Shown here piece by piece: positions 1-64,000 of a stretch of 64,000 bases of DNA; position 1 is the first letter of the stretch; every line of letters begins with the position of its first letter. The position numbers and the translations under genes are program-made. Location: the NCBI GenBank assembly GCA_038128265.1, contig JAYPJE010000013.1, positions 22,908 through 86,907 on the forward strand, written 5' to 3'. Below the pieces are notes generated by a model, which saw nothing but the letters and a program-made list of their open reading frames with translations, did no database searches and was not told the DNA's origin. Source of the DNA: Gemmatimonadota bacterium. Lineage in GTDB: Bacteria > Latescibacterota > UBA2968 > UBA8231.

Positions 1-2
1 TT

Positions 3-1553
3 TTTCGCCCGTCGAATGAGGTTGCCGACGATGAGGATGGCCATTGGGTAGTCGAAGCGTATCAGGCTCCGCTGCGCTTTGATGGACTGGTCGACAGCGC
101 AGTAGTTGCCATACGACAAGAGCCGTCGGGCGAGGTGTTGCGCAACCGCCTGCTGCGCAGTCAGGAAGCGGTCTTTGCCGACGTGAGCGCTCAGAGCGGT
201 GCGGACGATGCAGGCTATGGTATGGGCGTGGCCGTTGGTGATTATGACGGCGATGGGCATGCCGATTTATACGTGACGAATTACGGCGTCAATGCCCTCT
301 ATCGGAACGGCGGAAGAGGCTCCTTTATCGATGAGACGGCCAGCGCGGGCGTGGGCGATCCGCACTGGGGCAGCAGCGCTGCGTTTTTTGATGCAGACAA
401 CGACGGCGATCTCGATCTATACGTGGTGAATTACCTCGACGCGAGTCCAGCGAATAATCGCCTGTGCGGCAGTGCTGTATCGACGGCCAACAGTTCGGTG
501 GGGCGCTCGCTGTTGGTGCCGCGCGATCGCCGCACGTATTGCAGCCCGCGTCGCTACAACGGTGCCCCCGACGTGCTCTATCGCAACGAGGGCGACGGGA
601 CGTTTACCGATATATCGCGTGACAGCGGCGTGTTTAACGTCTACGGTAAAGGCTTGGGCGTGGCGGCTGCCGATCTGGATCTGGACGGCGACGTCGACTT
701 GTTTGTCGCCAATGATGGAATGCGCAATTTCTTCTACCGCAACGACGGTGAACGCTTTGTCGAGACGGCCTTAGAAGCGGGGTTGGCCTACAATGGCCAG
801 GGGCAGCCCGAAGCGGGTATGGGCATAGCCGCTGCCGACTACGACTACGACGAAGACGTCGATTTGCTTGTGACCAATTTCTCGCGCGAGAGCAATACGC
901 TCTATCGCAACGAGGGGCAGGGAAAGTTTAGCGATGGGAGCGACGTTGTCGGATTGCAGGAGAGCACGTTTCTGCCCTTGGGCTTTGGCGCGCTCTTTTT
1001 TGATGCCGATAACGATACAGACCAAGATGTCTTTATTGCCAACGGGCACGTCCTCGATCGCGTGGCACAGCAGGATGCCGATTTGCGCTACGAGCAGGCC
1101 AACCAGCTTTTCCTCTACCGAGACAGCGCGTTTGTAGATGCTTCTGCAGAGAGCGGTCCAGCCTTTGCGTTGGAATGGGTTTCGCGCGGTGCCGCATCCG
1201 GCGACTACGACAACGACGGCGATATCGACCTGTTGGTCACTAATGGAAATGGCCCCGCCGTTCTCTATCGAAACGACAGCCCTGCGCGCCACTGGCTCTC
1301 TGTTGAACTGGTCGGCGTTGGAGACAACCGCGATGCCGTCGGCGCCCGCGTGCAGCTGCGCTGTGGCCAGCAGGTGCAGACGCGTCAGCGATTAGGGGGA
1401 GGATCCTATTTGTCCGCCAGTGACCCTCGTCTGCACTTTGGCTTGGGAACCTGCGCGTCCGTAGACGAGTTGGTAATTACCTGGCCAAGCGGTCAGCGTC
1501 AAGCACTGGCCGGCGTGTCTGCAAATCAATTTCTGCGCGTCATTCAGGAGTGA
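3..1553 (+). CDS. CRTAC1-family FG-GAP/VCBS repeat beta-propeller with C-terminal ASPIC/UnbV domain (5'-truncated)
   Basis: Repeated GDYDxDGxxDLYVxN...LYRNxG motifs; C-terminal NRDAVGARV...GGGSYLSASDPRLHFGLG. The frame is open back to base 3, so the true start lies upstream of the window. Confidence 0.9.
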   Translation, partial: FRPSNEVADDEDGHWVVEAYQAPLRFDGLVDSAVVAIRQEPSGEVLRNRLLRSQEAVFADVSAQSGADDAGYGMGVAVGDYDGDGHADLYVTNYGVNALYRNGGRGSFIDETASAGVGDPHWGSSAAFFDADNDGDLDLYVVNYLDASPANNRLCGSAVSTANSSVGRSLLVPRDRRTYCSPRRYNGAPDVLYRNEGDGTFTDISRDSGVFNVYGKGLGVAAADLDLDGDVDLFVANDGMRNFFYRNDGERFVETALEAGLAYNGQGQPEAGMGIAAADYDYDEDVDLLVTNFSRESNTLYRNEGQGKFSDGSDVVGLQESTFLPLGFGALFFDADNDTDQDVFIANGHVLDRVAQQDADLRYEQANQLFLYRDSAFVDASAESGPAFALEWVSRGAASGDYDNDGDIDLLVTNGNGPAVLYRNDSPARHWLSVELVGVGDNRDAVGARVQLRCGQQVQTRQRLGGGSYLSASDPRLHFGLGTCASVDELVITWPSGQRQALAGVSANQFLRVIQE

Positions 1554-1557
1554 ATAC

Positions 1558-3198
1558 ATGAAGGTTGTTGCTGCGATAGGCGCGCTGGTCGCTGCGCTCA
1601 ACGGACAGGTAATAGCCGAGGGGCTGTATTTTGTCGATGCGACCGGCGCTGCGGGTATTGAATTGGTCAACACCTCGGGTTCCGACCAGCGCTATATTGT
1701 CGAGGGTATGATGGGAGGCTCGGCCTTTTTCGACTACGATAACGATGGCGATGTCGACCTCTATATAGCCAACGGCTCGTCGTTTGATGGCTTTGAAGAG
1801 GGCCAACATCCGCGCAATGCGCTCTATCGCAACGACGGCAGCGGGTTGTTTCACGACGTGACGGCATCCGCGGCTGTCGGCGACACCAGCTGGTCTATGG
1901 GCTGCGCTGTCAGCGACTACGATAACGACGGCGATGCCGACCTATACGTGAGCAATTACGGTCGCAATACGCTCTATCAAAACGAGGGTAATGGCACCTT
2001 TGTCGATGCGACGGACGCGGCCGGCGTGGGAGATCGCCGATGGGGAACGGGCGTGGCGTTTGCCGATTATGACCGCGATGGCGATGCGGATCTCTACGTG
2101 GCTAACTACGTAGACTTTTCGCTCGAATACGAGTCGCCGATTCCCTGCCTGTGGAAAAATGTCAGCGTGTACTGCGGTCCCGTAGGGTTGCTGCCGGCCG
2201 CCGATGTGCTCTATCGCAACGAGGGCGACGGCACCTTTGTCGACGTGACAAAGACCGCTGGCCTTTCGGCTGAAAAATTCTACGGGATGAGTGCGCTGTG
2301 GGGCGATTACGACGACGACGGTTGGCCCGACCTCTTTGTCGCCGATGATTCGACGCCAAACAAACTCTACCACAACGAGGGCGATGGCACCTTTGTCGAG
2401 TCTGCGCTGATGGCCGGCGTCGCCTACAGCGGCGAAGGGGTAGAGCAGGGGTGCATGGGCGTGGCATGGGGCGATTATAACGACAATGGGCGCGCCGATA
2501 TCTTTGTGACCAATTTTGCCGACGAGGCCAACGCGCTCTACGACAACGAAGGCGGCGGCTTTTTCACCGACGTCGCATTTTCATCGGGTATAGGCCGTGC
2601 AGATCGCCGGCTGGTCGCTTGGGGTACGGGTTTTTTCGATGCGGATAACGACGGTGACCTCGACCTCTTTGTCGCCAATGGGCATACCTATCCGGAGGCA
2701 AATAGACCTCTGCTCAACTCGAGCTACGAGCAGCTCAACTCGCTCTTTGAAAATCGCGGCGGTCAGTTTGTCGAAGTGACGGCCGATGCCGGTCCGGGGT
2801 TATCCGTGCGCAGCGTGAGTCGCGGGGCGAGCTTTGCCGATTACGATGCGGATGGGGACGTGGATATTTTCGTCCTAAACCTCAATGCGCTGCCGACGCT
2901 GCTGCGCAACGACGGCCACGCGCAGCGTCACTACCTACAGGTGAAGCTGGTTGGCAGGGACAGCAATCGCGATGGCATCGGTGCCCGCGTCCGCGTCGAG
3001 GCTGGTGGACGCATCCGGCACGCCGAGGTGCAGAGCGGGGGCAGCTACCTGTCGCACAGCGATATGCAGCTGCACTTTGGCCTGGGCACTAGCGAGCGCG
3101 TAGATCGTCTGATTGTCGACTGGCCCAGCGGACGACGGCAGGAGATGGTTGAGATCGGGGCCGATCAGCAGCTCACGGTGTATGAGCCAATCGACTAA
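1558..3198 (+). CDS. CRTAC1-family FG-GAP/ASPIC-UnbV protein, secreted
   Basis: Signal peptide MKVVAAIGALVAAL; DYDNDGDxDL repeats; NRDGIGARV...SGGSYLSHSDMQLHFGLG; AGGAG RBS upstream. Confidence 0.92.
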   Translation: MKVVAAIGALVAALNGQVIAEGLYFVDATGAAGIELVNTSGSDQRYIVEGMMGGSAFFDYDNDGDVDLYIANGSSFDGFEEGQHPRNALYRNDGSGLFHDVTASAAVGDTSWSMGCAVSDYDNDGDADLYVSNYGRNTLYQNEGNGTFVDATDAAGVGDRRWGTGVAFADYDRDGDADLYVANYVDFSLEYESPIPCLWKNVSVYCGPVGLLPAADVLYRNEGDGTFVDVTKTAGLSAEKFYGMSALWGDYDDDGWPDLFVADDSTPNKLYHNEGDGTFVESALMAGVAYSGEGVEQGCMGVAWGDYNDNGRADIFVTNFADEANALYDNEGGGFFTDVAFSSGIGRADRRLVAWGTGFFDADNDGDLDLFVANGHTYPEANRPLLNSSYEQLNSLFENRGGQFVEVTADAGPGLSVRSVSRGASFADYDADGDVDIFVLNLNALPTLLRNDGHAQRHYLQVKLVGRDSNRDGIGARVRVEAGGRIRHAEVQSGGSYLSHSDMQLHFGLGTSERVDRLIVDWPSGRRQEMVEIGADQQLTVYEPID

Positions 3199-3211
3199 TA
3201 AGGGCCGATTT

Positions 3212-5410
3212 ATGTGCCGGAGTGTCGGAAGTGCCAGTCGGTCGGCGGTGGCGTGTGCAGTGTATCTTTTCATATGCGCTACTGCGGTTGCCGAAGAAGG
3301 TGGCCGCGAAGTGGCGAACCGGCTGCGCGCACTTGCCCACACGACTCAGGTTGAGCTGAACGGAGATCTCAACCGAATGCGGATTGACTCGCTGCGCCGA
3401 GCGATTGCGGAAGCCCCCAACTGGTCGCGTGCGGCGCGGCTGCGCTTGGAACTGGGCGATCAACTGCTGCGCGCCGGCCGCACGCGCGAGTCGATTGATG
3501 CATTTCGCTACGTGCAGCATGAGCTAGTGCGGCGCAAGAGCACGGCGCCGCTGCGGGCAACGTGGCCGCTGCACGCGTTTTTGGGTCTGGCCCACATGCG
3601 TTTGGCCGAGCAGGAAAACTGCCTGGAACTCCACAACACCGAATCGTGCCTACTGCCCATATCGCCGGCCGGCGTGCATGCGCTGCAGGAAAGCGCGCGC
3701 CAGGCGCTCTCTGAATACGGCCAGGTGTTGGCGCAGCGACCAGACGACGGCGCGGCGCGGTGGCTGCTGAATATTATCCACATGACCTTAGGTGACTATC
3801 CGCACGGAGTGCCGGCAGCGTGGCGCATTGACCCCGAAGTCTTTGCATCAGAAGGCGATATGGGTCGCTTGCGCGACGTAGCGTCGGCGCTGGGCGTCGA
3901 TGCGCTGGGGCTTTCCGGTGGCAGCATCGTCGAAGATTTCGACGGCGATGGCGACCTAGATATCATGGCTTCCTCGTGGGGGTTGGACGATCCGCTGCAG
4001 CTCTTTCTCAATGGGGGCGATGGCACCTTTACCCAACGCGGTGCCGCGGCCGGCCTGAGCGAACAGCTCGGCGGCTTGAACATGGTGCACGCAGACTACG
4101 ACAACAACGGTTATGCCGATGTGCTCGTCCTTAGGGGAGCGTGGTGGAACAGGGAGGGGCATCATCCCAATTCGCTGTTGCGCAACGAAGGCGGCCGCTT
4201 TGTCGACACCACCGTAGAGACGGGCTTGCTCTCGTTCCATCCCACGCAGACGGCGGCGTGGGGCGACTATGACAACGATGGGTTTGTCGACCTATATATT
4301 GGCAACGAGTCGAACGACTGGGAGCGGCACCCCTGCGAACTCTTCAACAATAGAGAGGGAGTCAAATTCGTCGAACGGGCGCAGAGTGAAGGGGTCGATA
4401 ATGTGGGCTATGTCAAGGGCGTTGCTTGGGGCGACTACGACAACGACGGCGATATCGATCTCTTCCTTTCGCGCATGGGTCAGGTGAATGCGCTCTACCG
4501 CAACGACGGCGAGCAGGGGTTCAGCGAACGGGGTGCCGATGCTGGTGTGACCGAGCCGGTGTGGAGCTTTCCCACGTGGTTTTTCGACTACGACAACGAC
4601 GGTTGGCTCGACCTATTTGTCGCCGGCTACGACAACGATGCAATTGATATCGCTGCCGTCTATTTGGGGCAGGCATCGTCGGCTTCGCGCTCTCAGCTAT
4701 TTCGCAACGGCACAGATGGTCGTTTCACCGCGATCGAATCGGGTCTGGAAGGGGCGGTGTTGGTCATGGGGGCCAACTACGGCGATGTGGACAACGACGG
4801 TTTCGCCGACGTGTACTTGGGTACCGGCAATCCGGATTTGCGTTCGCTATTGCCCAATCGGATGTTTCGCAACGACGGGGGACAGCGGTTCCTAGACGTG
4901 ACCAGCGCGGCGGGCATGGGCCATCTGCAAAAGGGGCACGGCATCGGCTTTGGCGATTTGGACAACGACGGCGACCAGGATGTCTACCAGGTAATGGGCG
5001 GTGCCTACTCGGGGGATGGGTATTACAATGTGCTCTACGCCAACCCCGGTCATGACAACCGCTGGATAACGCTTAAGCTAGAGGGCGTATCGTCGAGCCG
5101 GGACGCAATCGGAGCGCGGATTCAGGTGCGCGTGCGCGAGCATGACGGCGAGCGCGATATATGGGTGGTTGCCGGAAGTGGGGGGAGTTTCGGCGGATCC
5201 AGTCTGCAGCAGGAAGTCGGTCTGGGAAGGGCCGATGCAATTGATTTTGTCGACGTGCGCTGGCCGGCAACCGGTATCGTAGAGCGCTTTGACGGTGTTG
5301 CGATGGATGAGGCGTGGCTGCTGCGCGAAGGAGCGGGAAGGGCGGTGCCTATAAAACGGTCGGTGTTCGACCTGATGCAGGCGGCAGAGCAGGGCAATGG
5401 ACATCACTGA
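3212..5410 (+). CDS. CRTAC1-family protein with N-terminal helical/TPR-like region
   Basis: Start moved to ATG 3212 to avoid overlap and give a signal peptide. EQENC...SCLLP motif, FG-GAP repeats, GHLQKGHG, and C-terminal GGSFGGSSLQQEVGLG. Confidence 0.88.
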   Translation: MCRSVGSASRSAVACAVYLFICATAVAEEGGREVANRLRALAHTTQVELNGDLNRMRIDSLRRAIAEAPNWSRAARLRLELGDQLLRAGRTRESIDAFRYVQHELVRRKSTAPLRATWPLHAFLGLAHMRLAEQENCLELHNTESCLLPISPAGVHALQESARQALSEYGQVLAQRPDDGAARWLLNIIHMTLGDYPHGVPAAWRIDPEVFASEGDMGRLRDVASALGVDALGLSGGSIVEDFDGDGDLDIMASSWGLDDPLQLFLNGGDGTFTQRGAAAGLSEQLGGLNMVHADYDNNGYADVLVLRGAWWNREGHHPNSLLRNEGGRFVDTTVETGLLSFHPTQTAAWGDYDNDGFVDLYIGNESNDWERHPCELFNNREGVKFVERAQSEGVDNVGYVKGVAWGDYDNDGDIDLFLSRMGQVNALYRNDGEQGFSERGADAGVTEPVWSFPTWFFDYDNDGWLDLFVAGYDNDAIDIAAVYLGQASSASRSQLFRNGTDGRFTAIESGLEGAVLVMGANYGDVDNDGFADVYLGTGNPDLRSLLPNRMFRNDGGQRFLDVTSAAGMGHLQKGHGIGFGDLDNDGDQDVYQVMGGAYSGDGYYNVLYANPGHDNRWITLKLEGVSSSRDAIGARIQVRVREHDGERDIWVVAGSGGSFGGSSLQQEVGLGRADAIDFVDVRWPATGIVERFDGVAMDEAWLLREGAGRAVPIKRSVFDLMQAAEQGNGHH

Positions 5411-5422
5411 AGAGTCGGCGTT

Positions 5423-7165
5423 CTAGTGGCCTGCTTCCAAAGCGGCTATGGCACCGGCTACGCGTTCGGCTCCGGCACTGTGCACGCCGAGTCGTTCGTA
5501 CAGGGCGCGCGCCTTGCGCAGGTGTTCCAGGGCCTGCGCACCGTTGCCCTGATCGCGAAGGACGAGCCCTATATTGCCCAGACAGTCCGCCTGGCCGCGC
5601 GGATGGTCGATCAGATCGAATATGTAGAGCGCATTTTGAAACGATGCGAGTGCTTGCCCGAGCCGGTTCTGATTAAAGTGAATGTTGCCAATATTGCTCA
5701 ACTCGGCGGCCTGTCCCTGGCGATGGCCGATGCGAGTAAAAATGTGCAGCGCCTCGTCGTATGCCGTTAGTGCCTGGTCGAAAGCGCCCCGCTGCACGTG
5801 CACGGCCCCGATATTGTCCAGCTGAGTTGCTCCTTCGATATGGCGGTCAAAACGCCGATAGATTTGCAGCGCCTCGCGGTAGGCGACCAGTGCGTCTTCT
5901 AACCGACCAAGGCCTTGGTTAAGCGCCCCGAGCTTGTCCAGCTGTTCGGCCTGTCCGCTGGGGTGATCGATCTGGCGAAAGAGCGCGAGGGCGCGCTGGT
6001 AAAAGGCCAACGCCTCCTGCCGGCGTCCCTGCAGAATGTGGATTGTGCCGATGTGATCGAGCTGGGTGGCCTGTTCGCGAAATTGGTTGGTGGCGACGAA
6101 TATCTCGAGCGCCGCCCGGTGGGAGCGCAGCGCTTGCTCCAACTGTCCCTGAAGAAAATAGACCTTGCCGACCTCGGCGTGCAGCGCCCCCGTCTCGCTG
6201 TCCGGCGCGATTTGCTTGCTCAGTATGAGCGACTGCTCAAGCGCGCTGAGCGTTTTTTCGAGGTCGCCCTGACGGCGGTGAACTAGCCCAATTCCGTTGA
6301 GCTGGGTGAGCTGTCCGCGCAGGTAGCCTACGTCGCGGTAGACCGCTAGCGCATCTTCGTAGGATTTGAGAGCGTGGTCGAACTGTCCGCGCTCAAAGCG
6401 CACGTTGCCGATGTTGCCAAGCGCGCGCCCTTGTCCGCGCTTATAGCCAATGGCCTGGTTGATCGCCAGCGCTTCCTTGTAGTGGGTGAGTGCGCTGTCG
6501 AGCTGTCCGCGCAGAATATGGATGGTGCCGAGGCGATCCAAATCCTGTGCCTCCCCGCGGCGGTAGGCGACCTGGCGGTTTGTGGCGAGCGCCGTAGTCA
6601 GAGCGGTATGCGCGCTATCCAAATCGCTTCGCAAGAAATAGACCATGCCGATATTGCCCAAGCTCGCCGCAATACCGGTCGGCTGGTCGACGGTTTGGTA
6701 GATTGTCAGCGCTTCCTGAAAGCTGGCTAGCGCCTGATCCAAGCTGTTTTGATTGGCATATGCGTTGCCGAGGTTGCCGAGAAAAGCCGCGGTGAGAAAG
6801 CGATCATCGCGCTGCCGACTGAGCGCAAGTCCAGCGCTCAGCTCCCGCGCTGCGGATGCGAGATCGGACATGCTGATAAGAGCGATCCCCAAGTTGAGCC
6901 GTGTCGCCAGCGTTGGCGTGTGTTCAATGGATTGTCGATAGGCGGTAGATGCCGCGTCAAAGCGGTTTGCGGCAAAGTGCGTTTCGGCCTGTGTGAAGAG
7001 CTGGCCGGCCGGGCTGTCGAGGTCGGCCTCAGCTGAAAAACCAGCCGCAGTCGCCTTGGGGGCAACGGCTCCGCCGGGGCCCTCGTACGGTTCGAGCAGC
7101 GGTGGTGGTTCAGCGCAGGAAATGCAGAGAGCTACAATAGCCCAGCGTGCATGTGTGTTGGACAT
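5423..7165 (-). CDS. TPR-repeat protein (12 x 40-aa repeats), probable lipoprotein
   Basis: LxNIGxVY...G..DxAL..Y..AL.I repeats at an exact 40-aa period; N-terminal hydrophobic stretch ending CISC. Confidence 0.88.
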   Translation of the reverse strand: MSNTHARWAIVALCISCAEPPPLLEPYEGPGGAVAPKATAAGFSAEADLDSPAGQLFTQAETHFAANRFDAASTAYRQSIEHTPTLATRLNLGIALISMSDLASAARELSAGLALSRQRDDRFLTAAFLGNLGNAYANQNSLDQALASFQEALTIYQTVDQPTGIAASLGNIGMVYFLRSDLDSAHTALTTALATNRQVAYRRGEAQDLDRLGTIHILRGQLDSALTHYKEALAINQAIGYKRGQGRALGNIGNVRFERGQFDHALKSYEDALAVYRDVGYLRGQLTQLNGIGLVHRRQGDLEKTLSALEQSLILSKQIAPDSETGALHAEVGKVYFLQGQLEQALRSHRAALEIFVATNQFREQATQLDHIGTIHILQGRRQEALAFYQRALALFRQIDHPSGQAEQLDKLGALNQGLGRLEDALVAYREALQIYRRFDRHIEGATQLDNIGAVHVQRGAFDQALTAYDEALHIFTRIGHRQGQAAELSNIGNIHFNQNRLGQALASFQNALYIFDLIDHPRGQADCLGNIGLVLRDQGNGAQALEHLRKARALYERLGVHSAGAERVAGAIAALEAGH

Positions 7166-7168
7166 GGG

Positions 7169-8818
7169 CTACGGTGCCGGTGTGGGCTGAACTACGCGCA
7201 GGATCTGGTTGGCGGCCACGTCTTTAACCTGCTGTATCTGGCCATCGGGCCAGCGTATTTCGAGGTCGGCTTGAGTCGCTGTGCCCAGGCCGAAGTGCAG
7301 CCGTGGATCATGCGATGAAAGGTAAGATCCCCCCGATTGGCGCTCGCGGATTTGCGGTGGACCCGCCGCCGCGATTGCCGTAACGAGCGTGCCGAGTGCG
7401 TCGCGCTGCTGGGCTCCAACCAACTCGACGGTCAGCCAGTTGTTTTGGTTGCCGCCGTCGTTGCGCAGCAGGCGTGGCGGATCGGCTACGCCGTTTACCA
7501 AAAGGTCGAGGTCGCCGTCGTTGTCGTAGTCGGCTACCGCAGTGCCTCGACCCACATTCCTGACGGCGAAGCTCGCGCCAGACTGGGCCGAAACGTCGAG
7601 AAAGCGCCGCTTGCCTGCCCTCATGTCGTTGCGCAGGAGCTGATTGGTCTGGTAGTAGGATAGGTTGCCGGTAGTATCTATATCATCCATTAGGTCGAGG
7701 ACGTGGCCGTTGGCAACAAAGAGATCGAGATCGGCATCGTTGTCGTAGTCGAGGAATTTGGTGCCGAAGCCAAGCGGGTCATAGGTGGGTTCTGCTAGGT
7801 CGACCTCGGCCGATACATCGGCGAAGTAGGTTCCTTCGCTGTTGCGATACAGCGTATTGGTCTCAAAGCCGAAGTTGGTTACAAAGATATCCTGGTAGCC
7901 GTCGTTGTCGTAGTCGCCAAAATCGACGCCCATACCCGCTTCGGCGCGTCCGTCTTCGTTGTAGCGCGTGCCGGCCTGCAGGCCGATTTCGGCGAAGTGC
8001 CCGCGGCGGTTTTCGTAGAGGAAATTCATGGTGCCGTCGTTGGCGACGTAGATGTCGGTGTCGCCGTCGCGATCAAAATCCGCCAGGGCCACCCCGAGTC
8101 CGCGCCCGGCCAATTCGATGCCGGCCTCGTCCGTCACGTCGGTGAAGCGTTCGCCGTCGTTGCGGTAGAGCAGGTCACCGACGGGCTCGTAGGCCTGAGG
8201 GCGGCAATAGGTGCGGATTCTCCCCTCTTTGCAGATGACGTTGCGATCGAGATCGAAGTCGACGTAGTTGGTGGCGAAGAGGTCTAGATCGCCGTCGAGG
8301 TCGTAGTCGATAAAGGCACAGCTCGTGCCCCAACGGCGATCGCCGACGCCCGCTTCTTGGGTCGCGTCGACAAAGTGTCCTCCGTCATTCCTATAGAGTG
8401 CGTTGGGACCAAAGTTGGTCACGTAGAGATCGGCGTCGCCGTCGTTGTCGTAGTCGCCGACGGCAACCCCCATTCCATACCGCATATCGGCAGCGCCGGC
8501 ATCGACCCGTGCAAAGGTGCCATCGCCTCTGTTGCGATAGAGTTGGTTGGCGGGTAGTGGATCGGGAGCAAGGCCCTTGAGATAGGTTCCGTTGACTAGG
8601 TAGATATCGAGCCAGCCGTCGCCGTCGTAGTCGACGAAAGCCGAACCCGGTCCAAAGGTTTCCACGTAGTAGTACTCTTCAGAGAACCCGTTGTAGTGCT
8701 CGAAATCCAGGCCGACGTCCACCTCTTCGTAGTGAACGGGAGCGGCGGTAGCTATGGGTTTGGAATCGGGAGAACAGCCGGCTAAGAGCGCGGCGCAACC
8801 GATGAGAAAACGCAGCAT
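7169..8818 (-). CDS. CRTAC1-family FG-GAP/ASPIC-UnbV lipoprotein
   Basis: Lipobox LLAGC; DYDNDGDxD repeats; SGGSYLSSHDPRLHFGLG. Confidence 0.92.
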   Translation of the reverse strand: MLRFLIGCAALLAGCSPDSKPIATAAPVHYEEVDVGLDFEHYNGFSEEYYYVETFGPGSAFVDYDGDGWLDIYLVNGTYLKGLAPDPLPANQLYRNRGDGTFARVDAGAADMRYGMGVAVGDYDNDGDADLYVTNFGPNALYRNDGGHFVDATQEAGVGDRRWGTSCAFIDYDLDGDLDLFATNYVDFDLDRNVICKEGRIRTYCRPQAYEPVGDLLYRNDGERFTDVTDEAGIELAGRGLGVALADFDRDGDTDIYVANDGTMNFLYENRRGHFAEIGLQAGTRYNEDGRAEAGMGVDFGDYDNDGYQDIFVTNFGFETNTLYRNSEGTYFADVSAEVDLAEPTYDPLGFGTKFLDYDNDADLDLFVANGHVLDLMDDIDTTGNLSYYQTNQLLRNDMRAGKRRFLDVSAQSGASFAVRNVGRGTAVADYDNDGDLDLLVNGVADPPRLLRNDGGNQNNWLTVELVGAQQRDALGTLVTAIAAAGPPQIRERQSGGSYLSSHDPRLHFGLGTATQADLEIRWPDGQIQQVKDVAANQILRVVQPTPAP

Positions 8819-8825
8819 AGGGCCC

Positions 8826-10355
8826 TTACCGAAAACCGACGAGGGCGGCTATGAACAGGCCCAGGCAGAGCCAGCCGATCAACGCCTGGACGATGGCCAA
8901 CCCGCGCGTCAGGCGCTGGGCTTCGGCCGGCGGCCCAAGGCGAAAAAAGGCCTGTGCGCTGAAGTAGAGGCCGTCGATCCAGCGGACGGGATGGCCCGGC
9001 GCAAGGCGGTAGAGCAGGGAAAAGAGGAGTATGCAGACTGTGACAAAGAGGGCCAGGCGGCTCAAGTCGGCGCCGTAATACGTGGTGAAGCGCCACAGCT
9101 GCAGGCCGTACCAGTCTGCGTTGGTCGGGCCGAGGGCGCGGCGCTTGTGTTCCATGGCAGCGGCAAAACAGGCCCGTGCATCTTCTGTGAGGCCTTCGGT
9201 CAGCAGGTAGTGGTGGAGTTTGGCATAGACCGGCTGCAGGTCGGCAGCGGTGCTATCCTCGGTGGCCAGCCGGCCGGCCAGCTGCGGCCAGCGGAAGGAC
9301 GCGCGGGCAAAATTGGCGTGCTGTAGATAGAGGCGAGCCGTATCCGTCAGCGTAGAGTCGGGATTTTGCACATCGCGCGCATCGACTGCTGGTAAGAGGT
9401 CGAGATGGGGACCTCTGCTATGGCGCAGATCGATCGCGCTTTTAAAGTCGGCGTTGAGGTCGAGGTCTGCGTGAAAGCGGCCGCCGCTTAAATCAACGGC
9501 TTTCTTGAAATGACTGCCAGCAAATGTGACCGGCTGGTGGAACTCCGCGCCGGCAAAGCCGACGGGGTGGACAAAGGTGATGTGGCGAAAGTGCGCTGGC
9601 CCCGAAAAAACGGCCTTTCCAAAGGATATTTCACCGCGACTGCGGGCGTTGTCGAATAGGGCGCGCCGGGCAAAATGGGACTGCCAGAAGCGGGTGCGCT
9701 GTATGAAGCGCGCGCCGCCAAAGTCTACATCGCCGTTGAAGCGGACATTTTTAAACTGTGCGTTGCCCTCGAAAAATGCGTCCCGGAAATCGGCTTCGGC
9801 CGCAAACGCGGCGCGTTCAAAATAGGCTTCTCCGGCAAAGCGCGCGTGGGAGAAGGTCGACTGCGAAAAATGCGTCTCAATAAAGGACGCAGTCTGCTCA
9901 AACGCGCTGCCCGAAAAGTCACTCCCGGCGGCAAAAGACGCCTGTTTGAAGTTGGTATGTCGTCGCGAAGTGCTCTGTTTGAGCGCGAAGTCGGCGTCAA
10001 AGCGCGTCTTGAAAGCGGAAACGCCGCCGCGGAATTCAATGTGTTCGCCGCGAAAGTCGGCGGCGAACACGACGTTGCTCAGCGCGACTTCGCCGAGAAA
10101 AATGACGTCAGTTAGCGAGAGCGTCGCGCGCACGGTGTCGAGACCAGACGTGGGGGCAAATACCGGACCACGCACGGCCGTAGCGCTGTATTCAATCTGG
10201 GTGCCGGCTTTCGCCGTGCGCAGAGCGGTGAGGAAATCGGTGGCATCGATCTGCGCGTAGCGCTGTCCCTTGATGGTCGTATCGCCTATTGCAGGAGCTT
10301 GGGCCTGTGCGGTGGCTGCTATAAACAGGGTGGCCAAAGCGGTGTAAAAGCGCAT
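8826..10355 (-). CDS. Pentapeptide-repeat protein with C-terminal 2-TM ion-channel-like (Ion_trans_2-like) segment
   Basis: Signal peptide ending AQA; 11-aa-period AxFxxAxF repeats; C-terminal TM, pore-helix-like DGLYFSAQAF, TM. Confidence 0.75.
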   Translation of the reverse strand: MRFYTALATLFIAATAQAQAPAIGDTTIKGQRYAQIDATDFLTALRTAKAGTQIEYSATAVRGPVFAPTSGLDTVRATLSLTDVIFLGEVALSNVVFAADFRGEHIEFRGGVSAFKTRFDADFALKQSTSRRHTNFKQASFAAGSDFSGSAFEQTASFIETHFSQSTFSHARFAGEAYFERAAFAAEADFRDAFFEGNAQFKNVRFNGDVDFGGARFIQRTRFWQSHFARRALFDNARSRGEISFGKAVFSGPAHFRHITFVHPVGFAGAEFHQPVTFAGSHFKKAVDLSGGRFHADLDLNADFKSAIDLRHSRGPHLDLLPAVDARDVQNPDSTLTDTARLYLQHANFARASFRWPQLAGRLATEDSTAADLQPVYAKLHHYLLTEGLTEDARACFAAAMEHKRRALGPTNADWYGLQLWRFTTYYGADLSRLALFVTVCILLFSLLYRLAPGHPVRWIDGLYFSAQAFFRLGPPAEAQRLTRGLAIVQALIGWLCLGLFIAALVGFR

Positions 10356-10360
10356 GCGAA

Positions 10361-11890
10361 TTAACTCCCCTCCTTCAGTTCGCGCGCTCGCGCTCGGTGC
10401 GCTTCGCTGCGTGAACCGTCTCCCAGTTGGGCATAGGCATCGCTCAAATACATGTGGATGCGGACGTTGTCTGGGTCGAGTTCGGCAACCTGCAAATACG
10501 AGTCGATGGCGGCGGCGGGCTGGTTGAGCCGCATGCGGGTGACGCCGAGGTTCATCAGCGCCTCAGCGTAGTCGGGTCGCAGCTGGCTGGCGTGCGCGAA
10601 ATGGGCCGCGGCGGCATCCATCTGTCCTTGGCGCGCTTCAACTAGACCCAGACCATAGGCGGCTTCGGCCAGCGCATCGTCTAAGACGAGCGCCATTTCG
10701 AGCTCGGCCCGTGCTGGGTAGAGGCGGCCTTGTTTGTAGTAAACCATACCCAACCGAGTGCGGTTGATGGGGTCTTGCGGATCGAGGTCGACGGCGCGGC
10801 GCAGCGATTGTGCGGCGCCATCAAGCTCACCTTTCCACGTTAGCAAGATGCCCAAACCGCTGTGCGCATCTTTGAGGTCAGGGTTGAGCTCGAGTGCGTT
10901 CTGATAGGCGATAATAGCTTCCTCATACTGGCCGCGCAGGGCCAAGTTGAGGGCCATATTATAGCGTGCAGTTGCTGGGCCAATGGCGACGGCCCCCCCG
11001 CTGGGTTGGGATATCTCGGAGCCAATTCCGCGCTCCTTCTGACGCAGGATCTCCGAGCGGCGCAGCGCTTGCTGGCCTTCGCTGCGCTGCCCTAGTCGCA
11101 GGTGCACACCCGCTATATTTGAGTGGATTTGAGGAGAATGTGGGTTGAGTTTAGCGGCGTGCGCCAGGTGCGAGAGCGCGTCTTCAAAGCGCCCGCTCTC
11201 GCGATAGAGCATACCGAGGTAAAAGCTCGCTTCGGCGTCGTCGGGCGCATGGCGCACGGCCTGTGAGAAGAGGGTGATCGCCCCATCTCGGTCGCCCTCT
11301 TCGCGCGCCATCATGCCGAGTTTTTTATAGGCGGGGGACAGCGTAGAGTCGGCGGCTAAGGCGCGTTGATAGGCCTGCTGTGCTCGCTCGCTGCTGTCGC
11401 GATAGGCATAGACCAGGCCGATATTGTAATGGGCGTGTGCGCGGACGGAATCCAGGTCGATGGCCTTTTGAAAAGCGGTCAAGGCTTCGTCTGTATCGCG
11501 GTAGTGCGCTTGGGAAAACGCGCGTGCCATATGGATCGCGCCGAGAATATCGTAGAGTTCGGCGCTCGTGGTGTCGGCACTGAGTGCGCGTTCGATATGC
11601 GTCTGTGCCGAGTCGTAGCGCCCGAGCGCCAGGTGTGCCCGAGCGAGGTCGCGTCGGAGTAGCGGCACGTCCGGGTCGCTCTCTAAAGCCAGGGCTAGAG
11701 AGCCTAGCGCTTCAGCATAGCGTCCGGCGCTGAGGTGCTGGCGGCCCGCCTCCGCGGGGCCCATTGCAGCGGCTTGTTCGGCCTGACCCTCGGGTGGAGT
11801 GTGTGCTCCATCATCGCACGCGGTTACAATGGCCAGCAGGGCGATAGGGTAGAGCGCTCTGAGTGTCGGATTTCGGTGTGCGGGTAGCAA
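10361..11890 (-). CDS. TPR-repeat lipoprotein (34-aa TPRs)
   Basis: TTG start; lipobox-like IVTAC; many AHYNIG/AL.L.P..AEA TPR motifs. Confidence 0.85.
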   Translation of the reverse strand: MLPAHRNPTLRALYPIALLAIVTACDDGAHTPPEGQAEQAAAMGPAEAGRQHLSAGRYAEALGSLALALESDPDVPLLRRDLARAHLALGRYDSAQTHIERALSADTTSAELYDILGAIHMARAFSQAHYRDTDEALTAFQKAIDLDSVRAHAHYNIGLVYAYRDSSERAQQAYQRALAADSTLSPAYKKLGMMAREEGDRDGAITLFSQAVRHAPDDAEASFYLGMLYRESGRFEDALSHLAHAAKLNPHSPQIHSNIAGVHLRLGQRSEGQQALRRSEILRQKERGIGSEISQPSGGAVAIGPATARYNMALNLALRGQYEEAIIAYQNALELNPDLKDAHSGLGILLTWKGELDGAAQSLRRAVDLDPQDPINRTRLGMVYYKQGRLYPARAELEMALVLDDALAEAAYGLGLVEARQGQMDAAAAHFAHASQLRPDYAEALMNLGVTRMRLNQPAAAIDSYLQVAELDPDNVRIHMYLSDAYAQLGDGSRSEAHRARARELKEGS

Positions 11891-12133
11891 GGGCGATTCT
11901 CAGTCGTCGACGCAGATGGAGGCGCTTTGTCGCGGAGGAAAGATACCGCATGAGCCGGTCAGTGCCAACGGACAATACAAAGGGCGCCGAGCCTGCAGCG
12001 CGATCGCCGTGTTCGGGAAAACAGGTGAAATGGATGCCCGAACACGGCGTAAATCTGCTCGTATGTTCGCACCGCGTGCGGTTAGCTTGATGGGCGGAAC
12101 CTAGCGCGCGGTTGCCAACGGTGGATAGTGCAT

Positions 12134-13798
12134 TTACGAACTGGGCGCGGCACTGACTCGCTTTAGGGCTTCTTCGTCAATTGTGACGGGATACTTGTCT
12201 CGCAGCGAACGCACATACTGGACGTAGCTGCGCCTGGCCTTATCTACTTTGACGTAGGCCGTTGAGCGGCGCTGCGACTCCTTGTTGTAGGGAGCTTTTT
12301 CCTGTTTGCGCTCGAGCACTTTGAATACGGAGTAACCCGCGCCCGTCTTGACCGGTCCTCCCACCTGGCCGATTTCCAAACTCTGTACAATTTCGGAAAT
12401 CTCGGGAAAGAAAGCCTGGTTGTAGGCGTTGATGTCGAGGCGGCCGTTGTGGTGTGCTGCTTCTTCGCGCAGCGAGTACTGATCGTAGAGAGCCTGCGGA
12501 TCTTCGCCCTCTTGCAGCAGGCGCTTCACGCGCTGTGCGAGCGTGTCGCTGGCCACCAGGATTTCGGCTGCCGTCGTCGTCGCTGGGGGGATGAACTTCT
12601 GCGGATTCGCATCGTAAAAGGCGCGTGCTTCATCCTCCGTGACGGCGATATACTGATCGACCTGGCGCTTGCGCAGCATGTTCAATAGGGCTGCCGGCTT
12701 GCGTTCGGCCAGATGCTCTGCTATGACGGGATCTTTGTCCAAGCCCATTTCGTACGCTTCCGACATGAACAGGTGGGCTGGAATAAAAATTCGGTTGAGA
12801 ATGGTCGTTACTTCGGCCGGTTTGGCGAAGTCGCGGGGATTTACGTGTGCTTCTTTGGCATCGTGAAGAAATTCGTCGAGCGTTATTTCTCCACCCGCGA
12901 AGCTCACCAGGGGCATCTGCCCTTCGTCGCCGGGCAGCACGAGCGGGTCGTCGTTGCCGGCATCACTCAGCTTGGCTAATAGCCCCATATTATCTTCCCG
13001 AATTTCCGGCTTGTACTTGTCGTTTATAAATGCCAGCAATTCGGTTATGCGCTCTGCGCGCTTGCGCGCGAAGACTTCTTCCTTTACGCGTTGGTACGTT
13101 GCGTCGAGGGAAACGGGCATTTCGTCAAAGACTTTGAATACGACAAAGTGAATTTTCTGTTCGTGCGGCACAGGCGTCGGATCGGATATTTCCCCGACGG
13201 CCAGCGGAAAGACGCTCTCGGCGATTGCTGGAATGGTCTGATCGCGCAGCTTATAGCCGCCGCTGTCCCCTCCGCGCTCGGCCGTCTCGCGGTGGACGGA
13301 GTGCTCGGCGGCCAGCGCTTGGAAATCGCCTCCGGCTTCGAGCAGGGCAATGATTTGCTCGGCTTCCTCTTTTGTTTCGACCATGATGCCGCTAAAGCGC
13401 AGCGCGCGGTCGCGGTAGGTTGCTCGCTGATGCTCTTCGAGCTCTTCGTCGCTGACGGATATCTTTTCGACAATTTCCTGTTGCTGGTAGAGTCCGAAGA
13501 TCTTGCTCTTGACCTCTTTGGCTTCCTGTGCGCGAAACGCGGGATCGTTTTCCAGGTCGAGCGATCGCGCCTCGGCTAGGAGCACGGTCTTGTCGATTAG
13601 GCTCTCGAGTAGGTTGCGGTTGATATCCAGTGGAGAGCCGCCGGTTTTCATGCCATCGGGTATACTGGCCGTAAACGACGCGAACTCTTCCGCCGTAATC
13701 TGTTCGTCGCCTACAGTGACCAGCACGTTGGACTCTTCTTCGGGGGTGCTGCAGCCGCTCAACGCGGCAAAGATGAGGATGTATAATGCAATTTGCAT
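12134..13798 (-). CDS. SurA/PrsA-like peptidyl-prolyl isomerase lipoprotein with two parvulin domains
   Basis: AGGAGG RBS before ATG 13798; lipobox LSGC; VxVGDExIT N-domain; GGDFQALAAEHS...GGDSG and GQVGGPVKTGAGYSVFKV rotamase motifs. Confidence 0.85.
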   Translation of the reverse strand: MQIALYILIFAALSGCSTPEEESNVLVTVGDEQITAEEFASFTASIPDGMKTGGSPLDINRNLLESLIDKTVLLAEARSLDLENDPAFRAQEAKEVKSKIFGLYQQQEIVEKISVSDEELEEHQRATYRDRALRFSGIMVETKEEAEQIIALLEAGGDFQALAAEHSVHRETAERGGDSGGYKLRDQTIPAIAESVFPLAVGEISDPTPVPHEQKIHFVVFKVFDEMPVSLDATYQRVKEEVFARKRAERITELLAFINDKYKPEIREDNMGLLAKLSDAGNDDPLVLPGDEGQMPLVSFAGGEITLDEFLHDAKEAHVNPRDFAKPAEVTTILNRIFIPAHLFMSEAYEMGLDKDPVIAEHLAERKPAALLNMLRKRQVDQYIAVTEDEARAFYDANPQKFIPPATTTAAEILVASDTLAQRVKRLLQEGEDPQALYDQYSLREEAAHHNGRLDINAYNQAFFPEISEIVQSLEIGQVGGPVKTGAGYSVFKVLERKQEKAPYNKESQRRSTAYVKVDKARRSYVQYVRSLRDKYPVTIDEEALKRVSAAPSS

Positions 13799-14197
13799 GG
13801 GTGAAATCGCCTCCTGACCATGCGGGTTCCCTGCGAACAATGCGTAGGTAAGATACGAAATTCAGGGATTTTGGTCAGTCTAATCGCGAATTTGTTGTGC
13901 GGGAGGGTTTGCCCAAATGACTTTGTTTGAGCAATGGATGGGCGAAATGAGGGAGTGTTGAGGTGGGACCATCTCTATCGGCCACCGCCAAATCGGATGC
14001 GTAAAAAACGCTTGCTCTCCAACCTTGGGTGGGTTATTAATATACCGACATTGGCCACACCTGCATGTCGAAAGAGACATTGAAACGGTGAACTTTAAGG
14101 GCAATTCGTCGGTTGATAGGTTTTCTAAATACCTGTCCCAACGGCTTTTATCTACAATACTACCGATCTGATCGATCCATTGGCTAGGACGCATGCG

Positions 14198-16456
14198 ATG
14201 TCGCTGAAGGCGCGAAAATTGAGCAGGAGCTTCTCTCTGGTTTTGGTCCTACTCATCTGCGGGAGGGCGGCGGAGGTCGATGCTGAGGTCTTTGTGATAG
14301 GGGGACAGGGGCTCAGTTGGGAAGGTGGAGGCGACGGTATCGAGCCGACGGTTATCCGCGGTGCGCGCAAGGTGGAGCACACCAATGCTCCTGGTGGCGT
14401 CATTGACTTTCAGGTCGAGGGGCTGAGCAACTGGATTTTTCCCCAGCGCGCCGATACAACCCTCAATATCGCGGTCGGCGCGGCTTCGGAGGATCGCGGC
14501 GGCGAAATCACCTCGCCTAACGCTCAGCGCATCCGCGCGGACTTGCCCAACATGATCGACAACGACGGTGCCACGGCGCTCGATTTGCGCGTGGCAGCCG
14601 GACAGTCGGCTCAGGTGCTGGGAATTATTATCGACCTCGATTTGGGTGCACGCTTCGGCATCGACCGCTTCAAATTTTTTCCGCGCAATGCCGATCCTGC
14701 TTTTCCCGCGCCGGCGTTTCCCTTCCAAAATGATTTCATGCGCGGGTTCGAGCTCTTTCTCAACGATGGCACAGATCAGACCCAGCTGGAAGGACGGCCC
14801 ATCTACGAGACCATATTTCTCGAATCCCTCAACGAAAATGCCGTCGTAGACCTGCGGATCGAGCCACAGTACGTGCGCCATATTCGACTCAAGTCGCTGA
14901 CGACGGCTGGTTTTGAAATTGCCGAGTTTCAGGTGTTTGGCACGGGGTTTGTGCCCGAGGCTAGCTACCTGTCAGACGTGCTCGACTTTGGCGACTTAGC
15001 CCTCTTGGGCAATCTGCGCTGGATTCAGGACAAGGAAGGTGATGCAGCGCTTTCCAAGGTGGAGGTGCGCACGCGCGTTGGTCGAGACATAGACCCGGTT
15101 GAGTACAATAAGATCCGCCCCGGCGAGCGCATTTTCCGCAGCGGTGGTGGCGCGACGTCGGGCAATCGCTCCGGCACCACCACATCGGGCGATGCCGTGC
15201 CCTGGAAATTTGCCTCTGACGTCGACGATGCGGAGCTAAAGGAACTGGTCGAGACGGTGCTTGACAACGATCAGGTGGGCCTGCGCAATGCCATCGAGGC
15301 GTTTAATGAGCTGCCGCTCGATAAGCAGATACTGGTCACGTTGGAAGAAGACGAGTACAACAAGCTGAAAAACGAAGACAAGGGCGATATACGCGACGAC
15401 CTAACCAACTGGAGCGGTTGGTCGCCCCCCTATGCGCCGAGCGCCGTGGTTGCGGTGGAAGACATCGAGAATCCGTCGATGGGCGTGCCGATTATCGCCG
15501 CTGACCCTCGCCGCTACTTCCAGTTCGCCGTCGACCTATTCAGCGAGGATTTTGCCGCTGCTACGGGCGTTGGTTCGCTCTCCTTTGAGGTTGTGACGCC
15601 CCCTTTTGCAGAGCGTATTATCGGCGAGATCTCGCCGCGCGAGGCGGCGGTCGGACAGCGAACGCGCTTCGTCTATGCGGTGCGCAACCAGTCGCGTCCC
15701 GGTCAGGACCGCGGCTTTGATCGCTTTCGCATCGATACGCCGCTCAGGGCTGAAGCCGTTGGGCAGATATCGATCACGCGTCCCGGTGGCTCCACTACGT
15801 CGGCCGATTTTTCCGGTGCGGCGCTCGACGCGCTGCCGCTGACGCAGAACGGGATCAGCATTCTCGAGGTGAGCGATAACGCACTGGTCGTCGGTTTCCC
15901 GCTGATTGACGAGCACGGCACGGAGCTCAAAGTCGGCTTTGACTGTGCGGTGCTGCGCTTTGGGACTACTTTTACCGGCCAGGCGCTCAACTTTGCCGCT
16001 AGCGAAACGCTGGGACAGAATGCGGTGGCGGGCAACGCGGCCGACCTGAGCGCCGATGGGTTAGCGGATACCGACTTGCAGCCGCTGGGAACGCCGCTTA
16101 CGGGCAATTTGTCGGTAGTCGTGCCGATTGCGCGCGACCTGTTGGTAAACGTCGATGTCGTGCCGATGGCGTTTACCCCCAACGGAGACGGCATCAACGA
16201 TGCCGCCGAAATTCAGTACGATATTACCAATATTGCGCGCCCAGCGCCGGTGGCAATACACATCTACGACGTGTCCGGTCGCCCGGTGCGCGTGCTGTAC
16301 GACGACTTAGATACGAGCGGCCGCTTTGCTCGGGCGTGGGACGGGCGCGACGATGCCGGTGCGATGGTGCCACCGGGCAACTATCTGGTTTCTGTATCGC
16401 TGAGTGCCGGCACCGGCAGCCAGCGACAGATTGGCGTCGTTGCCGTGGCCTATTGA
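14198..16456 (+). CDS. Secreted protein: discoidin/CBM32-like domain, conserved scaffold, PNGDGIND/FlgD-Ig C-terminal domain (family A, copy 1)
   Basis: Signal peptide; IDNDGAT...DLDLG...FEIAEFQVFG; C-terminal FTPNGDGIND...IYDVSGRPVR...WDGRDDAG..VPPGNY; AGGA RBS before ATG 14198. Confidence 0.8.
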   Translation: MSLKARKLSRSFSLVLVLLICGRAAEVDAEVFVIGGQGLSWEGGGDGIEPTVIRGARKVEHTNAPGGVIDFQVEGLSNWIFPQRADTTLNIAVGAASEDRGGEITSPNAQRIRADLPNMIDNDGATALDLRVAAGQSAQVLGIIIDLDLGARFGIDRFKFFPRNADPAFPAPAFPFQNDFMRGFELFLNDGTDQTQLEGRPIYETIFLESLNENAVVDLRIEPQYVRHIRLKSLTTAGFEIAEFQVFGTGFVPEASYLSDVLDFGDLALLGNLRWIQDKEGDAALSKVEVRTRVGRDIDPVEYNKIRPGERIFRSGGGATSGNRSGTTTSGDAVPWKFASDVDDAELKELVETVLDNDQVGLRNAIEAFNELPLDKQILVTLEEDEYNKLKNEDKGDIRDDLTNWSGWSPPYAPSAVVAVEDIENPSMGVPIIAADPRRYFQFAVDLFSEDFAAATGVGSLSFEVVTPPFAERIIGEISPREAAVGQRTRFVYAVRNQSRPGQDRGFDRFRIDTPLRAEAVGQISITRPGGSTTSADFSGAALDALPLTQNGISILEVSDNALVVGFPLIDEHGTELKVGFDCAVLRFGTTFTGQALNFAASETLGQNAVAGNAADLSADGLADTDLQPLGTPLTGNLSVVVPIARDLLVNVDVVPMAFTPNGDGINDAAEIQYDITNIARPAPVAIHIYDVSGRPVRVLYDDLDTSGRFARAWDGRDDAGAMVPPGNYLVSVSLSAGTGSQRQIGVVAVAY

Positions 16457-16508
16457 CCACCGCGCAGATTTAAATATCAGAACTCGACCGCAAAGGGAGG
16501 GATTGAGT

Positions 16509-19295
16509 TTGAAAGCCTACAGTAATTGGAGTTTGCTCTGTCTGGCATGCCTGCAGTTTTGGGCCGTGGCGGCGTCGGGTCAGGATTACGGCGATCGACT
16601 TGGCGTTCAGCGAGGGGGCAAAGTGTCCTTTGAGCCACAGGGCTCCGGGGTGATGTTTGGTGCGCTCGATCCAGCCGTTAAAAAGTGGTATGTGCCACAG
16701 GAGTTGGCCACGGAGTACGGCTGGCGCCAGTGGGAATACTCCAACTATGCGCGCGACCCATACCAGCGCTACGTCAGCACCACGCTGGAGGGCGATTACT
16801 TCTACGATTTCTACGGCAATTTTATTGGCCGCGGTTGGCTAATCTACGACTGGCGTCAGGATCAGCCCCAGCAGTTGGGCAGCAGTATTTTCCAAAATAC
16901 GCGGTTTTCGTCGTGGTTTAACTCGGTGACTATTGGCGGCGAGTCCAAGGGCCAGTATCACTACGCCATTACCGTTGGTGATCGCATTCGCACTACGCTG
17001 ACGCCAATGACTTTTTCCAAGCCCACGTTTAATGGCGTGCAGATTGACTTTGCCTCCGATAAATACGCGGCGACGATCTTGGCTTCGCGCGCTAGTGAGC
17101 CGATCCGCGGAGCGACAAACCAGCCGATTACGCGCACCAATGCCACCAGCCTGTTTGGCGGTCGTGCGACATTCCAGCTAGGCGACTTTGTCGAATTGGG
17201 CGCGACGTTGGTCAATGCGCGCAACTCCAATACCAGCCTCGATCTGTTCAGCGGCGATATGATTGCCGGCACTCTGACCTCAGGTCAGAGCAGCACGCCG
17301 CTGACGGCGATTGCCATCGTTCTCAGCGACGACAGCCCGGCCGATGGAGAGGGCGGTGCGGCGCTGTTCTCACACGACGTGCGCATCACCAGCAAGAATT
17401 TCGAGACGGGCCGAGAGGAAGTCTTCACGCTGCAACAGGTGGTGCGAGCCGGCGCAGAGTGGCCCATTATTTTCGGTGGGTTTCAGCGCTCGGGTTTCTT
17501 AGCCGCCGACGGTCCAGAGCGCATTGTGCTCAACTACGATTTCGACGATCCGTCCTATATCGGTCCCGATCCGACTTCGATTATCAACGTCGAATTCGAC
17601 TACGTGATGGCCAACGACTTCAAGGTTGAGATGTGGTCGAGCCAGCAGACGGGGCAGCGGCCCATGCCGTCGGCGCCGCTGAGTCCCGAGTCGATTGACG
17701 CTTCTGAACCAGCTTTTATCAACGTGAAGCGGGCTGACGGCAATGTGCAGGACATATCCAATCTGCAGCGCGTGCGCTTTGAGTACGGTCTGCCAACGGG
17801 CAATCTGGTCGGCGGATTCTCCATTGAGGGAACGGACCTGCTGGGCTTTGACTTCTACGGCGAGTGGGATCGCAACAAGAAGTATTTCCAGTATCCCAAC
17901 GCCGCCACCTTCACCGCTGGCAAGCAGCACGAAATTTCCTCGCTGGATGCCGATGCGTGGCATTTCAACCTATCCAAGCAGGCCTATCCCTACTACCTGT
18001 TCGGCGAGGCCTACTCGTTTGATCGCGCCTATTCGACGACGGCTTACCTAGCCGACAACAACGGCGATGTGCAGTACGACAATACGCAGCGCTATCTCTA
18101 CGAGTTTGTCGAAGACAACGATGACTTAGATCGCTTCCCGGACTGGACGCGCTTCGGTCAGCTTGACGATCGACTGATTTTTCCCGGCTGGGACCAGAAC
18201 AACGACTTTATCAACGACTTTAATCAGAACGACAACGCGACCGTAACCAATATCTTGCCCGACTACGAGGAGCCCTTTCTGCGCTTTGAAGTGGATCGTC
18301 CGGAATTCCTCTTTGGCATTGATCACAACAACAACAACTGGATTGATCGCTTTGAAGACGACGATTTGCCCGACTATCCCTACAAGGCAGATCGCCGCGG
18401 CTACAACTTCTACGTCGGAGCCTTTGTCACGCCTCACATTAAGCTGAGCGTGGGGCGCACCGATGAGGACATGATTTCGGTCAATCGCTCCAATCGGACC
18501 AATTTCCTGCTCTTTACCTTTGACCGCGACTATCCGGGGTTGGGTCGACTGCAGATCTTTGAGTCGCTAAAGCGCAGCGAGGATACGATTCCCGACGATC
18601 GTCGCGAACCGACCCCCTTTGTTGAGGCCACCGGTGTGCAGCCGCTGGTCCGCGATATACTGCCGGCGCAGGATACCTGGATTAATTCTTCTTTTATTGG
18701 CTTTGACTACGAGGGCATCGAAAACCTGCGAGTAGCCAACAAGTTTAAGTGGGAGGTCTTTAACCAGGCTAGCAGCGGCATGCGGGATATCGACAATCGG
18801 CCACTGCGCGACAACTCGAGCTTTTTGGGAGCAATTAACAAGGTCGACTACCTGTATGAACTCGGACGCCTGAGTCTGCGCCCGCGCTTTAAAAGCGAAT
18901 ACCTGCGTATGACTCCTTTCTTGCAGAGCGAAGACAAGCGCCGGCAGTGGACCGGCACCGGCATTCTACTCGCCCAAATGCCGGCTCTGCAAAACACGCT
19001 GCTGCAGGCGGGTGTCGAACTGCTGTGGCTGCGCGACCTGGTCGCCGACGAAGAGGAAATGGTCGACCTAGGCATCACGCGGGAAACGGGTGACGTAAAC
19101 TCGCGCACCGTTGCGGTCCAGCTGTCAAATATCTCCAACTATCAGGGGTATGTGCTAACGACTCAGATCGGTCTGCGCTTCTCGCGGATACTCACTGAGG
19201 GCGTGACCGAAAATGCCAACGGCGGCTTCGATATTGGCAACGAAGCAAGCAGCGTCACGACCAGCTTCTTGACCGTATACGCGGGGCTACAGTAA
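16509..19295 (+). CDS. Large uncharacterised exported protein, putative outer-membrane beta-barrel (paralogue 1)
   Basis: GGGAGG RBS then TTG 16509; signal peptide; C-terminal third has alternating-hydrophobic strands; Asp/Asn-rich DxNxN motifs; clear homology to the next gene. Confidence 0.65.
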   Translation: MKAYSNWSLLCLACLQFWAVAASGQDYGDRLGVQRGGKVSFEPQGSGVMFGALDPAVKKWYVPQELATEYGWRQWEYSNYARDPYQRYVSTTLEGDYFYDFYGNFIGRGWLIYDWRQDQPQQLGSSIFQNTRFSSWFNSVTIGGESKGQYHYAITVGDRIRTTLTPMTFSKPTFNGVQIDFASDKYAATILASRASEPIRGATNQPITRTNATSLFGGRATFQLGDFVELGATLVNARNSNTSLDLFSGDMIAGTLTSGQSSTPLTAIAIVLSDDSPADGEGGAALFSHDVRITSKNFETGREEVFTLQQVVRAGAEWPIIFGGFQRSGFLAADGPERIVLNYDFDDPSYIGPDPTSIINVEFDYVMANDFKVEMWSSQQTGQRPMPSAPLSPESIDASEPAFINVKRADGNVQDISNLQRVRFEYGLPTGNLVGGFSIEGTDLLGFDFYGEWDRNKKYFQYPNAATFTAGKQHEISSLDADAWHFNLSKQAYPYYLFGEAYSFDRAYSTTAYLADNNGDVQYDNTQRYLYEFVEDNDDLDRFPDWTRFGQLDDRLIFPGWDQNNDFINDFNQNDNATVTNILPDYEEPFLRFEVDRPEFLFGIDHNNNNWIDRFEDDDLPDYPYKADRRGYNFYVGAFVTPHIKLSVGRTDEDMISVNRSNRTNFLLFTFDRDYPGLGRLQIFESLKRSEDTIPDDRREPTPFVEATGVQPLVRDILPAQDTWINSSFIGFDYEGIENLRVANKFKWEVFNQASSGMRDIDNRPLRDNSSFLGAINKVDYLYELGRLSLRPRFKSEYLRMTPFLQSEDKRRQWTGTGILLAQMPALQNTLLQAGVELLWLRDLVADEEEMVDLGITRETGDVNSRTVAVQLSNISNYQGYVLTTQIGLRFSRILTEGVTENANGGFDIGNEASSVTTSFLTVYAGLQ

Positions 19296-22240
19296 TGGCG
19301 AGTCCATTCTACCGCGCGGCGGTCTTATTTGGGCTGCTGATCTGCGCTTCTGACGCGCTGGCTCAGATGGACTACGGCAACCGCCTGGGACGTCGGGTCG
19401 GCGACCGCAGCACCTATTCGGCTTCGGGGCTGTCCATTGATATCGGAGCCCTGGATCCCACCGTCCAGCGCTGGTACCTGCCGCAGGAGCTCTTTACCGA
19501 ATACGGCCTGCGCCAGCGCGAGTATACCAACTACGCCAGGGAATCCTACCTCCGCTACATCGATCGCAATCAGGAGGGCTTTTACTTTTACGACAGCTTT
19601 GGCGAATTGATTACGCGCGGCCGGTTGGTCTACGACTGGCGCCAGCGCCAACCGCTGTCTTTTGAGTCGAGCGAGGTGACCAAGCCGGGTATTTACGGAA
19701 GCTGGTTTAACCGTTTGGTCATCGCCTCAGACCAGAGCGGCGATTATAGCTACTCCATTATGATCGGCGACGAAATTAATACGACCTTGACGCCGATGAC
19801 CTTCCGCAAGGCCGGTTTCAACGGCGTGGTGATTAGCGCGGCCAATAGCAACGTCGAAGTTACGGGTCTGTTTTCGCGCATATCGAATCCCATTATCTCA
19901 ATTGACGCCGAAATTCCTACGCGTCCGGCATCGCACTTTACCAACCTGATGGGCGGTCGCGTCGAAGCGGCCGTTACCAACTCGCTGACCCTAGGAGCGA
20001 CGTTTGTCAACGCGCACAACGGCACGGGCGCGCGCGAGAGCTTTCAGGACAACCCGTTCAAGGGCCTGTTGACCGGTGGTCAAATTGAGCAGCGCCAGAC
20101 GCTGTTGGTTGTTCGACTCTCCGATGATAGCCCCGAGGATGGCGCCGGGGGAGCCGTGCTCTTTAGCGAGGATGTGCAGATTACTACGACTCTAATGCGA
20201 GAGGTCGAAGGTCCAATGGGCATGGAGTTGGTGCCCAGGGATACGGTTATCACCGGTTCGAGCATTGGCTTTCGCGCCGCGCGCGAGGGCGGTAGTGTGC
20301 GAGACGGTTTTCTCACGGCGGACGGAGCCGAAAGCATAACGCTGAAGTATCAGCTGACCGGCACGGAGGACGATCAGGAAAGCTCGCTGCGTCTGCGCCT
20401 ACAGCAGGGCTTGGGCCTGACGCTGGCCGAAGCCGAAGATGCGGTGACGGCGATAAAAAACGTGCGCGTGCGCATGGTGGTGGCCAACGACTATCGCATT
20501 GAGGTCGCCTCCGATCGCCAGGTCAACAACGTTGGGCAGCCGCAGTTTATCGTGGTGTCGCGTGCGCCGGGCAATATTCGCAACCGGCTCAATCAGCGCG
20601 AGGTCGTATTCGACTATGGCCTGCCCACGGCAAACCAGATCTTTGGTGCCACGGCCGAGCTGCGCGATTTTCACGGCTTTGATTTTTACGGTGAGTTCAA
20701 CGTCAACAACCAGTACCGAAAGTACCCTTCGGTCAACGCCAAAAATCGTCCGGCTATAAGCGGGATTGTCGACGACGAGCGGGCGATCGGCTGGATGGCC
20801 AATCTGTCAAAGCAGGCGGGGCCCTGGCACTTTTTTCTGGAGGCATTTGGCATGGACGAAGAGTACAATTCGTCCGTGCGACCGGTTAACCCGCGCGGCA
20901 CGGTGGACTACTCGCCGGAAGCGACCAACCGCAACTACGATTTCGTAGAGGACAACGACGACAACGACCGCCATCCAGACCAGCTGCGTTTTAATCAGGG
21001 TAGCCTAGTTCCCATTCCCGGGCAGCTGTTTAGCGTGACGCCGGAGGGCGTGGCCGATCCGGCCGTGTTCCCCGGTTTTGATGAGAACGGCGATTTCCTC
21101 TCCGACTTTAATCAGAACAGCAACGGCGATCGGCAGAATTTCTTTCCCGACTACGACGAGCCGTTTCTGCGCTATCACGTCGACCGCCCCGAGTTTCTCT
21201 TTGGAATAGACCTCAACAACAACGGCTGGGTCGATCGCTTTGAAAACGACGACGAACCCGACTACCCCTACAAGCGCGACCACTGGGGCCACAACGCATA
21301 CGGCAGCGTTGAGGTTTCACCGGAAATAAAGCTCACGCTGGGGCGGCTCGACGAGGAAATGCGCGGCGCGGACCGACACAATACGACGACGTACGGCATG
21401 TTTACTTTTGAGAAGAGCCTGCCGACCGTGGGGAGGGTGCGCGTCTTTAATATGCTGCGGCAGGCGGAGGATACGATTCACGACCACCTCTCGCAGTGGG
21501 TCCTACCCCGACCCCGCTTCGGCAATCCGGTTGAGACCAGCGGCCGCAACGAACCGGTGGTTGACCTGTTGGCAGCAGAAGATACGTGGATCAACTCGCT
21601 GGCTGCCGACTGGCAGTACTCCAGTCCGCGCAACTGGGGTATGCGCCACCGTTTCAAGTGGGACTGGTGGCAACAGCGCAATGCCGATGTCGAACTGCTG
21701 CGCGACGAAGCGGGCGAAGCTGTTCTCGATGAAGCGGGTGAGGCCATTGTTCTCTTCGATCCGCTCGGCCCAGACGGTCGCAACGGGCGCGAGACGTCGA
21801 GCTTTTTGGGCGTGATCAACAAGGCCGACTATTTGCTTAACTGGGGGCGTCTGTCCCTATCGCCCAAGGTCAAAAGCGAGTTTCTGCGCGAAGTGCCCTT
21901 TAGTCGCAGTGCCGCAAAGCAGCGCAGCTGGGACGTGCTGCTCTTTCTCCAGGCCAGCTTTCCGCTGCTGCAGTCTACGCGGATAGAAGTAGGGCTCGAA
22001 CAGCGAAACTTTTCCAATTTACTCGGCGATGAAGACGAGATGGAAGCGGGGATGCTGACCGGTGATTTTCGCGGGACAGTGCTCGCGTTGCAGTTGACAA
22101 ATACGCGGCCTTATTTAGGCTATAATATGACCACGCAAGTTGGCGTCCGCTACGATCGGCGCTCGCTTGAGGTCATCGAGCAAGACCGCGAGTCGCGCAC
22201 TGCGGGCGTGGCTTTCATATCGGTTTTTGCGGGATATTAG
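19295..22240 (+). CDS. Large uncharacterised exported protein, putative outer-membrane beta-barrel (paralogue 2)
   Basis: TAATG overlap with the upstream gene; signal peptide ending ALA; shared GALDP..WY.PQEL, TTLTPMTF.K..FNGV, PDYDEPFLR..VDRPEFLFGID motifs; ends FISVFAGY. Confidence 0.65.
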   Translation: MASPFYRAAVLFGLLICASDALAQMDYGNRLGRRVGDRSTYSASGLSIDIGALDPTVQRWYLPQELFTEYGLRQREYTNYARESYLRYIDRNQEGFYFYDSFGELITRGRLVYDWRQRQPLSFESSEVTKPGIYGSWFNRLVIASDQSGDYSYSIMIGDEINTTLTPMTFRKAGFNGVVISAANSNVEVTGLFSRISNPIISIDAEIPTRPASHFTNLMGGRVEAAVTNSLTLGATFVNAHNGTGARESFQDNPFKGLLTGGQIEQRQTLLVVRLSDDSPEDGAGGAVLFSEDVQITTTLMREVEGPMGMELVPRDTVITGSSIGFRAAREGGSVRDGFLTADGAESITLKYQLTGTEDDQESSLRLRLQQGLGLTLAEAEDAVTAIKNVRVRMVVANDYRIEVASDRQVNNVGQPQFIVVSRAPGNIRNRLNQREVVFDYGLPTANQIFGATAELRDFHGFDFYGEFNVNNQYRKYPSVNAKNRPAISGIVDDERAIGWMANLSKQAGPWHFFLEAFGMDEEYNSSVRPVNPRGTVDYSPEATNRNYDFVEDNDDNDRHPDQLRFNQGSLVPIPGQLFSVTPEGVADPAVFPGFDENGDFLSDFNQNSNGDRQNFFPDYDEPFLRYHVDRPEFLFGIDLNNNGWVDRFENDDEPDYPYKRDHWGHNAYGSVEVSPEIKLTLGRLDEEMRGADRHNTTTYGMFTFEKSLPTVGRVRVFNMLRQAEDTIHDHLSQWVLPRPRFGNPVETSGRNEPVVDLLAAEDTWINSLAADWQYSSPRNWGMRHRFKWDWWQQRNADVELLRDEAGEAVLDEAGEAIVLFDPLGPDGRNGRETSSFLGVINKADYLLNWGRLSLSPKVKSEFLREVPFSRSAAKQRSWDVLLFLQASFPLLQSTRIEVGLEQRNFSNLLGDEDEMEAGMLTGDFRGTVLALQLTNTRPYLGYNMTTQVGVRYDRRSLEVIEQDRESRTAGVAFISVFAGY

Positions 22241-22309
22241 GATTGTCTGATGCGCCGGTGCGGTGCCGGTTGCTGACCCTTCCCCAAAGGCTTTTACGGG
22301 TATTTGACG

Positions 22310-24049
22310 ATGAGCAACAGTAGCGCCTCCCAGGGCTGGATTATCAACCGGGTCAGCGATTCGCTGTTCTTTATCGGCACGCCTCTGCTATCGCTGGTCC
22401 TCCTACAGGCGGCGGCCAACTACTTTAGTTCCTTCGACATCGCCCTCTTTGTGCTGGCTTTTTTCGCCGTGGGACATCACCTACCCGGTCTGATGCGGGC
22501 CTATGGCGAGCGCGAACTATTCGACCGCTATAAGGCCCGCTTTATTATATCTCCGCTGGTCATTGTCGCCTGCGTGGGCTGGAGCGTTTTTAACGGCCAT
22601 CTGGGCTTCTTTATTTTTCTCGCTCTGTGGGATATGTGGCACTTTTTTATGCAGCATTACGGTTTTATGCGCATATACGAAGTCAAGCGCCACAAGCCCT
22701 CCCGTTTGAGCGGCCGCTTGGACTGGTTGCTCACGGCGATATGCTTTACCTACATCGTCGTTGCCAGTCCGCACTATCTCGTCAATTTTATGGAGCGCTG
22801 TCACCGCTACGGCTTTGGGTTATACACCTGGTTTCAACCCGAATACGTGCCCCTACTACGTCAGGCCCTGCTCGTGCTGGCGGTGGCCATATCCGTAGTC
22901 TACGTAGTCCATTTGGTGCGTTCGAGCCGGCAGGGGGCGCCCGTTGTCTGGCCCAAATTGGCGATTACGGCGACTACCTTTCTCACCGTCTACTATGCTT
23001 ACATCGTGCTGGATGACGTCATTTTGGGCTATGCGATGACGGCGCTTGCACACGACATACAGTACTTTGCCATCGTTTGGATCTACAACCACGGCGTCCT
23101 TAAGCGCTCGAAGCGATTGGGCTCGTCTTTCTTTCGCTATCTCTTTGCCGACGGCCGCTTTCGCATCATCCTGATCTATTTGGCGTTGATTTTGGCCTAC
23201 GGTGGCGTCGAGGCGATGGCGCGGGCCACTGAGAATTACCTCATATACGATTTGGTCAAGGTGCTGATCGCCACGACGGCCTTTATGCATTACTACTACG
23301 ACGGATTTATGTGGAAGGTGCACAAGAGGGAAATTCGCCAGAATTTTGTGGCTGACGAGGGGGCCACAGACGAAGCCGAAGCGCGCCTGGGCTTGGTCGA
23401 TCGCCTGCGCTTGTTGGGTAACCGATGGACGGGATTTTCCTACGTGTTCGAGACGGGAAAACAGCTGGTTTACTTTGGCGTGCCCATTCTGTTCTTTGCC
23501 TGGACGGATGCGACGTACTCGATGTCGACATTGGAGGCCAAAGAATATCTGGCGCGCCTGACACCGGAGGTGGCCAAGGTGCACGATGACCTTGGCGTGG
23601 CGTACAGCCGCGAGGGCAAAGTTTCGCAGGCTATTGCCTCACACAAGCGGGCGCTTGCAGTCGATAGCAGCTATGCTACGGCCTACACGCATTTGGGCAT
23701 TGCCTATTCGGTGGCGGGGCAGCGACAGCAGGCCATTCGCTATCACAAACAGGCACTGGTGCGCGACGCCGACTTTGCGCCGGCCCACTACAATTTGGGA
23801 GTAGAGTATTTCCAGATGGGTCGCTTGGACAAAGCCGTGGAGGCTTTCAAGCAGGCTGTAGAACTCGACGAGGGATATGAGCGGGCCTATTTGGCGTTGA
23901 GCAAAGCCTATGGGCGTCAGGGCAAATCGGAGGAAATGGAAAAATATCTCGACAAAGCACGTCAACTGCAGCAGGTGGCCCTGCGCAAAGAACTGAGTCG
24001 CAGCGCGATGCCCTGGGCTACGGGCACGCCCGTGAAAGGAGATTCCTGA
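22310..24049 (+). CDS. Polytopic membrane protein with conserved His motifs fused to C-terminal TPRs
   Basis: About 10 hydrophobic segments; GHH, WHFFMQHYG, HDIQY and HYYYDG motifs; C-terminal AHYNLG-type TPRs. Confidence 0.75.
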   Translation: MSNSSASQGWIINRVSDSLFFIGTPLLSLVLLQAAANYFSSFDIALFVLAFFAVGHHLPGLMRAYGERELFDRYKARFIISPLVIVACVGWSVFNGHLGFFIFLALWDMWHFFMQHYGFMRIYEVKRHKPSRLSGRLDWLLTAICFTYIVVASPHYLVNFMERCHRYGFGLYTWFQPEYVPLLRQALLVLAVAISVVYVVHLVRSSRQGAPVVWPKLAITATTFLTVYYAYIVLDDVILGYAMTALAHDIQYFAIVWIYNHGVLKRSKRLGSSFFRYLFADGRFRIILIYLALILAYGGVEAMARATENYLIYDLVKVLIATTAFMHYYYDGFMWKVHKREIRQNFVADEGATDEAEARLGLVDRLRLLGNRWTGFSYVFETGKQLVYFGVPILFFAWTDATYSMSTLEAKEYLARLTPEVAKVHDDLGVAYSREGKVSQAIASHKRALAVDSSYATAYTHLGIAYSVAGQRQQAIRYHKQALVRDADFAPAHYNLGVEYFQMGRLDKAVEAFKQAVELDEGYERAYLALSKAYGRQGKSEEMEKYLDKARQLQQVALRKELSRSAMPWATGTPVKGDS

Positions 24050-24121
24050 TACCGCGACACGCTGAGCGCGGACGGCTCCCGAAAGAAGATAATAAATCGA
24101 CCGATCGAAGTGAGAATTTAC

Positions 24122-24150
24122 TTGACATGTATTAAAAGTCAAATTAGATT
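24122..24150 (+). promoter_or_regulatory. Sigma70-type promoter for the 24251 gene
   Basis: TTGACA (24122-24127), 17-bp spacer, TAGATT (24145-24150) in AT-rich intergenic DNA. Confidence 0.7.
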
Positions 24151-24250
24151 GCCCACTAGTTTTGTCTGCAACGTACATGCATGTCCATATTCCACTGGGA
24201 TTGTTCGTTTTTCCCACCGCTTCTGACCAGACCTTGCAAGGAGGTTACTA

Positions 24251-25159
24251 ATGAAGAAGCTGATTGCACTGGCGGCCGTCGCAGCGTTGTCTGCAGCGCC
24301 CGCTTCGGCGCACGTCCCCGAGGGCCTCATCTTTGGCGCTTGGAACTGGCCGACGTCGCACCTGCCCAACTTGGATGGTGATATTTCCGAATGGGATGTC
24401 TTGCCGGCCGAACTGTGGCTCGAGATCAATGGCGATCTGTTCGCCGTTGATGATGGTAGCGGTAAGCCCGTAGATACTTCTGACTTGTGGTTCCGCTTTG
24501 CGATGGGCTGGAACGACGAGTTGGATCGCATTTACTACGTGTACGATCGCTATGACAACGTGTGGGACCGCGACGCGGGTGGTGTTGGCTGCTGCGGTCA
24601 GGACGATAGCATCGAGGTCGGTCTCGACGCCGACCACAGCGGTGACTGGTTCTGGAGCCAGGAAGGCCAGACCGAAGAAGAAGCGCTGCGCACGCGCGGT
24701 CGTCAGGCCCAGACGGGTCACTACCGCTGGCCGGCTCTCGAGCCCTTTGGCTGGTACTGGTTCTGGATGACCACCGCTGACTGGCACGACGAAGAGCCCC
24801 ATTCCTGCTGCACCGATTCGTTCACGCTGGACGGTGTGCACGGCTCTGAGGCCACGATTCAGGCCGAGTGGTACACGGTCGCTTGGGACGATTTTAACTT
24901 TGCCGGTCCGGATCAGAGCGTCCGCCACGACTTTGTCGAAGGTGAGATCATTGGTGCCGGTCTGCAGGTCGTCGATAACGACAACGGCACCGAAGACGAT
25001 CCCAAGACCTGGAAGTGGGTTTTGGGTGGCCAGTCCGATATCTTCGGCAATGCCAGCTCTTTCAGCGATTTCATCCTCCTCCCGGTCGACTTGGCTAACC
25101 TGCCGACCGCCGTCGAGAATGATAGCTGGGGTCACATCAAGGCTTCGGTTGCCCGCTAG
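24251..25159 (+). CDS. Secreted CBM9/DOMON-like protein with C-terminal TAVE..SWG.IK tail
   Basis: AAGGAGGT RBS; signal peptide ending ASA; PNLDGDISEW, GWND..DRIY, IEVGLDADHSG, EGEIIG motifs; ends PTAVENDSWGHIKASVAR. Confidence 0.75.
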   Translation: MKKLIALAAVAALSAAPASAHVPEGLIFGAWNWPTSHLPNLDGDISEWDVLPAELWLEINGDLFAVDDGSGKPVDTSDLWFRFAMGWNDELDRIYYVYDRYDNVWDRDAGGVGCCGQDDSIEVGLDADHSGDWFWSQEGQTEEEALRTRGRQAQTGHYRWPALEPFGWYWFWMTTADWHDEEPHSCCTDSFTLDGVHGSEATIQAEWYTVAWDDFNFAGPDQSVRHDFVEGEIIGAGLQVVDNDNGTEDDPKTWKWVLGGQSDIFGNASSFSDFILLPVDLANLPTAVENDSWGHIKASVAR

Positions 25160-25195
25160 TCTGATGTAGCGCCTATAAGTTGGTCTTAGACCACA

Positions 25196-25237
25196 TAAAA
25201 AAGAGGGGAGATCGCGGTTGATCTCCCCTCTTTTTTA
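25196..25237. terminator. Intrinsic (probably bidirectional) terminator
   Basis: Perfect 18-bp inverted repeat TAAAAAAGAGGGGAGATC-gcggtt-GATCTCCCCTCTTTTTTA, just after the 25159 stop. Confidence 0.88.
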
Positions 25238-25246
25238 ATATATAAT
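25218..25246 (+). promoter_or_regulatory. Sigma70-type promoter overlapping the terminator, for the paralogue array starting at 25302
   Basis: TTGATC (25218-25223), 17-bp spacer, perfect TATAAT (25241-25246). Confidence 0.6.
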
Positions 25247-25301
25247 GTTATAGCGAATTCCGGGCTGTTACCCTCACGCTGCTGAGCGAGGTAATCGAAT
25301 C

Positions 25302-27215
25302 ATGAGAATATGGGGATGGTTTGCCATTTTCTGTCTCGCCGTCGCGCCGTCTGCCAGCGCTGTGACGATTTATCGAATCGGCGGTGAAGATATGCCGCAG
25401 CCCGAATTGGACGTACCCTACGATTTTGTGCAGATGTCCTGGTCGGAAGTCGATCCCGCTCGCCACGGCAGTGCCTACCTTTTGCAGATTGCTCCCGATT
25501 TTATCGCGCCGCAGCAGCTCGATCCGACGGTGAACCTAACGCCGCAGCTCGAGGCGCTGGGCGGCCGCATTCTCTCATTGACTTGGACGGGATGGGGACC
25601 GGCCTTTGGCCGCGATCTCAAGATGTTTGACGGCGATTCTGCGACGGCTTTTCTCGGAGACGGCGATTGGGGGGGGGACTACGGGGTCATACGCCAGAAG
25701 TCGATGATCTTTGATCTGGGCGGCGTCTTCCTGTTGGATCGCATTGAACTCTCGCCGCGCGATCGCTTTCTCAACGATCGCTTTATAGAGACGCTGACCA
25801 TTGGTTTAAACGATGGGGATCCGCTTAAAGACGGCACGCGTGAGTTTGTATCCGGGCATAGAGACCAGTACTTTGATTTTGATATCGCTCACCAGCTGTT
25901 TGAGAATACGGAGTCGCAGCTAAACCTGAAGCTCCCGCAGGTGCCCGTGCGCATGCTGCTATTCGAAGCGCCGGAAAATGCGCGCGGGATATGGGAGGTC
26001 GCCGAGCTCGAGCTGTACGGTATCGGTTTTGCGCCGCAGTCGAGCTATATATCCAACATAATTGATCTCGGTGCCCCGGCCAGTCTCGGCGAGGTGGTGT
26101 GGTCCGGTCGTCAGGACACCGCTTCGGAGGTCGATATTGCCATGCGCGCCGGCGACGACGAAGATCCCAACAACTACTGGCGTTTCACCTTCAGGGGCGA
26201 CGAGCGCGCGCGCTTTGATGTCAACGGGGTGCCGCTGGTGCTGAAGAGCTATAACAAGCTTGATTCGGGTGAAAAAGCCGGAGTCACTCACGATACGGAG
26301 AATTGGGATTTTTGGTCGACTCCCTACGAATTCGGTGCGCTGAGCGGCGATCTCGTAAGCAATAAACCGCGTCGTTTTGTGCAGTTCAAAGCCGATTTTA
26401 CCTCGGGCTTGGCCACGGGAGGCCAGCTCGACTATCTGCAGTTCAAGGTTTCTATTCCGCCGGTGGCCAACGAGGTGATGGCCGAGATCACGCCCAATCA
26501 GGTGCCTGCGGGAACGGTCGCTCCCTTCACGTACAAGATAAAACCCCGCCTTAAGGCCGATGATCTTGGCTTCGACAGTATTTCCATCGATACGCCGGCT
26601 CGACCCGCTAGCATCGATGCGGTGCGCGTTGGCGGCATCGATGCGCGCTTCGAGGTGGTTGCTCTGGGCGACGGTGGGTTTACCATCCGCATTCCCCGCA
26701 TAGACACGGATCAGACCGGAGAGTTGATAGAAGTCGACTTTCGGGCCGAGGTGTTTAAATTCGGTACCGTGTTTTCGGGGCGCGTCTTTGACAGCGAGCG
26801 CCCGGAGGAAGTTCACCAGACGATGACGCCGGGCGATGCGGACCCCCTAGTCGACGCCGACGCGGTGCGGGTCGATTTACAGGGTCTATCGCAGCAGACC
26901 ATTCAGGCCATGAGTCTGTCGTCGCCGGTGCTAACGCCCAACGGCGATGGCATTAACGACGAAGTCGAAATAGAGTACGATTTGCTCAATTTGATAGGCA
27001 CGGTGCCGGCGGTGATAGAAATCTACGACCTGGCGGGCCGGCGCCTGGCTGCCGTGTCCTCGGGAACGGCTGAGAGCGGCCGGTTTTCCATCGCATGGGA
27101 TGGACGCGGTACCAGTGGAGCGGTGCTGCCGCCCGGCACGTATATCGTCCGCCTCGCAGTGGAAACAGACGGCGGCACGGCCGTTCGCGAGCGCATTGTT
27201 TCGGTGGCGTATTGA
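25302..27215 (+). CDS. Secreted discoidin-like/scaffold protein with PNGDGIND/FlgD-Ig CTD (family A, copy 2)
   Basis: Signal peptide ending ASA; MFDGDSAT...IFDLGG...WEVAELELYG; LTPNGDGIND...WDGRG..G..LPPGTY; ends VSVAY. Confidence 0.82.
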   Translation: MRIWGWFAIFCLAVAPSASAVTIYRIGGEDMPQPELDVPYDFVQMSWSEVDPARHGSAYLLQIAPDFIAPQQLDPTVNLTPQLEALGGRILSLTWTGWGPAFGRDLKMFDGDSATAFLGDGDWGGDYGVIRQKSMIFDLGGVFLLDRIELSPRDRFLNDRFIETLTIGLNDGDPLKDGTREFVSGHRDQYFDFDIAHQLFENTESQLNLKLPQVPVRMLLFEAPENARGIWEVAELELYGIGFAPQSSYISNIIDLGAPASLGEVVWSGRQDTASEVDIAMRAGDDEDPNNYWRFTFRGDERARFDVNGVPLVLKSYNKLDSGEKAGVTHDTENWDFWSTPYEFGALSGDLVSNKPRRFVQFKADFTSGLATGGQLDYLQFKVSIPPVANEVMAEITPNQVPAGTVAPFTYKIKPRLKADDLGFDSISIDTPARPASIDAVRVGGIDARFEVVALGDGGFTIRIPRIDTDQTGELIEVDFRAEVFKFGTVFSGRVFDSERPEEVHQTMTPGDADPLVDADAVRVDLQGLSQQTIQAMSLSSPVLTPNGDGINDEVEIEYDLLNLIGTVPAVIEIYDLAGRRLAAVSSGTAESGRFSIAWDGRGTSGAVLPPGTYIVRLAVETDGGTAVRERIVSVAY

Positions 27216-27253
27216 CCGATTGTGTAAACGGGTATTCCCGGATGGAGAACGCT

Positions 27254-29173
27254 ATGAATCGCTTCGGAATGTTGGGCTGTGCACTCTTTGCGTTGGCGTT
27301 GGGATGGAGTGCGGATGCGGGTGCGCTCACGATCTTTCGCATCGGCGGTGAAAATCTACCGCGGCCTGAGGTTGGCGGTGACTTCGAGTTTGTTCAGCTC
27401 AGCTGGGGCGAGGCAGAAGAGGCGCGTCACGGCAGCTTGGAGTTGCTAGAAGTCAGTCCGGACTACATCAAACCGCGCGAACTCGATCCCAGCGTGAATC
27501 TCACACCCGCGCTCGAAAGCAACGGGGGGCAGATCTTGGCTTTGGGTTGGACGGGGTGGGAGCGCCGACTCGAGGAGGATCTGGTCTTTTTTGACGAGGA
27601 TCCCAGTACCGCCTACTTAGGCGATGGGCACTTTGCCGCCCATGCGCCGCCGCAGAAGCACTTGATCTTTGATTTCGGCGGACGCTTTCTAATTCAGCGC
27701 ATTCGCTTTTTTCCGCGCGAAAAGCACGAGCACGATCGCTTCATACAAAAGTTTGTCATTGGCATTAGCGACGGGGACCCGCTCAAGGACGGTATGCGTG
27801 ACCGCGACTTTGGCACCCGCGGTCACTTCGTCAACTTTGACGTCGCGCACGAAATAACCGAGAACACAGTGTCGGATATTACGCTGGAAATGCCGCCGGT
27901 GCCCATCAAGCAGATTCTGTTTCAGGGTTTTGAAAACACGCGTGGCATCTGGGAAGTCGCGGAGTTTCAGATTTTTGGTATCGGCTATGCTCCATTTGCC
28001 CACTACGTGTCCAACGTCATCGACCTCGGAAAACCGGCTAGCTTAGGTCAGTTGACCTGGCTGGGGCGCCAGGATCAGGATGCAAAAATCGATATAGCCA
28101 TGCGCGCCGGTGATGATGACGATCCCAACAACTACTGGCGCTTCACATTCAGAGGCGATGAGCGCACCCGTTTCGCCACCAGCGGTCGGCCGCTCAAGCT
28201 GGCTGACTACAAGAAACTTGAATCGGGTGAGAAGGCGGGCATTACCCACGATACGGAGAATTGGGATTTTTGGTCGACGCCCTACGACTTCGAAGCAGAC
28301 GGTGGCAATTTGGTCGGCAACAAACCGCATCAATTTGTGCAGTTTAAAGTCGACTTTCTCTCTGGGTTAGAGGCTAGCGGACAGCTCGACTACCTGCAGT
28401 TTTCGGTGGCGATACCGCCCATTGCCAGCGAAGCGCTGGCCGAAATCGAGCCAAACCGAGCGCCAGCGGGCGAGGTGACGTCGTTTACATACAAGATCAA
28501 GCCGAACCTCGATAGCGGCGATTTGGGATTCGATAGCATATCAATTGACACGCCAGCCCGTGCCGTTGGCGTCGATGCCGTGCGCATTGGCGGCGTCGAA
28601 GAGGAATTTGAACTCGTCGATTTAGATGATACTGGCTTTACGGTTCGCGTTCCGCCGATCAGCATCCAGCAGACGGAAGAGCTGATCGAAGTCGACTTTC
28701 GCGCCGAGGTCTTTAAGTTTGGCACCGTGTTTTCAGGTAGGGTGTTTAACAGCGAAATGGTCGATGAGGTATATCAAACGCTGACGCCGGGCAATGCCGA
28801 CGACCTGTTTGACGGCGACGTGCTGCGCGTGGACTTAGCGGGACTTGAATCAAATACGATCCAAGCGATGCACCTGTCTTCGCCGGTTTTGACTCCGAAT
28901 AACGACGGCGTCAACGATCGCGTCACGATCGAGTACGATTTGCTCAACTTGGCGGGGTCTGTGCCGGCGACCGTCGATATTTACTCGCTTTCGGGGCAGC
29001 GCCTCAGCTCGGTGCCGGTGGCCAGCGTTGCCAGCGGTCGATTTTCAACCCAATGGGACGGCCGCGATGAAGGGGGCAAGATCTTGCCCCCGGGTATGTA
29101 CATTCTGCGTTTGGAAGTAGCTGCTGATCAGGGATCGGATGCCGTCGAACGCATCGTTTCGCTGGCCTATTGA
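27254..29173 (+). CDS. Secreted discoidin-like/scaffold protein with FlgD-Ig CTD (family A, copy 3)
   Basis: GGAGA RBS before ATG 27254; collinear close paralogue of 25302..27215 (shared DPNNYWRFTFRGDER and THDTENWDFWSTPY); ends VSLAY. Confidence 0.82.
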   Translation: MNRFGMLGCALFALALGWSADAGALTIFRIGGENLPRPEVGGDFEFVQLSWGEAEEARHGSLELLEVSPDYIKPRELDPSVNLTPALESNGGQILALGWTGWERRLEEDLVFFDEDPSTAYLGDGHFAAHAPPQKHLIFDFGGRFLIQRIRFFPREKHEHDRFIQKFVIGISDGDPLKDGMRDRDFGTRGHFVNFDVAHEITENTVSDITLEMPPVPIKQILFQGFENTRGIWEVAEFQIFGIGYAPFAHYVSNVIDLGKPASLGQLTWLGRQDQDAKIDIAMRAGDDDDPNNYWRFTFRGDERTRFATSGRPLKLADYKKLESGEKAGITHDTENWDFWSTPYDFEADGGNLVGNKPHQFVQFKVDFLSGLEASGQLDYLQFSVAIPPIASEALAEIEPNRAPAGEVTSFTYKIKPNLDSGDLGFDSISIDTPARAVGVDAVRIGGVEEEFELVDLDDTGFTVRVPPISIQQTEELIEVDFRAEVFKFGTVFSGRVFNSEMVDEVYQTLTPGNADDLFDGDVLRVDLAGLESNTIQAMHLSSPVLTPNNDGVNDRVTIEYDLLNLAGSVPATVDIYSLSGQRLSSVPVASVASGRFSTQWDGRDEGGKILPPGMYILRLEVAADQGSDAVERIVSLAY

Positions 29174-29179
29174 TACGCC

Positions 29180-31780
29180 ATGAGACGGTCGCCCCGCAAC
29201 GTTATACCGTGGCTGTGCTGCATTGCGCTGCTATCGATGAGTGCAGCCGAGGGGCAAGGCCATCGCATTGCGGCCAATCAGGTCGTTGTAGAGGGCAGGC
29301 ATTGGAATAACTGGACCTTTCCCGCCGGCACGCTGGACATATCCAATCGGGGCGAGGTGATGCCCCGCGTTCTGCACAAAAATATCAACGCCTCGTTTGA
29401 TATCCTCGATTATTTGCGCCTCCATCCGCCGCCGGCACTCGGCAGCAAAGCGCCCGAAGACATCCAATTGATCGATGCAATACAGGCGGGGTCCAATCGC
29501 GAAGGCGTAGTGCATATTCTCGACGGTGATATGTCGACCTATTGGGAGCCCGACCTGCTGCAGCCAGACGTCGACCTCGAGTCGCAGTGGTGGTTCACTA
29601 TTGATCTCGGGCGCTTTGTCTTTATTGAAAAACTGGTGCTGAAATTTGTCGACGAGGAATTGGGCGATCCGTTCCTGCTGTTTGACGTTCTCGTCTCCAA
29701 CGGTCTGAATCCAGTCCGCGTTCCGGGCTCAAAATCTCCTGAGTATAAGACCGTCTTACGCAACCTACAGCCGAATAAGAGCCAACGCGTATTTGAGATT
29801 GATTTCAGCAAGGTGCCCGAAGCGCAGAGCGAAGGGGTGCGCTTTGTGCAGGTAGTCGTCAACGGCAGCGACTTGCAGCAGGGCCGTGAGGTCGATCGCG
29901 AGGTCTACGACGCGCTTGATGCGGATAGTCGGGGGGCGGTCCAGTACAACAAGAAAATGGCTGACGGGCGCGAGGTAGTAATTAAACAGAGCGTTTACGA
30001 GCAGCTCGAAGGGGAGCGACAGGGTTCCATACGCTACTTCATGCGCGAGCGTCCCCGCTTGGCGGAGCTCGAAGTATGGGCCACGGGCGATGAAATTGTC
30101 GGCGGTACGGTCGAACGCGGTGGCTTTATCACATCGACTCAGCAGATCAATACGGCGACCGTCATCGACGGCGATATCCAGAGCTTTGGCACGGTGACGA
30201 CCACCATCGCGGAGATTACCGATCCCAATGAATTGAATTTGGATATGTTTTTTGACCTGGGTTCGTTCTATTGGATCGACACGCACCGTATCGTCTACAA
30301 CCCGGGCAATGTGCACGCGCGCAGTTTCTTTGATTACCAACTAGACTTTTCCGACGGATCGCGTGCACCGGATGGCGAGCTGAGCTGGTTTACTGCGCTC
30401 TTCCGCCGGCAGGAGGCTACGCTCAAGGCCGTTATTGAAGGCAATCGCTTTGCACCGGTAAAAGCCCGTTTTTTTCGCCTGCAGGCCAAGGCGCGCAATA
30501 TGCGGGGCAATGCGCTGGTACCCGTCGCGGAAATGCAGCTTTACGGCGAGGGATTTCAGCCGCGCGTCGAGTTGGAGTCGGATCTGATCCGCCTTGGCGG
30601 GAGCCGCAACCTGCTGTCGATCCGCTGGGATGCCGATACGCCACCGGGCACGAGCGTGCAGATTCAGACGCGCACCGGTAATGAACTTGGCGAGGTGCTG
30701 CACTACTTCAAGAAAGACGGCACGGAGGTTACGGAGTCGCAGTATGGCAAGCTGCTATCGCTATTCAAGGGAGAAGTTGTTCCCGAGGAAGTGCCGGGCA
30801 ACGATTGGAGCGATTGGAGCGAGCCGTATACGCTCGCGTCGGGTAGCCCGATTACCTCGCCGTCGCCGCGCGAATATCTCAAGGTGCGGGCGACGCTGGT
30901 CTCTGACGATCCAGCCGCCGCCGCCGCGCTGCGCTCTATCCGCCTCGATTTCGTCGATCCGGTAGCGCAGGGCTTGGTGGGTGAGGTCGTTCCGTTTCAG
31001 GTCGATTCGCTGGGCGTAGAGCAGCCCTTCTCGCTGTATATCCGCCCCGACTTTGTGCGCAGCGATAGCGGCTTTGACGAACTACTGCTGGTGGCGCCGT
31101 CGGATATGGCACTCGACTTTGTTGGTTTTTACGCGGGCAAAGAGGATGATTTCCTAGGTGATGGGCGCGATATAAACGGCCTAGCGGTGGCCGATGTAGA
31201 ATTGGTGACTAGCGGAGGAGACAGCCTGCAGGTGGCTTTCCCCCCGATTACCCCGGGAGACGATGTCGATGTGTTGCGCTTGGATTTCCGCACCGCCCTT
31301 TTCTCGACGGGAGCGGTCTTGCGACCCGCGCTGCAGCAGCGTGGCAGTGCCAACAGCGCATGGCAGCGCGTCGATTCGGGTAATGCCATCGCCCTGGGTC
31401 AGGGCAATACGACCACGTTGGTAGGCGCTGTCGGTAGCAATCAGCTGATTCGCGACGTGTCGGTGAACCCCAGGGTCTTTTCTCCGAACGGCGATGGGAT
31501 CAACGACGAGACGGCATTTGAATTTACCGTTGTTCGCGTGGGCGATAGCAGCCCGGCTGAGGTGATTGTCTACGATCTGAGCGGTCGTCAGGTGCGGCGC
31601 TTGGTCGAGCAGCGCTTGGTGAGCACGGGCGCGCGTGCGCTGCACTGGGATGGTCGCAGCGATGCGGGCGATATGGTAATGCCCGGCGTGTACTACGCCC
31701 GTCTACGCGTCGCCACAGAAACCGCCGGTGCGGGAATTGACAATGCCGAGGCTCTGCGGCCCATTGTCGTCGTTTACTGA
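29180..31780 (+). CDS. Secreted protein with two discoidin-like domains, scaffold and PNGDGIND/FlgD-Ig CTD (family B, copy 1)
   Basis: Signal peptide; DGDMSTYWEP...IDLG...LAELEVW; second IDGD...FDLG...AEMQLYG; FSPNGDGIND; ends IVVVY. Confidence 0.82.
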   Translation: MRRSPRNVIPWLCCIALLSMSAAEGQGHRIAANQVVVEGRHWNNWTFPAGTLDISNRGEVMPRVLHKNINASFDILDYLRLHPPPALGSKAPEDIQLIDAIQAGSNREGVVHILDGDMSTYWEPDLLQPDVDLESQWWFTIDLGRFVFIEKLVLKFVDEELGDPFLLFDVLVSNGLNPVRVPGSKSPEYKTVLRNLQPNKSQRVFEIDFSKVPEAQSEGVRFVQVVVNGSDLQQGREVDREVYDALDADSRGAVQYNKKMADGREVVIKQSVYEQLEGERQGSIRYFMRERPRLAELEVWATGDEIVGGTVERGGFITSTQQINTATVIDGDIQSFGTVTTTIAEITDPNELNLDMFFDLGSFYWIDTHRIVYNPGNVHARSFFDYQLDFSDGSRAPDGELSWFTALFRRQEATLKAVIEGNRFAPVKARFFRLQAKARNMRGNALVPVAEMQLYGEGFQPRVELESDLIRLGGSRNLLSIRWDADTPPGTSVQIQTRTGNELGEVLHYFKKDGTEVTESQYGKLLSLFKGEVVPEEVPGNDWSDWSEPYTLASGSPITSPSPREYLKVRATLVSDDPAAAAALRSIRLDFVDPVAQGLVGEVVPFQVDSLGVEQPFSLYIRPDFVRSDSGFDELLLVAPSDMALDFVGFYAGKEDDFLGDGRDINGLAVADVELVTSGGDSLQVAFPPITPGDDVDVLRLDFRTALFSTGAVLRPALQQRGSANSAWQRVDSGNAIALGQGNTTTLVGAVGSNQLIRDVSVNPRVFSPNGDGINDETAFEFTVVRVGDSSPAEVIVYDLSGRQVRRLVEQRLVSTGARALHWDGRSDAGDMVMPGVYYARLRVATETAGAGIDNAEALRPIVVVY

Positions 31781-31815
31781 TTGGTCAGGTTAATAGAGGA
31801 CCGGAGTTAATTCTT

Positions 31816-34419
31816 ATGTCATTGAGCGCTCTTTATTCAAACAGCAACCGCTTGATACCGGCGTTGTGTATGGCCATATGGGCGATGGGTTCCGCCGATT
31901 CGGCGCGGGCTCAGGGGTACCGGTTGAGTGCGAGTCAGGTTATTGTTGAGACCCAGCGCCACTGGGAAAACTGGGTATTTGCCCAGGGCACGCTGCAAAT
32001 TGATGGAGGACAGGTGCAGCCGTCGGCCATGCGGCGCAATACCAACGCCGTATTTGATATCGTCGATTTTCTGCGGCTGAATACCCCGTCTGAAATCAAG
32101 AAAGACGCCGAAGACATCGAGCTGATTGATGCCGTTAAAGCGGGTTCGAATCGCGCCGGTGTGGTCAATATTATGGACGGTGATATGTCCACCTACTGGC
32201 AGCCCGATCGCGCTGAAGAAGGGAGCGACCTAGCGACGCAATGGTGGTTTGTCATCGATTTGGGCCGCTTTGTCTTTGCCAAGAAGCTTGTGCTAAAGTT
32301 CGTCGACGAAGAACTGGGCGACCCCTTCCTGCTCTTCGATGTATTGGTTTCCGATGGACTGGCACCGCCGCGCGTTCCGGGTTCAAAAGTGCCGCGCTAC
32401 CAAACGGTGCTCCGGACGCTGCAAGAGAACAAAGACCAGCGCGTATTTGAAATTGACTTAGATGGGCTGAGTGACGAAGCCGAGAGCGAGGGCATTCGAT
32501 ATGTGCAAGTCGTCGTAAACGGCACGGATGCGGGCCGCGGACGGGAAGTCACCAAGGAAGCATACGATGGATTGCTTGCGGCCGACCGAGGTGATATCGA
32601 ATACAATAAAAAGTTGATTAACGGGGGCGAAGTGCCGGTTCGGCAGGATGTTTTTGAACAGCTAGAGCTCGAGCGCCAAGGCGCCGTGCGCTACTTTCGT
32701 CAGGAGCGCCCGCGGTTGGCCGAGCTCGAAGTTTGGGGTTTGGGCGACGAAATTCTCAGCGGAACCGTTTCGCGCGGCGGCTTTATTTTTGCAACCGAGC
32801 CCAACGTGGCGCTCAGTTCATTTGTCGACGGCGACCGCGGCACGATCTCCCAGATGGTTTGGGACGCGCAGCCCGGCGCTACGCAGATCTTTGATCGCGA
32901 GCTCTTTTTCGACCTCGGTTCGTTTTATTGGATCGACACACACCGCATGGCCTACGGCGGCCTATTTCGCCGCTTTGGCGACTATCAACTACAGTTCTCC
33001 GACGGATCGCTCGCCCCGGATGGGACGTTGCAGTGGTGGACGTCTTTCGACCGTTCGCAGGCCGGGCGCGTGCGCGAAAACTTTGAAGGAAACGATTTTG
33101 ATCCGATTAAAGCGCGTTTCTTTCGCATGTTTTGGAAGATAAAAGAGCGCGGTAGCAATCGCGTTGAACTGGCAGAGATTCAGCTCTACGGCCAAGGCGT
33201 GCAGCCGCGCGTCGAATTGGAATCGGATTTGATCCGCCTGGGGGGCAGCCGCAATCTCCTGTCCATAGAGTGGGATGCCGATACGCCGCCGGGCACGAGC
33301 GTGCAGATTCAAACGCGCACGGGTAACGAACTGGGCGAAGTGCTCCACTACTTTAAAAAAGATGGCACCGAAGTGACCGAGGCGCAGTATGGAAAGCTGC
33401 TGTCGCTGTTTAGGGGTGATATTGTGCCGGAGGAAGTGCCGGGCAACGACTGGAGCGATTGGAGTGAGCCGTACGCGCTCTCGTCGGGCAGTCCAATTAC
33501 GTCGCCGTCGCCGCGCGAATACCTTAAAGTGCGGGCAACGCTGGTGTCCGACGATCCAAACGTCGCGGCCACGCTGCGCTCTATTCGACTCAACTTTGTC
33601 GATCCGGTAGCACAGGGCCTAGTGGGTGAGTTGGTGCCGTTTCAGGTCGATTCGCTGGGCGTAGAACGCCCGTTTTCTCTGTATATCCGACCGGACTTTG
33701 TGCGCAACGACAGCGGCTTTGATGAACTGCTACTCGTCGCACCTTCCGACATGAGTCTGGACTTTACGGGGCTCTTTGCTGGAGCAGAGGCCGACTTTGT
33801 AGCGGGGAGCGACCTTGAAGCGATGGTTCCCGAAGGAGTGGACGTAGCCGCTAGTGGCGGCGACAGCCTGCGCGTCGCCTTTGCCCCTATTGGCCCCAAC
33901 GACAATATTGACCTCTTGCGGCTCGACTTTCGCACGGCGCTTTTCTCGACGGGGGCCGTATTGAAACCTCTGCTTCAGCAGCGTGGAGCAACAAACGCTT
34001 GGCAGCGAGTGGACGCGGGTAACGCCGTCTCACTGGGAGAGGGCAATACGACGACGCTGGTCGGCGCCGTCGGTCGCAAAGAACTTATTCGCCATGCCGA
34101 AGTAGTGCCGCGCGTATTTTCACCTAATGGCGACGGCGTCAACGACGAAGCGGCCTTCGAGTTTACCGTTATTCGGGTGAGTGATAGCAGCCCAGCCGAA
34201 GTGACGGTATACGATCTGAGCGGCCGTCGGGTGCGCCATCTGGTCGAGCAGCGAGCCGTTAGCACCGGTCCGCGCTCCCTGCGTTGGGATGGTCGCGATG
34301 ACGCGGGTCAACTCGTGGCGCCGGGCGTGTACTATGCGCGGTTACGTGTTGCCACGGAAACGTCGGGCGCCGGCATTGAAAGCGCCGAAGCACTGCGCGC
34401 CGTATCGGTGGCATATTAA
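31816..34419 (+). CDS. Family B paralogue, copy 2
   Basis: Collinear with 29180..31780; near-identical ESDLIRLGGSRNLLSI...SPSPREYLKVRATLVSDDP; ends VSVAY. Confidence 0.82.
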   Translation: MSLSALYSNSNRLIPALCMAIWAMGSADSARAQGYRLSASQVIVETQRHWENWVFAQGTLQIDGGQVQPSAMRRNTNAVFDIVDFLRLNTPSEIKKDAEDIELIDAVKAGSNRAGVVNIMDGDMSTYWQPDRAEEGSDLATQWWFVIDLGRFVFAKKLVLKFVDEELGDPFLLFDVLVSDGLAPPRVPGSKVPRYQTVLRTLQENKDQRVFEIDLDGLSDEAESEGIRYVQVVVNGTDAGRGREVTKEAYDGLLAADRGDIEYNKKLINGGEVPVRQDVFEQLELERQGAVRYFRQERPRLAELEVWGLGDEILSGTVSRGGFIFATEPNVALSSFVDGDRGTISQMVWDAQPGATQIFDRELFFDLGSFYWIDTHRMAYGGLFRRFGDYQLQFSDGSLAPDGTLQWWTSFDRSQAGRVRENFEGNDFDPIKARFFRMFWKIKERGSNRVELAEIQLYGQGVQPRVELESDLIRLGGSRNLLSIEWDADTPPGTSVQIQTRTGNELGEVLHYFKKDGTEVTEAQYGKLLSLFRGDIVPEEVPGNDWSDWSEPYALSSGSPITSPSPREYLKVRATLVSDDPNVAATLRSIRLNFVDPVAQGLVGELVPFQVDSLGVERPFSLYIRPDFVRNDSGFDELLLVAPSDMSLDFTGLFAGAEADFVAGSDLEAMVPEGVDVAASGGDSLRVAFAPIGPNDNIDLLRLDFRTALFSTGAVLKPLLQQRGATNAWQRVDAGNAVSLGEGNTTTLVGAVGRKELIRHAEVVPRVFSPNGDGVNDEAAFEFTVIRVSDSSPAEVTVYDLSGRRVRHLVEQRAVSTGPRSLRWDGRDDAGQLVAPGVYYARLRVATETSGAGIESAEALRAVSVAY

Positions 34420-34449
34420 ACGGTTTGGATACCCATGGGAGAAACGCAG

Positions 34450-37041
34450 ATGATCGGTAGGTGCCGGTGGCTGTGCGGTGTGCTGGTGGCCGTTTTCGCC
34501 TCGATGCTATTGGTTGGTGAACTGCGGGCACAGGGCCACAGGGTTAGTGCCAATCAGGTTGTTATCAACGCGCAGAATCACTGGGAAAACTGGGTGTTTC
34601 CGCAGGGCACGCTCAGTGTCGTCGATGGCACCGTGCGGCCAAAGAGCATGCAGCGGAATACCAATGCGGTTGTCGATATCGTCGACTTTCTGCGTCTCAA
34701 TACGCCCGATCACATCAAGAAAGACCCCGAAGATATCGGTCTGGTCGACGCAGTCAAAGCCGGCTCAAATCCCGCCGATGCATTTAAGGCGATCGACGGC
34801 GATCCCACCACCTATTGGGAGCCAGCGCCGGTGCCCGCAGGCATTGACCTGCCTGCGCAGTGGTGGTACAACCTCGACTTGGGCCGCTTTGTCTTCGCAA
34901 AGAAAATCGTCCTAAAATTTGTCGATGAAGACCTGGGCGACCCATTCTTGCTCTTTGACGTGCTTGTTTCCGACGGACTCAAACCCAAGCTCGCCCCCCT
35001 GTCGACGACGCCAAACTATTCTACGGTCATGCGTCTGTTACAGGAAAACAAGAGCCAGCGCGTCTTTGAAATCGACCTGCAAAATGCCGACAAAGAGACG
35101 CGCAGTCAGGGGCTGCGGTTTATTCAGATCGTGGTCAATGGAACCGACGGTGCGCGCGGCCGGCAGGTCACAGAGGCCGAATACGACGAACTGCCGGCCG
35201 CCGAGCGCGGTGCAGTTGAATACTACAAATATCTGCTCGACGGCGGTCAGCTACAGGTAGACCAGGATGTCTACGAAAAGCTGAGCCCGGAAAAGCGAGC
35301 CGATATCCGCCACTTTCGTCGCGAGCGACCGCGCCTGGCCGAAATTGAGGTGTGGGGTGAAGGAGACGAGATTCTGAGTGGCACCGTTTCGCGCGGCGGC
35401 TTTATCTCCACAACGGAGCCGGGCGTGGCGTTGGGCCCCTTTATCGATGGCCGGCGAGAGAGCTCTTCCATCGTCGTTTGGGGCGTGGGTGGTTGGACCG
35501 GGGCTACCACCGACATCAACAATCGCGAACTGTTTTTCGACCTAGGTACATTCTACTGGGTCGATACGCATCTATTGGCCTACGGCGGCCGCAGCTTTGG
35601 GGACTACCGCATCGAAGTGTCGGACGGCAGCCTGGCCCCAGACGGCAGTTTGGAGTGGAATCGCGTGCTGAATCGCGATCAGGGCGGCGTGTACCAGCGC
35701 CCGTTTGAAGGCAACCGATTTGATCCCGTACAGGCGCGCTTTTTTCGCATGCAGTGGACGGTTGCCGCCTTTGGTGCCAGCGCTATACTGGCCGAAGTGC
35801 AGCTCTACGGCGAGGGATTTTTGCCGCGTTTGTCGCTTGAATCCGATTTGATTCGCCTCGGGGGAAGTCGAAACCTGCTCTCCATCGAATGGGACGCCGA
35901 TACGCCGCCGGGGACGAGTGTGCAGATTCAGACGCGCACGGGTAATGAATTGGGCGAAATCTTGCACTACTTCAAAAAGGACGGCACCGAAGTAACCGAG
36001 GCGCAATATGGCAAGCTGCTGTCGCTGTTCAAGGGAGATATTATTCCCGAAGAAGTGCCGGGCAACGATTGGAGTGATTGGAGCGAACCCTATACTATTC
36101 CTTCCGGTAGTGTGATTACTTCGCCGTCGCCGCGCGAATATCTCAAGGTGCGCGCGACCTTGGTTTCGGACGATCCGTCGGCTGCGGCTGCGCTGCGCTC
36201 TATTCGACTCAACTTCGTCGATCCGGTAGCGCAGGGACTGGTTGGAGAGGTCGTGCCCTTTCAGGTCGATTCGCTGGGCATCGAGCGCCCTTTCTCCCTG
36301 TACATCCGACCGGATTTTTTGCGCAATGACAGCGGTTTTGACCAACTGCTTCTGGTTGCTCCTTCCGATATGGAATTGGCGTTTGCCGGCCTCTATGCCG
36401 GTTCGGAAGACGACTTTATTGCCGGGGGGGATATGGAACGCATGCGCGTGGAGGATGCGCTGGTGGCTGAAACCAATGCGGACAGTCTGCAGCTTCGCTT
36501 TCCGCTTGTTGGGCCCAATGGCGACGCGGAGCTACTGCGTCTCGATTTTCGCACGGCGCTGTTTTCTACGGGTGCGGTGCTGCGGGCTTCACTGCAAAAT
36601 GGATCCGGCGGATCGGCTGCCTGGCAGCGCGTAGACGCGGGTAATGCCGTTGCGCTGGGCGCGGGTAATACGACGACGCTGGTCGGCGCGGTCGGTCGCA
36701 ACGAGCTACTCTATGACGTGCGGGTTGAGCCGCGTGCATTCTCACCCAACGGCGACGGGATTAATGACGACACGGTCTTCGAGTTTACCGTTGTGCGCGT
36801 GGGCGATAGCAGTCCGGCAGAAGTAATTATCTACGATCTGAGCGGTCGTTCGGTGCGGCGCTTAGTTGAGCAGCGCGCGGTTAGCACGGGACCTCGATCT
36901 CTGCGCTGGGACGGGCGCGATGACGCCGGTCACGTCGTCATGCCGGGTATCTATTACGCGCGCCTGCGCGTTGCGACGGAAACGGCCGGTGCCGATATAG
37001 ACAATGCCGAGGTGCTGCGTACGATATCGGTGGCCTACTGA
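34450..37041 (+). CDS. Family B paralogue, copy 3
   Basis: GGGAG RBS before ATG 34450 (alternative start 34435); collinear with the two preceding genes; ends ISVAY. Confidence 0.82.
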   Translation: MIGRCRWLCGVLVAVFASMLLVGELRAQGHRVSANQVVINAQNHWENWVFPQGTLSVVDGTVRPKSMQRNTNAVVDIVDFLRLNTPDHIKKDPEDIGLVDAVKAGSNPADAFKAIDGDPTTYWEPAPVPAGIDLPAQWWYNLDLGRFVFAKKIVLKFVDEDLGDPFLLFDVLVSDGLKPKLAPLSTTPNYSTVMRLLQENKSQRVFEIDLQNADKETRSQGLRFIQIVVNGTDGARGRQVTEAEYDELPAAERGAVEYYKYLLDGGQLQVDQDVYEKLSPEKRADIRHFRRERPRLAEIEVWGEGDEILSGTVSRGGFISTTEPGVALGPFIDGRRESSSIVVWGVGGWTGATTDINNRELFFDLGTFYWVDTHLLAYGGRSFGDYRIEVSDGSLAPDGSLEWNRVLNRDQGGVYQRPFEGNRFDPVQARFFRMQWTVAAFGASAILAEVQLYGEGFLPRLSLESDLIRLGGSRNLLSIEWDADTPPGTSVQIQTRTGNELGEILHYFKKDGTEVTEAQYGKLLSLFKGDIIPEEVPGNDWSDWSEPYTIPSGSVITSPSPREYLKVRATLVSDDPSAAAALRSIRLNFVDPVAQGLVGEVVPFQVDSLGIERPFSLYIRPDFLRNDSGFDQLLLVAPSDMELAFAGLYAGSEDDFIAGGDMERMRVEDALVAETNADSLQLRFPLVGPNGDAELLRLDFRTALFSTGAVLRASLQNGSGGSAAWQRVDAGNAVALGAGNTTTLVGAVGRNELLYDVRVEPRAFSPNGDGINDDTVFEFTVVRVGDSSPAEVIIYDLSGRSVRRLVEQRAVSTGPRSLRWDGRDDAGHVVMPGIYYARLRVATETAGADIDNAEVLRTISVAY

Positions 37042-37098
37042 TAACGCTCTCCCCACACAATGCGTGCGAACCCATATCGGCTGCCATCGGTGCAGTGT

Positions 37099-37123
37099 GC
37101 CGGCTTGCAGGTGCCAAGCCGGC
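37099..37123. other. GC-rich stem-loop after the paralogue array
   Basis: GCCGGCTTG-7 nt-CAAGCCGGC. No adjacent U-tract, so a terminator role is uncertain. Confidence 0.3.
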
Positions 37124-37239
37124 GGCGCCAAATCTATTGCTCAGAAATTTGTTTTTGCGTTTGTGCGTGAGCGACCGCGTTGCTGGGCGTGTGTGCCAAT
37201 TCAGGTGGGCCTGAGCCGCGTACTATGAGGGGAATGCGT

Positions 37240-38907
37240 ATGTTCGCTGCCATATATGCCGTGCGCCGGGGGTGGATCCTTCCCCTTACAGTCTGTATGG
37301 TTGCGGCCGTAGAGGGCGATCCGTTGCGGCTGCCTGGTGAGGGGGTAGGGGGGGGGCAATCGGAGGAGATGGTGCAGCATCCAGTGCGTCCACAGCACCA
37401 GAAGGTTCAATCCGTTACGCCGGCTGACGAAGCGATACCGGGGCGGGCCGAAGCGATACTCTATTGTCAGACGTGTCATATTTTCGCCGAGCCCGATCTA
37501 CTCGATCGCGCGACGTTGCACAACTTCGTGCTGCCTTTTCTCTCGGAGCGCCTGGGAATTCCTCCTGGCACTACGTCGTTACCTGCCAATCCCATCGGTC
37601 GGCAGAAAGATCCCAAAGCGCTTGAGATCGTCAACAGGGCAGGCATCTACCCGGCGTACCCACTCGTGCCGCCGGATGCGTGGGAGAAGATCGTAGACTA
37701 CTATTTGCAGGCTGCTCCCGAGGAGCCTTTGCCGCGCACGGAAGAACCGTCGATTCGCGCGGAATTGCCGCAGTTTGAGGTTTTCAAGCCGCGCTATCGT
37801 ACGCCGTATCCCTTCACCACGTTAGTCGAGATCGATACGCTGCGAGGATGGATCTATGCGGGTGATTCGGCCGATAATTCACTGGTCATACTCGATGGTC
37901 AGGGACGGGAATTGCAAAAGATTCCTTCGATGCCCTCGCCGGTGGCCATCGAAAATCGAGCCGGAGCGGTGTGGGTGGCCTCCATTGGTTCGGTTTTTCC
38001 CTCCGACAATCCACGGGGCAAACTCGTCGCGTTCGAAAAAGATGGGCAGGGGCTGCTGAATATTCCTCCACGCGATGTATTAACCGACCTGGCGCGGCCG
38101 ACCTTTGCAACCTACGGCGACCTGAACGGCGACGGCAGGGAAGACATTGTCATGTCAAACTTTGGCTATCGAGTGGGCCACCTTTCGTGGTTTGAAAACG
38201 CGGGGGAGGGGCGCTATAGAGAGCATATACTCAATGGCGAACCCGGTGCGCTTAGCAGTGTGCTGCACGATTTTGATGGAAACGGCCTGCTCGATATTGC
38301 CGTGTTAATGGGGCAGGCGCGCGAAGGCGTGTTTATTTATTACAACGAAGGCGATGGGCACTTTACCGAGTCGTATGAGATTCAGTGGCCACCGTCGTAC
38401 GGAGCGGCCCATATGACGCTGGTCGATTTTGACGGCGACGGTGCCATGGACATCCTAACGGCCAACGGCGACAATGCCGACTACACGCCGTTTGCCAAGC
38501 GCTATCACGGGGTGCGGCTGTATATGAACGACGGCACGAACCGCTTTACCGAGGTGCTCTTCTATCCGCAGCACGGATCCTATAAGGCGCTGCCCGTCGA
38601 TTTCGATCAGGATGGCGATTTGGACATTGCCGCCATTTCGTTTTTTCCGGACTACGCTTCGGCACCGCAAGAGTCGTTTGTCTATTTGCAAAATAGGGGC
38701 AATATGCAGTTTGTCGCTCACACCTTTGCCGAGGCGCAGGACGCCCGCTGGTTGACGATGGATGCCGGAGACGTCGATTTGGACGGAGATGCGGATATTG
38801 TGTTGGGCGCTTTTGTGCGCGGAGGAAGCAATGTGCCGAAAGAGGTCGAGCAGCGCTGGCAGCGGGAGGCGACATCCGTGCTTATTTTGCGCAACAAACT
38901 GTTCTGA
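37240..38907 (+). CDS. FG-GAP/VCBS repeat protein with N-terminal monohaem cytochrome c motif
   Basis: CQTCH at 37465-37479; GDLNGDGREDI, DFDGNGLLDI, DFDGDGAMDI, DFDQDGDLDI repeats. GAGGGGA RBS before ATG 37240, start uncertain. Confidence 0.8.
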   Translation: MFAAIYAVRRGWILPLTVCMVAAVEGDPLRLPGEGVGGGQSEEMVQHPVRPQHQKVQSVTPADEAIPGRAEAILYCQTCHIFAEPDLLDRATLHNFVLPFLSERLGIPPGTTSLPANPIGRQKDPKALEIVNRAGIYPAYPLVPPDAWEKIVDYYLQAAPEEPLPRTEEPSIRAELPQFEVFKPRYRTPYPFTTLVEIDTLRGWIYAGDSADNSLVILDGQGRELQKIPSMPSPVAIENRAGAVWVASIGSVFPSDNPRGKLVAFEKDGQGLLNIPPRDVLTDLARPTFATYGDLNGDGREDIVMSNFGYRVGHLSWFENAGEGRYREHILNGEPGALSSVLHDFDGNGLLDIAVLMGQAREGVFIYYNEGDGHFTESYEIQWPPSYGAAHMTLVDFDGDGAMDILTANGDNADYTPFAKRYHGVRLYMNDGTNRFTEVLFYPQHGSYKALPVDFDQDGDLDIAAISFFPDYASAPQESFVYLQNRGNMQFVAHTFAEAQDARWLTMDAGDVDLDGDADIVLGAFVRGGSNVPKEVEQRWQREATSVLILRNKLF

Positions 38908-38928
38908 GAGGAAGCGAAGAGGTACGCG

Positions 38929-39795
38929 ATGAAATATAGGCGATTTGGGCGGACAAATTTAGAGGTGAGCGCGGTAAGTTTGGGCGGAGCGTATATTGGC
39001 GGCCGCGATCCAGAGCGCGCGCAGGAGAATGCGGTAGAAATTGTATCGAGGGCGTGGGAGGCGGGGTGCAACTACATCGACACCGCGCCTCTATACGGCG
39101 ACAGCGAACAGCTATTAGGACAAGCGCTTGCGCGGGTTGGACAGCCATTTTCGATAGCGACGAAGGTGGGCTTCAAGCCGGAGGGTTTCGACTACAAGCG
39201 CGATTCCGTAGTGGCAAGCATAGAGCGCAGCCTGGGGCTGCTCGGCGTCGAAAAGGTTGCGGTGGCGCAAATACACGAGGTAAATCTGGCTGGCTGGGAG
39301 CGCATTATGGAGCCAGGTGGCACGCTTGAGGGCCTGCGCGAAGCCCAGCGAAGAGGGCTATGTGACTTTGTCGGCATTACTGCGCGAGCCATCTCGCTGC
39401 TGGCCGAACTGGCGCAGACCGGTGAATTCGACACGGTGCTGTGCTATCACGATTACCACCCCTGCAAGAAGTTGGCTGCTGAGGAGGTCGTGCCGGCAGC
39501 GGCCGCTAACGATATGGGTATAGTAATTGCCACGCCGCTGGCCGGTGGAATTTACGTTGATAACGACGAGCAGGCAGCGGCCGTTGAGCAGTGGTTTGAA
39601 GAGGCGGACAGACCGCGCGTGTGGGGCATAATAGAAGAAATGAAACGGGCGCAGTCGACCCTGCCACAGAGCGCGTTTCGCTGGATCCTGGGCGACGGTC
39701 GCGTGTCGACGGTGTCGAGCGGTCCGTCAAACGTCGTCGAGTGGGACGAGGTCGTTGCGGCGGCGGATATGGAGCCGCTCGCCCTCACCACGTGA
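38929..39795 (+). CDS. Aldo/keto reductase
   Basis: YRRFGRTNLEVSAVSLGG, GCNYIDTAPLYG.SE, IATKVG, SIERSL..LG motifs. Confidence 0.9.
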   Translation: MKYRRFGRTNLEVSAVSLGGAYIGGRDPERAQENAVEIVSRAWEAGCNYIDTAPLYGDSEQLLGQALARVGQPFSIATKVGFKPEGFDYKRDSVVASIERSLGLLGVEKVAVAQIHEVNLAGWERIMEPGGTLEGLREAQRRGLCDFVGITARAISLLAELAQTGEFDTVLCYHDYHPCKKLAAEEVVPAAAANDMGIVIATPLAGGIYVDNDEQAAAVEQWFEEADRPRVWGIIEEMKRAQSTLPQSAFRWILGDGRVSTVSSGPSNVVEWDEVVAAADMEPLALTT

Positions 39796-39871
39796 GGCAC
39801 TTTGTGCAACGCTATAATCCCTGTGGCTTAGGTGCAAATATGGAGTGGATGCGGAAGAGGGGTGGCACGCT

Positions 39872-41707
39872 GTGACAGATAGAAGCATCCGGGGATATGG
39901 GTCGCTGTGGCTCGTATTGGGATTGGGCTTTGCCCTGCGCGTTGCCTATGTCTTTGAGATTGACCAGAGTCCACTTTTTTTCTATCCCGCCGTTGATTCG
40001 GAAACCTATACGCACCAGGCCGAGCGCATAGCCGCTGGCAACTGGCTCTATGCGGGGCAGGGCCCCTTCTGGCAGCCACCGCTCTACCCCTACGTTCTAG
40101 CCGCGTTTAAAACGCTCTTTCCGGATTGGTTTTTCCACGTCGTACGCCTTTTTCAGGCGCTGCTGGGTGCGCTGGTGTGCGGCATGGCGTGGTGGATTGG
40201 ACGCTACCTGTTCAATGGAACGGTTGGACTAATCGCCGGCACGTTGGTCGCTCTTTCTGGGTCGCTGATCTTTTTTGACGGCGAATTGTTGCCCGCTTCG
40301 TTGGCGACGTTCCTCAATATGGCAGCACTGGTTGCGCTGCTGTGCGCCTGGCGTTATCCCACAGTTGGGCGCTTTGCCATCTGTGGTGTGGCGCTGGGGA
40401 CGGCCGCTGTAACCGTTCCAACCGTGCTGCTTTTTGCCGCGGCAGTGCCCGTAGGTCTGCTGCGAAAATTTGCCAATCGGCAGGGCGGTATATTTGCCGC
40501 CGTTTTCCTCGTGGGGTTGGCGCTGCCGATCGCGCCGGTTGCCGCTCGAAACTACGCCGTTGGCGGCGATGCCGTTCTGATCTCCTACAACATGGGAATC
40601 AACTTTTACATTGGCAACAACGCCGAGTACGAGCGCACGGTGGCCATTCGTCCGGGCTGGGAATGGGACGAGCTGGTCGCTCTACCTGCTCAGTCTGGCA
40701 TTACGCGTCCGTCGGAAAAGTCGGCCTACTTTATGCGTCGGGCATGGGACTATATTGCGGCAGACACGGCGGGTTGGACGGCGCTGATGGTGGGCAAACT
40801 CGCCCAGTTCTGGCACGGCGACGAGCAGGGACGCAACCAGCCCATCTACTTTTGGCGCAATGATTCAACGGTGCTCTCTGCGACCTTGTGGAAAGCCGGT
40901 ATAGCCTTTCCCTTTGGCCTTGTCGCTCCGATGGCCCTATGGGGCTTGCTGATGAGCTTGCGGCGCGTGGGGCCGACGTGGCCAGCGGTGTATGCCTTGA
41001 GCTACTGGCTGGCGGTCGCGCTGTTTTTTGTCGCGGCGCGCTATAGGGTGCCGGCGCTGCCCGTACTCGCCGTATTTGCTGCATACGGTGCGTGGTCCAT
41101 AGTCGACTTGTTGCGCGCTGGTCACTGGCGCAATGCGGGTTTGGGGCTGGCGGTGTGTGTGGCCTTTGCCGTCCCGGCCAATTGGAACACGGGTTCGATG
41201 AACATGGGTGGAGATACGGCCATTCACTACAACCTGGGCAATGCCTATGCCAAAGCCGGCGATCGCCACAGGGCGATGGCCGCTTTTGCCCAGTCCGTTA
41301 GGGAGGATTCGCTGCACTGGCAGGCGTGGCTGAATTTGGGCAGCGTCAAAGGATCGCTGGGCGATGTGCGCGGCGCCGGAGAGATCTTTGAGCGACTGGC
41401 GCGCGCGGCGCCCAACCAGGTCGAACCGTGGGTTAACCTGGCCCACGTTCGGGTTATGCAGCGCGATGCTGACGGTGCGTTTGCCGCCTATGAACAGGCG
41501 CTTGCACTCAATCCCAAGCTGCTAGCAGTCTATGTCGAAATGATGACGCTATACGGCCAGTTGGGCGATCTGGCACAGGCCGCACAGGTGCTCAAGCGCT
41601 CAATTGACCAACTTCCCGGCGAACGCGCGCGGCTGCGCCAGCTATACGACAGTGTGCAAATGCGCGCGCTGTCGCAGGGGCGCGATGGGCAGGGAATGAA
41701 TCGCTAG
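39872..41707 (+). CDS. GT-C fold (PMT_2/GT39-like) membrane glycosyltransferase with C-terminal TPRs
   Basis: D-x-x-x-Y after TM1 (VDSETY), FWQPPLYPY, GINFYIGNN, FFVAARYRVP; TPRs (HYNLGNAY, AWLNLG). GTG start 39872 assumed. Confidence 0.8.
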   Translation: MTDRSIRGYGSLWLVLGLGFALRVAYVFEIDQSPLFFYPAVDSETYTHQAERIAAGNWLYAGQGPFWQPPLYPYVLAAFKTLFPDWFFHVVRLFQALLGALVCGMAWWIGRYLFNGTVGLIAGTLVALSGSLIFFDGELLPASLATFLNMAALVALLCAWRYPTVGRFAICGVALGTAAVTVPTVLLFAAAVPVGLLRKFANRQGGIFAAVFLVGLALPIAPVAARNYAVGGDAVLISYNMGINFYIGNNAEYERTVAIRPGWEWDELVALPAQSGITRPSEKSAYFMRRAWDYIAADTAGWTALMVGKLAQFWHGDEQGRNQPIYFWRNDSTVLSATLWKAGIAFPFGLVAPMALWGLLMSLRRVGPTWPAVYALSYWLAVALFFVAARYRVPALPVLAVFAAYGAWSIVDLLRAGHWRNAGLGLAVCVAFAVPANWNTGSMNMGGDTAIHYNLGNAYAKAGDRHRAMAAFAQSVREDSLHWQAWLNLGSVKGSLGDVRGAGEIFERLARAAPNQVEPWVNLAHVRVMQRDADGAFAAYEQALALNPKLLAVYVEMMTLYGQLGDLAQAAQVLKRSIDQLPGERARLRQLYDSVQMRALSQGRDGQGMNR

Positions 41708-41711
41708 CGCT

Positions 41712-41757
41712 CGGCCTATTGGCATCAGCGCGCCAAGTGCGCTAATCAAATAGGCCG
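41712..41757. terminator. Imperfect long hairpin between convergent genes, possible bidirectional terminator
   Basis: CGGCCTATT/AATAGGCCG outer stem plus AGCGCGC/GTGCGCT inner stem; overlaps the minus-strand stop at 41742. Confidence 0.4.
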
Positions 41758-42602
41758 GTCTCTATTGGCATCAGCTTAAAATCGGAGATGTACTCGCCGC
41801 TGCAGTATAGTTTCTGCTCTTTGGAAAGAGACCAAAAGGCATCAAAGCCGTTGTCCTTCTCGTCGGCGTCCAGAAAAGCCCAGCCCAGCCCAATAATGGC
41901 ATTTTCCGTCAAGTCGTGCACCGCGCTGTGTTCGGGCCCGTCCGGATGGAGATCGTCAAAGGGCGTAATGTAGAACTCGTACACTATGCGGCCAGAATCC
42001 AAGTGTTGCACCTGACCGCTCCAGCCAACCGAAGAAAACTCCTCGCGCTTTGTCCACAGGGCTTTGCCCCACAGCCAGTGCCAGTAGTGTCCGTTTAGCG
42101 GCGGCATATACAGGTGGTAGTTCTGTGTATAGGCGCTGCGATAGCGGAACTCGGCTTCGGGCTCTTCCGAGAAGTTGATTACGCGGTCGCCGGCGTGGTC
42201 GGCATCGACGACGATTTCCCATATATCAGAACCGTGCACATAGGCACCGGCCATGCGGCTGTGTGGCGTGTCTAACGAGTCCGTGTTGAAATGTGAGAAG
42301 CGCCAGACGTCGTCGTATACTTCGGCGATGAAGTAGAGGCGGTTGAGCCCGTCGTTCCAGCCGACGGCGGCGCGAATGAGGTGGAGGTCAAGCGTGTCAG
42401 CTACCGTGCTGTCGTGTAGTGTTTCTTTGTAGACCGAGTTGCCGATAAAGTAGCTGTCGGGGACGACCGCCCAGTCGGAAAAGTCGCCGTCCATGGAGGG
42501 CACGTGCCCGTCGGGAAACTGAAATACCGAAAATACGTGCTCCTCTGGAAAGTGGGCGCTGGCCGGTAGCACGAGGGCGAGTAGAAAGGCGATAAGGCGC
42601 AT
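41742..42602 (-). CDS. Secreted CBM9/DOMON-like protein, paralogue of 24251..25159 lacking the C-terminal tail
   Basis: AGAGGAG RBS; signal peptide ending ASA-H; PSMDGDFSDW, VGWNDGLNRLY, EIVVDADHAG, HDLTENAIIG, SDFKLMP. Confidence 0.78.
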   Translation of the reverse strand: MRLIAFLLALVLPASAHFPEEHVFSVFQFPDGHVPSMDGDFSDWAVVPDSYFIGNSVYKETLHDSTVADTLDLHLIRAAVGWNDGLNRLYFIAEVYDDVWRFSHFNTDSLDTPHSRMAGAYVHGSDIWEIVVDADHAGDRVINFSEEPEAEFRYRSAYTQNYHLYMPPLNGHYWHWLWGKALWTKREEFSSVGWSGQVQHLDSGRIVYEFYITPFDDLHPDGPEHSAVHDLTENAIIGLGWAFLDADEKDNGFDAFWSLSKEQKLYCSGEYISDFKLMPIETGLFD

Positions 42603-42739
42603 GGGGTTCTCCTCTTTGGGGTGCTGGCAAGATAGTGCAAGTTGGCCTTTGGCTCAAGCCCATAGCGCATAGTGGAGCCACCGTCTGAAAAGGAATCTAT
42701 TCGGCGCAAAACAGCGCAAAATAGGGTTCTATGCCGTGC

Positions 42740-42768
42740 TTGCTCGCGCTCGTAAAAAAATGTATACT
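42740..42768 (+). promoter_or_regulatory. Sigma70-type promoter directly abutting the 42777 start codon
   Basis: TTGCTC (42740-42745), 17-bp spacer, TATACT (42763-42768); ATG 8 nt downstream. Confidence 0.5.
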
Positions 42769-42776
42769 GCACGGAC

Positions 42777-44717
42777 ATGACCGCAAAAATAACGCTGCGC
42801 GCCCTGCTCGTCGGTGCGCTATTCTCGCTTGTAATCAACGTCTTCTTTGCCTACGCACGGCTAGCCATGGCCACGGCCGGTATGTCGTCGGACTATATAA
42901 CCGCCGGTGCCGTTTTTCTCTTCTTTGTATTTATAGCAACCGTGAATCCGCTCATTAAGCTGTGCCGGCGCTCGTGGGGTTTTGATCGATCCGAACTGAT
43001 CGTTATTTACTGCATGATGATCGTCGCTTCGGCGATTCCTACCTGGGGTTTTACTGGAAACCTAATCGCCATGCTGCCCGGTATCTACTACTACGCTACG
43101 CCGGAGAATAACTGGGCTGAGCTACTGCACCCCTTTGTTCGCGAATGGTTGGTGCCGCACGACGCCATGGCGATCAAATATTTTTTCGAGGGATTGCCCC
43201 AGGGACAGCGCCTCCCTTGGGAGCACTGGGTGCGGCCGCTGCTGGCCTGGTCCTCGTTTATTATCTCAATCTACCTGATGATGATTACCATCATGTCGAT
43301 TATTCGCCGCCAGTGGGTCGACTACGATCGCCTGACTTTCCCGCTGCTGCAGCTACCGCTAGATATGACGGAAGAGGGGCGGGATGGATCGATTTTCAAC
43401 GCCTTCCTGAAAAGCCCGCTCATGTGGCTGGGGTTTTCCATTCCCTTTATCATCTTCAGTACCAATGCGCTCAACCACTATTTCCCCTTTGTGCCGCCCA
43501 TTCAGCTGCGCAACAGCCTGCCCCTATTTAATCACGCGCTGGTTTTGCAGACCAACGTCAATTTTATCGCCATCGGTTTAGCCTATTTTCTCAGCTTAGA
43601 CGTTGGCCTTGGCATTTGGCTTTTTCACCTGCTGACCAAAGGGCAGATCGCCATGGAAAACGTGCTGGGATACAGCATCCCCGGGCGCAGCGATCTATTT
43701 ATGGAAGGCTCTATGGCCGTTTCCTATCAGGGCATGGGCGCTATGCTCGTATTGGTGCTCTATGGTCTGTGGAACAGTCGCACGCACCTGCGTCAGGTAT
43801 GGCAACAGGCCTGGCGCGGCAATGCAATAGACGACAGCCAGGAGATTCTGTCCTATCGCTCTGCGTTAATCATACTCGGTTGCGCCAGCGCCTATGCCAC
43901 GGGCTGGCTGACGCTTTCGGGTGTCCCGTTGGGCATTGCCCTGTTTTTTCTATTTATCGCCTTCTGCGTATTCTACGGCCTAGCGCGCATCGTTGCGGAG
44001 GGGGGATTGGGTTTTGCGCGCGCGCAGATGACGGCGCAGCCCTTTGTAATACACGCGGTGGGAACCGAAGCCGTGACGCCTAGTGGGTTGGTTAGTCTGG
44101 GTATGACGTTTAGCTGGGCGGGCGATTTGCGCACGATGATTATGGCCTCGACGATCAACAGTCTCAAATTGGCCGATGCCGGCAACGTGCGCGGCCGGCC
44201 GCTGTTTTGGGCCATTGCAATTTCTATTGTCGTCGGGCTTGCCGGATCGGTATGCATGGTCGTGTGGATGGGCTATACGTATGGGGGGATCAATCTGGAT
44301 TGGTGGTTTTACAACCGCTTCGGTGAAATAATTCACGGCGATACTGCGCATAAAATTGCCAATCCCACGCACCCGCTGCGCGATTGGTCTAGCGTTGCAC
44401 CGCGCTATCTTTTTTCGCTGGTTGGCGCCGGTGTAATGGGCATGTTGATGTGGGCGCGACATCACATCCTGTGGTGGCCTATCCACTACCTCGGCTTTCC
44501 AATCGGCGCGACGCTGACCATTGTCTATACTTGGTTCAGTATTTTTATAGGCTGGGTTTTGAAAGGTACCATTCTTAAGTACGGAGGCGTGCACCTATAT
44601 CGCCAACTGCGGCCATTTTTCCTCGGTCTGATACTTGGCCACGTTTTTGTATCGGGTTTCTGGGTGGTATTTGATTTTATAACGGGTGAGACCGGCAACC
44701 GAATTCCCATCTTTTAA
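42777..44717 (+). CDS. DUF6785/DUF6784-like multi-pass membrane protein (OPT-like putative peptide transporter)
   Basis: YYATPENNW, W..PLL.W, RRQWVDYDRLTFPL, RIVAEGG, WWPIHYLGF, KYGG..LYR..RPFFLGLILG. Confidence 0.8.
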   Translation: MTAKITLRALLVGALFSLVINVFFAYARLAMATAGMSSDYITAGAVFLFFVFIATVNPLIKLCRRSWGFDRSELIVIYCMMIVASAIPTWGFTGNLIAMLPGIYYYATPENNWAELLHPFVREWLVPHDAMAIKYFFEGLPQGQRLPWEHWVRPLLAWSSFIISIYLMMITIMSIIRRQWVDYDRLTFPLLQLPLDMTEEGRDGSIFNAFLKSPLMWLGFSIPFIIFSTNALNHYFPFVPPIQLRNSLPLFNHALVLQTNVNFIAIGLAYFLSLDVGLGIWLFHLLTKGQIAMENVLGYSIPGRSDLFMEGSMAVSYQGMGAMLVLVLYGLWNSRTHLRQVWQQAWRGNAIDDSQEILSYRSALIILGCASAYATGWLTLSGVPLGIALFFLFIAFCVFYGLARIVAEGGLGFARAQMTAQPFVIHAVGTEAVTPSGLVSLGMTFSWAGDLRTMIMASTINSLKLADAGNVRGRPLFWAIAISIVVGLAGSVCMVVWMGYTYGGINLDWWFYNRFGEIIHGDTAHKIANPTHPLRDWSSVAPRYLFSLVGAGVMGMLMWARHHILWWPIHYLGFPIGATLTIVYTWFSIFIGWVLKGTILKYGGVHLYRQLRPFFLGLILGHVFVSGFWVVFDFITGETGNRIPIF

Positions 44718-44728
44718 AGGAGTCAACG

Positions 44729-45763
44729 ATGAGGGCAAGCGATCGCCAGCGCGTGGGTGCGCAGGGATTGGAAGTGACGCGCCTTGGACTGGGCGGCACG
44801 GCATTTGGCAATATGTATGCCCGGCTAGACGAGGCGGCCGCAGAAGAAATTGTCGCAGCGGCCTATGCCGAGGGTATTTGCTACTGCGACACGGCGCCGC
44901 TCTACGGTTATGGCATGAGCGAGACGCGCTTGGGACAGGGTTTGAAAAGCGTGCCGCGCGACCAGATGGTTCTCTCTTCCAAGGTGGGCTATATGCTGGT
45001 GCCGCGGCCCGAGGGGCAGGAGGACCACACCCCCTTTGTCGACATTCCGCCGCTGGCCAGTGTGTTCGACTATTCGCGCGATGCAACGCTGCGCTCAATC
45101 GAGGGCAGCCTGGAGCGACTGCAGACAGATCGGCTGGATATCGTGCTGATTCACGATCCCGACGAATCGCGCAGCAACGATCCGGGTTGGCAGCCCGGCG
45201 ATCGCGGCCATTTTGACGAGGTGATGGAGGGCGCCTACCCGGCGCTGTGCGAACTGCGCTCAGCGGGAGTTATCGGAGCGATTGGGTTGGGTATGAACCA
45301 GTGGCAAATGCTGGCCGACTTTGCGCGCGCCGGCGATTTCGACTGCTTCTTGCTGGCCGGGCGCTATACGCTGCTAGAGCAGGAGTCGCTGCGCGAACTG
45401 CTGCCGCTGTGCCTGCAAAAAGACGTCCGCATTATTATTGGCGGTCCCTACAACTCGGGCATTTTGGCGACGGGCGCGACCGAGGGCGCCATGTATAATT
45501 ACGCACCGGCCGACGAGGCGGTGCTGAGGCGCGTGCGGCAGATTGAGGCCGTTTGTGCGCGCCACGAAGTGCCGCTGAGGGCGGCGGCGCTGCAGTTTCC
45601 CTTTGGGCACGCGGCGGTGGCCACGACCATTCCCGGTGCGCGTTCGGCAGAGGAGATCCGCGACAACGTGCGTTTGATCGAACATCCAATCCCCAACGAC
45701 TTTTGGGCCGAGCTCAAGGCCGAGAATCTAGTCGCGTCGGAAGCGCCAACGCCTAGCGGTTAG
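44729..45763 (+). CDS. Aldo/keto reductase, D-threo-aldose/L-fucose dehydrogenase-like
   Basis: CDTAPLYGYGMSE, SSKVG, FDYSRD, DIVLIHDPD, LLAGRYTLLEQ, GGPYNSGILA. Confidence 0.88.
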   Translation: MRASDRQRVGAQGLEVTRLGLGGTAFGNMYARLDEAAAEEIVAAAYAEGICYCDTAPLYGYGMSETRLGQGLKSVPRDQMVLSSKVGYMLVPRPEGQEDHTPFVDIPPLASVFDYSRDATLRSIEGSLERLQTDRLDIVLIHDPDESRSNDPGWQPGDRGHFDEVMEGAYPALCELRSAGVIGAIGLGMNQWQMLADFARAGDFDCFLLAGRYTLLEQESLRELLPLCLQKDVRIIIGGPYNSGILATGATEGAMYNYAPADEAVLRRVRQIEAVCARHEVPLRAAALQFPFGHAAVATTIPGARSAEEIRDNVRLIEHPIPNDFWAELKAENLVASEAPTPSG

Positions 45764-47676
45764 TAGTAGTAGAATGCGTAGAGCAGGGAGGCACCGCCAA
45801 TGCCGACGCTGGTTCCCAAGATCAAGCCGATAAAGAGGGGCAGCATGCGCCGGTAGAGCACGATGCCGCCGTAGCGCAGGATGAGCAGCTTGATCAGCCA
45901 GGTGATAAACATACCGAACCAGTCAATGCTGACGGTATTGGTCAATGCCACCGCTAGGCCAACCGGGTGCAGCGGCCAGCTGACCCAGCGGTAGGAAGCC
46001 AGCGAAAGCAGGCCCGCCCACGCCGCGCCTATGAAAACAAAGAGTGCAGCTAGCGGCTCGGGTGGGTTGGGGTTGTTTATGGTATTGGCAACCCAAGACC
46101 AGTGGTACTGCGGCGACATGACGAAGTACCATACGTAGCCGTGCACCAAGCCGTGGCGATAGCCTAGATAAATATACGAGACAATTGTAGTGACCAGCCC
46201 TACGGCCATGGCTGCGCCGAGAAAGACCAGTAGCCTGCGGCCGCTTATCCGCAGCCGCGCCGGTTCGCAGACCTTAAAGGCGTGCGCTAGCGTCCCCATG
46301 AGAAAAAGCTGCAGGTCGGCTGCCCAGACCATACTGAGCCCCAGTGCGCTAATGCCTTGAGCGCCGATGGTCTCCGAGCCGGCGATATTGGTTATGATGG
46401 GAGGCGTTGATGTGGGCGCGCGCAGGCGCCCAATGCCGGTCTGTGCCAGCAGACGCGCAATGCCAAAAAACACCAGAAGCGACACGCCGAGAAAGACGAT
46501 GCTCCAGCCCAGAGCTAGACCGCTGGCGTTGAGGAAGCCGGTCATATAGACTAGGCCAACCAAGCCGAGCACAACAGCCAGGCGCGGCGAAACAAGATTG
46601 TGGTCGTCGCTGCGCTTGCCGACGATGATATGCCACTGCTCGCGGAGAAAATCGCGCCCCAGCCACAGGGAGATGGCGACGATGCATAGTAGGGAGCCGA
46701 CCTGCTGGTGGGCCAGTAGCACATTGGCTGGAGCATGAGGTTGGGCCGGCAGCGGTGCGCCGATGCCCAGATAGTCGAGCAGGCTGGCTTCGGCGCCGAT
46801 CAGCAGGTGGAAAATCCAGATACTGGCCAGCACATTGAGGTTGACCAGATAGCTCAGCCCAACGACGAGTAAATCGGTGTTGAGCTGGTATGAGAGGCCA
46901 AATTGGCGCACTTCAATGCGGCCGCTGGGAATGCCCAAATGGCCGATGAGCTCAAAGTCAAAGAGTTGGTCGAGGGCGTTGATCGTGGGAAAGTGCCACG
47001 CAAAGAGAAAGCCCAGCCACAGCAGCTTGCTGCGCAATATGGAGGTGCGCGGTTTTTCGACGCTGTCCAATAGCAAGTTGGGAACGGCGGCCAGCGGATA
47101 GGCGAGGCGCTCGCGCTGGGACCACTGGTTGTGCACCAGCGCGATAAGGGCAAAGCTGACGAGAAAAAAGGCCAGCATAAAGAGACCCCACCACAGCATG
47201 GGTTCCCACCACAGGCCCCAGGGAATGGCTGCGCCTTCTGCGGTTCCCTCGAAGAGCTGGCGAATGGCCTCTGCATCGCGCGGGGCGGCCCAAGATGGAA
47301 TGTGCGGCCAGAGAATGTCGGACCAGTTATTTTCCGGTGTCGCGTAATAAAAGACCCCGGCGATCAGCGGGATAAAATAGCCGCCAAAGCCCATGGATGG
47401 CAGCACGGTAGCGACCATTAGGCCGGCGTAGATAAGAGCAAAATTGGCCGGTGAGAGAGCGAGAGTCGAACGCAGTAAACGCAGGGCTAACGAGCACAGC
47501 GTAGTCCAGAATATTAGGAAGATGACGCCGATGGTGTTGAAGTGGTCCGTCAGGCCGGTGTACGAGCCGTAGAGCACGTAGGTGCGCACGCTGGTAAAGG
47601 TCATAAAGATCGAAAAGATCATGACCAGCACAAAGGAGAAGAACACGCCTGCGCGCGAGGAATGTGGAAGCGACAT
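45760..47676 (-). CDS. DUF6785/DUF6784-like multi-pass membrane protein (second paralogue)
   Basis: YYATPENNW, QWSQRERLAYPL, RLLAQTG, WPLHPVG, RYGG..LYRR..PLFIGLILG. Confidence 0.8.
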   Translation of the reverse strand: MSLPHSSRAGVFFSFVLVMIFSIFMTFTSVRTYVLYGSYTGLTDHFNTIGVIFLIFWTTLCSLALRLLRSTLALSPANFALIYAGLMVATVLPSMGFGGYFIPLIAGVFYYATPENNWSDILWPHIPSWAAPRDAEAIRQLFEGTAEGAAIPWGLWWEPMLWWGLFMLAFFLVSFALIALVHNQWSQRERLAYPLAAVPNLLLDSVEKPRTSILRSKLLWLGFLFAWHFPTINALDQLFDFELIGHLGIPSGRIEVRQFGLSYQLNTDLLVVGLSYLVNLNVLASIWIFHLLIGAEASLLDYLGIGAPLPAQPHAPANVLLAHQQVGSLLCIVAISLWLGRDFLREQWHIIVGKRSDDHNLVSPRLAVVLGLVGLVYMTGFLNASGLALGWSIVFLGVSLLVFFGIARLLAQTGIGRLRAPTSTPPIITNIAGSETIGAQGISALGLSMVWAADLQLFLMGTLAHAFKVCEPARLRISGRRLLVFLGAAMAVGLVTTIVSYIYLGYRHGLVHGYVWYFVMSPQYHWSWVANTINNPNPPEPLAALFVFIGAAWAGLLSLASYRWVSWPLHPVGLAVALTNTVSIDWFGMFITWLIKLLILRYGGIVLYRRMLPLFIGLILGTSVGIGGASLLYAFYYY

Positions 47677-47936
47677 AGGGCCTAGTTATAGCTGTGAGAT
47701 ATCGTGCGCTCAGGGGGTAACTTAGGGTATTTGGCGAACGCATCAATAGCCAATTTCTATATCCGGCACGCGTTGACAAATAAGGGATAAATGTGTTAGT
47801 CATATGTCTGCGCAGTCGAGCGGGTATAAGCGGTTTCTGAACGGCACAATCGCCGTCGGCATCCCCTGCTGGCGAGTGCGCCGAGTTGGCCAGTAGCGCC
47901 TGTATGGATGCCTATTCCCACCTACGGAGAACGATT

Positions 47937-49679
47937 ATGTATCGCCTATTTATCGCCGCTTGCCTGGCCCTGACGGCCTGCACCGGTCAGCCATCAGACG
48001 ATTCTACCGCACAGTCGCTCAAGAAGGTGCCGCGCAACCGCACGCTGATTATGGACTGCGCTGAGGGCAATACCTGTGCGGGCCAGATACAGGATTACAA
48101 CAGCTTTAACCCGTTTATCCCCGGCAGCATTTCGCGTATCGGCTTTAACTTTCTCTACGAGCCGCTCTACTTTTTTAATGCCTACGAAACCAATTCCGAA
48201 CTGATGCCGTGGATAGCCGAAAGCCATCAATTCAACGAGGATTTTACCGAATTAACGGTGCGCATCCGGCCGGGTGTCGAGTGGAGCGATGGCCATCCGT
48301 GGACGGCGCACGATTTTGTCTTCACGATCAATATGTTGCGCACGCACGCGCCGCAGCTAGTGCACTCGACGGATATGGAGGCGTGGGTTAAAGACGCCGT
48401 TGCGCTCGATGATATGACGGCGCGCGTCGTTTTGAAAGCGCCCAATCCGCGCTTCTTGTTTAGCTACTTCGTGCACAGCGGTGACCAGGGCGTGCCCATC
48501 GTGCCGAAGCACATTTGGGAAGGCCAAGATCCGCTGACGTTTTCCAATTACGATCCGCAAAAGGGCTGGCCGGTGCTGACGGGTCCCTATTACATGGCCC
48601 TATCGGAGCCGGCTCAGCGCATTTGGGATCTGCGCGCGGATTGGTGGGCTAAAAAGATCGGCTTTCAAGAATTGCCCAAGGTAGAGCGACTGATTTACCT
48701 GACGTATATGGAAGAGACCAAACGCGTTCAGAACCTGATTACCAACGCGCTGGATACCTGTTTGGAACTGCGTCCCGCCAATATCGTATCGCTGCTAGAA
48801 GCCAACCCCAATATTACGACGTGGACCGGTCGACAGCCGCCCTACAGCTACATTACGTGGTGGCCTATTTCGCTTGGGTTTAATGCGCTCGAGGAGCCGT
48901 GGTCGGATCCAGAGATGCGCCGCGCGGTCAACTTTGCTATTGATCGCGACCAGCTCGTCGAAATCGGCTGGCAGAACTCGGGGGCGTGGTCGCACCTGCC
49001 GCTGCCCGATTTGCCGCAAATGCGCCCCTACTTTGATCTATCCGAGGACCTGATAGAAAAATACGAGATTGGCGTATTTGACCTCGAGCGCAGTGCGGCT
49101 ATTTTGCGCGCCAAAGGCTATGTGCGCACGGGCGAGTTCTGGGAAAGGGATGGGCGTCCCCTGAGCATGGTAATCGATATCTTTTCGCACTTTCAGGATT
49201 TTACGCCCGTGCTGGTGGCGCAGCTCAAACGCGCCGGCATCGATGCCTCTTTCCGCATGACGTCCGATTTTAACACGCGTCTGCGCATGGGCACGGCGCG
49301 TGCGTACTTATTTGGCAACTTTAGCTCCGTGCGCGACCCCTACTTTGTCCTGCGCCAGTATCACCAGCGCTTTGTCCATCCAACGGACCAGCCAGCCGAC
49401 ATGCCGTGGCGCTGGGATAACGAAGCGTACAGCAGTCTCGTCGACCGCATGGGGCAGACGCCGACGGACGCCCCTGAAATGGCTGAGTTGTACCGCCAGG
49501 CCATGGATATATGGCTGCGCGAACTGCCGTCGATTCCCCTCGTGCAGTGGCCGCACCGCATTCCACACAACGAGACCTACTGGACAAATTGGCCGACGCA
49601 GGACAATCCCTATATAAACAGCGCCTATTGGAGCAGAACGTGGCTGCTGGTGCTGCTTAATTTACAGCCGACTTCGTGA
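47937..49679 (+). CDS. ABC transporter family-5 (peptide/oligosaccharide) substrate-binding lipoprotein
   Basis: GGAGA RBS; lipobox LTAC; PWIAES...IRPGVEWSDGHPWTAHDFVFT; PWSDPEMRRAVNFAIDR. Confidence 0.9.
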   Translation: MYRLFIAACLALTACTGQPSDDSTAQSLKKVPRNRTLIMDCAEGNTCAGQIQDYNSFNPFIPGSISRIGFNFLYEPLYFFNAYETNSELMPWIAESHQFNEDFTELTVRIRPGVEWSDGHPWTAHDFVFTINMLRTHAPQLVHSTDMEAWVKDAVALDDMTARVVLKAPNPRFLFSYFVHSGDQGVPIVPKHIWEGQDPLTFSNYDPQKGWPVLTGPYYMALSEPAQRIWDLRADWWAKKIGFQELPKVERLIYLTYMEETKRVQNLITNALDTCLELRPANIVSLLEANPNITTWTGRQPPYSYITWWPISLGFNALEEPWSDPEMRRAVNFAIDRDQLVEIGWQNSGAWSHLPLPDLPQMRPYFDLSEDLIEKYEIGVFDLERSAAILRAKGYVRTGEFWERDGRPLSMVIDIFSHFQDFTPVLVAQLKRAGIDASFRMTSDFNTRLRMGTARAYLFGNFSSVRDPYFVLRQYHQRFVHPTDQPADMPWRWDNEAYSSLVDRMGQTPTDAPEMAELYRQAMDIWLRELPSIPLVQWPHRIPHNETYWTNWPTQDNPYINSAYWSRTWLLVLLNLQPTS

Positions 49680-49777
49680 CGGACTAAACTTCATTACAAA
49701 TTTATTATTCTAAATCGCTGCGGCGTGCAGGCAGTGCCTGCGCACGCATGTGAGAAGGTCGACTAGAAAGGATCTAT

Positions 49778-50932
49778 ATGGATGTGGTACGCGTAGGCAT
49801 TATTGGTTTGGGCGGTATGGGCAGTAACCACGCTGGCTATCTTTCGCGCGGCGAAATTCCCGGCGCAACGCTGTCGGCCGTTTGCGACGTCGATGCGTCC
49901 CGGCTGCAGGGGGTGCAAGAGAAATACGGCGAAGGCGTGCAGGCCTTTGACTCGGCCGATGCACTCTTTGCTGCCAAGTGCGTCGATGCCGTCATTGTCG
50001 CGACGCCGCACTACTTTCATCCGCCGCTGGTCATTCAGGCGTTGGAATCTGGCCATCACGCCATGAGCGAGAAGCCAGCTGGTGTGTACACCAAGCAGGT
50101 GCGCGAAATGAACGAGGTGGCCGCCAAGAGCGATCGCGTCTTCGGCGTGATGTTTAACCAGCGCACCCGCGGCGACCACCAAAAGCTAAAAGAGCTGGTC
50201 GAGTCGGGGGAACTGGGGCAAATCAAGCGCACGATCTACATCATCAACAACTGGTTCCGCGCCCAGAGTTACTACGACTCGGGTGGTTGGCGCGCCACCT
50301 GGGCCGGTGAGGGGGGCGGTGTGCTGGCCAACCAATGTCCGCACAACCTCGACCTGTGGCAGTGGATATGCGGCATGCCCAAGCGTGTGCGCGCCTTTTG
50401 CCACTTTGGCAAGTACCACGATATCGAGGTCGAAGACGACGTGACGGCCTACGTGGAATACGATAACGGGGCTACGGGCGTCTTTATTACGTCGACGGGT
50501 GAAGCGCCGGGCACTAACCGCCTAGAAATTTCGGCCGATAATGGCAAAGTCGTTTTAGAAGGTGGCAATATCACTTTTTGGCGCACGCGCGTGCCGAGCG
50601 GTCAGTTTTTAAAAGAGTGGCCTAACGGCTTTGGCAGCCCGGAGGTTTGGAAGTGCGAAGTGCCCTTTCGCAGGGGCGGCGAAGAGCATAAGGGCATTAC
50701 AAAAGACTGGGTGCAGGCCATACAAAAGGGCACGCCCCTGCTGGCTGCCGGCGACGAGGGCATTCGCGGCGTCGAACTGGCCAATGCGATGATGCTGTCG
50801 ACGTGGACGGACGGTTGGGTGGATATCCCGGTCGACGAAGAGCGCTTTTATGCAGAGCTACAAAAGCGCGTGGCCCAGTCTAAAACAAAAGAGGGTGGCG
50901 GTACGGTAATGAACGTCGACGGGACGTTTTAA
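49778..50932 (+). CDS. Gfo/Idh/MocA family oxidoreductase
   Basis: VGIIGLGGMG, IVATPHYFH, SEKP, WRATWAGEGGGVLANQCPHNLD. Confidence 0.93.
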   Translation: MDVVRVGIIGLGGMGSNHAGYLSRGEIPGATLSAVCDVDASRLQGVQEKYGEGVQAFDSADALFAAKCVDAVIVATPHYFHPPLVIQALESGHHAMSEKPAGVYTKQVREMNEVAAKSDRVFGVMFNQRTRGDHQKLKELVESGELGQIKRTIYIINNWFRAQSYYDSGGWRATWAGEGGGVLANQCPHNLDLWQWICGMPKRVRAFCHFGKYHDIEVEDDVTAYVEYDNGATGVFITSTGEAPGTNRLEISADNGKVVLEGGNITFWRTRVPSGQFLKEWPNGFGSPEVWKCEVPFRRGGEEHKGITKDWVQAIQKGTPLLAAGDEGIRGVELANAMMLSTWTDGWVDIPVDEERFYAELQKRVAQSKTKEGGGTVMNVDGTF

Positions 50933-50946
50933 CGGAGAGGATAGCA

Positions 50947-51738
50947 ATGAAACTAGCGCTAATGCCGGGCGAAACCGTCTCTCGCACCGAGCTAAACGAA
51001 TTGGGTTTTGCCGCTGTGCAGATGTTTTGGGGCCACGGGCCCGAAGGAGATAAAGACGACCCGACGCCCGAAGCAATTGACGCTATATTGCACGAGGGAA
51101 ATATCGCGCTGGCGGCCATGACGCTGCACGTCGACTTGGTCGGTGCGCAGGGCGCGTTGCCTGCCGACGTGGAACGGCTACTGCGCTGCGTCGAAAAGAC
51201 CGCTGCGCTCAATGGGCGCTTTGGCGACAACGAGCGGCCGATTCTGGTCTGGCACCCCTCCGGCTACCCTAACGGCGATGACGTGGACGACCGAGCCGTT
51301 TTTGAGGGTTTGTGCACTGCGCTGGAGAAAGCCTGTGCGCGGGCGGAGGCGTTGGGTGTGTATATCGCAGTCGAAATCACGCGTGCAGGCAGCATTGGCA
51401 GCGCGGAGACCTTTCTACACGTAAAGGATCGCGTCCGATCGCCCGCCCTAAAGGTGTGTATCGACGCAGCCAACTTCGTGCCCGACCGCACCCCGCTGCT
51501 GCGCGCCGTGCGTGCGATGCGCGCCGATATCGTTATTGCACACGGCAAGGACTCGAGTTTCAAGGACAACGGCGAAGTGGCAGACTACGGGCCGACGGGG
51601 TCGGGCAAGCTCGACTATGGCGCCTATATTGCCGCATTGCAGCAGTATGCGCCGGTGCCGTACTTCGTGCTCGAGTACTATCGTTCCCGCGACGACCTGC
51701 TGCGCGCGCGCGATATCGTGCGCGCGGCGATGCACTAG
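50947..51738 (+). CDS. Sugar phosphate isomerase/epimerase (xylose-isomerase-like TIM barrel)
   Basis: GVYIAVE, CIDAAN, AHGKD, GSGKLDY, VLEY metal-ligand pattern. Confidence 0.82.
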   Translation: MKLALMPGETVSRTELNELGFAAVQMFWGHGPEGDKDDPTPEAIDAILHEGNIALAAMTLHVDLVGAQGALPADVERLLRCVEKTAALNGRFGDNERPILVWHPSGYPNGDDVDDRAVFEGLCTALEKACARAEALGVYIAVEITRAGSIGSAETFLHVKDRVRSPALKVCIDAANFVPDRTPLLRAVRAMRADIVIAHGKDSSFKDNGEVADYGPTGSGKLDYGAYIAALQQYAPVPYFVLEYYRSRDDLLRARDIVRAAMH

Positions 51739-51750
51739 GAGGCGCAAAAG

Positions 51751-52485
51751 ATGGAACTCACGCTGCGCTGGCATGCCTTAGAGCGCGATGCCCATCGGCG
51801 CTCGGTCTGGGCCGTGCGCGAAGAAATGCGCAACTGGTCGGCCAACGAGACGGCACTGCTGCTGTGCGATGTGTGGGATGGACACTGGTGCCGCGGAGCG
51901 GTCGAGCGCTTGGATGGGCTGCTGCCGCGCATGCAGCAGGTCGTGGAGACCGCGCGTGCTCAGGGAGTGCAGATTGTGCATGCCCCATCCGATACGATGG
52001 ATTTTTACGCCGATTCGTTGGCGCGCCGGCGCGCGCTAGAAGCGCCGTCCCTAGAGCCCCCACCGGATGCGGAGCACCCCGATCCACCGCTGCCGATTGA
52101 TGCTTCGGATGACGGGTCCGATACGCCAGACGACGTGCCCCACAGGGCTTGGACGCGGCAACATCCGGCCATTAAAATCGACGAAGAGCGCGACATAGTT
52201 AGCGATCGCGGCACCGAAGTCTACAGCTTTTTACGGCATCGGCGTATCCAACACCTGCTCATTATGGGCGTGCATACCAATATGTGCGTGTTGCACCGGA
52301 GCTTTGCCATCAAGCAAATGGTGCGCTGGGGGGTCGACGTGGCGCTGGTGCGCGACCTGACAGACACCATGTACAATCCGGCCATGCCGCCTTACGTCAG
52401 CCACGAGGAGGGCACGCGGTTGGTGGTGGAATTTATCGAAAAGTTCTGGTGCCCAAGCATCGACAGCGGCGATTTGCTCAACTGA
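51751..52485 (+). CDS. Isochorismatase/cysteine hydrolase family protein
   Basis: TALLLCDVWD, IVHAPSD, GVHTNMCVL, VRDLTD. Confidence 0.85.
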   Translation: MELTLRWHALERDAHRRSVWAVREEMRNWSANETALLLCDVWDGHWCRGAVERLDGLLPRMQQVVETARAQGVQIVHAPSDTMDFYADSLARRRALEAPSLEPPPDAEHPDPPLPIDASDDGSDTPDDVPHRAWTRQHPAIKIDEERDIVSDRGTEVYSFLRHRRIQHLLIMGVHTNMCVLHRSFAIKQMVRWGVDVALVRDLTDTMYNPAMPPYVSHEEGTRLVVEFIEKFWCPSIDSGDLLN

Positions 52486-52513
52486 CATAGCGGCTAGGAG
52501 AGAGGATATAGGC

Positions 52514-54016
52514 ATGCGCGACGAACGTCCCCACATCATTCTGATTATGACCGACCAGCAGCGTGTCGATACTATTGGCGGCTGGGGATATGGGCATATG
52601 ACGACGCCGCATATGGATCGTCTAGCGGCAGAAGGGTTGTCTTTTCGCAACGCCTATTGCCCCGGTGCCACCTGTATGGCGTCGCGTGCGGCCATTTTTA
52701 CCGGCATGTATCCGCACAATACCGGCGTCTACGCCTTTGACGAGTGGGCGCACCATCGCAACTGGGTTGAGGATCTCGCCGAAGCGGGCTATTGGTGCGT
52801 CAATATAGGCAAGATGCACTTGGGGCCCGTGCGGGCGGCGGGCGGCTTTCACGAGCGCGTCGTCGTTGAAAATCCCAATAACGGTTCGCTGGCCAGCGGC
52901 CGCGACGACGACGATTGGGGGCGCTTTCTAACGCTCAACGGCGCCGAGCGGCCCTACGATCGCCACCTGAAAGATCCCGCCTGGCGCCAGAAGCTGCAGG
53001 GAGCCGTTTGGGAACTCGAAGAGCATCTGCACAGCGATGTATACATCGGCGATATGGCCGCCAGTTGGATCGGCGCCCACCGCGGCGACGGGCCGCTCTT
53101 TCTGCAGGTAGGTTTTACCGGTCCGCACGAGCCGTGGGATCCGCTGCAGCGCCACCTCGACCTTTACGCGGAGCGCGATATGCCCGCGCCAATAGGCGAT
53201 GAAGGCGATCTGGAGGACAAGCCGCCGCAGCACGAGGCGCACCGAAAGCGCCTGCGCGATGCGCTGGCCAGCCACGAATCGGGCATCGACCTTTACGCCG
53301 CATCTGCCGAAGATATCGAGCGCATGCGTCGGCACTACTATGCCAAAGTGACGACGGTCGACGAGCAAGTTGGCAAAGTGGTTGATGCTCTGGCAGAAAA
53401 AGGCTATTTGGACAACAGTCTGCTGGTTTTTTGCTCGGACCACGGCGAATTGCTCGGCGATCATGCATTGGCTTATAAGTGGCTGATGTATGAACAGGTC
53501 ACCAACATACCGCTTATTGTGCGCGATAGCCGACGACCCGAGTTGGGCGGACAGCAGACGCGCGATTTGGTCTCGCTGATGGATCTGGGCCCGACGCTGC
53601 TCGAAGCGGCGGGCGTGGACGTGCCCAGCTATATGGAGGGGCGTTCGCTCAATCCATATCTGGCGGGGAAAGACGATGCTTTTGCACCGCGCGCGCGCGT
53701 ATTCTGCGAGGACAATTACGAAATAATGATGCGCGAAGCGCGCTACAAGATGGTCTACTATATCGGCCAAGAGCAGGGCGAACTCTACGATTTGGAAAAT
53801 GACCCCAACGAGTGCGAGAATCTGTGGGATCGCGCCTCGCATGCCGAGTGCCAGGGGGCCATGCTGCGTAGACTGCTCGAATGGCTAGCTACCAGCACCT
53901 ATTATAACGCAGGCTACAAGCGCGGCCGCACGCGCCGCTACACCATGTGCTGGCCGCGGGCCGAAGATCCCTACCTGACGGCTGCCTGTGCGGTCGACCG
54001 CCCCGTCGATGTGTAA
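52514..54016 (+). CDS. Formylglycine-dependent sulfatase, cytoplasmic
   Basis: PHIILIMTDQQR, TPHMDRLA, CMASRAAIFTGMYP, GKMH, PHEP, SDHGE; no signal peptide. Confidence 0.9.
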   Translation: MRDERPHIILIMTDQQRVDTIGGWGYGHMTTPHMDRLAAEGLSFRNAYCPGATCMASRAAIFTGMYPHNTGVYAFDEWAHHRNWVEDLAEAGYWCVNIGKMHLGPVRAAGGFHERVVVENPNNGSLASGRDDDDWGRFLTLNGAERPYDRHLKDPAWRQKLQGAVWELEEHLHSDVYIGDMAASWIGAHRGDGPLFLQVGFTGPHEPWDPLQRHLDLYAERDMPAPIGDEGDLEDKPPQHEAHRKRLRDALASHESGIDLYAASAEDIERMRRHYYAKVTTVDEQVGKVVDALAEKGYLDNSLLVFCSDHGELLGDHALAYKWLMYEQVTNIPLIVRDSRRPELGGQQTRDLVSLMDLGPTLLEAAGVDVPSYMEGRSLNPYLAGKDDAFAPRARVFCEDNYEIMMREARYKMVYYIGQEQGELYDLENDPNECENLWDRASHAECQGAMLRRLLEWLATSTYYNAGYKRGRTRRYTMCWPRAEDPYLTAACAVDRPVDV

Positions 54017-54176
54017 CGCCGCTGCCCCATGCGCATCGTCTGTTAATTTCTACATATTCAAATAGCACTTTGCCCAGAGCACCCGGTGCGTCTTCTGGCC
54101 CGTTCTGTTGGCGGTCGGGTGCTCCCTACGGTATGTTTGATTCATTGTTGGATGTTCTTTTTTGAAAGGAACGTGC

Positions 54177-56474
54177 GTGAAGTTTGCTGTTGTGTGCTTT
54201 TTGGGGGTTTTGTTGGGATGGGAACCTGCGGCTGCAGACACGGGAGAAACCGGCCGTACGCGCATCGAGGTGCCGCTCTTTGAGGGAGGAGCCGGTCTCG
54301 ATTTCTTTTTCCTCACGGCGCGTCAGTACGAAGCGGTGCGCCCGGACGTGGCTGTCGATCTGTATGGTGATCCGCGCATTGTCGACAAAGTGCGCGTGCG
54401 CATTCTCGAAGGCACGTTTCCCGAGGTCAGCAATGCCGGTCTCAACTGGTGGGCGCTGATTCGCAACGGCGAAGTATTGCCGCTTGATGCATACCTCGAC
54501 GGGCCTAGCTGGGAAGGCGATCGCAGCTGGCGCGAGTCCTTTTTGCCGGGCAGTCTAGATCGCTATCAGCAGGACGGCAAGGTCTACGGTATTCCATTGC
54601 TCTACTCGCTCTACGCCGTCTGGTATAACAAGAATATGTTTGAGGAGCACGGCTGGGAGATTCCGCGCACCTGGGCTGAGTTCCACGCCCTTTGTCAGAA
54701 GATTAAAGAAGCGGGTATTTGGCCGCTGGCTTTCCAGGGACGTTATCCCGGCTATATCGCCGGCGTGCTCGACGACGCCTATTACCATCTGGCCGGGCGT
54801 CGGCGCTACTACGATCAGAAAGACTTGGTCCCGGGCAGCTTTGACAATCCCGAATTTGTCGAAGCGCTGGGATTGGTACAGCGCACGGCGCGGGATTACT
54901 TCCAGCCCGGTGCACTGGGCATGAGCCATACCGAGGCGCAGCTGGAATTTTTCTTGGGCCGCGCGGCCATGGTATTTTGTGGATCCTGGCTCAAAAGTGA
55001 AATGATGGGCAAGATTCCCGACGGTTTTCGCCTCGGCGCTTTTAACTTGCCTACGGTGGAAAACGGCGCGGCCGATGCCAGTGCCGATGCCATCTACACG
55101 TCGTCGGGTTACTTCTTCATCTTGAAAAACAGCGCCCATCCCGAGGAAGGCGTCGATTTTATGCGCTTTATGACGTCGCGCGAAATGGCCGGCACCTTTG
55201 CCGAAATGCGCGACGTGCTAGTGGCCGTCGACGGTTCTATGGAAGGGCGGCTGAGCGAGGACCTGAGCGATCTGGTAGCGCTGGCGCAGCGCGCGACCAC
55301 TACCTATGGATCGGCGCCGGGCGAGGGCTATCCCGAGATGGACCAGTTTCTCAACGACGTCCGCTTCAAGATTATCAACGGACAGATGACGCCGCAGGAG
55401 GGGGCAGCTGAGTTGGAGTCAGCCGCTGCTGTCGTGCGCAATCGCGCTGCTGATCCGGATCGAATTACCGTGCGCCACGTGTGGAAGCCGATGCTGCTGC
55501 TGGGGTTGCTGGCGCTGGCGATGAGCTATTGGCTGTATACGACCGCGCGCCAGTGGCAGCAGCGGCGCGAGGGCATGGTGGCCCATCCCAGCGGTCGCGT
55601 GCGCCTGTCCTGGGCATGGGTGCTGTTTTTTGTCGGACCAGCCGCCGCGTTTTACACCCTCTTTGTCATTGTGCCAAGCATCAAGTCCTTTGCCTGGAGT
55701 ACGGTGCGTTGGGATGGTCTGACGGAGATGACCTTTGTCGGCCTACTACACTTCGAGCGCTTGCTCTTGGAGAGCGACGAGTTTTGGATCGCACTGAGCA
55801 ATAACCTCTTTATCATGTTTGTGATACCGGCCTGCGTGCTGCCGCTGGCTCTGTTTCTAGCCGTGTGCATCAGTCGTCAGGTGCGGGGTGCACAGCTGTT
55901 TCGCATCGCGTTCTTCTTTCCCAACATCCTCGGCGGCGTGGCGGCAACGCTCCTGTGGATGCACTTATACAATCCGCAGGGTGGGCCGATTAATACGGTG
56001 CTGGTTGCTCTCGGTATGAGCGGGTTTGAGGGCTATGCCTGGCTAGCCCAGGACAACCTCTACTGGGCGCTGGTGCCGATGGCTATTTGGGGAGCCGCCG
56101 GATTCAATATGATTCTATTCTTAGCGGCTATGGAGAGCATTCCGCAGAGCCTCTACGAAGCGGCCGATATCGACGGTGCGTCGGCCTGGCGTCAGTTTTG
56201 GTCGATTACGCTGCCGCTGATTTGGGAAGTGTTATCGATCTCTATCGTTTTTATGATCATCGGCGGTATGAAGGCATTTGAAGTGATATGGCTGCTTACG
56301 AATCAGGCGCCGACTACGGACAACCACGTTATCGGCACGCGCATGGTGCAGGCGATGTTTGGCGAATTTAAAGTCGGCGAGGCTACGGCCATTGCCGTGC
56401 TGCTCTTTCTCATGGTCTTCTTCGGCACAACGGCCACGCTGCGTGCTATGAAGCGCGAAACGGTGGAGTTTTGA
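54177..56474 (+). CDS. Fused extracellular sugar-binding protein + carbohydrate ABC permease
   Basis: AAAGGA RBS, GTG start. SBP motifs DGKVYGIP, WYNKNMF, F..G.AAM..GSW; then TM domain with EAA loop SLYEAADIDGA. Confidence 0.88.
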   Translation: MKFAVVCFLGVLLGWEPAAADTGETGRTRIEVPLFEGGAGLDFFFLTARQYEAVRPDVAVDLYGDPRIVDKVRVRILEGTFPEVSNAGLNWWALIRNGEVLPLDAYLDGPSWEGDRSWRESFLPGSLDRYQQDGKVYGIPLLYSLYAVWYNKNMFEEHGWEIPRTWAEFHALCQKIKEAGIWPLAFQGRYPGYIAGVLDDAYYHLAGRRRYYDQKDLVPGSFDNPEFVEALGLVQRTARDYFQPGALGMSHTEAQLEFFLGRAAMVFCGSWLKSEMMGKIPDGFRLGAFNLPTVENGAADASADAIYTSSGYFFILKNSAHPEEGVDFMRFMTSREMAGTFAEMRDVLVAVDGSMEGRLSEDLSDLVALAQRATTTYGSAPGEGYPEMDQFLNDVRFKIINGQMTPQEGAAELESAAAVVRNRAADPDRITVRHVWKPMLLLGLLALAMSYWLYTTARQWQQRREGMVAHPSGRVRLSWAWVLFFVGPAAAFYTLFVIVPSIKSFAWSTVRWDGLTEMTFVGLLHFERLLLESDEFWIALSNNLFIMFVIPACVLPLALFLAVCISRQVRGAQLFRIAFFFPNILGGVAATLLWMHLYNPQGGPINTVLVALGMSGFEGYAWLAQDNLYWALVPMAIWGAAGFNMILFLAAMESIPQSLYEAADIDGASAWRQFWSITLPLIWEVLSISIVFMIIGGMKAFEVIWLLTNQAPTTDNHVIGTRMVQAMFGEFKVGEATAIAVLLFLMVFFGTTATLRAMKRETVEF

Positions 56475-56481
56475 GGTTGCT

Positions 56482-57351
56482 ATGAGCGAAATGCTGCGCG
56501 AAAACCGCATGGAATCGGTGCTCAAACCCTTCGTGTATTTGGCCCTGTGCACCTACTTAATAATTGTGCTCTATCCAATGCTGTGGCTGCTCTATACGTC
56601 GCTAAAGACGGATCGCGAGATATTTCTCGATCCCTTTAGCCTACCGGCGCTAGGCGATTTGCAGTGGATTAATTTTAGCAACGCCTGGACCAAGGGTTTT
56701 TTTGGCGAATACTTTTTTAATAGCGTGCTGCTGACTGTAGCTACCGTGCTGTGTTCGCTGCTGCTGGCGGCGATGGCCGCCTATGCGCTGGCGCGCTTTA
56801 CATTTCCCGGCGTGCGCCCGCTATTTTTCTATTTTCTAGCCGGGCTGATGGTGCCACTGCAGCTTGCCATTGTGCCGCTATTCTTTCAAATGAAAGACTA
56901 CGGCTTGCTCAACTCGCGCTGGGGTATGCTCGTCGTCTACGTGGCCTTCGGTATGCCCTTTGCCATATTCATACTAACGGGCTTTTTTAAATCGCTGCCT
57001 TCCAGTCTGCACGAATCGGCGCTTATCGACGGCGCCGGCGAGTTCGGCGCCTTTTGGCAGATTATGCTGCCGCTGGCCCGTCCGGGGTTGATAACGGTCG
57101 GCATCTTCTCGTTTCTGAGCACGTGGAACGAGTTTTTCATGGCATTTATGTTTCTATCCGGGGAAGGCGCCCAGCACCTGCGCACGCTGCCGCTGGGGCT
57201 CGCTAATATCACCATTGTCAGCCAGTATCGCAGCGATTGGGGCATGGCCTTTGCCGGGCTGGTATTGATTATGGCGCCGACGATGATGGTCTACGCCTTT
57301 CTGCAGCAATATCTGACCAAGGGCATCACGGTAGGTGCACTCAAGGGGTGA
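56482..57351 (+). CDS. Carbohydrate ABC transporter permease (MalG-like)
   Basis: YFFNS, AAYALARFTF, ESALIDGA, WNEF, TLPLGL, KGITVGALKG. Confidence 0.92.
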   Translation: MSEMLRENRMESVLKPFVYLALCTYLIIVLYPMLWLLYTSLKTDREIFLDPFSLPALGDLQWINFSNAWTKGFFGEYFFNSVLLTVATVLCSLLLAAMAAYALARFTFPGVRPLFFYFLAGLMVPLQLAIVPLFFQMKDYGLLNSRWGMLVVYVAFGMPFAIFILTGFFKSLPSSLHESALIDGAGEFGAFWQIMLPLARPGLITVGIFSFLSTWNEFFMAFMFLSGEGAQHLRTLPLGLANITIVSQYRSDWGMAFAGLVLIMAPTMMVYAFLQQYLTKGITVGALKG

Positions 57352-57404
57352 GCTGTGGGGAGGTCGCATATCTTTAAATTGGCTAACAATACAGGAGAAT
57401 AAGC

Positions 57405-58094
57405 GTGTATCGGATGTGGTTGATTGCCCTATCACTCGCTTTTGCAGGGCAGGTCTCTGCGAGCGAAGACGCGCGCGCTGACAGCACGCGTCGGGTAATA
57501 ATGTTTTACGGAGATAGTTTGACGGCTGGCTACGGCGTCGATCGCGACCAGGCCTTTCCGGCGCTGATTCAGACGCGCTTCGACTCGCTCGGTTGGCCCT
57601 GCGAGGCGGTCAATGCGGGGTTGAGCGGCGAGACGTCGGCGGGTGGGCTGCGCCGCATCGACTGGGTGCTGCGGCGATCGGTAGACGTATTTGTATTGGA
57701 ACTGGGTTCAAACGACGCGCTGCGCGGCATTGAGCTGGAGACGACGCGCGCCAACTTGCAGGGCATCATAGACAAAGTCAAAACCAAGTATCCGGAGGTG
57801 GTGCTGGTCGTTGTCGGCATGCAGATGCCGCCGAATATGGGCACCGACTACACGGCGCAGTTCCGCGCGCTCTTTCCACAGTTGGCCGAAAAAAACGGTG
57901 CGGCGCTCGTGCCCTTTCTGCTCGAAGGCGTGGTGCTGGTGCCCGATGAAGAGCGTCTATTCCGCGGCAATCATCCCACGGCGGCAGGTCACGAAGTGGT
58001 CGCCGAAAACGTATGGGCCGTTGTCGGGCCACTCGTCGCGGAGCGCTTGGGCTATGAAGGCGGTGCTGGGCAAACGGAGACGATACCGCAGTAA
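57405..58094 (+). CDS. tesA: SGNH/GDSL arylesterase (TesA-like), exported
   Basis: FYGDSLTAGYG, NAGLSGETSAGG, LELGSNDALRG, HPTAAGH; signal peptide; AGGAG RBS. Confidence 0.85.
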   Translation: MYRMWLIALSLAFAGQVSASEDARADSTRRVIMFYGDSLTAGYGVDRDQAFPALIQTRFDSLGWPCEAVNAGLSGETSAGGLRRIDWVLRRSVDVFVLELGSNDALRGIELETTRANLQGIIDKVKTKYPEVVLVVVGMQMPPNMGTDYTAQFRALFPQLAEKNGAALVPFLLEGVVLVPDEERLFRGNHPTAAGHEVVAENVWAVVGPLVAERLGYEGGAGQTETIPQ

Positions 58095-58100
58095 GCGAAC

Positions 58101-60623
58101 TTAGCCGATGGTGCGCAGCACTTCGAGCGGCGGACTGTCGCTGATGCCGCGGCCAGATAGCTGGCCGACGGCAACCGTCAGCAGGCAGATTGCGGGTAGG
58201 GCAATAAAGAGCGGTGCGATAGCGGGTTGGAAAGGCACTTCAAAGACAAAGAAGGCCAGAGCCCACGAAGAGCCGATGGACAGCGTCAGTCCGGTCAGCG
58301 CGGCAAATCCCCCCAAGAATACGTATTCCATAGCCATAATGCGTCCGACCTGTTTGCGGCTGGCGCCAAGCGTGCGCAACAGGACGCTTTCGCGGACGCG
58401 CTGATAGCGGCTGCCGGCGACAATGCCGACGAGCACGAGAAGACCGGTGGCGATGCTGAAAAGGGCGAGAAATTCCACGACAAAAGAGACTTTGCCGAGG
58501 ATCGTATCGACGGTAGAAAGAATCAAGTCGAGATCGATAATCGATACGTTGGGATACTGTGCAATGCTTTGGCGCTGCAGCTGGGCCAACTGCTGTGATT
58601 TTTCAAAGCGCGTGACCAGCACGTGAAACTGCGGGGCGGCTTCGAGTGCGCCGGTGGGAAAGAGCGCGAGAAAATTGGGCATGACGCGCTGCCAGTCGAC
58701 TTCGCGCAGGCTGCCGACGACGACCGGTACTAGCACGCCCTGCACGTCGAATACGAGCGAGTCGCCGAGGGTTACGCCGAGATTTTCGGCCAGGCCGCGC
58801 TCCAGGGAAATAAAGGTCGTATCGCCCACAACGCTGCCGCGCCACTGGCCGTCTACCAGTGTTTCGCTGGTGTTGAGCGTGTCGCGGTAGGTGCAGCGGT
58901 ACTCGCGCGTGAGGGCCCATGAGCCGCGCCGGCGCTCCTGGCGTAGCTCATCGACCGGGACGCCTTTGACGCTATACATGCGCATGGTGACAATGGGCAC
59001 GTGCTGAATGACGGGAAGATCGAGGTCGGCAAAGATGGTTTTGAGCCCTTCTACTTGATCCGTTTGCACGTCAAAGAGCACGGCATTGGGTCGATCGCCG
59101 CCGCCGACGCCTTCGATTTGCGCCACCAGCGCGCTCTGGGCTAGGTAGAGCGTCGACATGAGAAAGGTGCCGAGGCCCAATCCGAGCAGCAGCATGAGGG
59201 TCTGGTTGTGCGGGCGAAACAGATTGGCCATGCCCTGGCGCCACTCATAGCTCCAGCTGGTCGGAAAAAAGCGCCGTGCGCCCCACGTTAGCAGGCGGGC
59301 AACGCCGGCTAACAGCACAAACGCCAGGCCCGTGCCGCCGGTAAAGCCAATGGCGTAATCGGTGCGGCCCGTTAGATGCAGGGCAAAGAGCAGCGCTCCA
59401 CCAACGAGTAGGACATTAGCGGCGATGCGAAACAGCCGGCCACCGCTGTCCCTGCTTTCTTCGTACGCAGCGCGCAGCGCGCGCAGCGGCGGCGTTTGTC
59501 GCACGGCCAGAAGCGGACGCGCGCCAAAGAGCAGCGCCAGGCCCAGGCCGACGAGCGTGCCCTGCAGTACGGGCTCCAGCGCGGGCGTGGGTTGTACCTC
59601 GAGCGGCAGCACATCGCGCAGCAGAGCGGGCAATAGCTGTAGGGCCGCGGCCCCCAGCAGCGCGCCGCCCAGTGAGCCCAACAGACCCATGGCGCCGGCC
59701 TGCAGCAGGTAAATGGCGAAGGTTTGATTGGCCGATGCGCCAAGGCTGCGCAAGATGGCAACGGTGTCGAGTTTTTGTGAAGCATAGGCGTGCACGGCGC
59801 TGGCCACGCCGACGGCGCCGAGAATCAGGGCGATAAATGCGCCTAGGTTGAGGAAGCGATAGAGGTTGCCCAGCGAGCGACCTATCTGGCGCTTGCGATC
59901 CTCGACGGTGTCGATATCGACGTCGTCGCGCCCCTGGTCGTGGGCTTCGCGCAGCTGCTTCTTGAGCGCTTCCGGATCGCTGCCATCGGGGAATTTTAGA
60001 AAAGTCGCGTACTCGACGCGGCTGCCGCGCTGAATGAGGTGGGTGCGGTCTAGGTGATCCATCGGTAGGTAGACGCGCGGTTGTATGTCGCTGCGCAGCG
60101 AGGTCTCGCCGGGGATTTTGAGCAGGCGGCCCTCGATGCGAAATAGGGCGTTGCCCACTTTGATGGAGTCGCCGATTTGCGCGTCGAATTGCAGCATGAT
60201 GTTGTCGTCGACTAGCGCGCGCGCGCCCGGTTGGCGAAATAAATCGGCCGCTTCGGGCGGATCGGTCTGCAGCTGTCCGTAGAACGGGAACATGCCTTCC
60301 AGCGCGCGGATTTGGGCGAGTCGGGCGTGGTCGCCGCGCGGCAGATAGATCATTGAAGTAAACTGAACTTGGTTGGCGCGCTGGCCGCCGAGCGAGTCGA
60401 TGCTGGCCTGCAGAGCCTCGGAAAAGGGCTGGTTGCTCTCAATTTCCATATCGGCACCCAGCAGGGCGCTGGCCTGCTGGTCGACTTCGCCCTGCAGGCT
60501 ACTGGCCAAACTGCGCAGCGAAACGAGTGCGGCGATGCCGACGGCAATGGCGGCCGTATAGAGGGCGAGGCGGCGGCGGTGCCGGCGGCTGTCCCGCCAG
60601 GCCATGCGCAGAATCCAGCTCAC
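58101..60623 (-). CDS. ybbP: YbbP-like ABC transporter permease (two FtsX domains)
   Basis: MAWRDSR, LLGAD, FPFYG, LTREYRCTYRD, FDVQG, LREVDW, LRTLGAS. Confidence 0.88.
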   Translation of the reverse strand: MSWILRMAWRDSRRHRRRLALYTAAIAVGIAALVSLRSLASSLQGEVDQQASALLGADMEIESNQPFSEALQASIDSLGGQRANQVQFTSMIYLPRGDHARLAQIRALEGMFPFYGQLQTDPPEAADLFRQPGARALVDDNIMLQFDAQIGDSIKVGNALFRIEGRLLKIPGETSLRSDIQPRVYLPMDHLDRTHLIQRGSRVEYATFLKFPDGSDPEALKKQLREAHDQGRDDVDIDTVEDRKRQIGRSLGNLYRFLNLGAFIALILGAVGVASAVHAYASQKLDTVAILRSLGASANQTFAIYLLQAGAMGLLGSLGGALLGAAALQLLPALLRDVLPLEVQPTPALEPVLQGTLVGLGLALLFGARPLLAVRQTPPLRALRAAYEESRDSGGRLFRIAANVLLVGGALLFALHLTGRTDYAIGFTGGTGLAFVLLAGVARLLTWGARRFFPTSWSYEWRQGMANLFRPHNQTLMLLLGLGLGTFLMSTLYLAQSALVAQIEGVGGGDRPNAVLFDVQTDQVEGLKTIFADLDLPVIQHVPIVTMRMYSVKGVPVDELRQERRRGSWALTREYRCTYRDTLNTSETLVDGQWRGSVVGDTTFISLERGLAENLGVTLGDSLVFDVQGVLVPVVVGSLREVDWQRVMPNFLALFPTGALEAAPQFHVLVTRFEKSQQLAQLQRQSIAQYPNVSIIDLDLILSTVDTILGKVSFVVEFLALFSIATGLLVLVGIVAGSRYQRVRESVLLRTLGASRKQVGRIMAMEYVFLGGFAALTGLTLSIGSSWALAFFVFEVPFQPAIAPLFIALPAICLLTVAVGQLSGRGISDSPPLEVLRTIG

Positions 60624-61327
60624 GGTGCGTCGGCCCGGTCGTCGCGGTTTGAATCGGAGAAGATCGAACCGCCGCGCAGGCGGATAACGCGTCCGGTGCG
60701 CTGGGCCAGTTCGAGATCGTGGGTTACCAACACCAGCGTTGTGTCCTCTTCGCGATTGAGCGAAAAGAGTAGCTCTTGCACTTGGTCGCTCGTGTCGCCA
60801 TCGAGGTTGCCCGTGGGTTCGTCGGCAAAGAGCACGCGCGGCGCGTTGATAAACGCACGTGCCAGGGCAACGCGCTGTTGCTCGCCGCCCGATAGCTGCG
60901 TTGGATAGTGATCCAAGCGGTCGCCTAGGCCGACGCGTTCGAGCCAGTGTGCCGCGCGTTCGCGGGCGTCCTTGCGACCGCGTAGTTCCAGCGGCACCAT
61001 GGCATTTTCAAGTGCGCTGAGAGTGGGAACGAGTTGGAAATTTTGAAAAACGAAGCCGACGCGTTCGTTGCGCAGGCGTGCGCGCTGATCCTCGTCGAGG
61101 CCTTCGAGCGCAACGCCGTCGAGTCGCACGCTGCCAGAAGAAGCGCGATCGAGGCCGGCACACAGGCCGAGTAGGGTGGTCTTGCCGCTGCCCGAAGGAC
61201 CTACAATTGCACTGGTGGTGCCGTGCTGGATGGCAAAACTAACATTGTCTAGGACGGTCAGGGTGCGCTCGCCGCTGGTATAGGTCTTGGTCAGGTGCTC
61301 GGCTTCTAATGCGATGGATTCATTCAT
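60620..61327 (-). CDS. ybbA: YbbA-like ABC transporter ATP-binding protein
   Basis: GPSGSGKTT, GFVFQ, LSGGEQQRVALARA, FADEPTGNLD, VTHD. Confidence 0.92.
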   Translation of the reverse strand: MNESIALEAEHLTKTYTSGERTLTVLDNVSFAIQHGTTSAIVGPSGSGKTTLLGLCAGLDRASSGSVRLDGVALEGLDEDQRARLRNERVGFVFQNFQLVPTLSALENAMVPLELRGRKDARERAAHWLERVGLGDRLDHYPTQLSGGEQQRVALARAFINAPRVLFADEPTGNLDGDTSDQVQELLFSLNREEDTTLVLVTHDLELAQRTGRVIRLRGGSIFSDSNRDDRADAP

Positions 61328-62220
61328 GGAGTACTATGTTCGGGCGTTCGGTTCAAGATGGATAGGAGACGGTCTGGGTAGTCTGTTATAATGCCATCTA
61401 CGCCCACTTCGATAAGGCGGCGCATGGCATCGGGTTTGTTTACAGTCCACACGTGGACCTGCGCCGCGCGCTCATGCACGCTGGCTACAAAGCGTTCGTC
61501 GACCAAGCGCAGAGAGCCAATGCGTTCGGGCACCTGAAAGGCGATGGGCGGATTGAGGTAGGCTCCGTCCAACCGCAATAGGTGCAGCAGGGTATAGAGG
61601 CCAACCTGGCTACTGGTAGCCGATACGGGAGTCTGTGGACAGGCGCGGCTAAACGCTTCGAGCGCGTCGCTGTGAAAAGAGGCTACGACGGTCTTTTCAT
61701 CCATGGAAAAGCGCGTTAGCGTGTTGCATAGTTGCTGGGCGACCTGTGCCGAGTTTGGCTTTATCTCGATGAGCATGCGCCTGTGGCTGAACCGCTGCAA
61801 AACTTCCTCGAGATGTGGAATACGCACGCCGCTACCCCTGTGCGGAAAGCTGCCATCCGGTCCTTTCCAGTTGTAGGCTGCGTCCAGTGACTGCAGCTGA
61901 TCGAGCGTCAGCGCATCTACTTTGCCGCTCCCATTCGTCGTGCGGCCAACTGAATCATCGTGAATGACTACGAGGTGGCCATCCGCGCTGGCGTGAATGT
62001 CCATCTCCAGCACGTCGACGCCGAGCGAGTCGACGTATTGGAAGGCAGCTAAGGTATTCTCCGGCATCAGGCCGCGTCCGCCGCGATGGGCGATAACCTG
62101 AAAGCGTCCGTCGGAGAAATAGGGGTGTGGGTCGACGGGTTTGGCCATTGCCATACAGACGAGCAAAAGGGCCGCTAGGGTAGCAAATAAATAGGCTGAG
62201 ATTCGGCGCAGTCGGAGCAT
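61324..62220 (-). CDS. Glycerophosphodiester phosphodiesterase
   Basis: IAHRGG..PENT, LEMDIH..ADG.LVVIHD, IEIK, HVWTVN, GVDGIITDYP; N-terminal signal/anchor. Confidence 0.92.
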   Translation of the reverse strand: MLRLRRISAYLFATLAALLLVCMAMAKPVDPHPYFSDGRFQVIAHRGGRGLMPENTLAAFQYVDSLGVDVLEMDIHASADGHLVVIHDDSVGRTTNGSGKVDALTLDQLQSLDAAYNWKGPDGSFPHRGSGVRIPHLEEVLQRFSHRRMLIEIKPNSAQVAQQLCNTLTRFSMDEKTVVASFHSDALEAFSRACPQTPVSATSSQVGLYTLLHLLRLDGAYLNPPIAFQVPERIGSLRLVDERFVASVHERAAQVHVWTVNKPDAMRRLIEVGVDGIITDYPDRLLSILNRTPEHSTP

Positions 62221-62257
62221 CGCATTCTTACTATTTTATGTGTATAGGCATTCGGCG

Positions 62258-62285
62258 AATATATTTATACAGCGCGCGCTGGCAA
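62258..62285 (-). promoter_or_regulatory. Possible sigma70 promoter for the GDPD-ybbA-ybbP operon
   Basis: Minus strand TTGCCA (62285-62280), 16-bp spacer, TATATT (62263-62258). Confidence 0.4.
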
Positions 62286-62362
62286 GTCCGTAGCCCATGC
62301 TCTGCTCGATGGCTGGTATACTGGGCTGGGCTGCATGGTCACGAGGTTTTTTTCATATAAAA

Positions 62363-63331
62363 ATGATAATCGACTCACCGTATCGACCCCCCTGGTATTT
62401 GCCTGGTGCCGACCTGCAGACGGTCGCGCCGCACCTGCGCCGCATTGACGGCGTTGCCTATCGACGCGAGCGCATTGAACTGGACGACGGCGACTTCGTC
62501 GATGTCGACTGGTCGCGGGTCGACAGCGAGCGGTTGGTCATCATTGCACACGGAATGGAAGGCCATTCGCGCCGGCCTTATATGCTGGCCATGGTGCGCA
62601 CATTAAATGCGGCTGGATGGGACGCTTTGGCGTGGAATATGCGTGCGTGTAGCGGGGAGACCAATCGTACGGCTGGTTTTTATCATGCTGGACTGACGCA
62701 GGATCTGGCGGCAGTCATAGCACACGTGCAGGAAGCAGGATCCCATGAGCGCATCGCACTCGTAGGATTCAGCCTCGGCGGCAATCTGATTCTCAAGTAC
62801 CTGGGCGAGTGCGGTGCGGACGTGCCGAGCGAACTCTGCGCCGCGGCGACCTTTTCTGTTCCCTGTGACTTGGTCGACGGTGCGCGCGCTATTCACCGAT
62901 GGCGCAATAGATTCTATCTGCGGCGATTTATGCGCCATCTGCGTGCCAAGGTGCGCGACAAGGCCACGGCGCGGCCGGGGTTGATCGATGCAGAGGGCAT
63001 TGAACGGTTGCCCGATCTCTACGCATTTGACGGGCGCTATACGGCGCCAGTTCACGGCTATGCTTCGGTCGAAGCATACTGGCGCGCTACGAGCTGTTCG
63101 GGTTATTTGAGTGCCATTCGCCTGCCGGCGCTCATTGCCAATGCTCGCAACGATACGTTTTTGGAGGATCGGTGTTATCCACTCGATATTGTGCGTCCGC
63201 TAAAAGAGGTTGTGCTAGAAATGCCTGACTGCGGCGGCCATGTTGGCTTTCCCCTAGCGGGCGGAGCATGCTGGATGGAAGAGCGGGCTCTGGATTTTAT
63301 CGAGGCTGCCCAGCGCGACGGGGCGCGCTAG
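62363..63331 (+). CDS. YheT-family alpha/beta hydrolase
   Basis: LQT, RERIELDDGDFVDVDW, HGMEG, VGFSLGGN, NARNDTF, GGHVGF. Start set at ATG 62363 (longer ORF begins 62297). Confidence 0.87.
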   Translation: MIIDSPYRPPWYLPGADLQTVAPHLRRIDGVAYRRERIELDDGDFVDVDWSRVDSERLVIIAHGMEGHSRRPYMLAMVRTLNAAGWDALAWNMRACSGETNRTAGFYHAGLTQDLAAVIAHVQEAGSHERIALVGFSLGGNLILKYLGECGADVPSELCAAATFSVPCDLVDGARAIHRWRNRFYLRRFMRHLRAKVRDKATARPGLIDAEGIERLPDLYAFDGRYTAPVHGYASVEAYWRATSCSGYLSAIRLPALIANARNDTFLEDRCYPLDIVRPLKEVVLEMPDCGGHVGFPLAGGACWMEERALDFIEAAQRDGAR

Positions 63332-63882
63332 TTTGACTGTGGCCCTTTCCAATCGGCGCGCAGCAGCGCGTAGAGGGCGTGATCCTCAAAGTGGTCATAC
63401 AGCCACTCGACCTGGCGCATGATGCCTTCGCAGGCAAAACCCAGGCGCTCGGGTACGGCGCGGCTGCGTGCGTTGCCAGTGGCACAGCGTATCTCCAGGC
63501 GATTCAGATCAAAATCGACAAAGCCGAATTCAATGAGCGCGCTGCAGGCCCGTGTGATGAGACCCTTTCCCTGGCTGTCGGCATCGAGCCAATAGCCGAT
63601 TTCTGCGCGGCGCGCCGACCAATCCACGGTGTTAAAGCCCACCATGCCGACGAGTCTGTCCGCGTGAAATAGGCCGGCTTCTAACGCTTCGCGGTTGGCG
63701 TAGCGCTCGCGCGTGCCTTCGACAAAGCGCCGCGTATCCTCGGCACTCGTATTGCGATCGAGCCAGGGAAGCCACCGCCGCAAATGGGAGCGGTTCTTGT
63801 CAGTTAGGGCAAAGAGCGCATGCGACTCGCGGCCGTCGAGCAGGCGCAGACAGAGGTCGGGGGTGCTTGTTAGACTGAACAT
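63328..63882 (-). CDS. RimJ/RimL-family GNAT N-acetyltransferase
   Basis: NRSHLRRWLPW, AEIGYWL, QGKGLIT, LNRLEIRCATGNARSRAVPERLGF..EG. Confidence 0.9.
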   Translation of the reverse strand: MFSLTSTPDLCLRLLDGRESHALFALTDKNRSHLRRWLPWLDRNTSAEDTRRFVEGTRERYANREALEAGLFHADRLVGMVGFNTVDWSARRAEIGYWLDADSQGKGLITRACSALIEFGFVDFDLNRLEIRCATGNARSRAVPERLGFACEGIMRQVEWLYDHFEDHALYALLRADWKGPQSN

Positions 63883-64000
63883 GGTAAAAATATAGGTGCA
63901 TTGCTCAAGAGGGGCGAATGGGTTAGCGGCGTGGAGATGCTATAGGCGGAGCCGATAGCTGGCGGCCGGCCACGCTAAATTGCTCAAAGGTCGATATTCT

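Follow-up and report, generated by a model that had tools for sequence, protein, structure and literature searches.

Why does an uncultured Latescibacterota-type bacterium keep a foldase, two very large exported proteins and six related secreted proteins together in a 25-kb cluster? The window (the whole stretch of DNA that was analysed, 64,000 nucleotides) comes from a genome that is 84% complete and assembled in 102 contigs. A preliminary description of the cluster had proposed one dedicated and undescribed surface structure. The region is not a single dedicated system; it is one of about 20 cassette copies in its own genome and the best conserved among the many copies of a cell-surface module of Latescibacterota-type bacteria. 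The module combines sugar-binding-type surface proteins, whose secretion tail is of a kind peculiar to them, with barrel proteins of very large size, and its role is probably the capture of molecules at the cell surface. It is made up of secreted lectin-like proteins with CBM32-type and Ig-like parts (the cargo), one or two giant barrels, a SurA-like lipoprotein foldase specific to the cassette and a small secreted protein predicted to begin with His when mature. The foldase, both barrels and the six cargo proteins with their common motifs and C-terminal domain (CTD) are all present where they had been placed before; the earlier coordinates 14198 and 34450 are ATGs internal to the cargo 1 and cargo 6 ORFs. 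No paper describing the cassette was found in the literature.

Giant barrels

Giant barrel 1 (16404..19295, plus strand, an ORF of 963 aa) and giant barrel 2 (19295..22240, plus strand, 981 aa) are homologous, as had been proposed for these two exported proteins of about 950 aa, with 40% identity over the full length (BLASTP E = 0). Barrel 1 probably begins at a TTG at 16509 with a GGGAGG ribosome-binding site ahead of it, which gives a protein of 928 aa with a signal peptide (...AVAASG/QDYG). The stop codon of cargo 1 lies 52 nt upstream of this start. The stop codon of barrel 1 overlaps the ATG of barrel 2 (TAATG), and barrel 2 is translationally coupled. Barrel 2 has an acidic D/N-rich insert at about residues 551-660 that is highly conserved, and the invariant D/N columns fall inside it.

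The AF2 model of barrel 2 (pLDDT 73.4, pTM 0.70) consists almost entirely of beta-hairpins, with about 27 long strands by a manual count on the DSSP string. Its top structural matches are SlpA, MtrB and LptD, and all strong matches are outer-membrane barrels. Deinococcus SlpA comes first with Foldseek (8ae1_A, E 1e-8) and also with VIA (7zgx_A, Z 14.0, 406 residues aligned), at TM-scores of only ~0.25, and the next Foldseek matches are 6r2q_B (E 4.2e-8) and LptD entries (E ~2e-6). The modelling supports the earlier proposal that the large proteins are outer-membrane beta-barrels, here predicted to be of very large size. Neither barrel matched a Pfam or NCBIfam family, no Plug or TonB-dependent-receptor domain was found in them with Pfam, and a comparison with PorP/SprF models gave nothing at E <= 0.01. 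The barrels range from 870 to 1054 aa, about three times the 292-position PorP/SprF model. The members of the cluster do not all match a characterised enzyme or system, and the undescribed status suggested for them stands.

Cargo proteins and their C-terminal domain

The six cargo proteins are all encoded on the plus strand and align end to end. They are cargo 1 (14180..16456, 758 aa), cargo 2 (25302..27215, 637 aa), cargo 3 (27254..29173, 639 aa from the ATG at 27254, in an ORF that opens at 27095), cargo 4 (29180..31780, 866 aa), cargo 5 (31816..34419, 867 aa) and cargo 6 (34435..37041, 868 aa). Three identity groups can be distinguished, namely cargo 1 alone, cargo 2 and 3 (61%) and cargo 4, 5 and 6 (64-68%), with 24-33% between groups. 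The invariant positions are S265, G271, L276, W281, R299, G301, Y393, K395, L396, W411, W414-S415-x-P417-Y418 and G512-F513-D514, and in the CTD P667-N668-x-D670-G671-x-N673-D674.

Cargo 1 is composed of a signal peptide, a CBM32/discoidin-type lectin fold (~92-258), a helical insert, Ig-like sandwiches and a CTD (~655-758) that ends in VAY. In its AF2 model (pLDDT 86.1), residues 95-255 superimpose on the CBM32 domain 4a42_B (VIA, Z 15.1, rmsd 2.0 A, 123 residues aligned), which supports a lectin-type CBM32 fold at the level of a model and is consistent with the earlier idea that these are binding subunits. Cargo 4 has an additional discoidin-like N-terminal domain, with F5_F8_type_C (22.7 bits) and F5_F8_type_C_2 (23.5 bits) both under cut-off. 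No SusD domain was found in the cargo with Pfam.

All six proteins end in the same kind of CTD, assigned by alignment and by Pfam (FlgD_ig and CHU_C score 33.3 and 29.2 bits in cargo 1, and 38.6 and 26.9 bits in cargo 2). The genome has two CTD classes, that of the cargo and that of the other 38-42 CTD proteins. All 60 cargo CTDs of the genome follow the consensus TPNGDGiND...WDGRd...VAY, and 47 of them contain N-x-DG-x-[ND]D; the other CTD ORFs (38 aligned) follow nyPNPFN...LLr (LLR/K) and never contain this motif (0/38). The cargo thus carry a second, family-specific T9SS-type CTD class, class II, on every member. Against the type-B family CHU_C the six CTDs of the window score 25.1-29.5 bits, at or near the cut-off of 27, and the type-B NCBIfam TIGR04131 misses them (17.9-21.1 bits, cut-off 35). 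The domain is modelled as a 7-strand sandwich that resembles type-A CTDs and PorU; the C-terminal part of cargo 1 matches the C-terminal region of PorU (6za2_B) with Z 12.2 by VIA.

Foldase and other cassette genes

The foldase (12134..13840, minus strand) is a SurA-like lipoprotein that contains a pair of parvulin (PPIC) domains. Pfam recognises two stretches each with Rotamase_2 (76.3 bits) and with Rotamase (65.9 bits), and SurA_N_3 matches weakly (24.4 bits, cut-off 27.2). Its probable start is a Met 14 codons inside the ORF, and the N-terminus, MQIALYILIFAALSGC, terminates in the lipobox LSGC. A paralogue is found in 65 of 80 related loci at one of three positions: divergent upstream, between both barrels or downstream. 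The genome itself has 11 foldase paralogues, and nine lie no more than 6.2 kb from a cassette gene.

A polytopic membrane protein (22304..24049, plus strand) has about 400 aa without a family followed by C-terminal TPR repeats (residues 412-561). Pfam returned TPR families only, an atlas search gave no named relative, and the protein is present in 22 of the 80 loci, which are the closest orthologous cassettes. A secreted protein of 302 aa (24251..25159, plus strand) occurs in 58 of the 80 loci at varying positions. It has an invariant His right after the predicted signal-peptide cleavage site (AxA/H) and an invariant DxDHSGG, and all 28 sequences compared have both H21 and H129. CBM9_1 is found in 13-37% of atlas cluster members and matches one of the 28 members (E 6e-4), and the fold is possibly CBM9/DOMON-like. 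No regulators were found in the cassette.

Recurrence in the genome and the phylum

In the genome, HMMs built from the barrel and cargo genes of the window detected 24 ORFs of the barrel type and 60 of the cargo type, which make up 4.7% of the assembly (~200 kb); in the 80 related loci they detected 162 and 227, respectively. By these paralogue counts the common architecture is far beyond chance. In the genome, 16 of the 24 barrels have a same-strand cargo gene directly upstream (gap -131 to +108 nt); among the rest, three lie behind another barrel, two have cargo ~0.85-1.05 kb upstream and one is at a contig end. Twenty cargo genes are on contigs without a barrel, in an assembly of 102 contigs. 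Among the 80 loci, tandem barrels are seen in 71, cargo directly upstream of the first barrel in 64 and cargo downstream in 72, and most have the order cargo-barrel-barrel-...-cargo.

In a phylum sample of 151 genomes, a cargo match at E <= 1e-17 occurs in 93 of 95 barrel-positive and in 0 of 56 barrel-negative genomes; the threshold was picked after the data were seen, and the genomes are related and not independent. Divergence has run in parallel in cargo and barrel: the distance matrices of the 16 adjacent pairs correlate with r = 0.67 for barrel and cargo body and r = 0.50 for barrel and CTD, neither of which was attained in 2000 permutations. Joint inheritance is all that co-divergence and synteny demonstrate; neighbours that do not touch would give the same pattern.

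The gene order in the 80 loci supports the view that the genes of the region are a functionally linked envelope module, and the co-occurrence across genomes that had been named as a test is conserved in the loci and in the phylum sample. This part of the earlier proposal held. The idea of one dedicated structure with its private set of cargo did not, given the number of barrels, cargo and cassettes in the genome.

Proposed export and docking

How do the cargo reach the surface? The preliminary description saw no T9SS core gene, which is correct within the window but not genome-wide. SprA (592.8 bits, cut-off 200) and PorU (656.9 bits, cut-off 420) are on contigs outside the window, as is an adjacent PorV-like gene (171.7 bits, under cut-off), so a T9SS translocon is available. 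Of the other T9SS components, GldL, GldM and GldN were not found in the 84% complete genome, where the controls were silent too, and GldK gave generic matches only. The best PorP/SprF-family match of the genome (52.7 bits, cut-off 90.55) is located outside the cassettes, and the 60 cargo are therefore without PorP partners. In 49 genomes of two sister families SprA is present and the barrel is absent, thus the barrels are not needed for T9SS as such.

The best explanation, to which we give a probability of about 0.5, is that T9SS exports the lectin-like cargo, which then dock on giant barrels cognate to them, in the way that type-B CTD cargo of Bacteroidota do with PorP/SprF, with a barrel that is unrelated. 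Sec would carry the cargo over the inner membrane; at the outer membrane the SprA translocon would let them out, with the class II CTD as the recognition signal. The co-encoded giant barrel may then take over the exported cargo and hold it at the surface, by analogy with PorP, which binds PG1035, and SprF, which binds SprB (PMC9143113). In the periplasm a foldase paralogue could accompany either the barrel, which is unusually large, or the cargo. The resulting lectin-on-barrel complexes would bind differing glycans or other ligands, and the wide barrel may double as an entry channel.

Several observations speak against docking. The barrels are unrelated to PorP/SprF, the cargo outnumber the barrels (60 and 24), and GldL/M/N were not detected. 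The CTD is modelled with 7 strands and missed by TIGR04131, whereas a 4-strand sheet is the predicted form of type-B CTDs (PMC12618676).

Could the cassette be an uptake device with SusCD-like logic, in which the giant barrels import ligands caught by cargo that are fixed by the PorU/PorV route and not by the barrel? This is possible though rather doubtful; it overlaps docking, and both could hold together. The many diverged copies per genome are like polysaccharide utilisation loci, the CBM32-type fold of cargo 1 and the possibly CBM9-like secreted protein would suit capture, and the ~27 long strands in the model would make a wide lumen. The genome has only 9 Plug-domain TonB-dependent receptors, and ExbB genes lie 3.6-6.6 kb from a pair of divergent barrel clusters, on contigs C35 and C7. 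However, this cassette encodes no ExbB/ExbD, inner-membrane transporter or glycoside hydrolase, and uptake leaves the cargo's own CTD class unexplained. With no Plug or TonB-dependent-receptor domain in the barrels and no SusD in the cargo, the SusCD-like logic suggested earlier survives as an analogy only.

Self-contained export, with the giant barrel as both translocon and anchor of class II CTD cargo, independent of SprA, and the foldase as the periplasmic escort, is improbable. An aromatic terminal residue is a feature of the beta-signal of outer-membrane proteins, and the class II CTD, which departs from the remaining CTDs of the genome at both of the hallmark positions, has a beta-signal-like aromatic end (VAY). 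The tight coupling of cargo and barrel genes, a SurA-like foldase for each cassette type and the undetected GldL, GldM and GldN also argue for it. However, all 95 barrel-positive genomes of the phylum sample have a SprA match, so that none of them could show SprA independence, the CTD fold resembles the T9SS CTD of PorU itself, and the cassette encodes no energy source.

It is equally unlikely that the barrels are a SlpA-like major outer-membrane or S-layer scaffold decorated by a surface layer of cargo: SlpA is the top structural match by Foldseek and VIA, and sub-threshold SlpA_C matches, which may be compositional, are found in 5 of 26 distant barrel-family members (16.7-30.2 bits, cut-off 35) and in two barrel paralogues of the genome (28 and 15 bits), but the TM-scores are low, no SLH or coiled-coil part is present, the barrel-family profile matched no SlpA chain and no other solved chain among PDB sequences, and two dozen diverged paralogues per genome speak more for ligand specificity than for one structural lattice.

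Comparison with known systems

Like the parvulin chaperones SurA, PpiD and PrsA, the foldase is exported and has a SurA-like N-terminal region and two parvulin domains. It differs in scoring far under every equivalog cut-off (SurA NF008038, 20.6 against 394), in being a lipoprotein and in its expansion into 11 diverged paralogues that accompany cassettes. The LptD and MtrB barrels function together with a protein partner. LptD-LptE and MtrB-MtrA/MtrC resemble the cassette in barrel size and as next-best Foldseek matches, but there is no sequence relation, and the cassette has no LptE-, MtrA- or MtrC-like genes. SlpA of Deinococcus/Thermus (Pfam SlpA_C, PF21620) is closest in structure, with the weak Pfam matches in some members; the cassette barrels differ in the features listed above and in being multi-copy and paired with CTD cargo.

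The SusC/SusD loci of Bacteroidota likewise consist of many diverged cassettes with a large barrel and glycan-binding-type surface proteins. In contrast, the cassette has no Plug/TonB-dependent-receptor, SusD or SusE match and no enzymes or regulators, and its cargo are not lipoproteins but reach the surface via a T9SS-type tail.

The type-B/PorP-SprF pairs include SprB-SprF and Fjoh_3952-Fjoh_3951 of Flavobacterium johnsoniae and PG1035-PorP-PorE of Porphyromonas gingivalis (PMC12618676, PMC9143113). As in those pairs, the gene of a surface protein with a second, non-type-A CTD class immediately precedes that of a dedicated barrel, several pairs and orphan cargo occur per genome, and the translocon genes are elsewhere; the CTD has a PNGDGxND-type motif and a CHU_C score at the cut-off. 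The cassette differs in its barrels, which are far longer than the PorP model, unmatched by it and often translationally coupled tandems, and in its CTD, a predicted 7-strand sandwich ending in VAY. It also encodes a SurA-like foldase, together with a secreted protein with a predicted N-terminal His when mature. Its copy number, 24 barrels and 60 cargo, is far above the 12 type-B substrates given for F. johnsoniae in PMC12618676.

Gene content of the cassette

The cassette (12134..37041) consists of a foldase gene on the minus strand and a co-oriented run of genes on the plus strand. The foldase (12134-13840, minus) is a 568-residue protein with two PPIC-type rotamase stretches, a weak SurA-like N-domain and the lipobox ...FAALSGC. 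The run opens with cargo 1 (14180-16456, plus), the first of six paralogous secreted proteins that have a common C-terminal domain (CTD). It continues with barrel 1 and barrel 2, two homologous giant proteins that are outer-membrane beta-barrels by model. The open frame of barrel 1 covers 16404-19295 (plus) and its most likely start is the TTG at 16509 behind GGGAGG, with the stop of cargo 1 located 52 nt upstream. The start of barrel 2 (19295-22240, plus) is overlapped by the barrel 1 stop in the sequence TAATG, and the two proteins are 40% identical over their full length. A polytopic membrane protein with TPR repeats (22304-24049, plus) and a 302-residue secreted protein (24251-25159, plus) precede cargo 2, and cargo 2-6 (25302-37041, plus) take the run to its end.

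The six cargo proteins can be aligned end to end, and by identity they form subgroups made up of cargo 1, cargo 2/3 (61%) and cargo 4/5/6 (64-68%). ORF listing and family scans bear out the gene inventory of the preliminary description, and each motif it had listed for the six cargo proteins is an invariant column of the alignment. Open frames of 1404-1916 residues that resembled cargo-barrel fusions are not fusions but stop-to-stop frames running across other genes. For the membrane portion of the TPR protein, an atlas look-up gave a top score of 0.87 without a named family.

Copies within the genome

The cassette had been described as one dedicated structure; it is instead one copy of many. 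HMMs of the aligned barrels, of the cargo body and of the CTD were run on all ORFs of at least 100 residues in the assembly that holds the window (4.29 Mb in 102 contigs, 84% complete). This search found 24 barrels (870-1054 residues), 60 cargo proteins (550-1113 residues) and 102 CTD-bearing ORFs, with barrels and cargo taking up 4.7% of the assembly (approximately 200 kb). A cargo gene lies directly upstream on the same strand of 16 of the 24 barrels. Among the remaining barrels, three come behind another barrel, two have a cargo gene upstream at a distance of 0.85-1.05 kb, one is truncated by the end of its contig and two have no cargo upstream. Of the 60 cargo genes, 35 have a barrel no more than 10 kb away and 20 are on contigs that have no barrel. 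The foldase has 11 paralogues in the genome at 22-25% identity to the window protein, nine of which have a cassette gene no more than 6.2 kb away.

Some of the barrel paralogues are divergent (barrel HMM scores of 222-337 bits), three in tandem at C35:8135-16791 and two at C7:60118-70212. They are 3.6-6.6 kb away from ExbB genes, which lie at C35:23371 and C7:73825. None of the 19 typical barrels has an ExbB gene among its listed neighbours.

Conservation in other genomes

A protein search with barrel 2 returned 895 relatives. The 120 listed are all annotated as hypothetical protein, come mostly from Latescibacteria MAGs and have no precomputed Pfam domain. When 1.84 billion cluster representatives were searched exhaustively with a profile, only 959 matched at E <= 1e-3, 324 of them at E <= 1e-30. 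Gene order was compared at 80 related loci, which were taken from species-representative genomes by best barrel 2 match and are thus a biased sample. Two barrels are found no more than 1.8 kb apart at 71 of the 80, the 302-residue protein at 58 and the membrane-TPR protein at 22, the latter only at the closest orthologues. A foldase paralogue is present at 65, located divergently upstream as in the window, between both barrels or behind the cargo. That the foldase stays with the gene set though its position shifts is a good argument for the genes being functionally linked.

The barrel and cargo families, which the preliminary description had assigned to one system, do co-occur. Cargo is directly upstream of the first barrel at 64 of the 80 loci and downstream at 72, and at a threshold of E <= 1e-17 a cargo match is found in 93 of 95 barrel-positive genomes and in none of 56 barrel-negative ones, a threshold that was chosen post hoc with the table already seen, in genomes that are related and not independent. 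These 95 are the genomes with a barrel match among 151 sampled from the phylum. Within the window's own family all 63 other genomes have one, and none of 49 from two sister families does. The window copy is the best-conserved orthologous cassette, with the order cargo-barrel-barrel, membrane-TPR protein, His protein (the 302-residue protein) and five cargo.

Several genes flank the cassette. A pentapeptide-repeat protein and a TPR protein (509 residues each) are encoded next to the foldase at 8826-11890 (minus) and have relatives at 21 and 26 of the 80 loci respectively, mostly in the same upstream position; they may be part of the conserved neighbourhood. Five FG-GAP proteins lie on both flanks, at 135-8818 and 37180-38907. 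The four at 135-8818 also have an ASPIC/UnbV domain (CRTAC1-like); the fifth, at 37180-38907, has no domain other than its FG-GAP repeats. Its gene prolongs the co-oriented run and no relative of it was found at the 80 loci. Just downstream of the run, 39845-41707 encodes a GT-C-type membrane protein (PMT_2-like, 28 bits) fused to TPR repeats, with relatives at five of the 80 loci. Further along there are two divergent DUF6785/DUF6784 membrane proteins (42777-44717 and 45760-47676) together with aldo-keto reductases and solute-binding proteins.

Modelled structure of the giant barrels

Barrel 2 was modelled from 66 relatives (pLDDT 73.4, pTM 0.70). The N-terminal approximately 130 residues after the signal peptide are of low confidence with little regular structure, and the rest of the model is a nearly continuous series of beta-hairpins, with 27 strands of at least 8 residues counted in the DSSP string. 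A poorly modelled segment at approximately 521-662 interrupts the hairpins; the family's most invariant columns, a D/N-rich stretch, fall within it. In a Foldseek search the top match was Deinococcus SlpA (8ae1_A, E 1e-8, TM 0.25), followed by MtrB and LptD. An exhaustive VIA-align comparison also placed SlpA at the top (7zgx_A, Z 14.0, with 406 aligned residues at rmsd 7.5 A), and all rows below it are outer-membrane or mitochondrial barrels, including PorV at Z 9.2. The earlier proposal that the large proteins are barrels agrees with both the hairpin series and the structural matches, which are all barrels.

The acidic D/N-rich insert lies at 20930-21283 in barrel 2 (residues approximately 546-663) and at 18093-18395 in barrel 1. 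It contains stretches such as DLNNNGWVDRFE, which we take to be compatible with an EF-hand loop pattern. Scanned alone, the insert of both barrels matched no Pfam family even at E <= 10, and it has the lowest confidence in the model. The insert may serve for docking or as a plug, in a calcium-dependent manner.

Neither window barrel has a Pfam or NCBIfam match at E <= 0.01. The SlpA_C family PF21620 has a cut-off of 35 bits; two paralogues from the same genome score 28 and 15 bits and five of 26 distant relatives score 16.7-30.2 bits. When the barrel family profile was compared with PDB sequences no SlpA chain was found and the single match was at chance level (E 0.42). A remote link between these barrels and SlpA-type barrels is possible.

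The cargo, the foldase and the 302-residue protein

The model of cargo 1 was built from 42 relatives (pLDDT 86.1). Residues 95-255 match the CBM32 domain 4a42_B with Z 15.1 and rmsd 2.0 A, and the next matches are dozens of CBM32 entries, many with galactose or GalNAc bound. The N-terminal module of cargo 1 is, in the model, lectin-like with a CBM32-type fold. F5-F8 type C matches of cargo 4-6 are sub-threshold (20.5-27.3 bits against 28.2 or 27.8). Foldseek found no enzyme domain in cargo 1. Its matches are stacks of Ig-like domains and galactose-oxidase entries, and the VIA alignment puts the latter on the N-terminal lectin module.

Both rotamase stretches of the foldase score above cut-off. 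SurA_N_3 reaches 24.4 bits against 27.2 and the SurA equivalog NF008038 20.6 against 394. By these domain matches the architecture of the foldase is SurA-like.

Copper histidine-brace proteins have as their signature an N-terminal His and a second conserved His. In the 302-residue protein a His lies directly behind AxA, the predicted signal-peptide cleavage site, in all 28 aligned relatives, and the invariant DxDHSGG holds a second invariant His. Its neighbours in a language-model atlas belong to clusters with CBM9_1 in 13-37% of members, and one of the 28 relatives has a CBM9_1 match (E 6e-4). No LPMO family was among the Pfam matches of the 28 relatives at E <= 1, and no PDB sequence match was found with either the single sequence or the family profile. 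As a lead only, the protein is a candidate for a histidine brace, with a fold that may be of CBM9/DOMON type.

Two classes of C-terminal domain

The CTD-bearing proteins of the genome separate into two classes. On the CTD model the 60 cargo proteins all score 44-154 bits and the 42 non-cargo ORFs 19-49 bits, and 98 of the 102 matches end no more than 15 residues from the C-terminus. The cargo consensus is ..vfTPNGDGiND...iyDL.GRrvr...WDGRd..G..vpPG.Y...VAY, with terminal residues VAY in 33, VVY in 11, IAY in 5 and LAY in 4 (n=60). For the 38 of the 42 non-cargo CTDs that could be aligned it is nyPNPFNa.T.I.f...vYn.lGQrVRtL...WDGRD..G..vaSGvY...LLr. The motif N-x-DG-x-[ND]D occurs in 47 of the 60 cargo CTDs and in none of these 38. 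The nyPNPFN and LLr/k signatures are presumably the mark of type A, and we read the non-cargo class as ordinary type-A tails. The cargo class is a family-specific tail.

None of the six window cargo reaches the 35 bits of TIGR04131 (type-B CTD), and three match it at E <= 0.01 with 21.1, 18.5 and 17.9 bits. The 27 bits of CHU_C PF13585 are reached by two (29.2 and 29.5), with the other four slightly under (25.1-26.9). One reaches the 23 bits of TIGR04183 (type-A CTD), namely cargo 2 with 23.5, and two more score 17.2 and 16.2. Five of the six pass the FlgD_ig cut-off. In the cargo 1 model the CTD has seven strands at 655-756 and matches PorU (6za2_B) in its C-terminal region, with 99 aligned residues at Z 12.2 and rmsd 2.5 A. 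The cargo CTDs have the general features of T9SS CTDs, in that they are C-terminal Ig-like beta-sandwiches on Sec-exported proteins in a genome that bears SprA.

Type IX secretion genes

The preliminary description saw no T9SS core gene in the window, and this holds for the 37 ORFs scanned, but the genome has such genes elsewhere. SprA (592.8 bits, cut-off 200) is on contig 26 and PorU (656.9 bits, cut-off 420) is on contig 56, where the adjoining PorV-like gene scores 171.7 bits, below cut-off. For GldK the genome has generic matches only (no more than 69 bits against a cut-off of 350). GldL, GldM and GldN had no match in this 84% complete genome, and control genomes were equally silent. SprA was matched in 150 of the 151 phylum genomes, including 49 that have no barrels, so the barrels are accessory to the T9SS and outside its core.

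Proposed role of the cassette

We propose, with a probability of roughly 0.5, that the T9SS would export the lectin-like cargo, that the cognate giant barrel would dock the exported cargo, and that the cassette-specific SurA-like foldase would be their escort. Distance matrices of 16 adjacent cargo-barrel pairs are correlated with r = 0.67 for the cargo body and r = 0.50 for the CTD, and none of 2000 permutations reached either value. The correlation shows that cargo and barrel were copied and diverged together, pair by pair; it does not extend to contact.

Nearly 5% of the genome is devoted to this module, whose proteins all lack a named family and a described function. Docking, if true, would offer a handle on how the widespread Latescibacterota of marine and estuarine settings bind polymers, and perhaps import them, without SusCD systems. 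The clean split into two CTD classes within one genome makes a direct tail-swap experiment feasible. What the window contributes is the quantified two-class split, the phyletic co-occurrence table, a mobile but faithful foldase and the weak SlpA_C link.

Comparison with known systems

The alternatives are best considered beside the systems they resemble. A role of the barrel in uptake is compatible with docking and somewhat unlikely. The structural matches of barrel 2 are all barrels; unlike SusC and other TonB-dependent transporters, the window barrels have no Plug or TonB-dependent-receptor barrel domain, and the nine Plug matches of the genome are all elsewhere. A further-reaching proposal is of a new outer-membrane machine that needs nothing beyond the cassette, in which giant SlpA-like barrels would receive, or even translocate, and hold lectins with a private CTD (TPNGDGxND...VAY). 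Together with the predicted His-start protein, maybe a copper histidine-brace oxidase, they would form a device for glycan capture, cleavage and entry in the role that SusCD loci play in Bacteroidota. We consider this doubtful. The cargo's own tail class would favour a self-contained export pathway, a reading that is improbable; among the 151 genomes no barrel-bearing genome without SprA was found. A structural role of the barrels like that of SlpA has similarly little probability. SlpA heads both structural searches; unlike SlpA-type outer-membrane tethers, which have an N-terminal SLH domain and a coiled coil, neither window barrel has an SLH domain, nor any other Pfam family.

Among open PubMed Central papers and bioRxiv, no paper was found that links Latescibacteria to the T9SS or to such a cassette, and the papers listed by a wider search dealt with the T9SS of Bacteroidota only. 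A passage in one review lists other FCB phyla, including Gemmatimonadetes, as possible T9SS holders (PMC11285876).

For docking of T9SS-exported cargo on cognate barrels, the closest described logic is, by analogy, that of type-B CTD cargo. PorP binds PG1035 and SprF binds SprB (PMC9143113), and orphan type-B substrates use a common shuttle (PMC12618676). The cassette resembles the type-B CTD and PorP/SprF arrangement in three ways: the genome has a second class of CTD, the barrel gene follows directly on a cargo gene, and some cargo are orphans. It differs in the barrel, which has no match to PorP/SprF TIGR03519 and is approximately three times longer than that model of 292 positions. The genome has two weak PorP/SprF matches, 52.7 and 25 bits against a cut-off of 90.55, both outside cassettes. 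These likenesses, a barrel unrelated to PorP/SprF and the divergence of pairs as units are together the grounds for our even estimate for docking. If the giant barrels are the cognate partners of the private tail class, the rule of one shuttle per sorting-domain class reaches beyond Bacteroidota, with a wholly different barrel.
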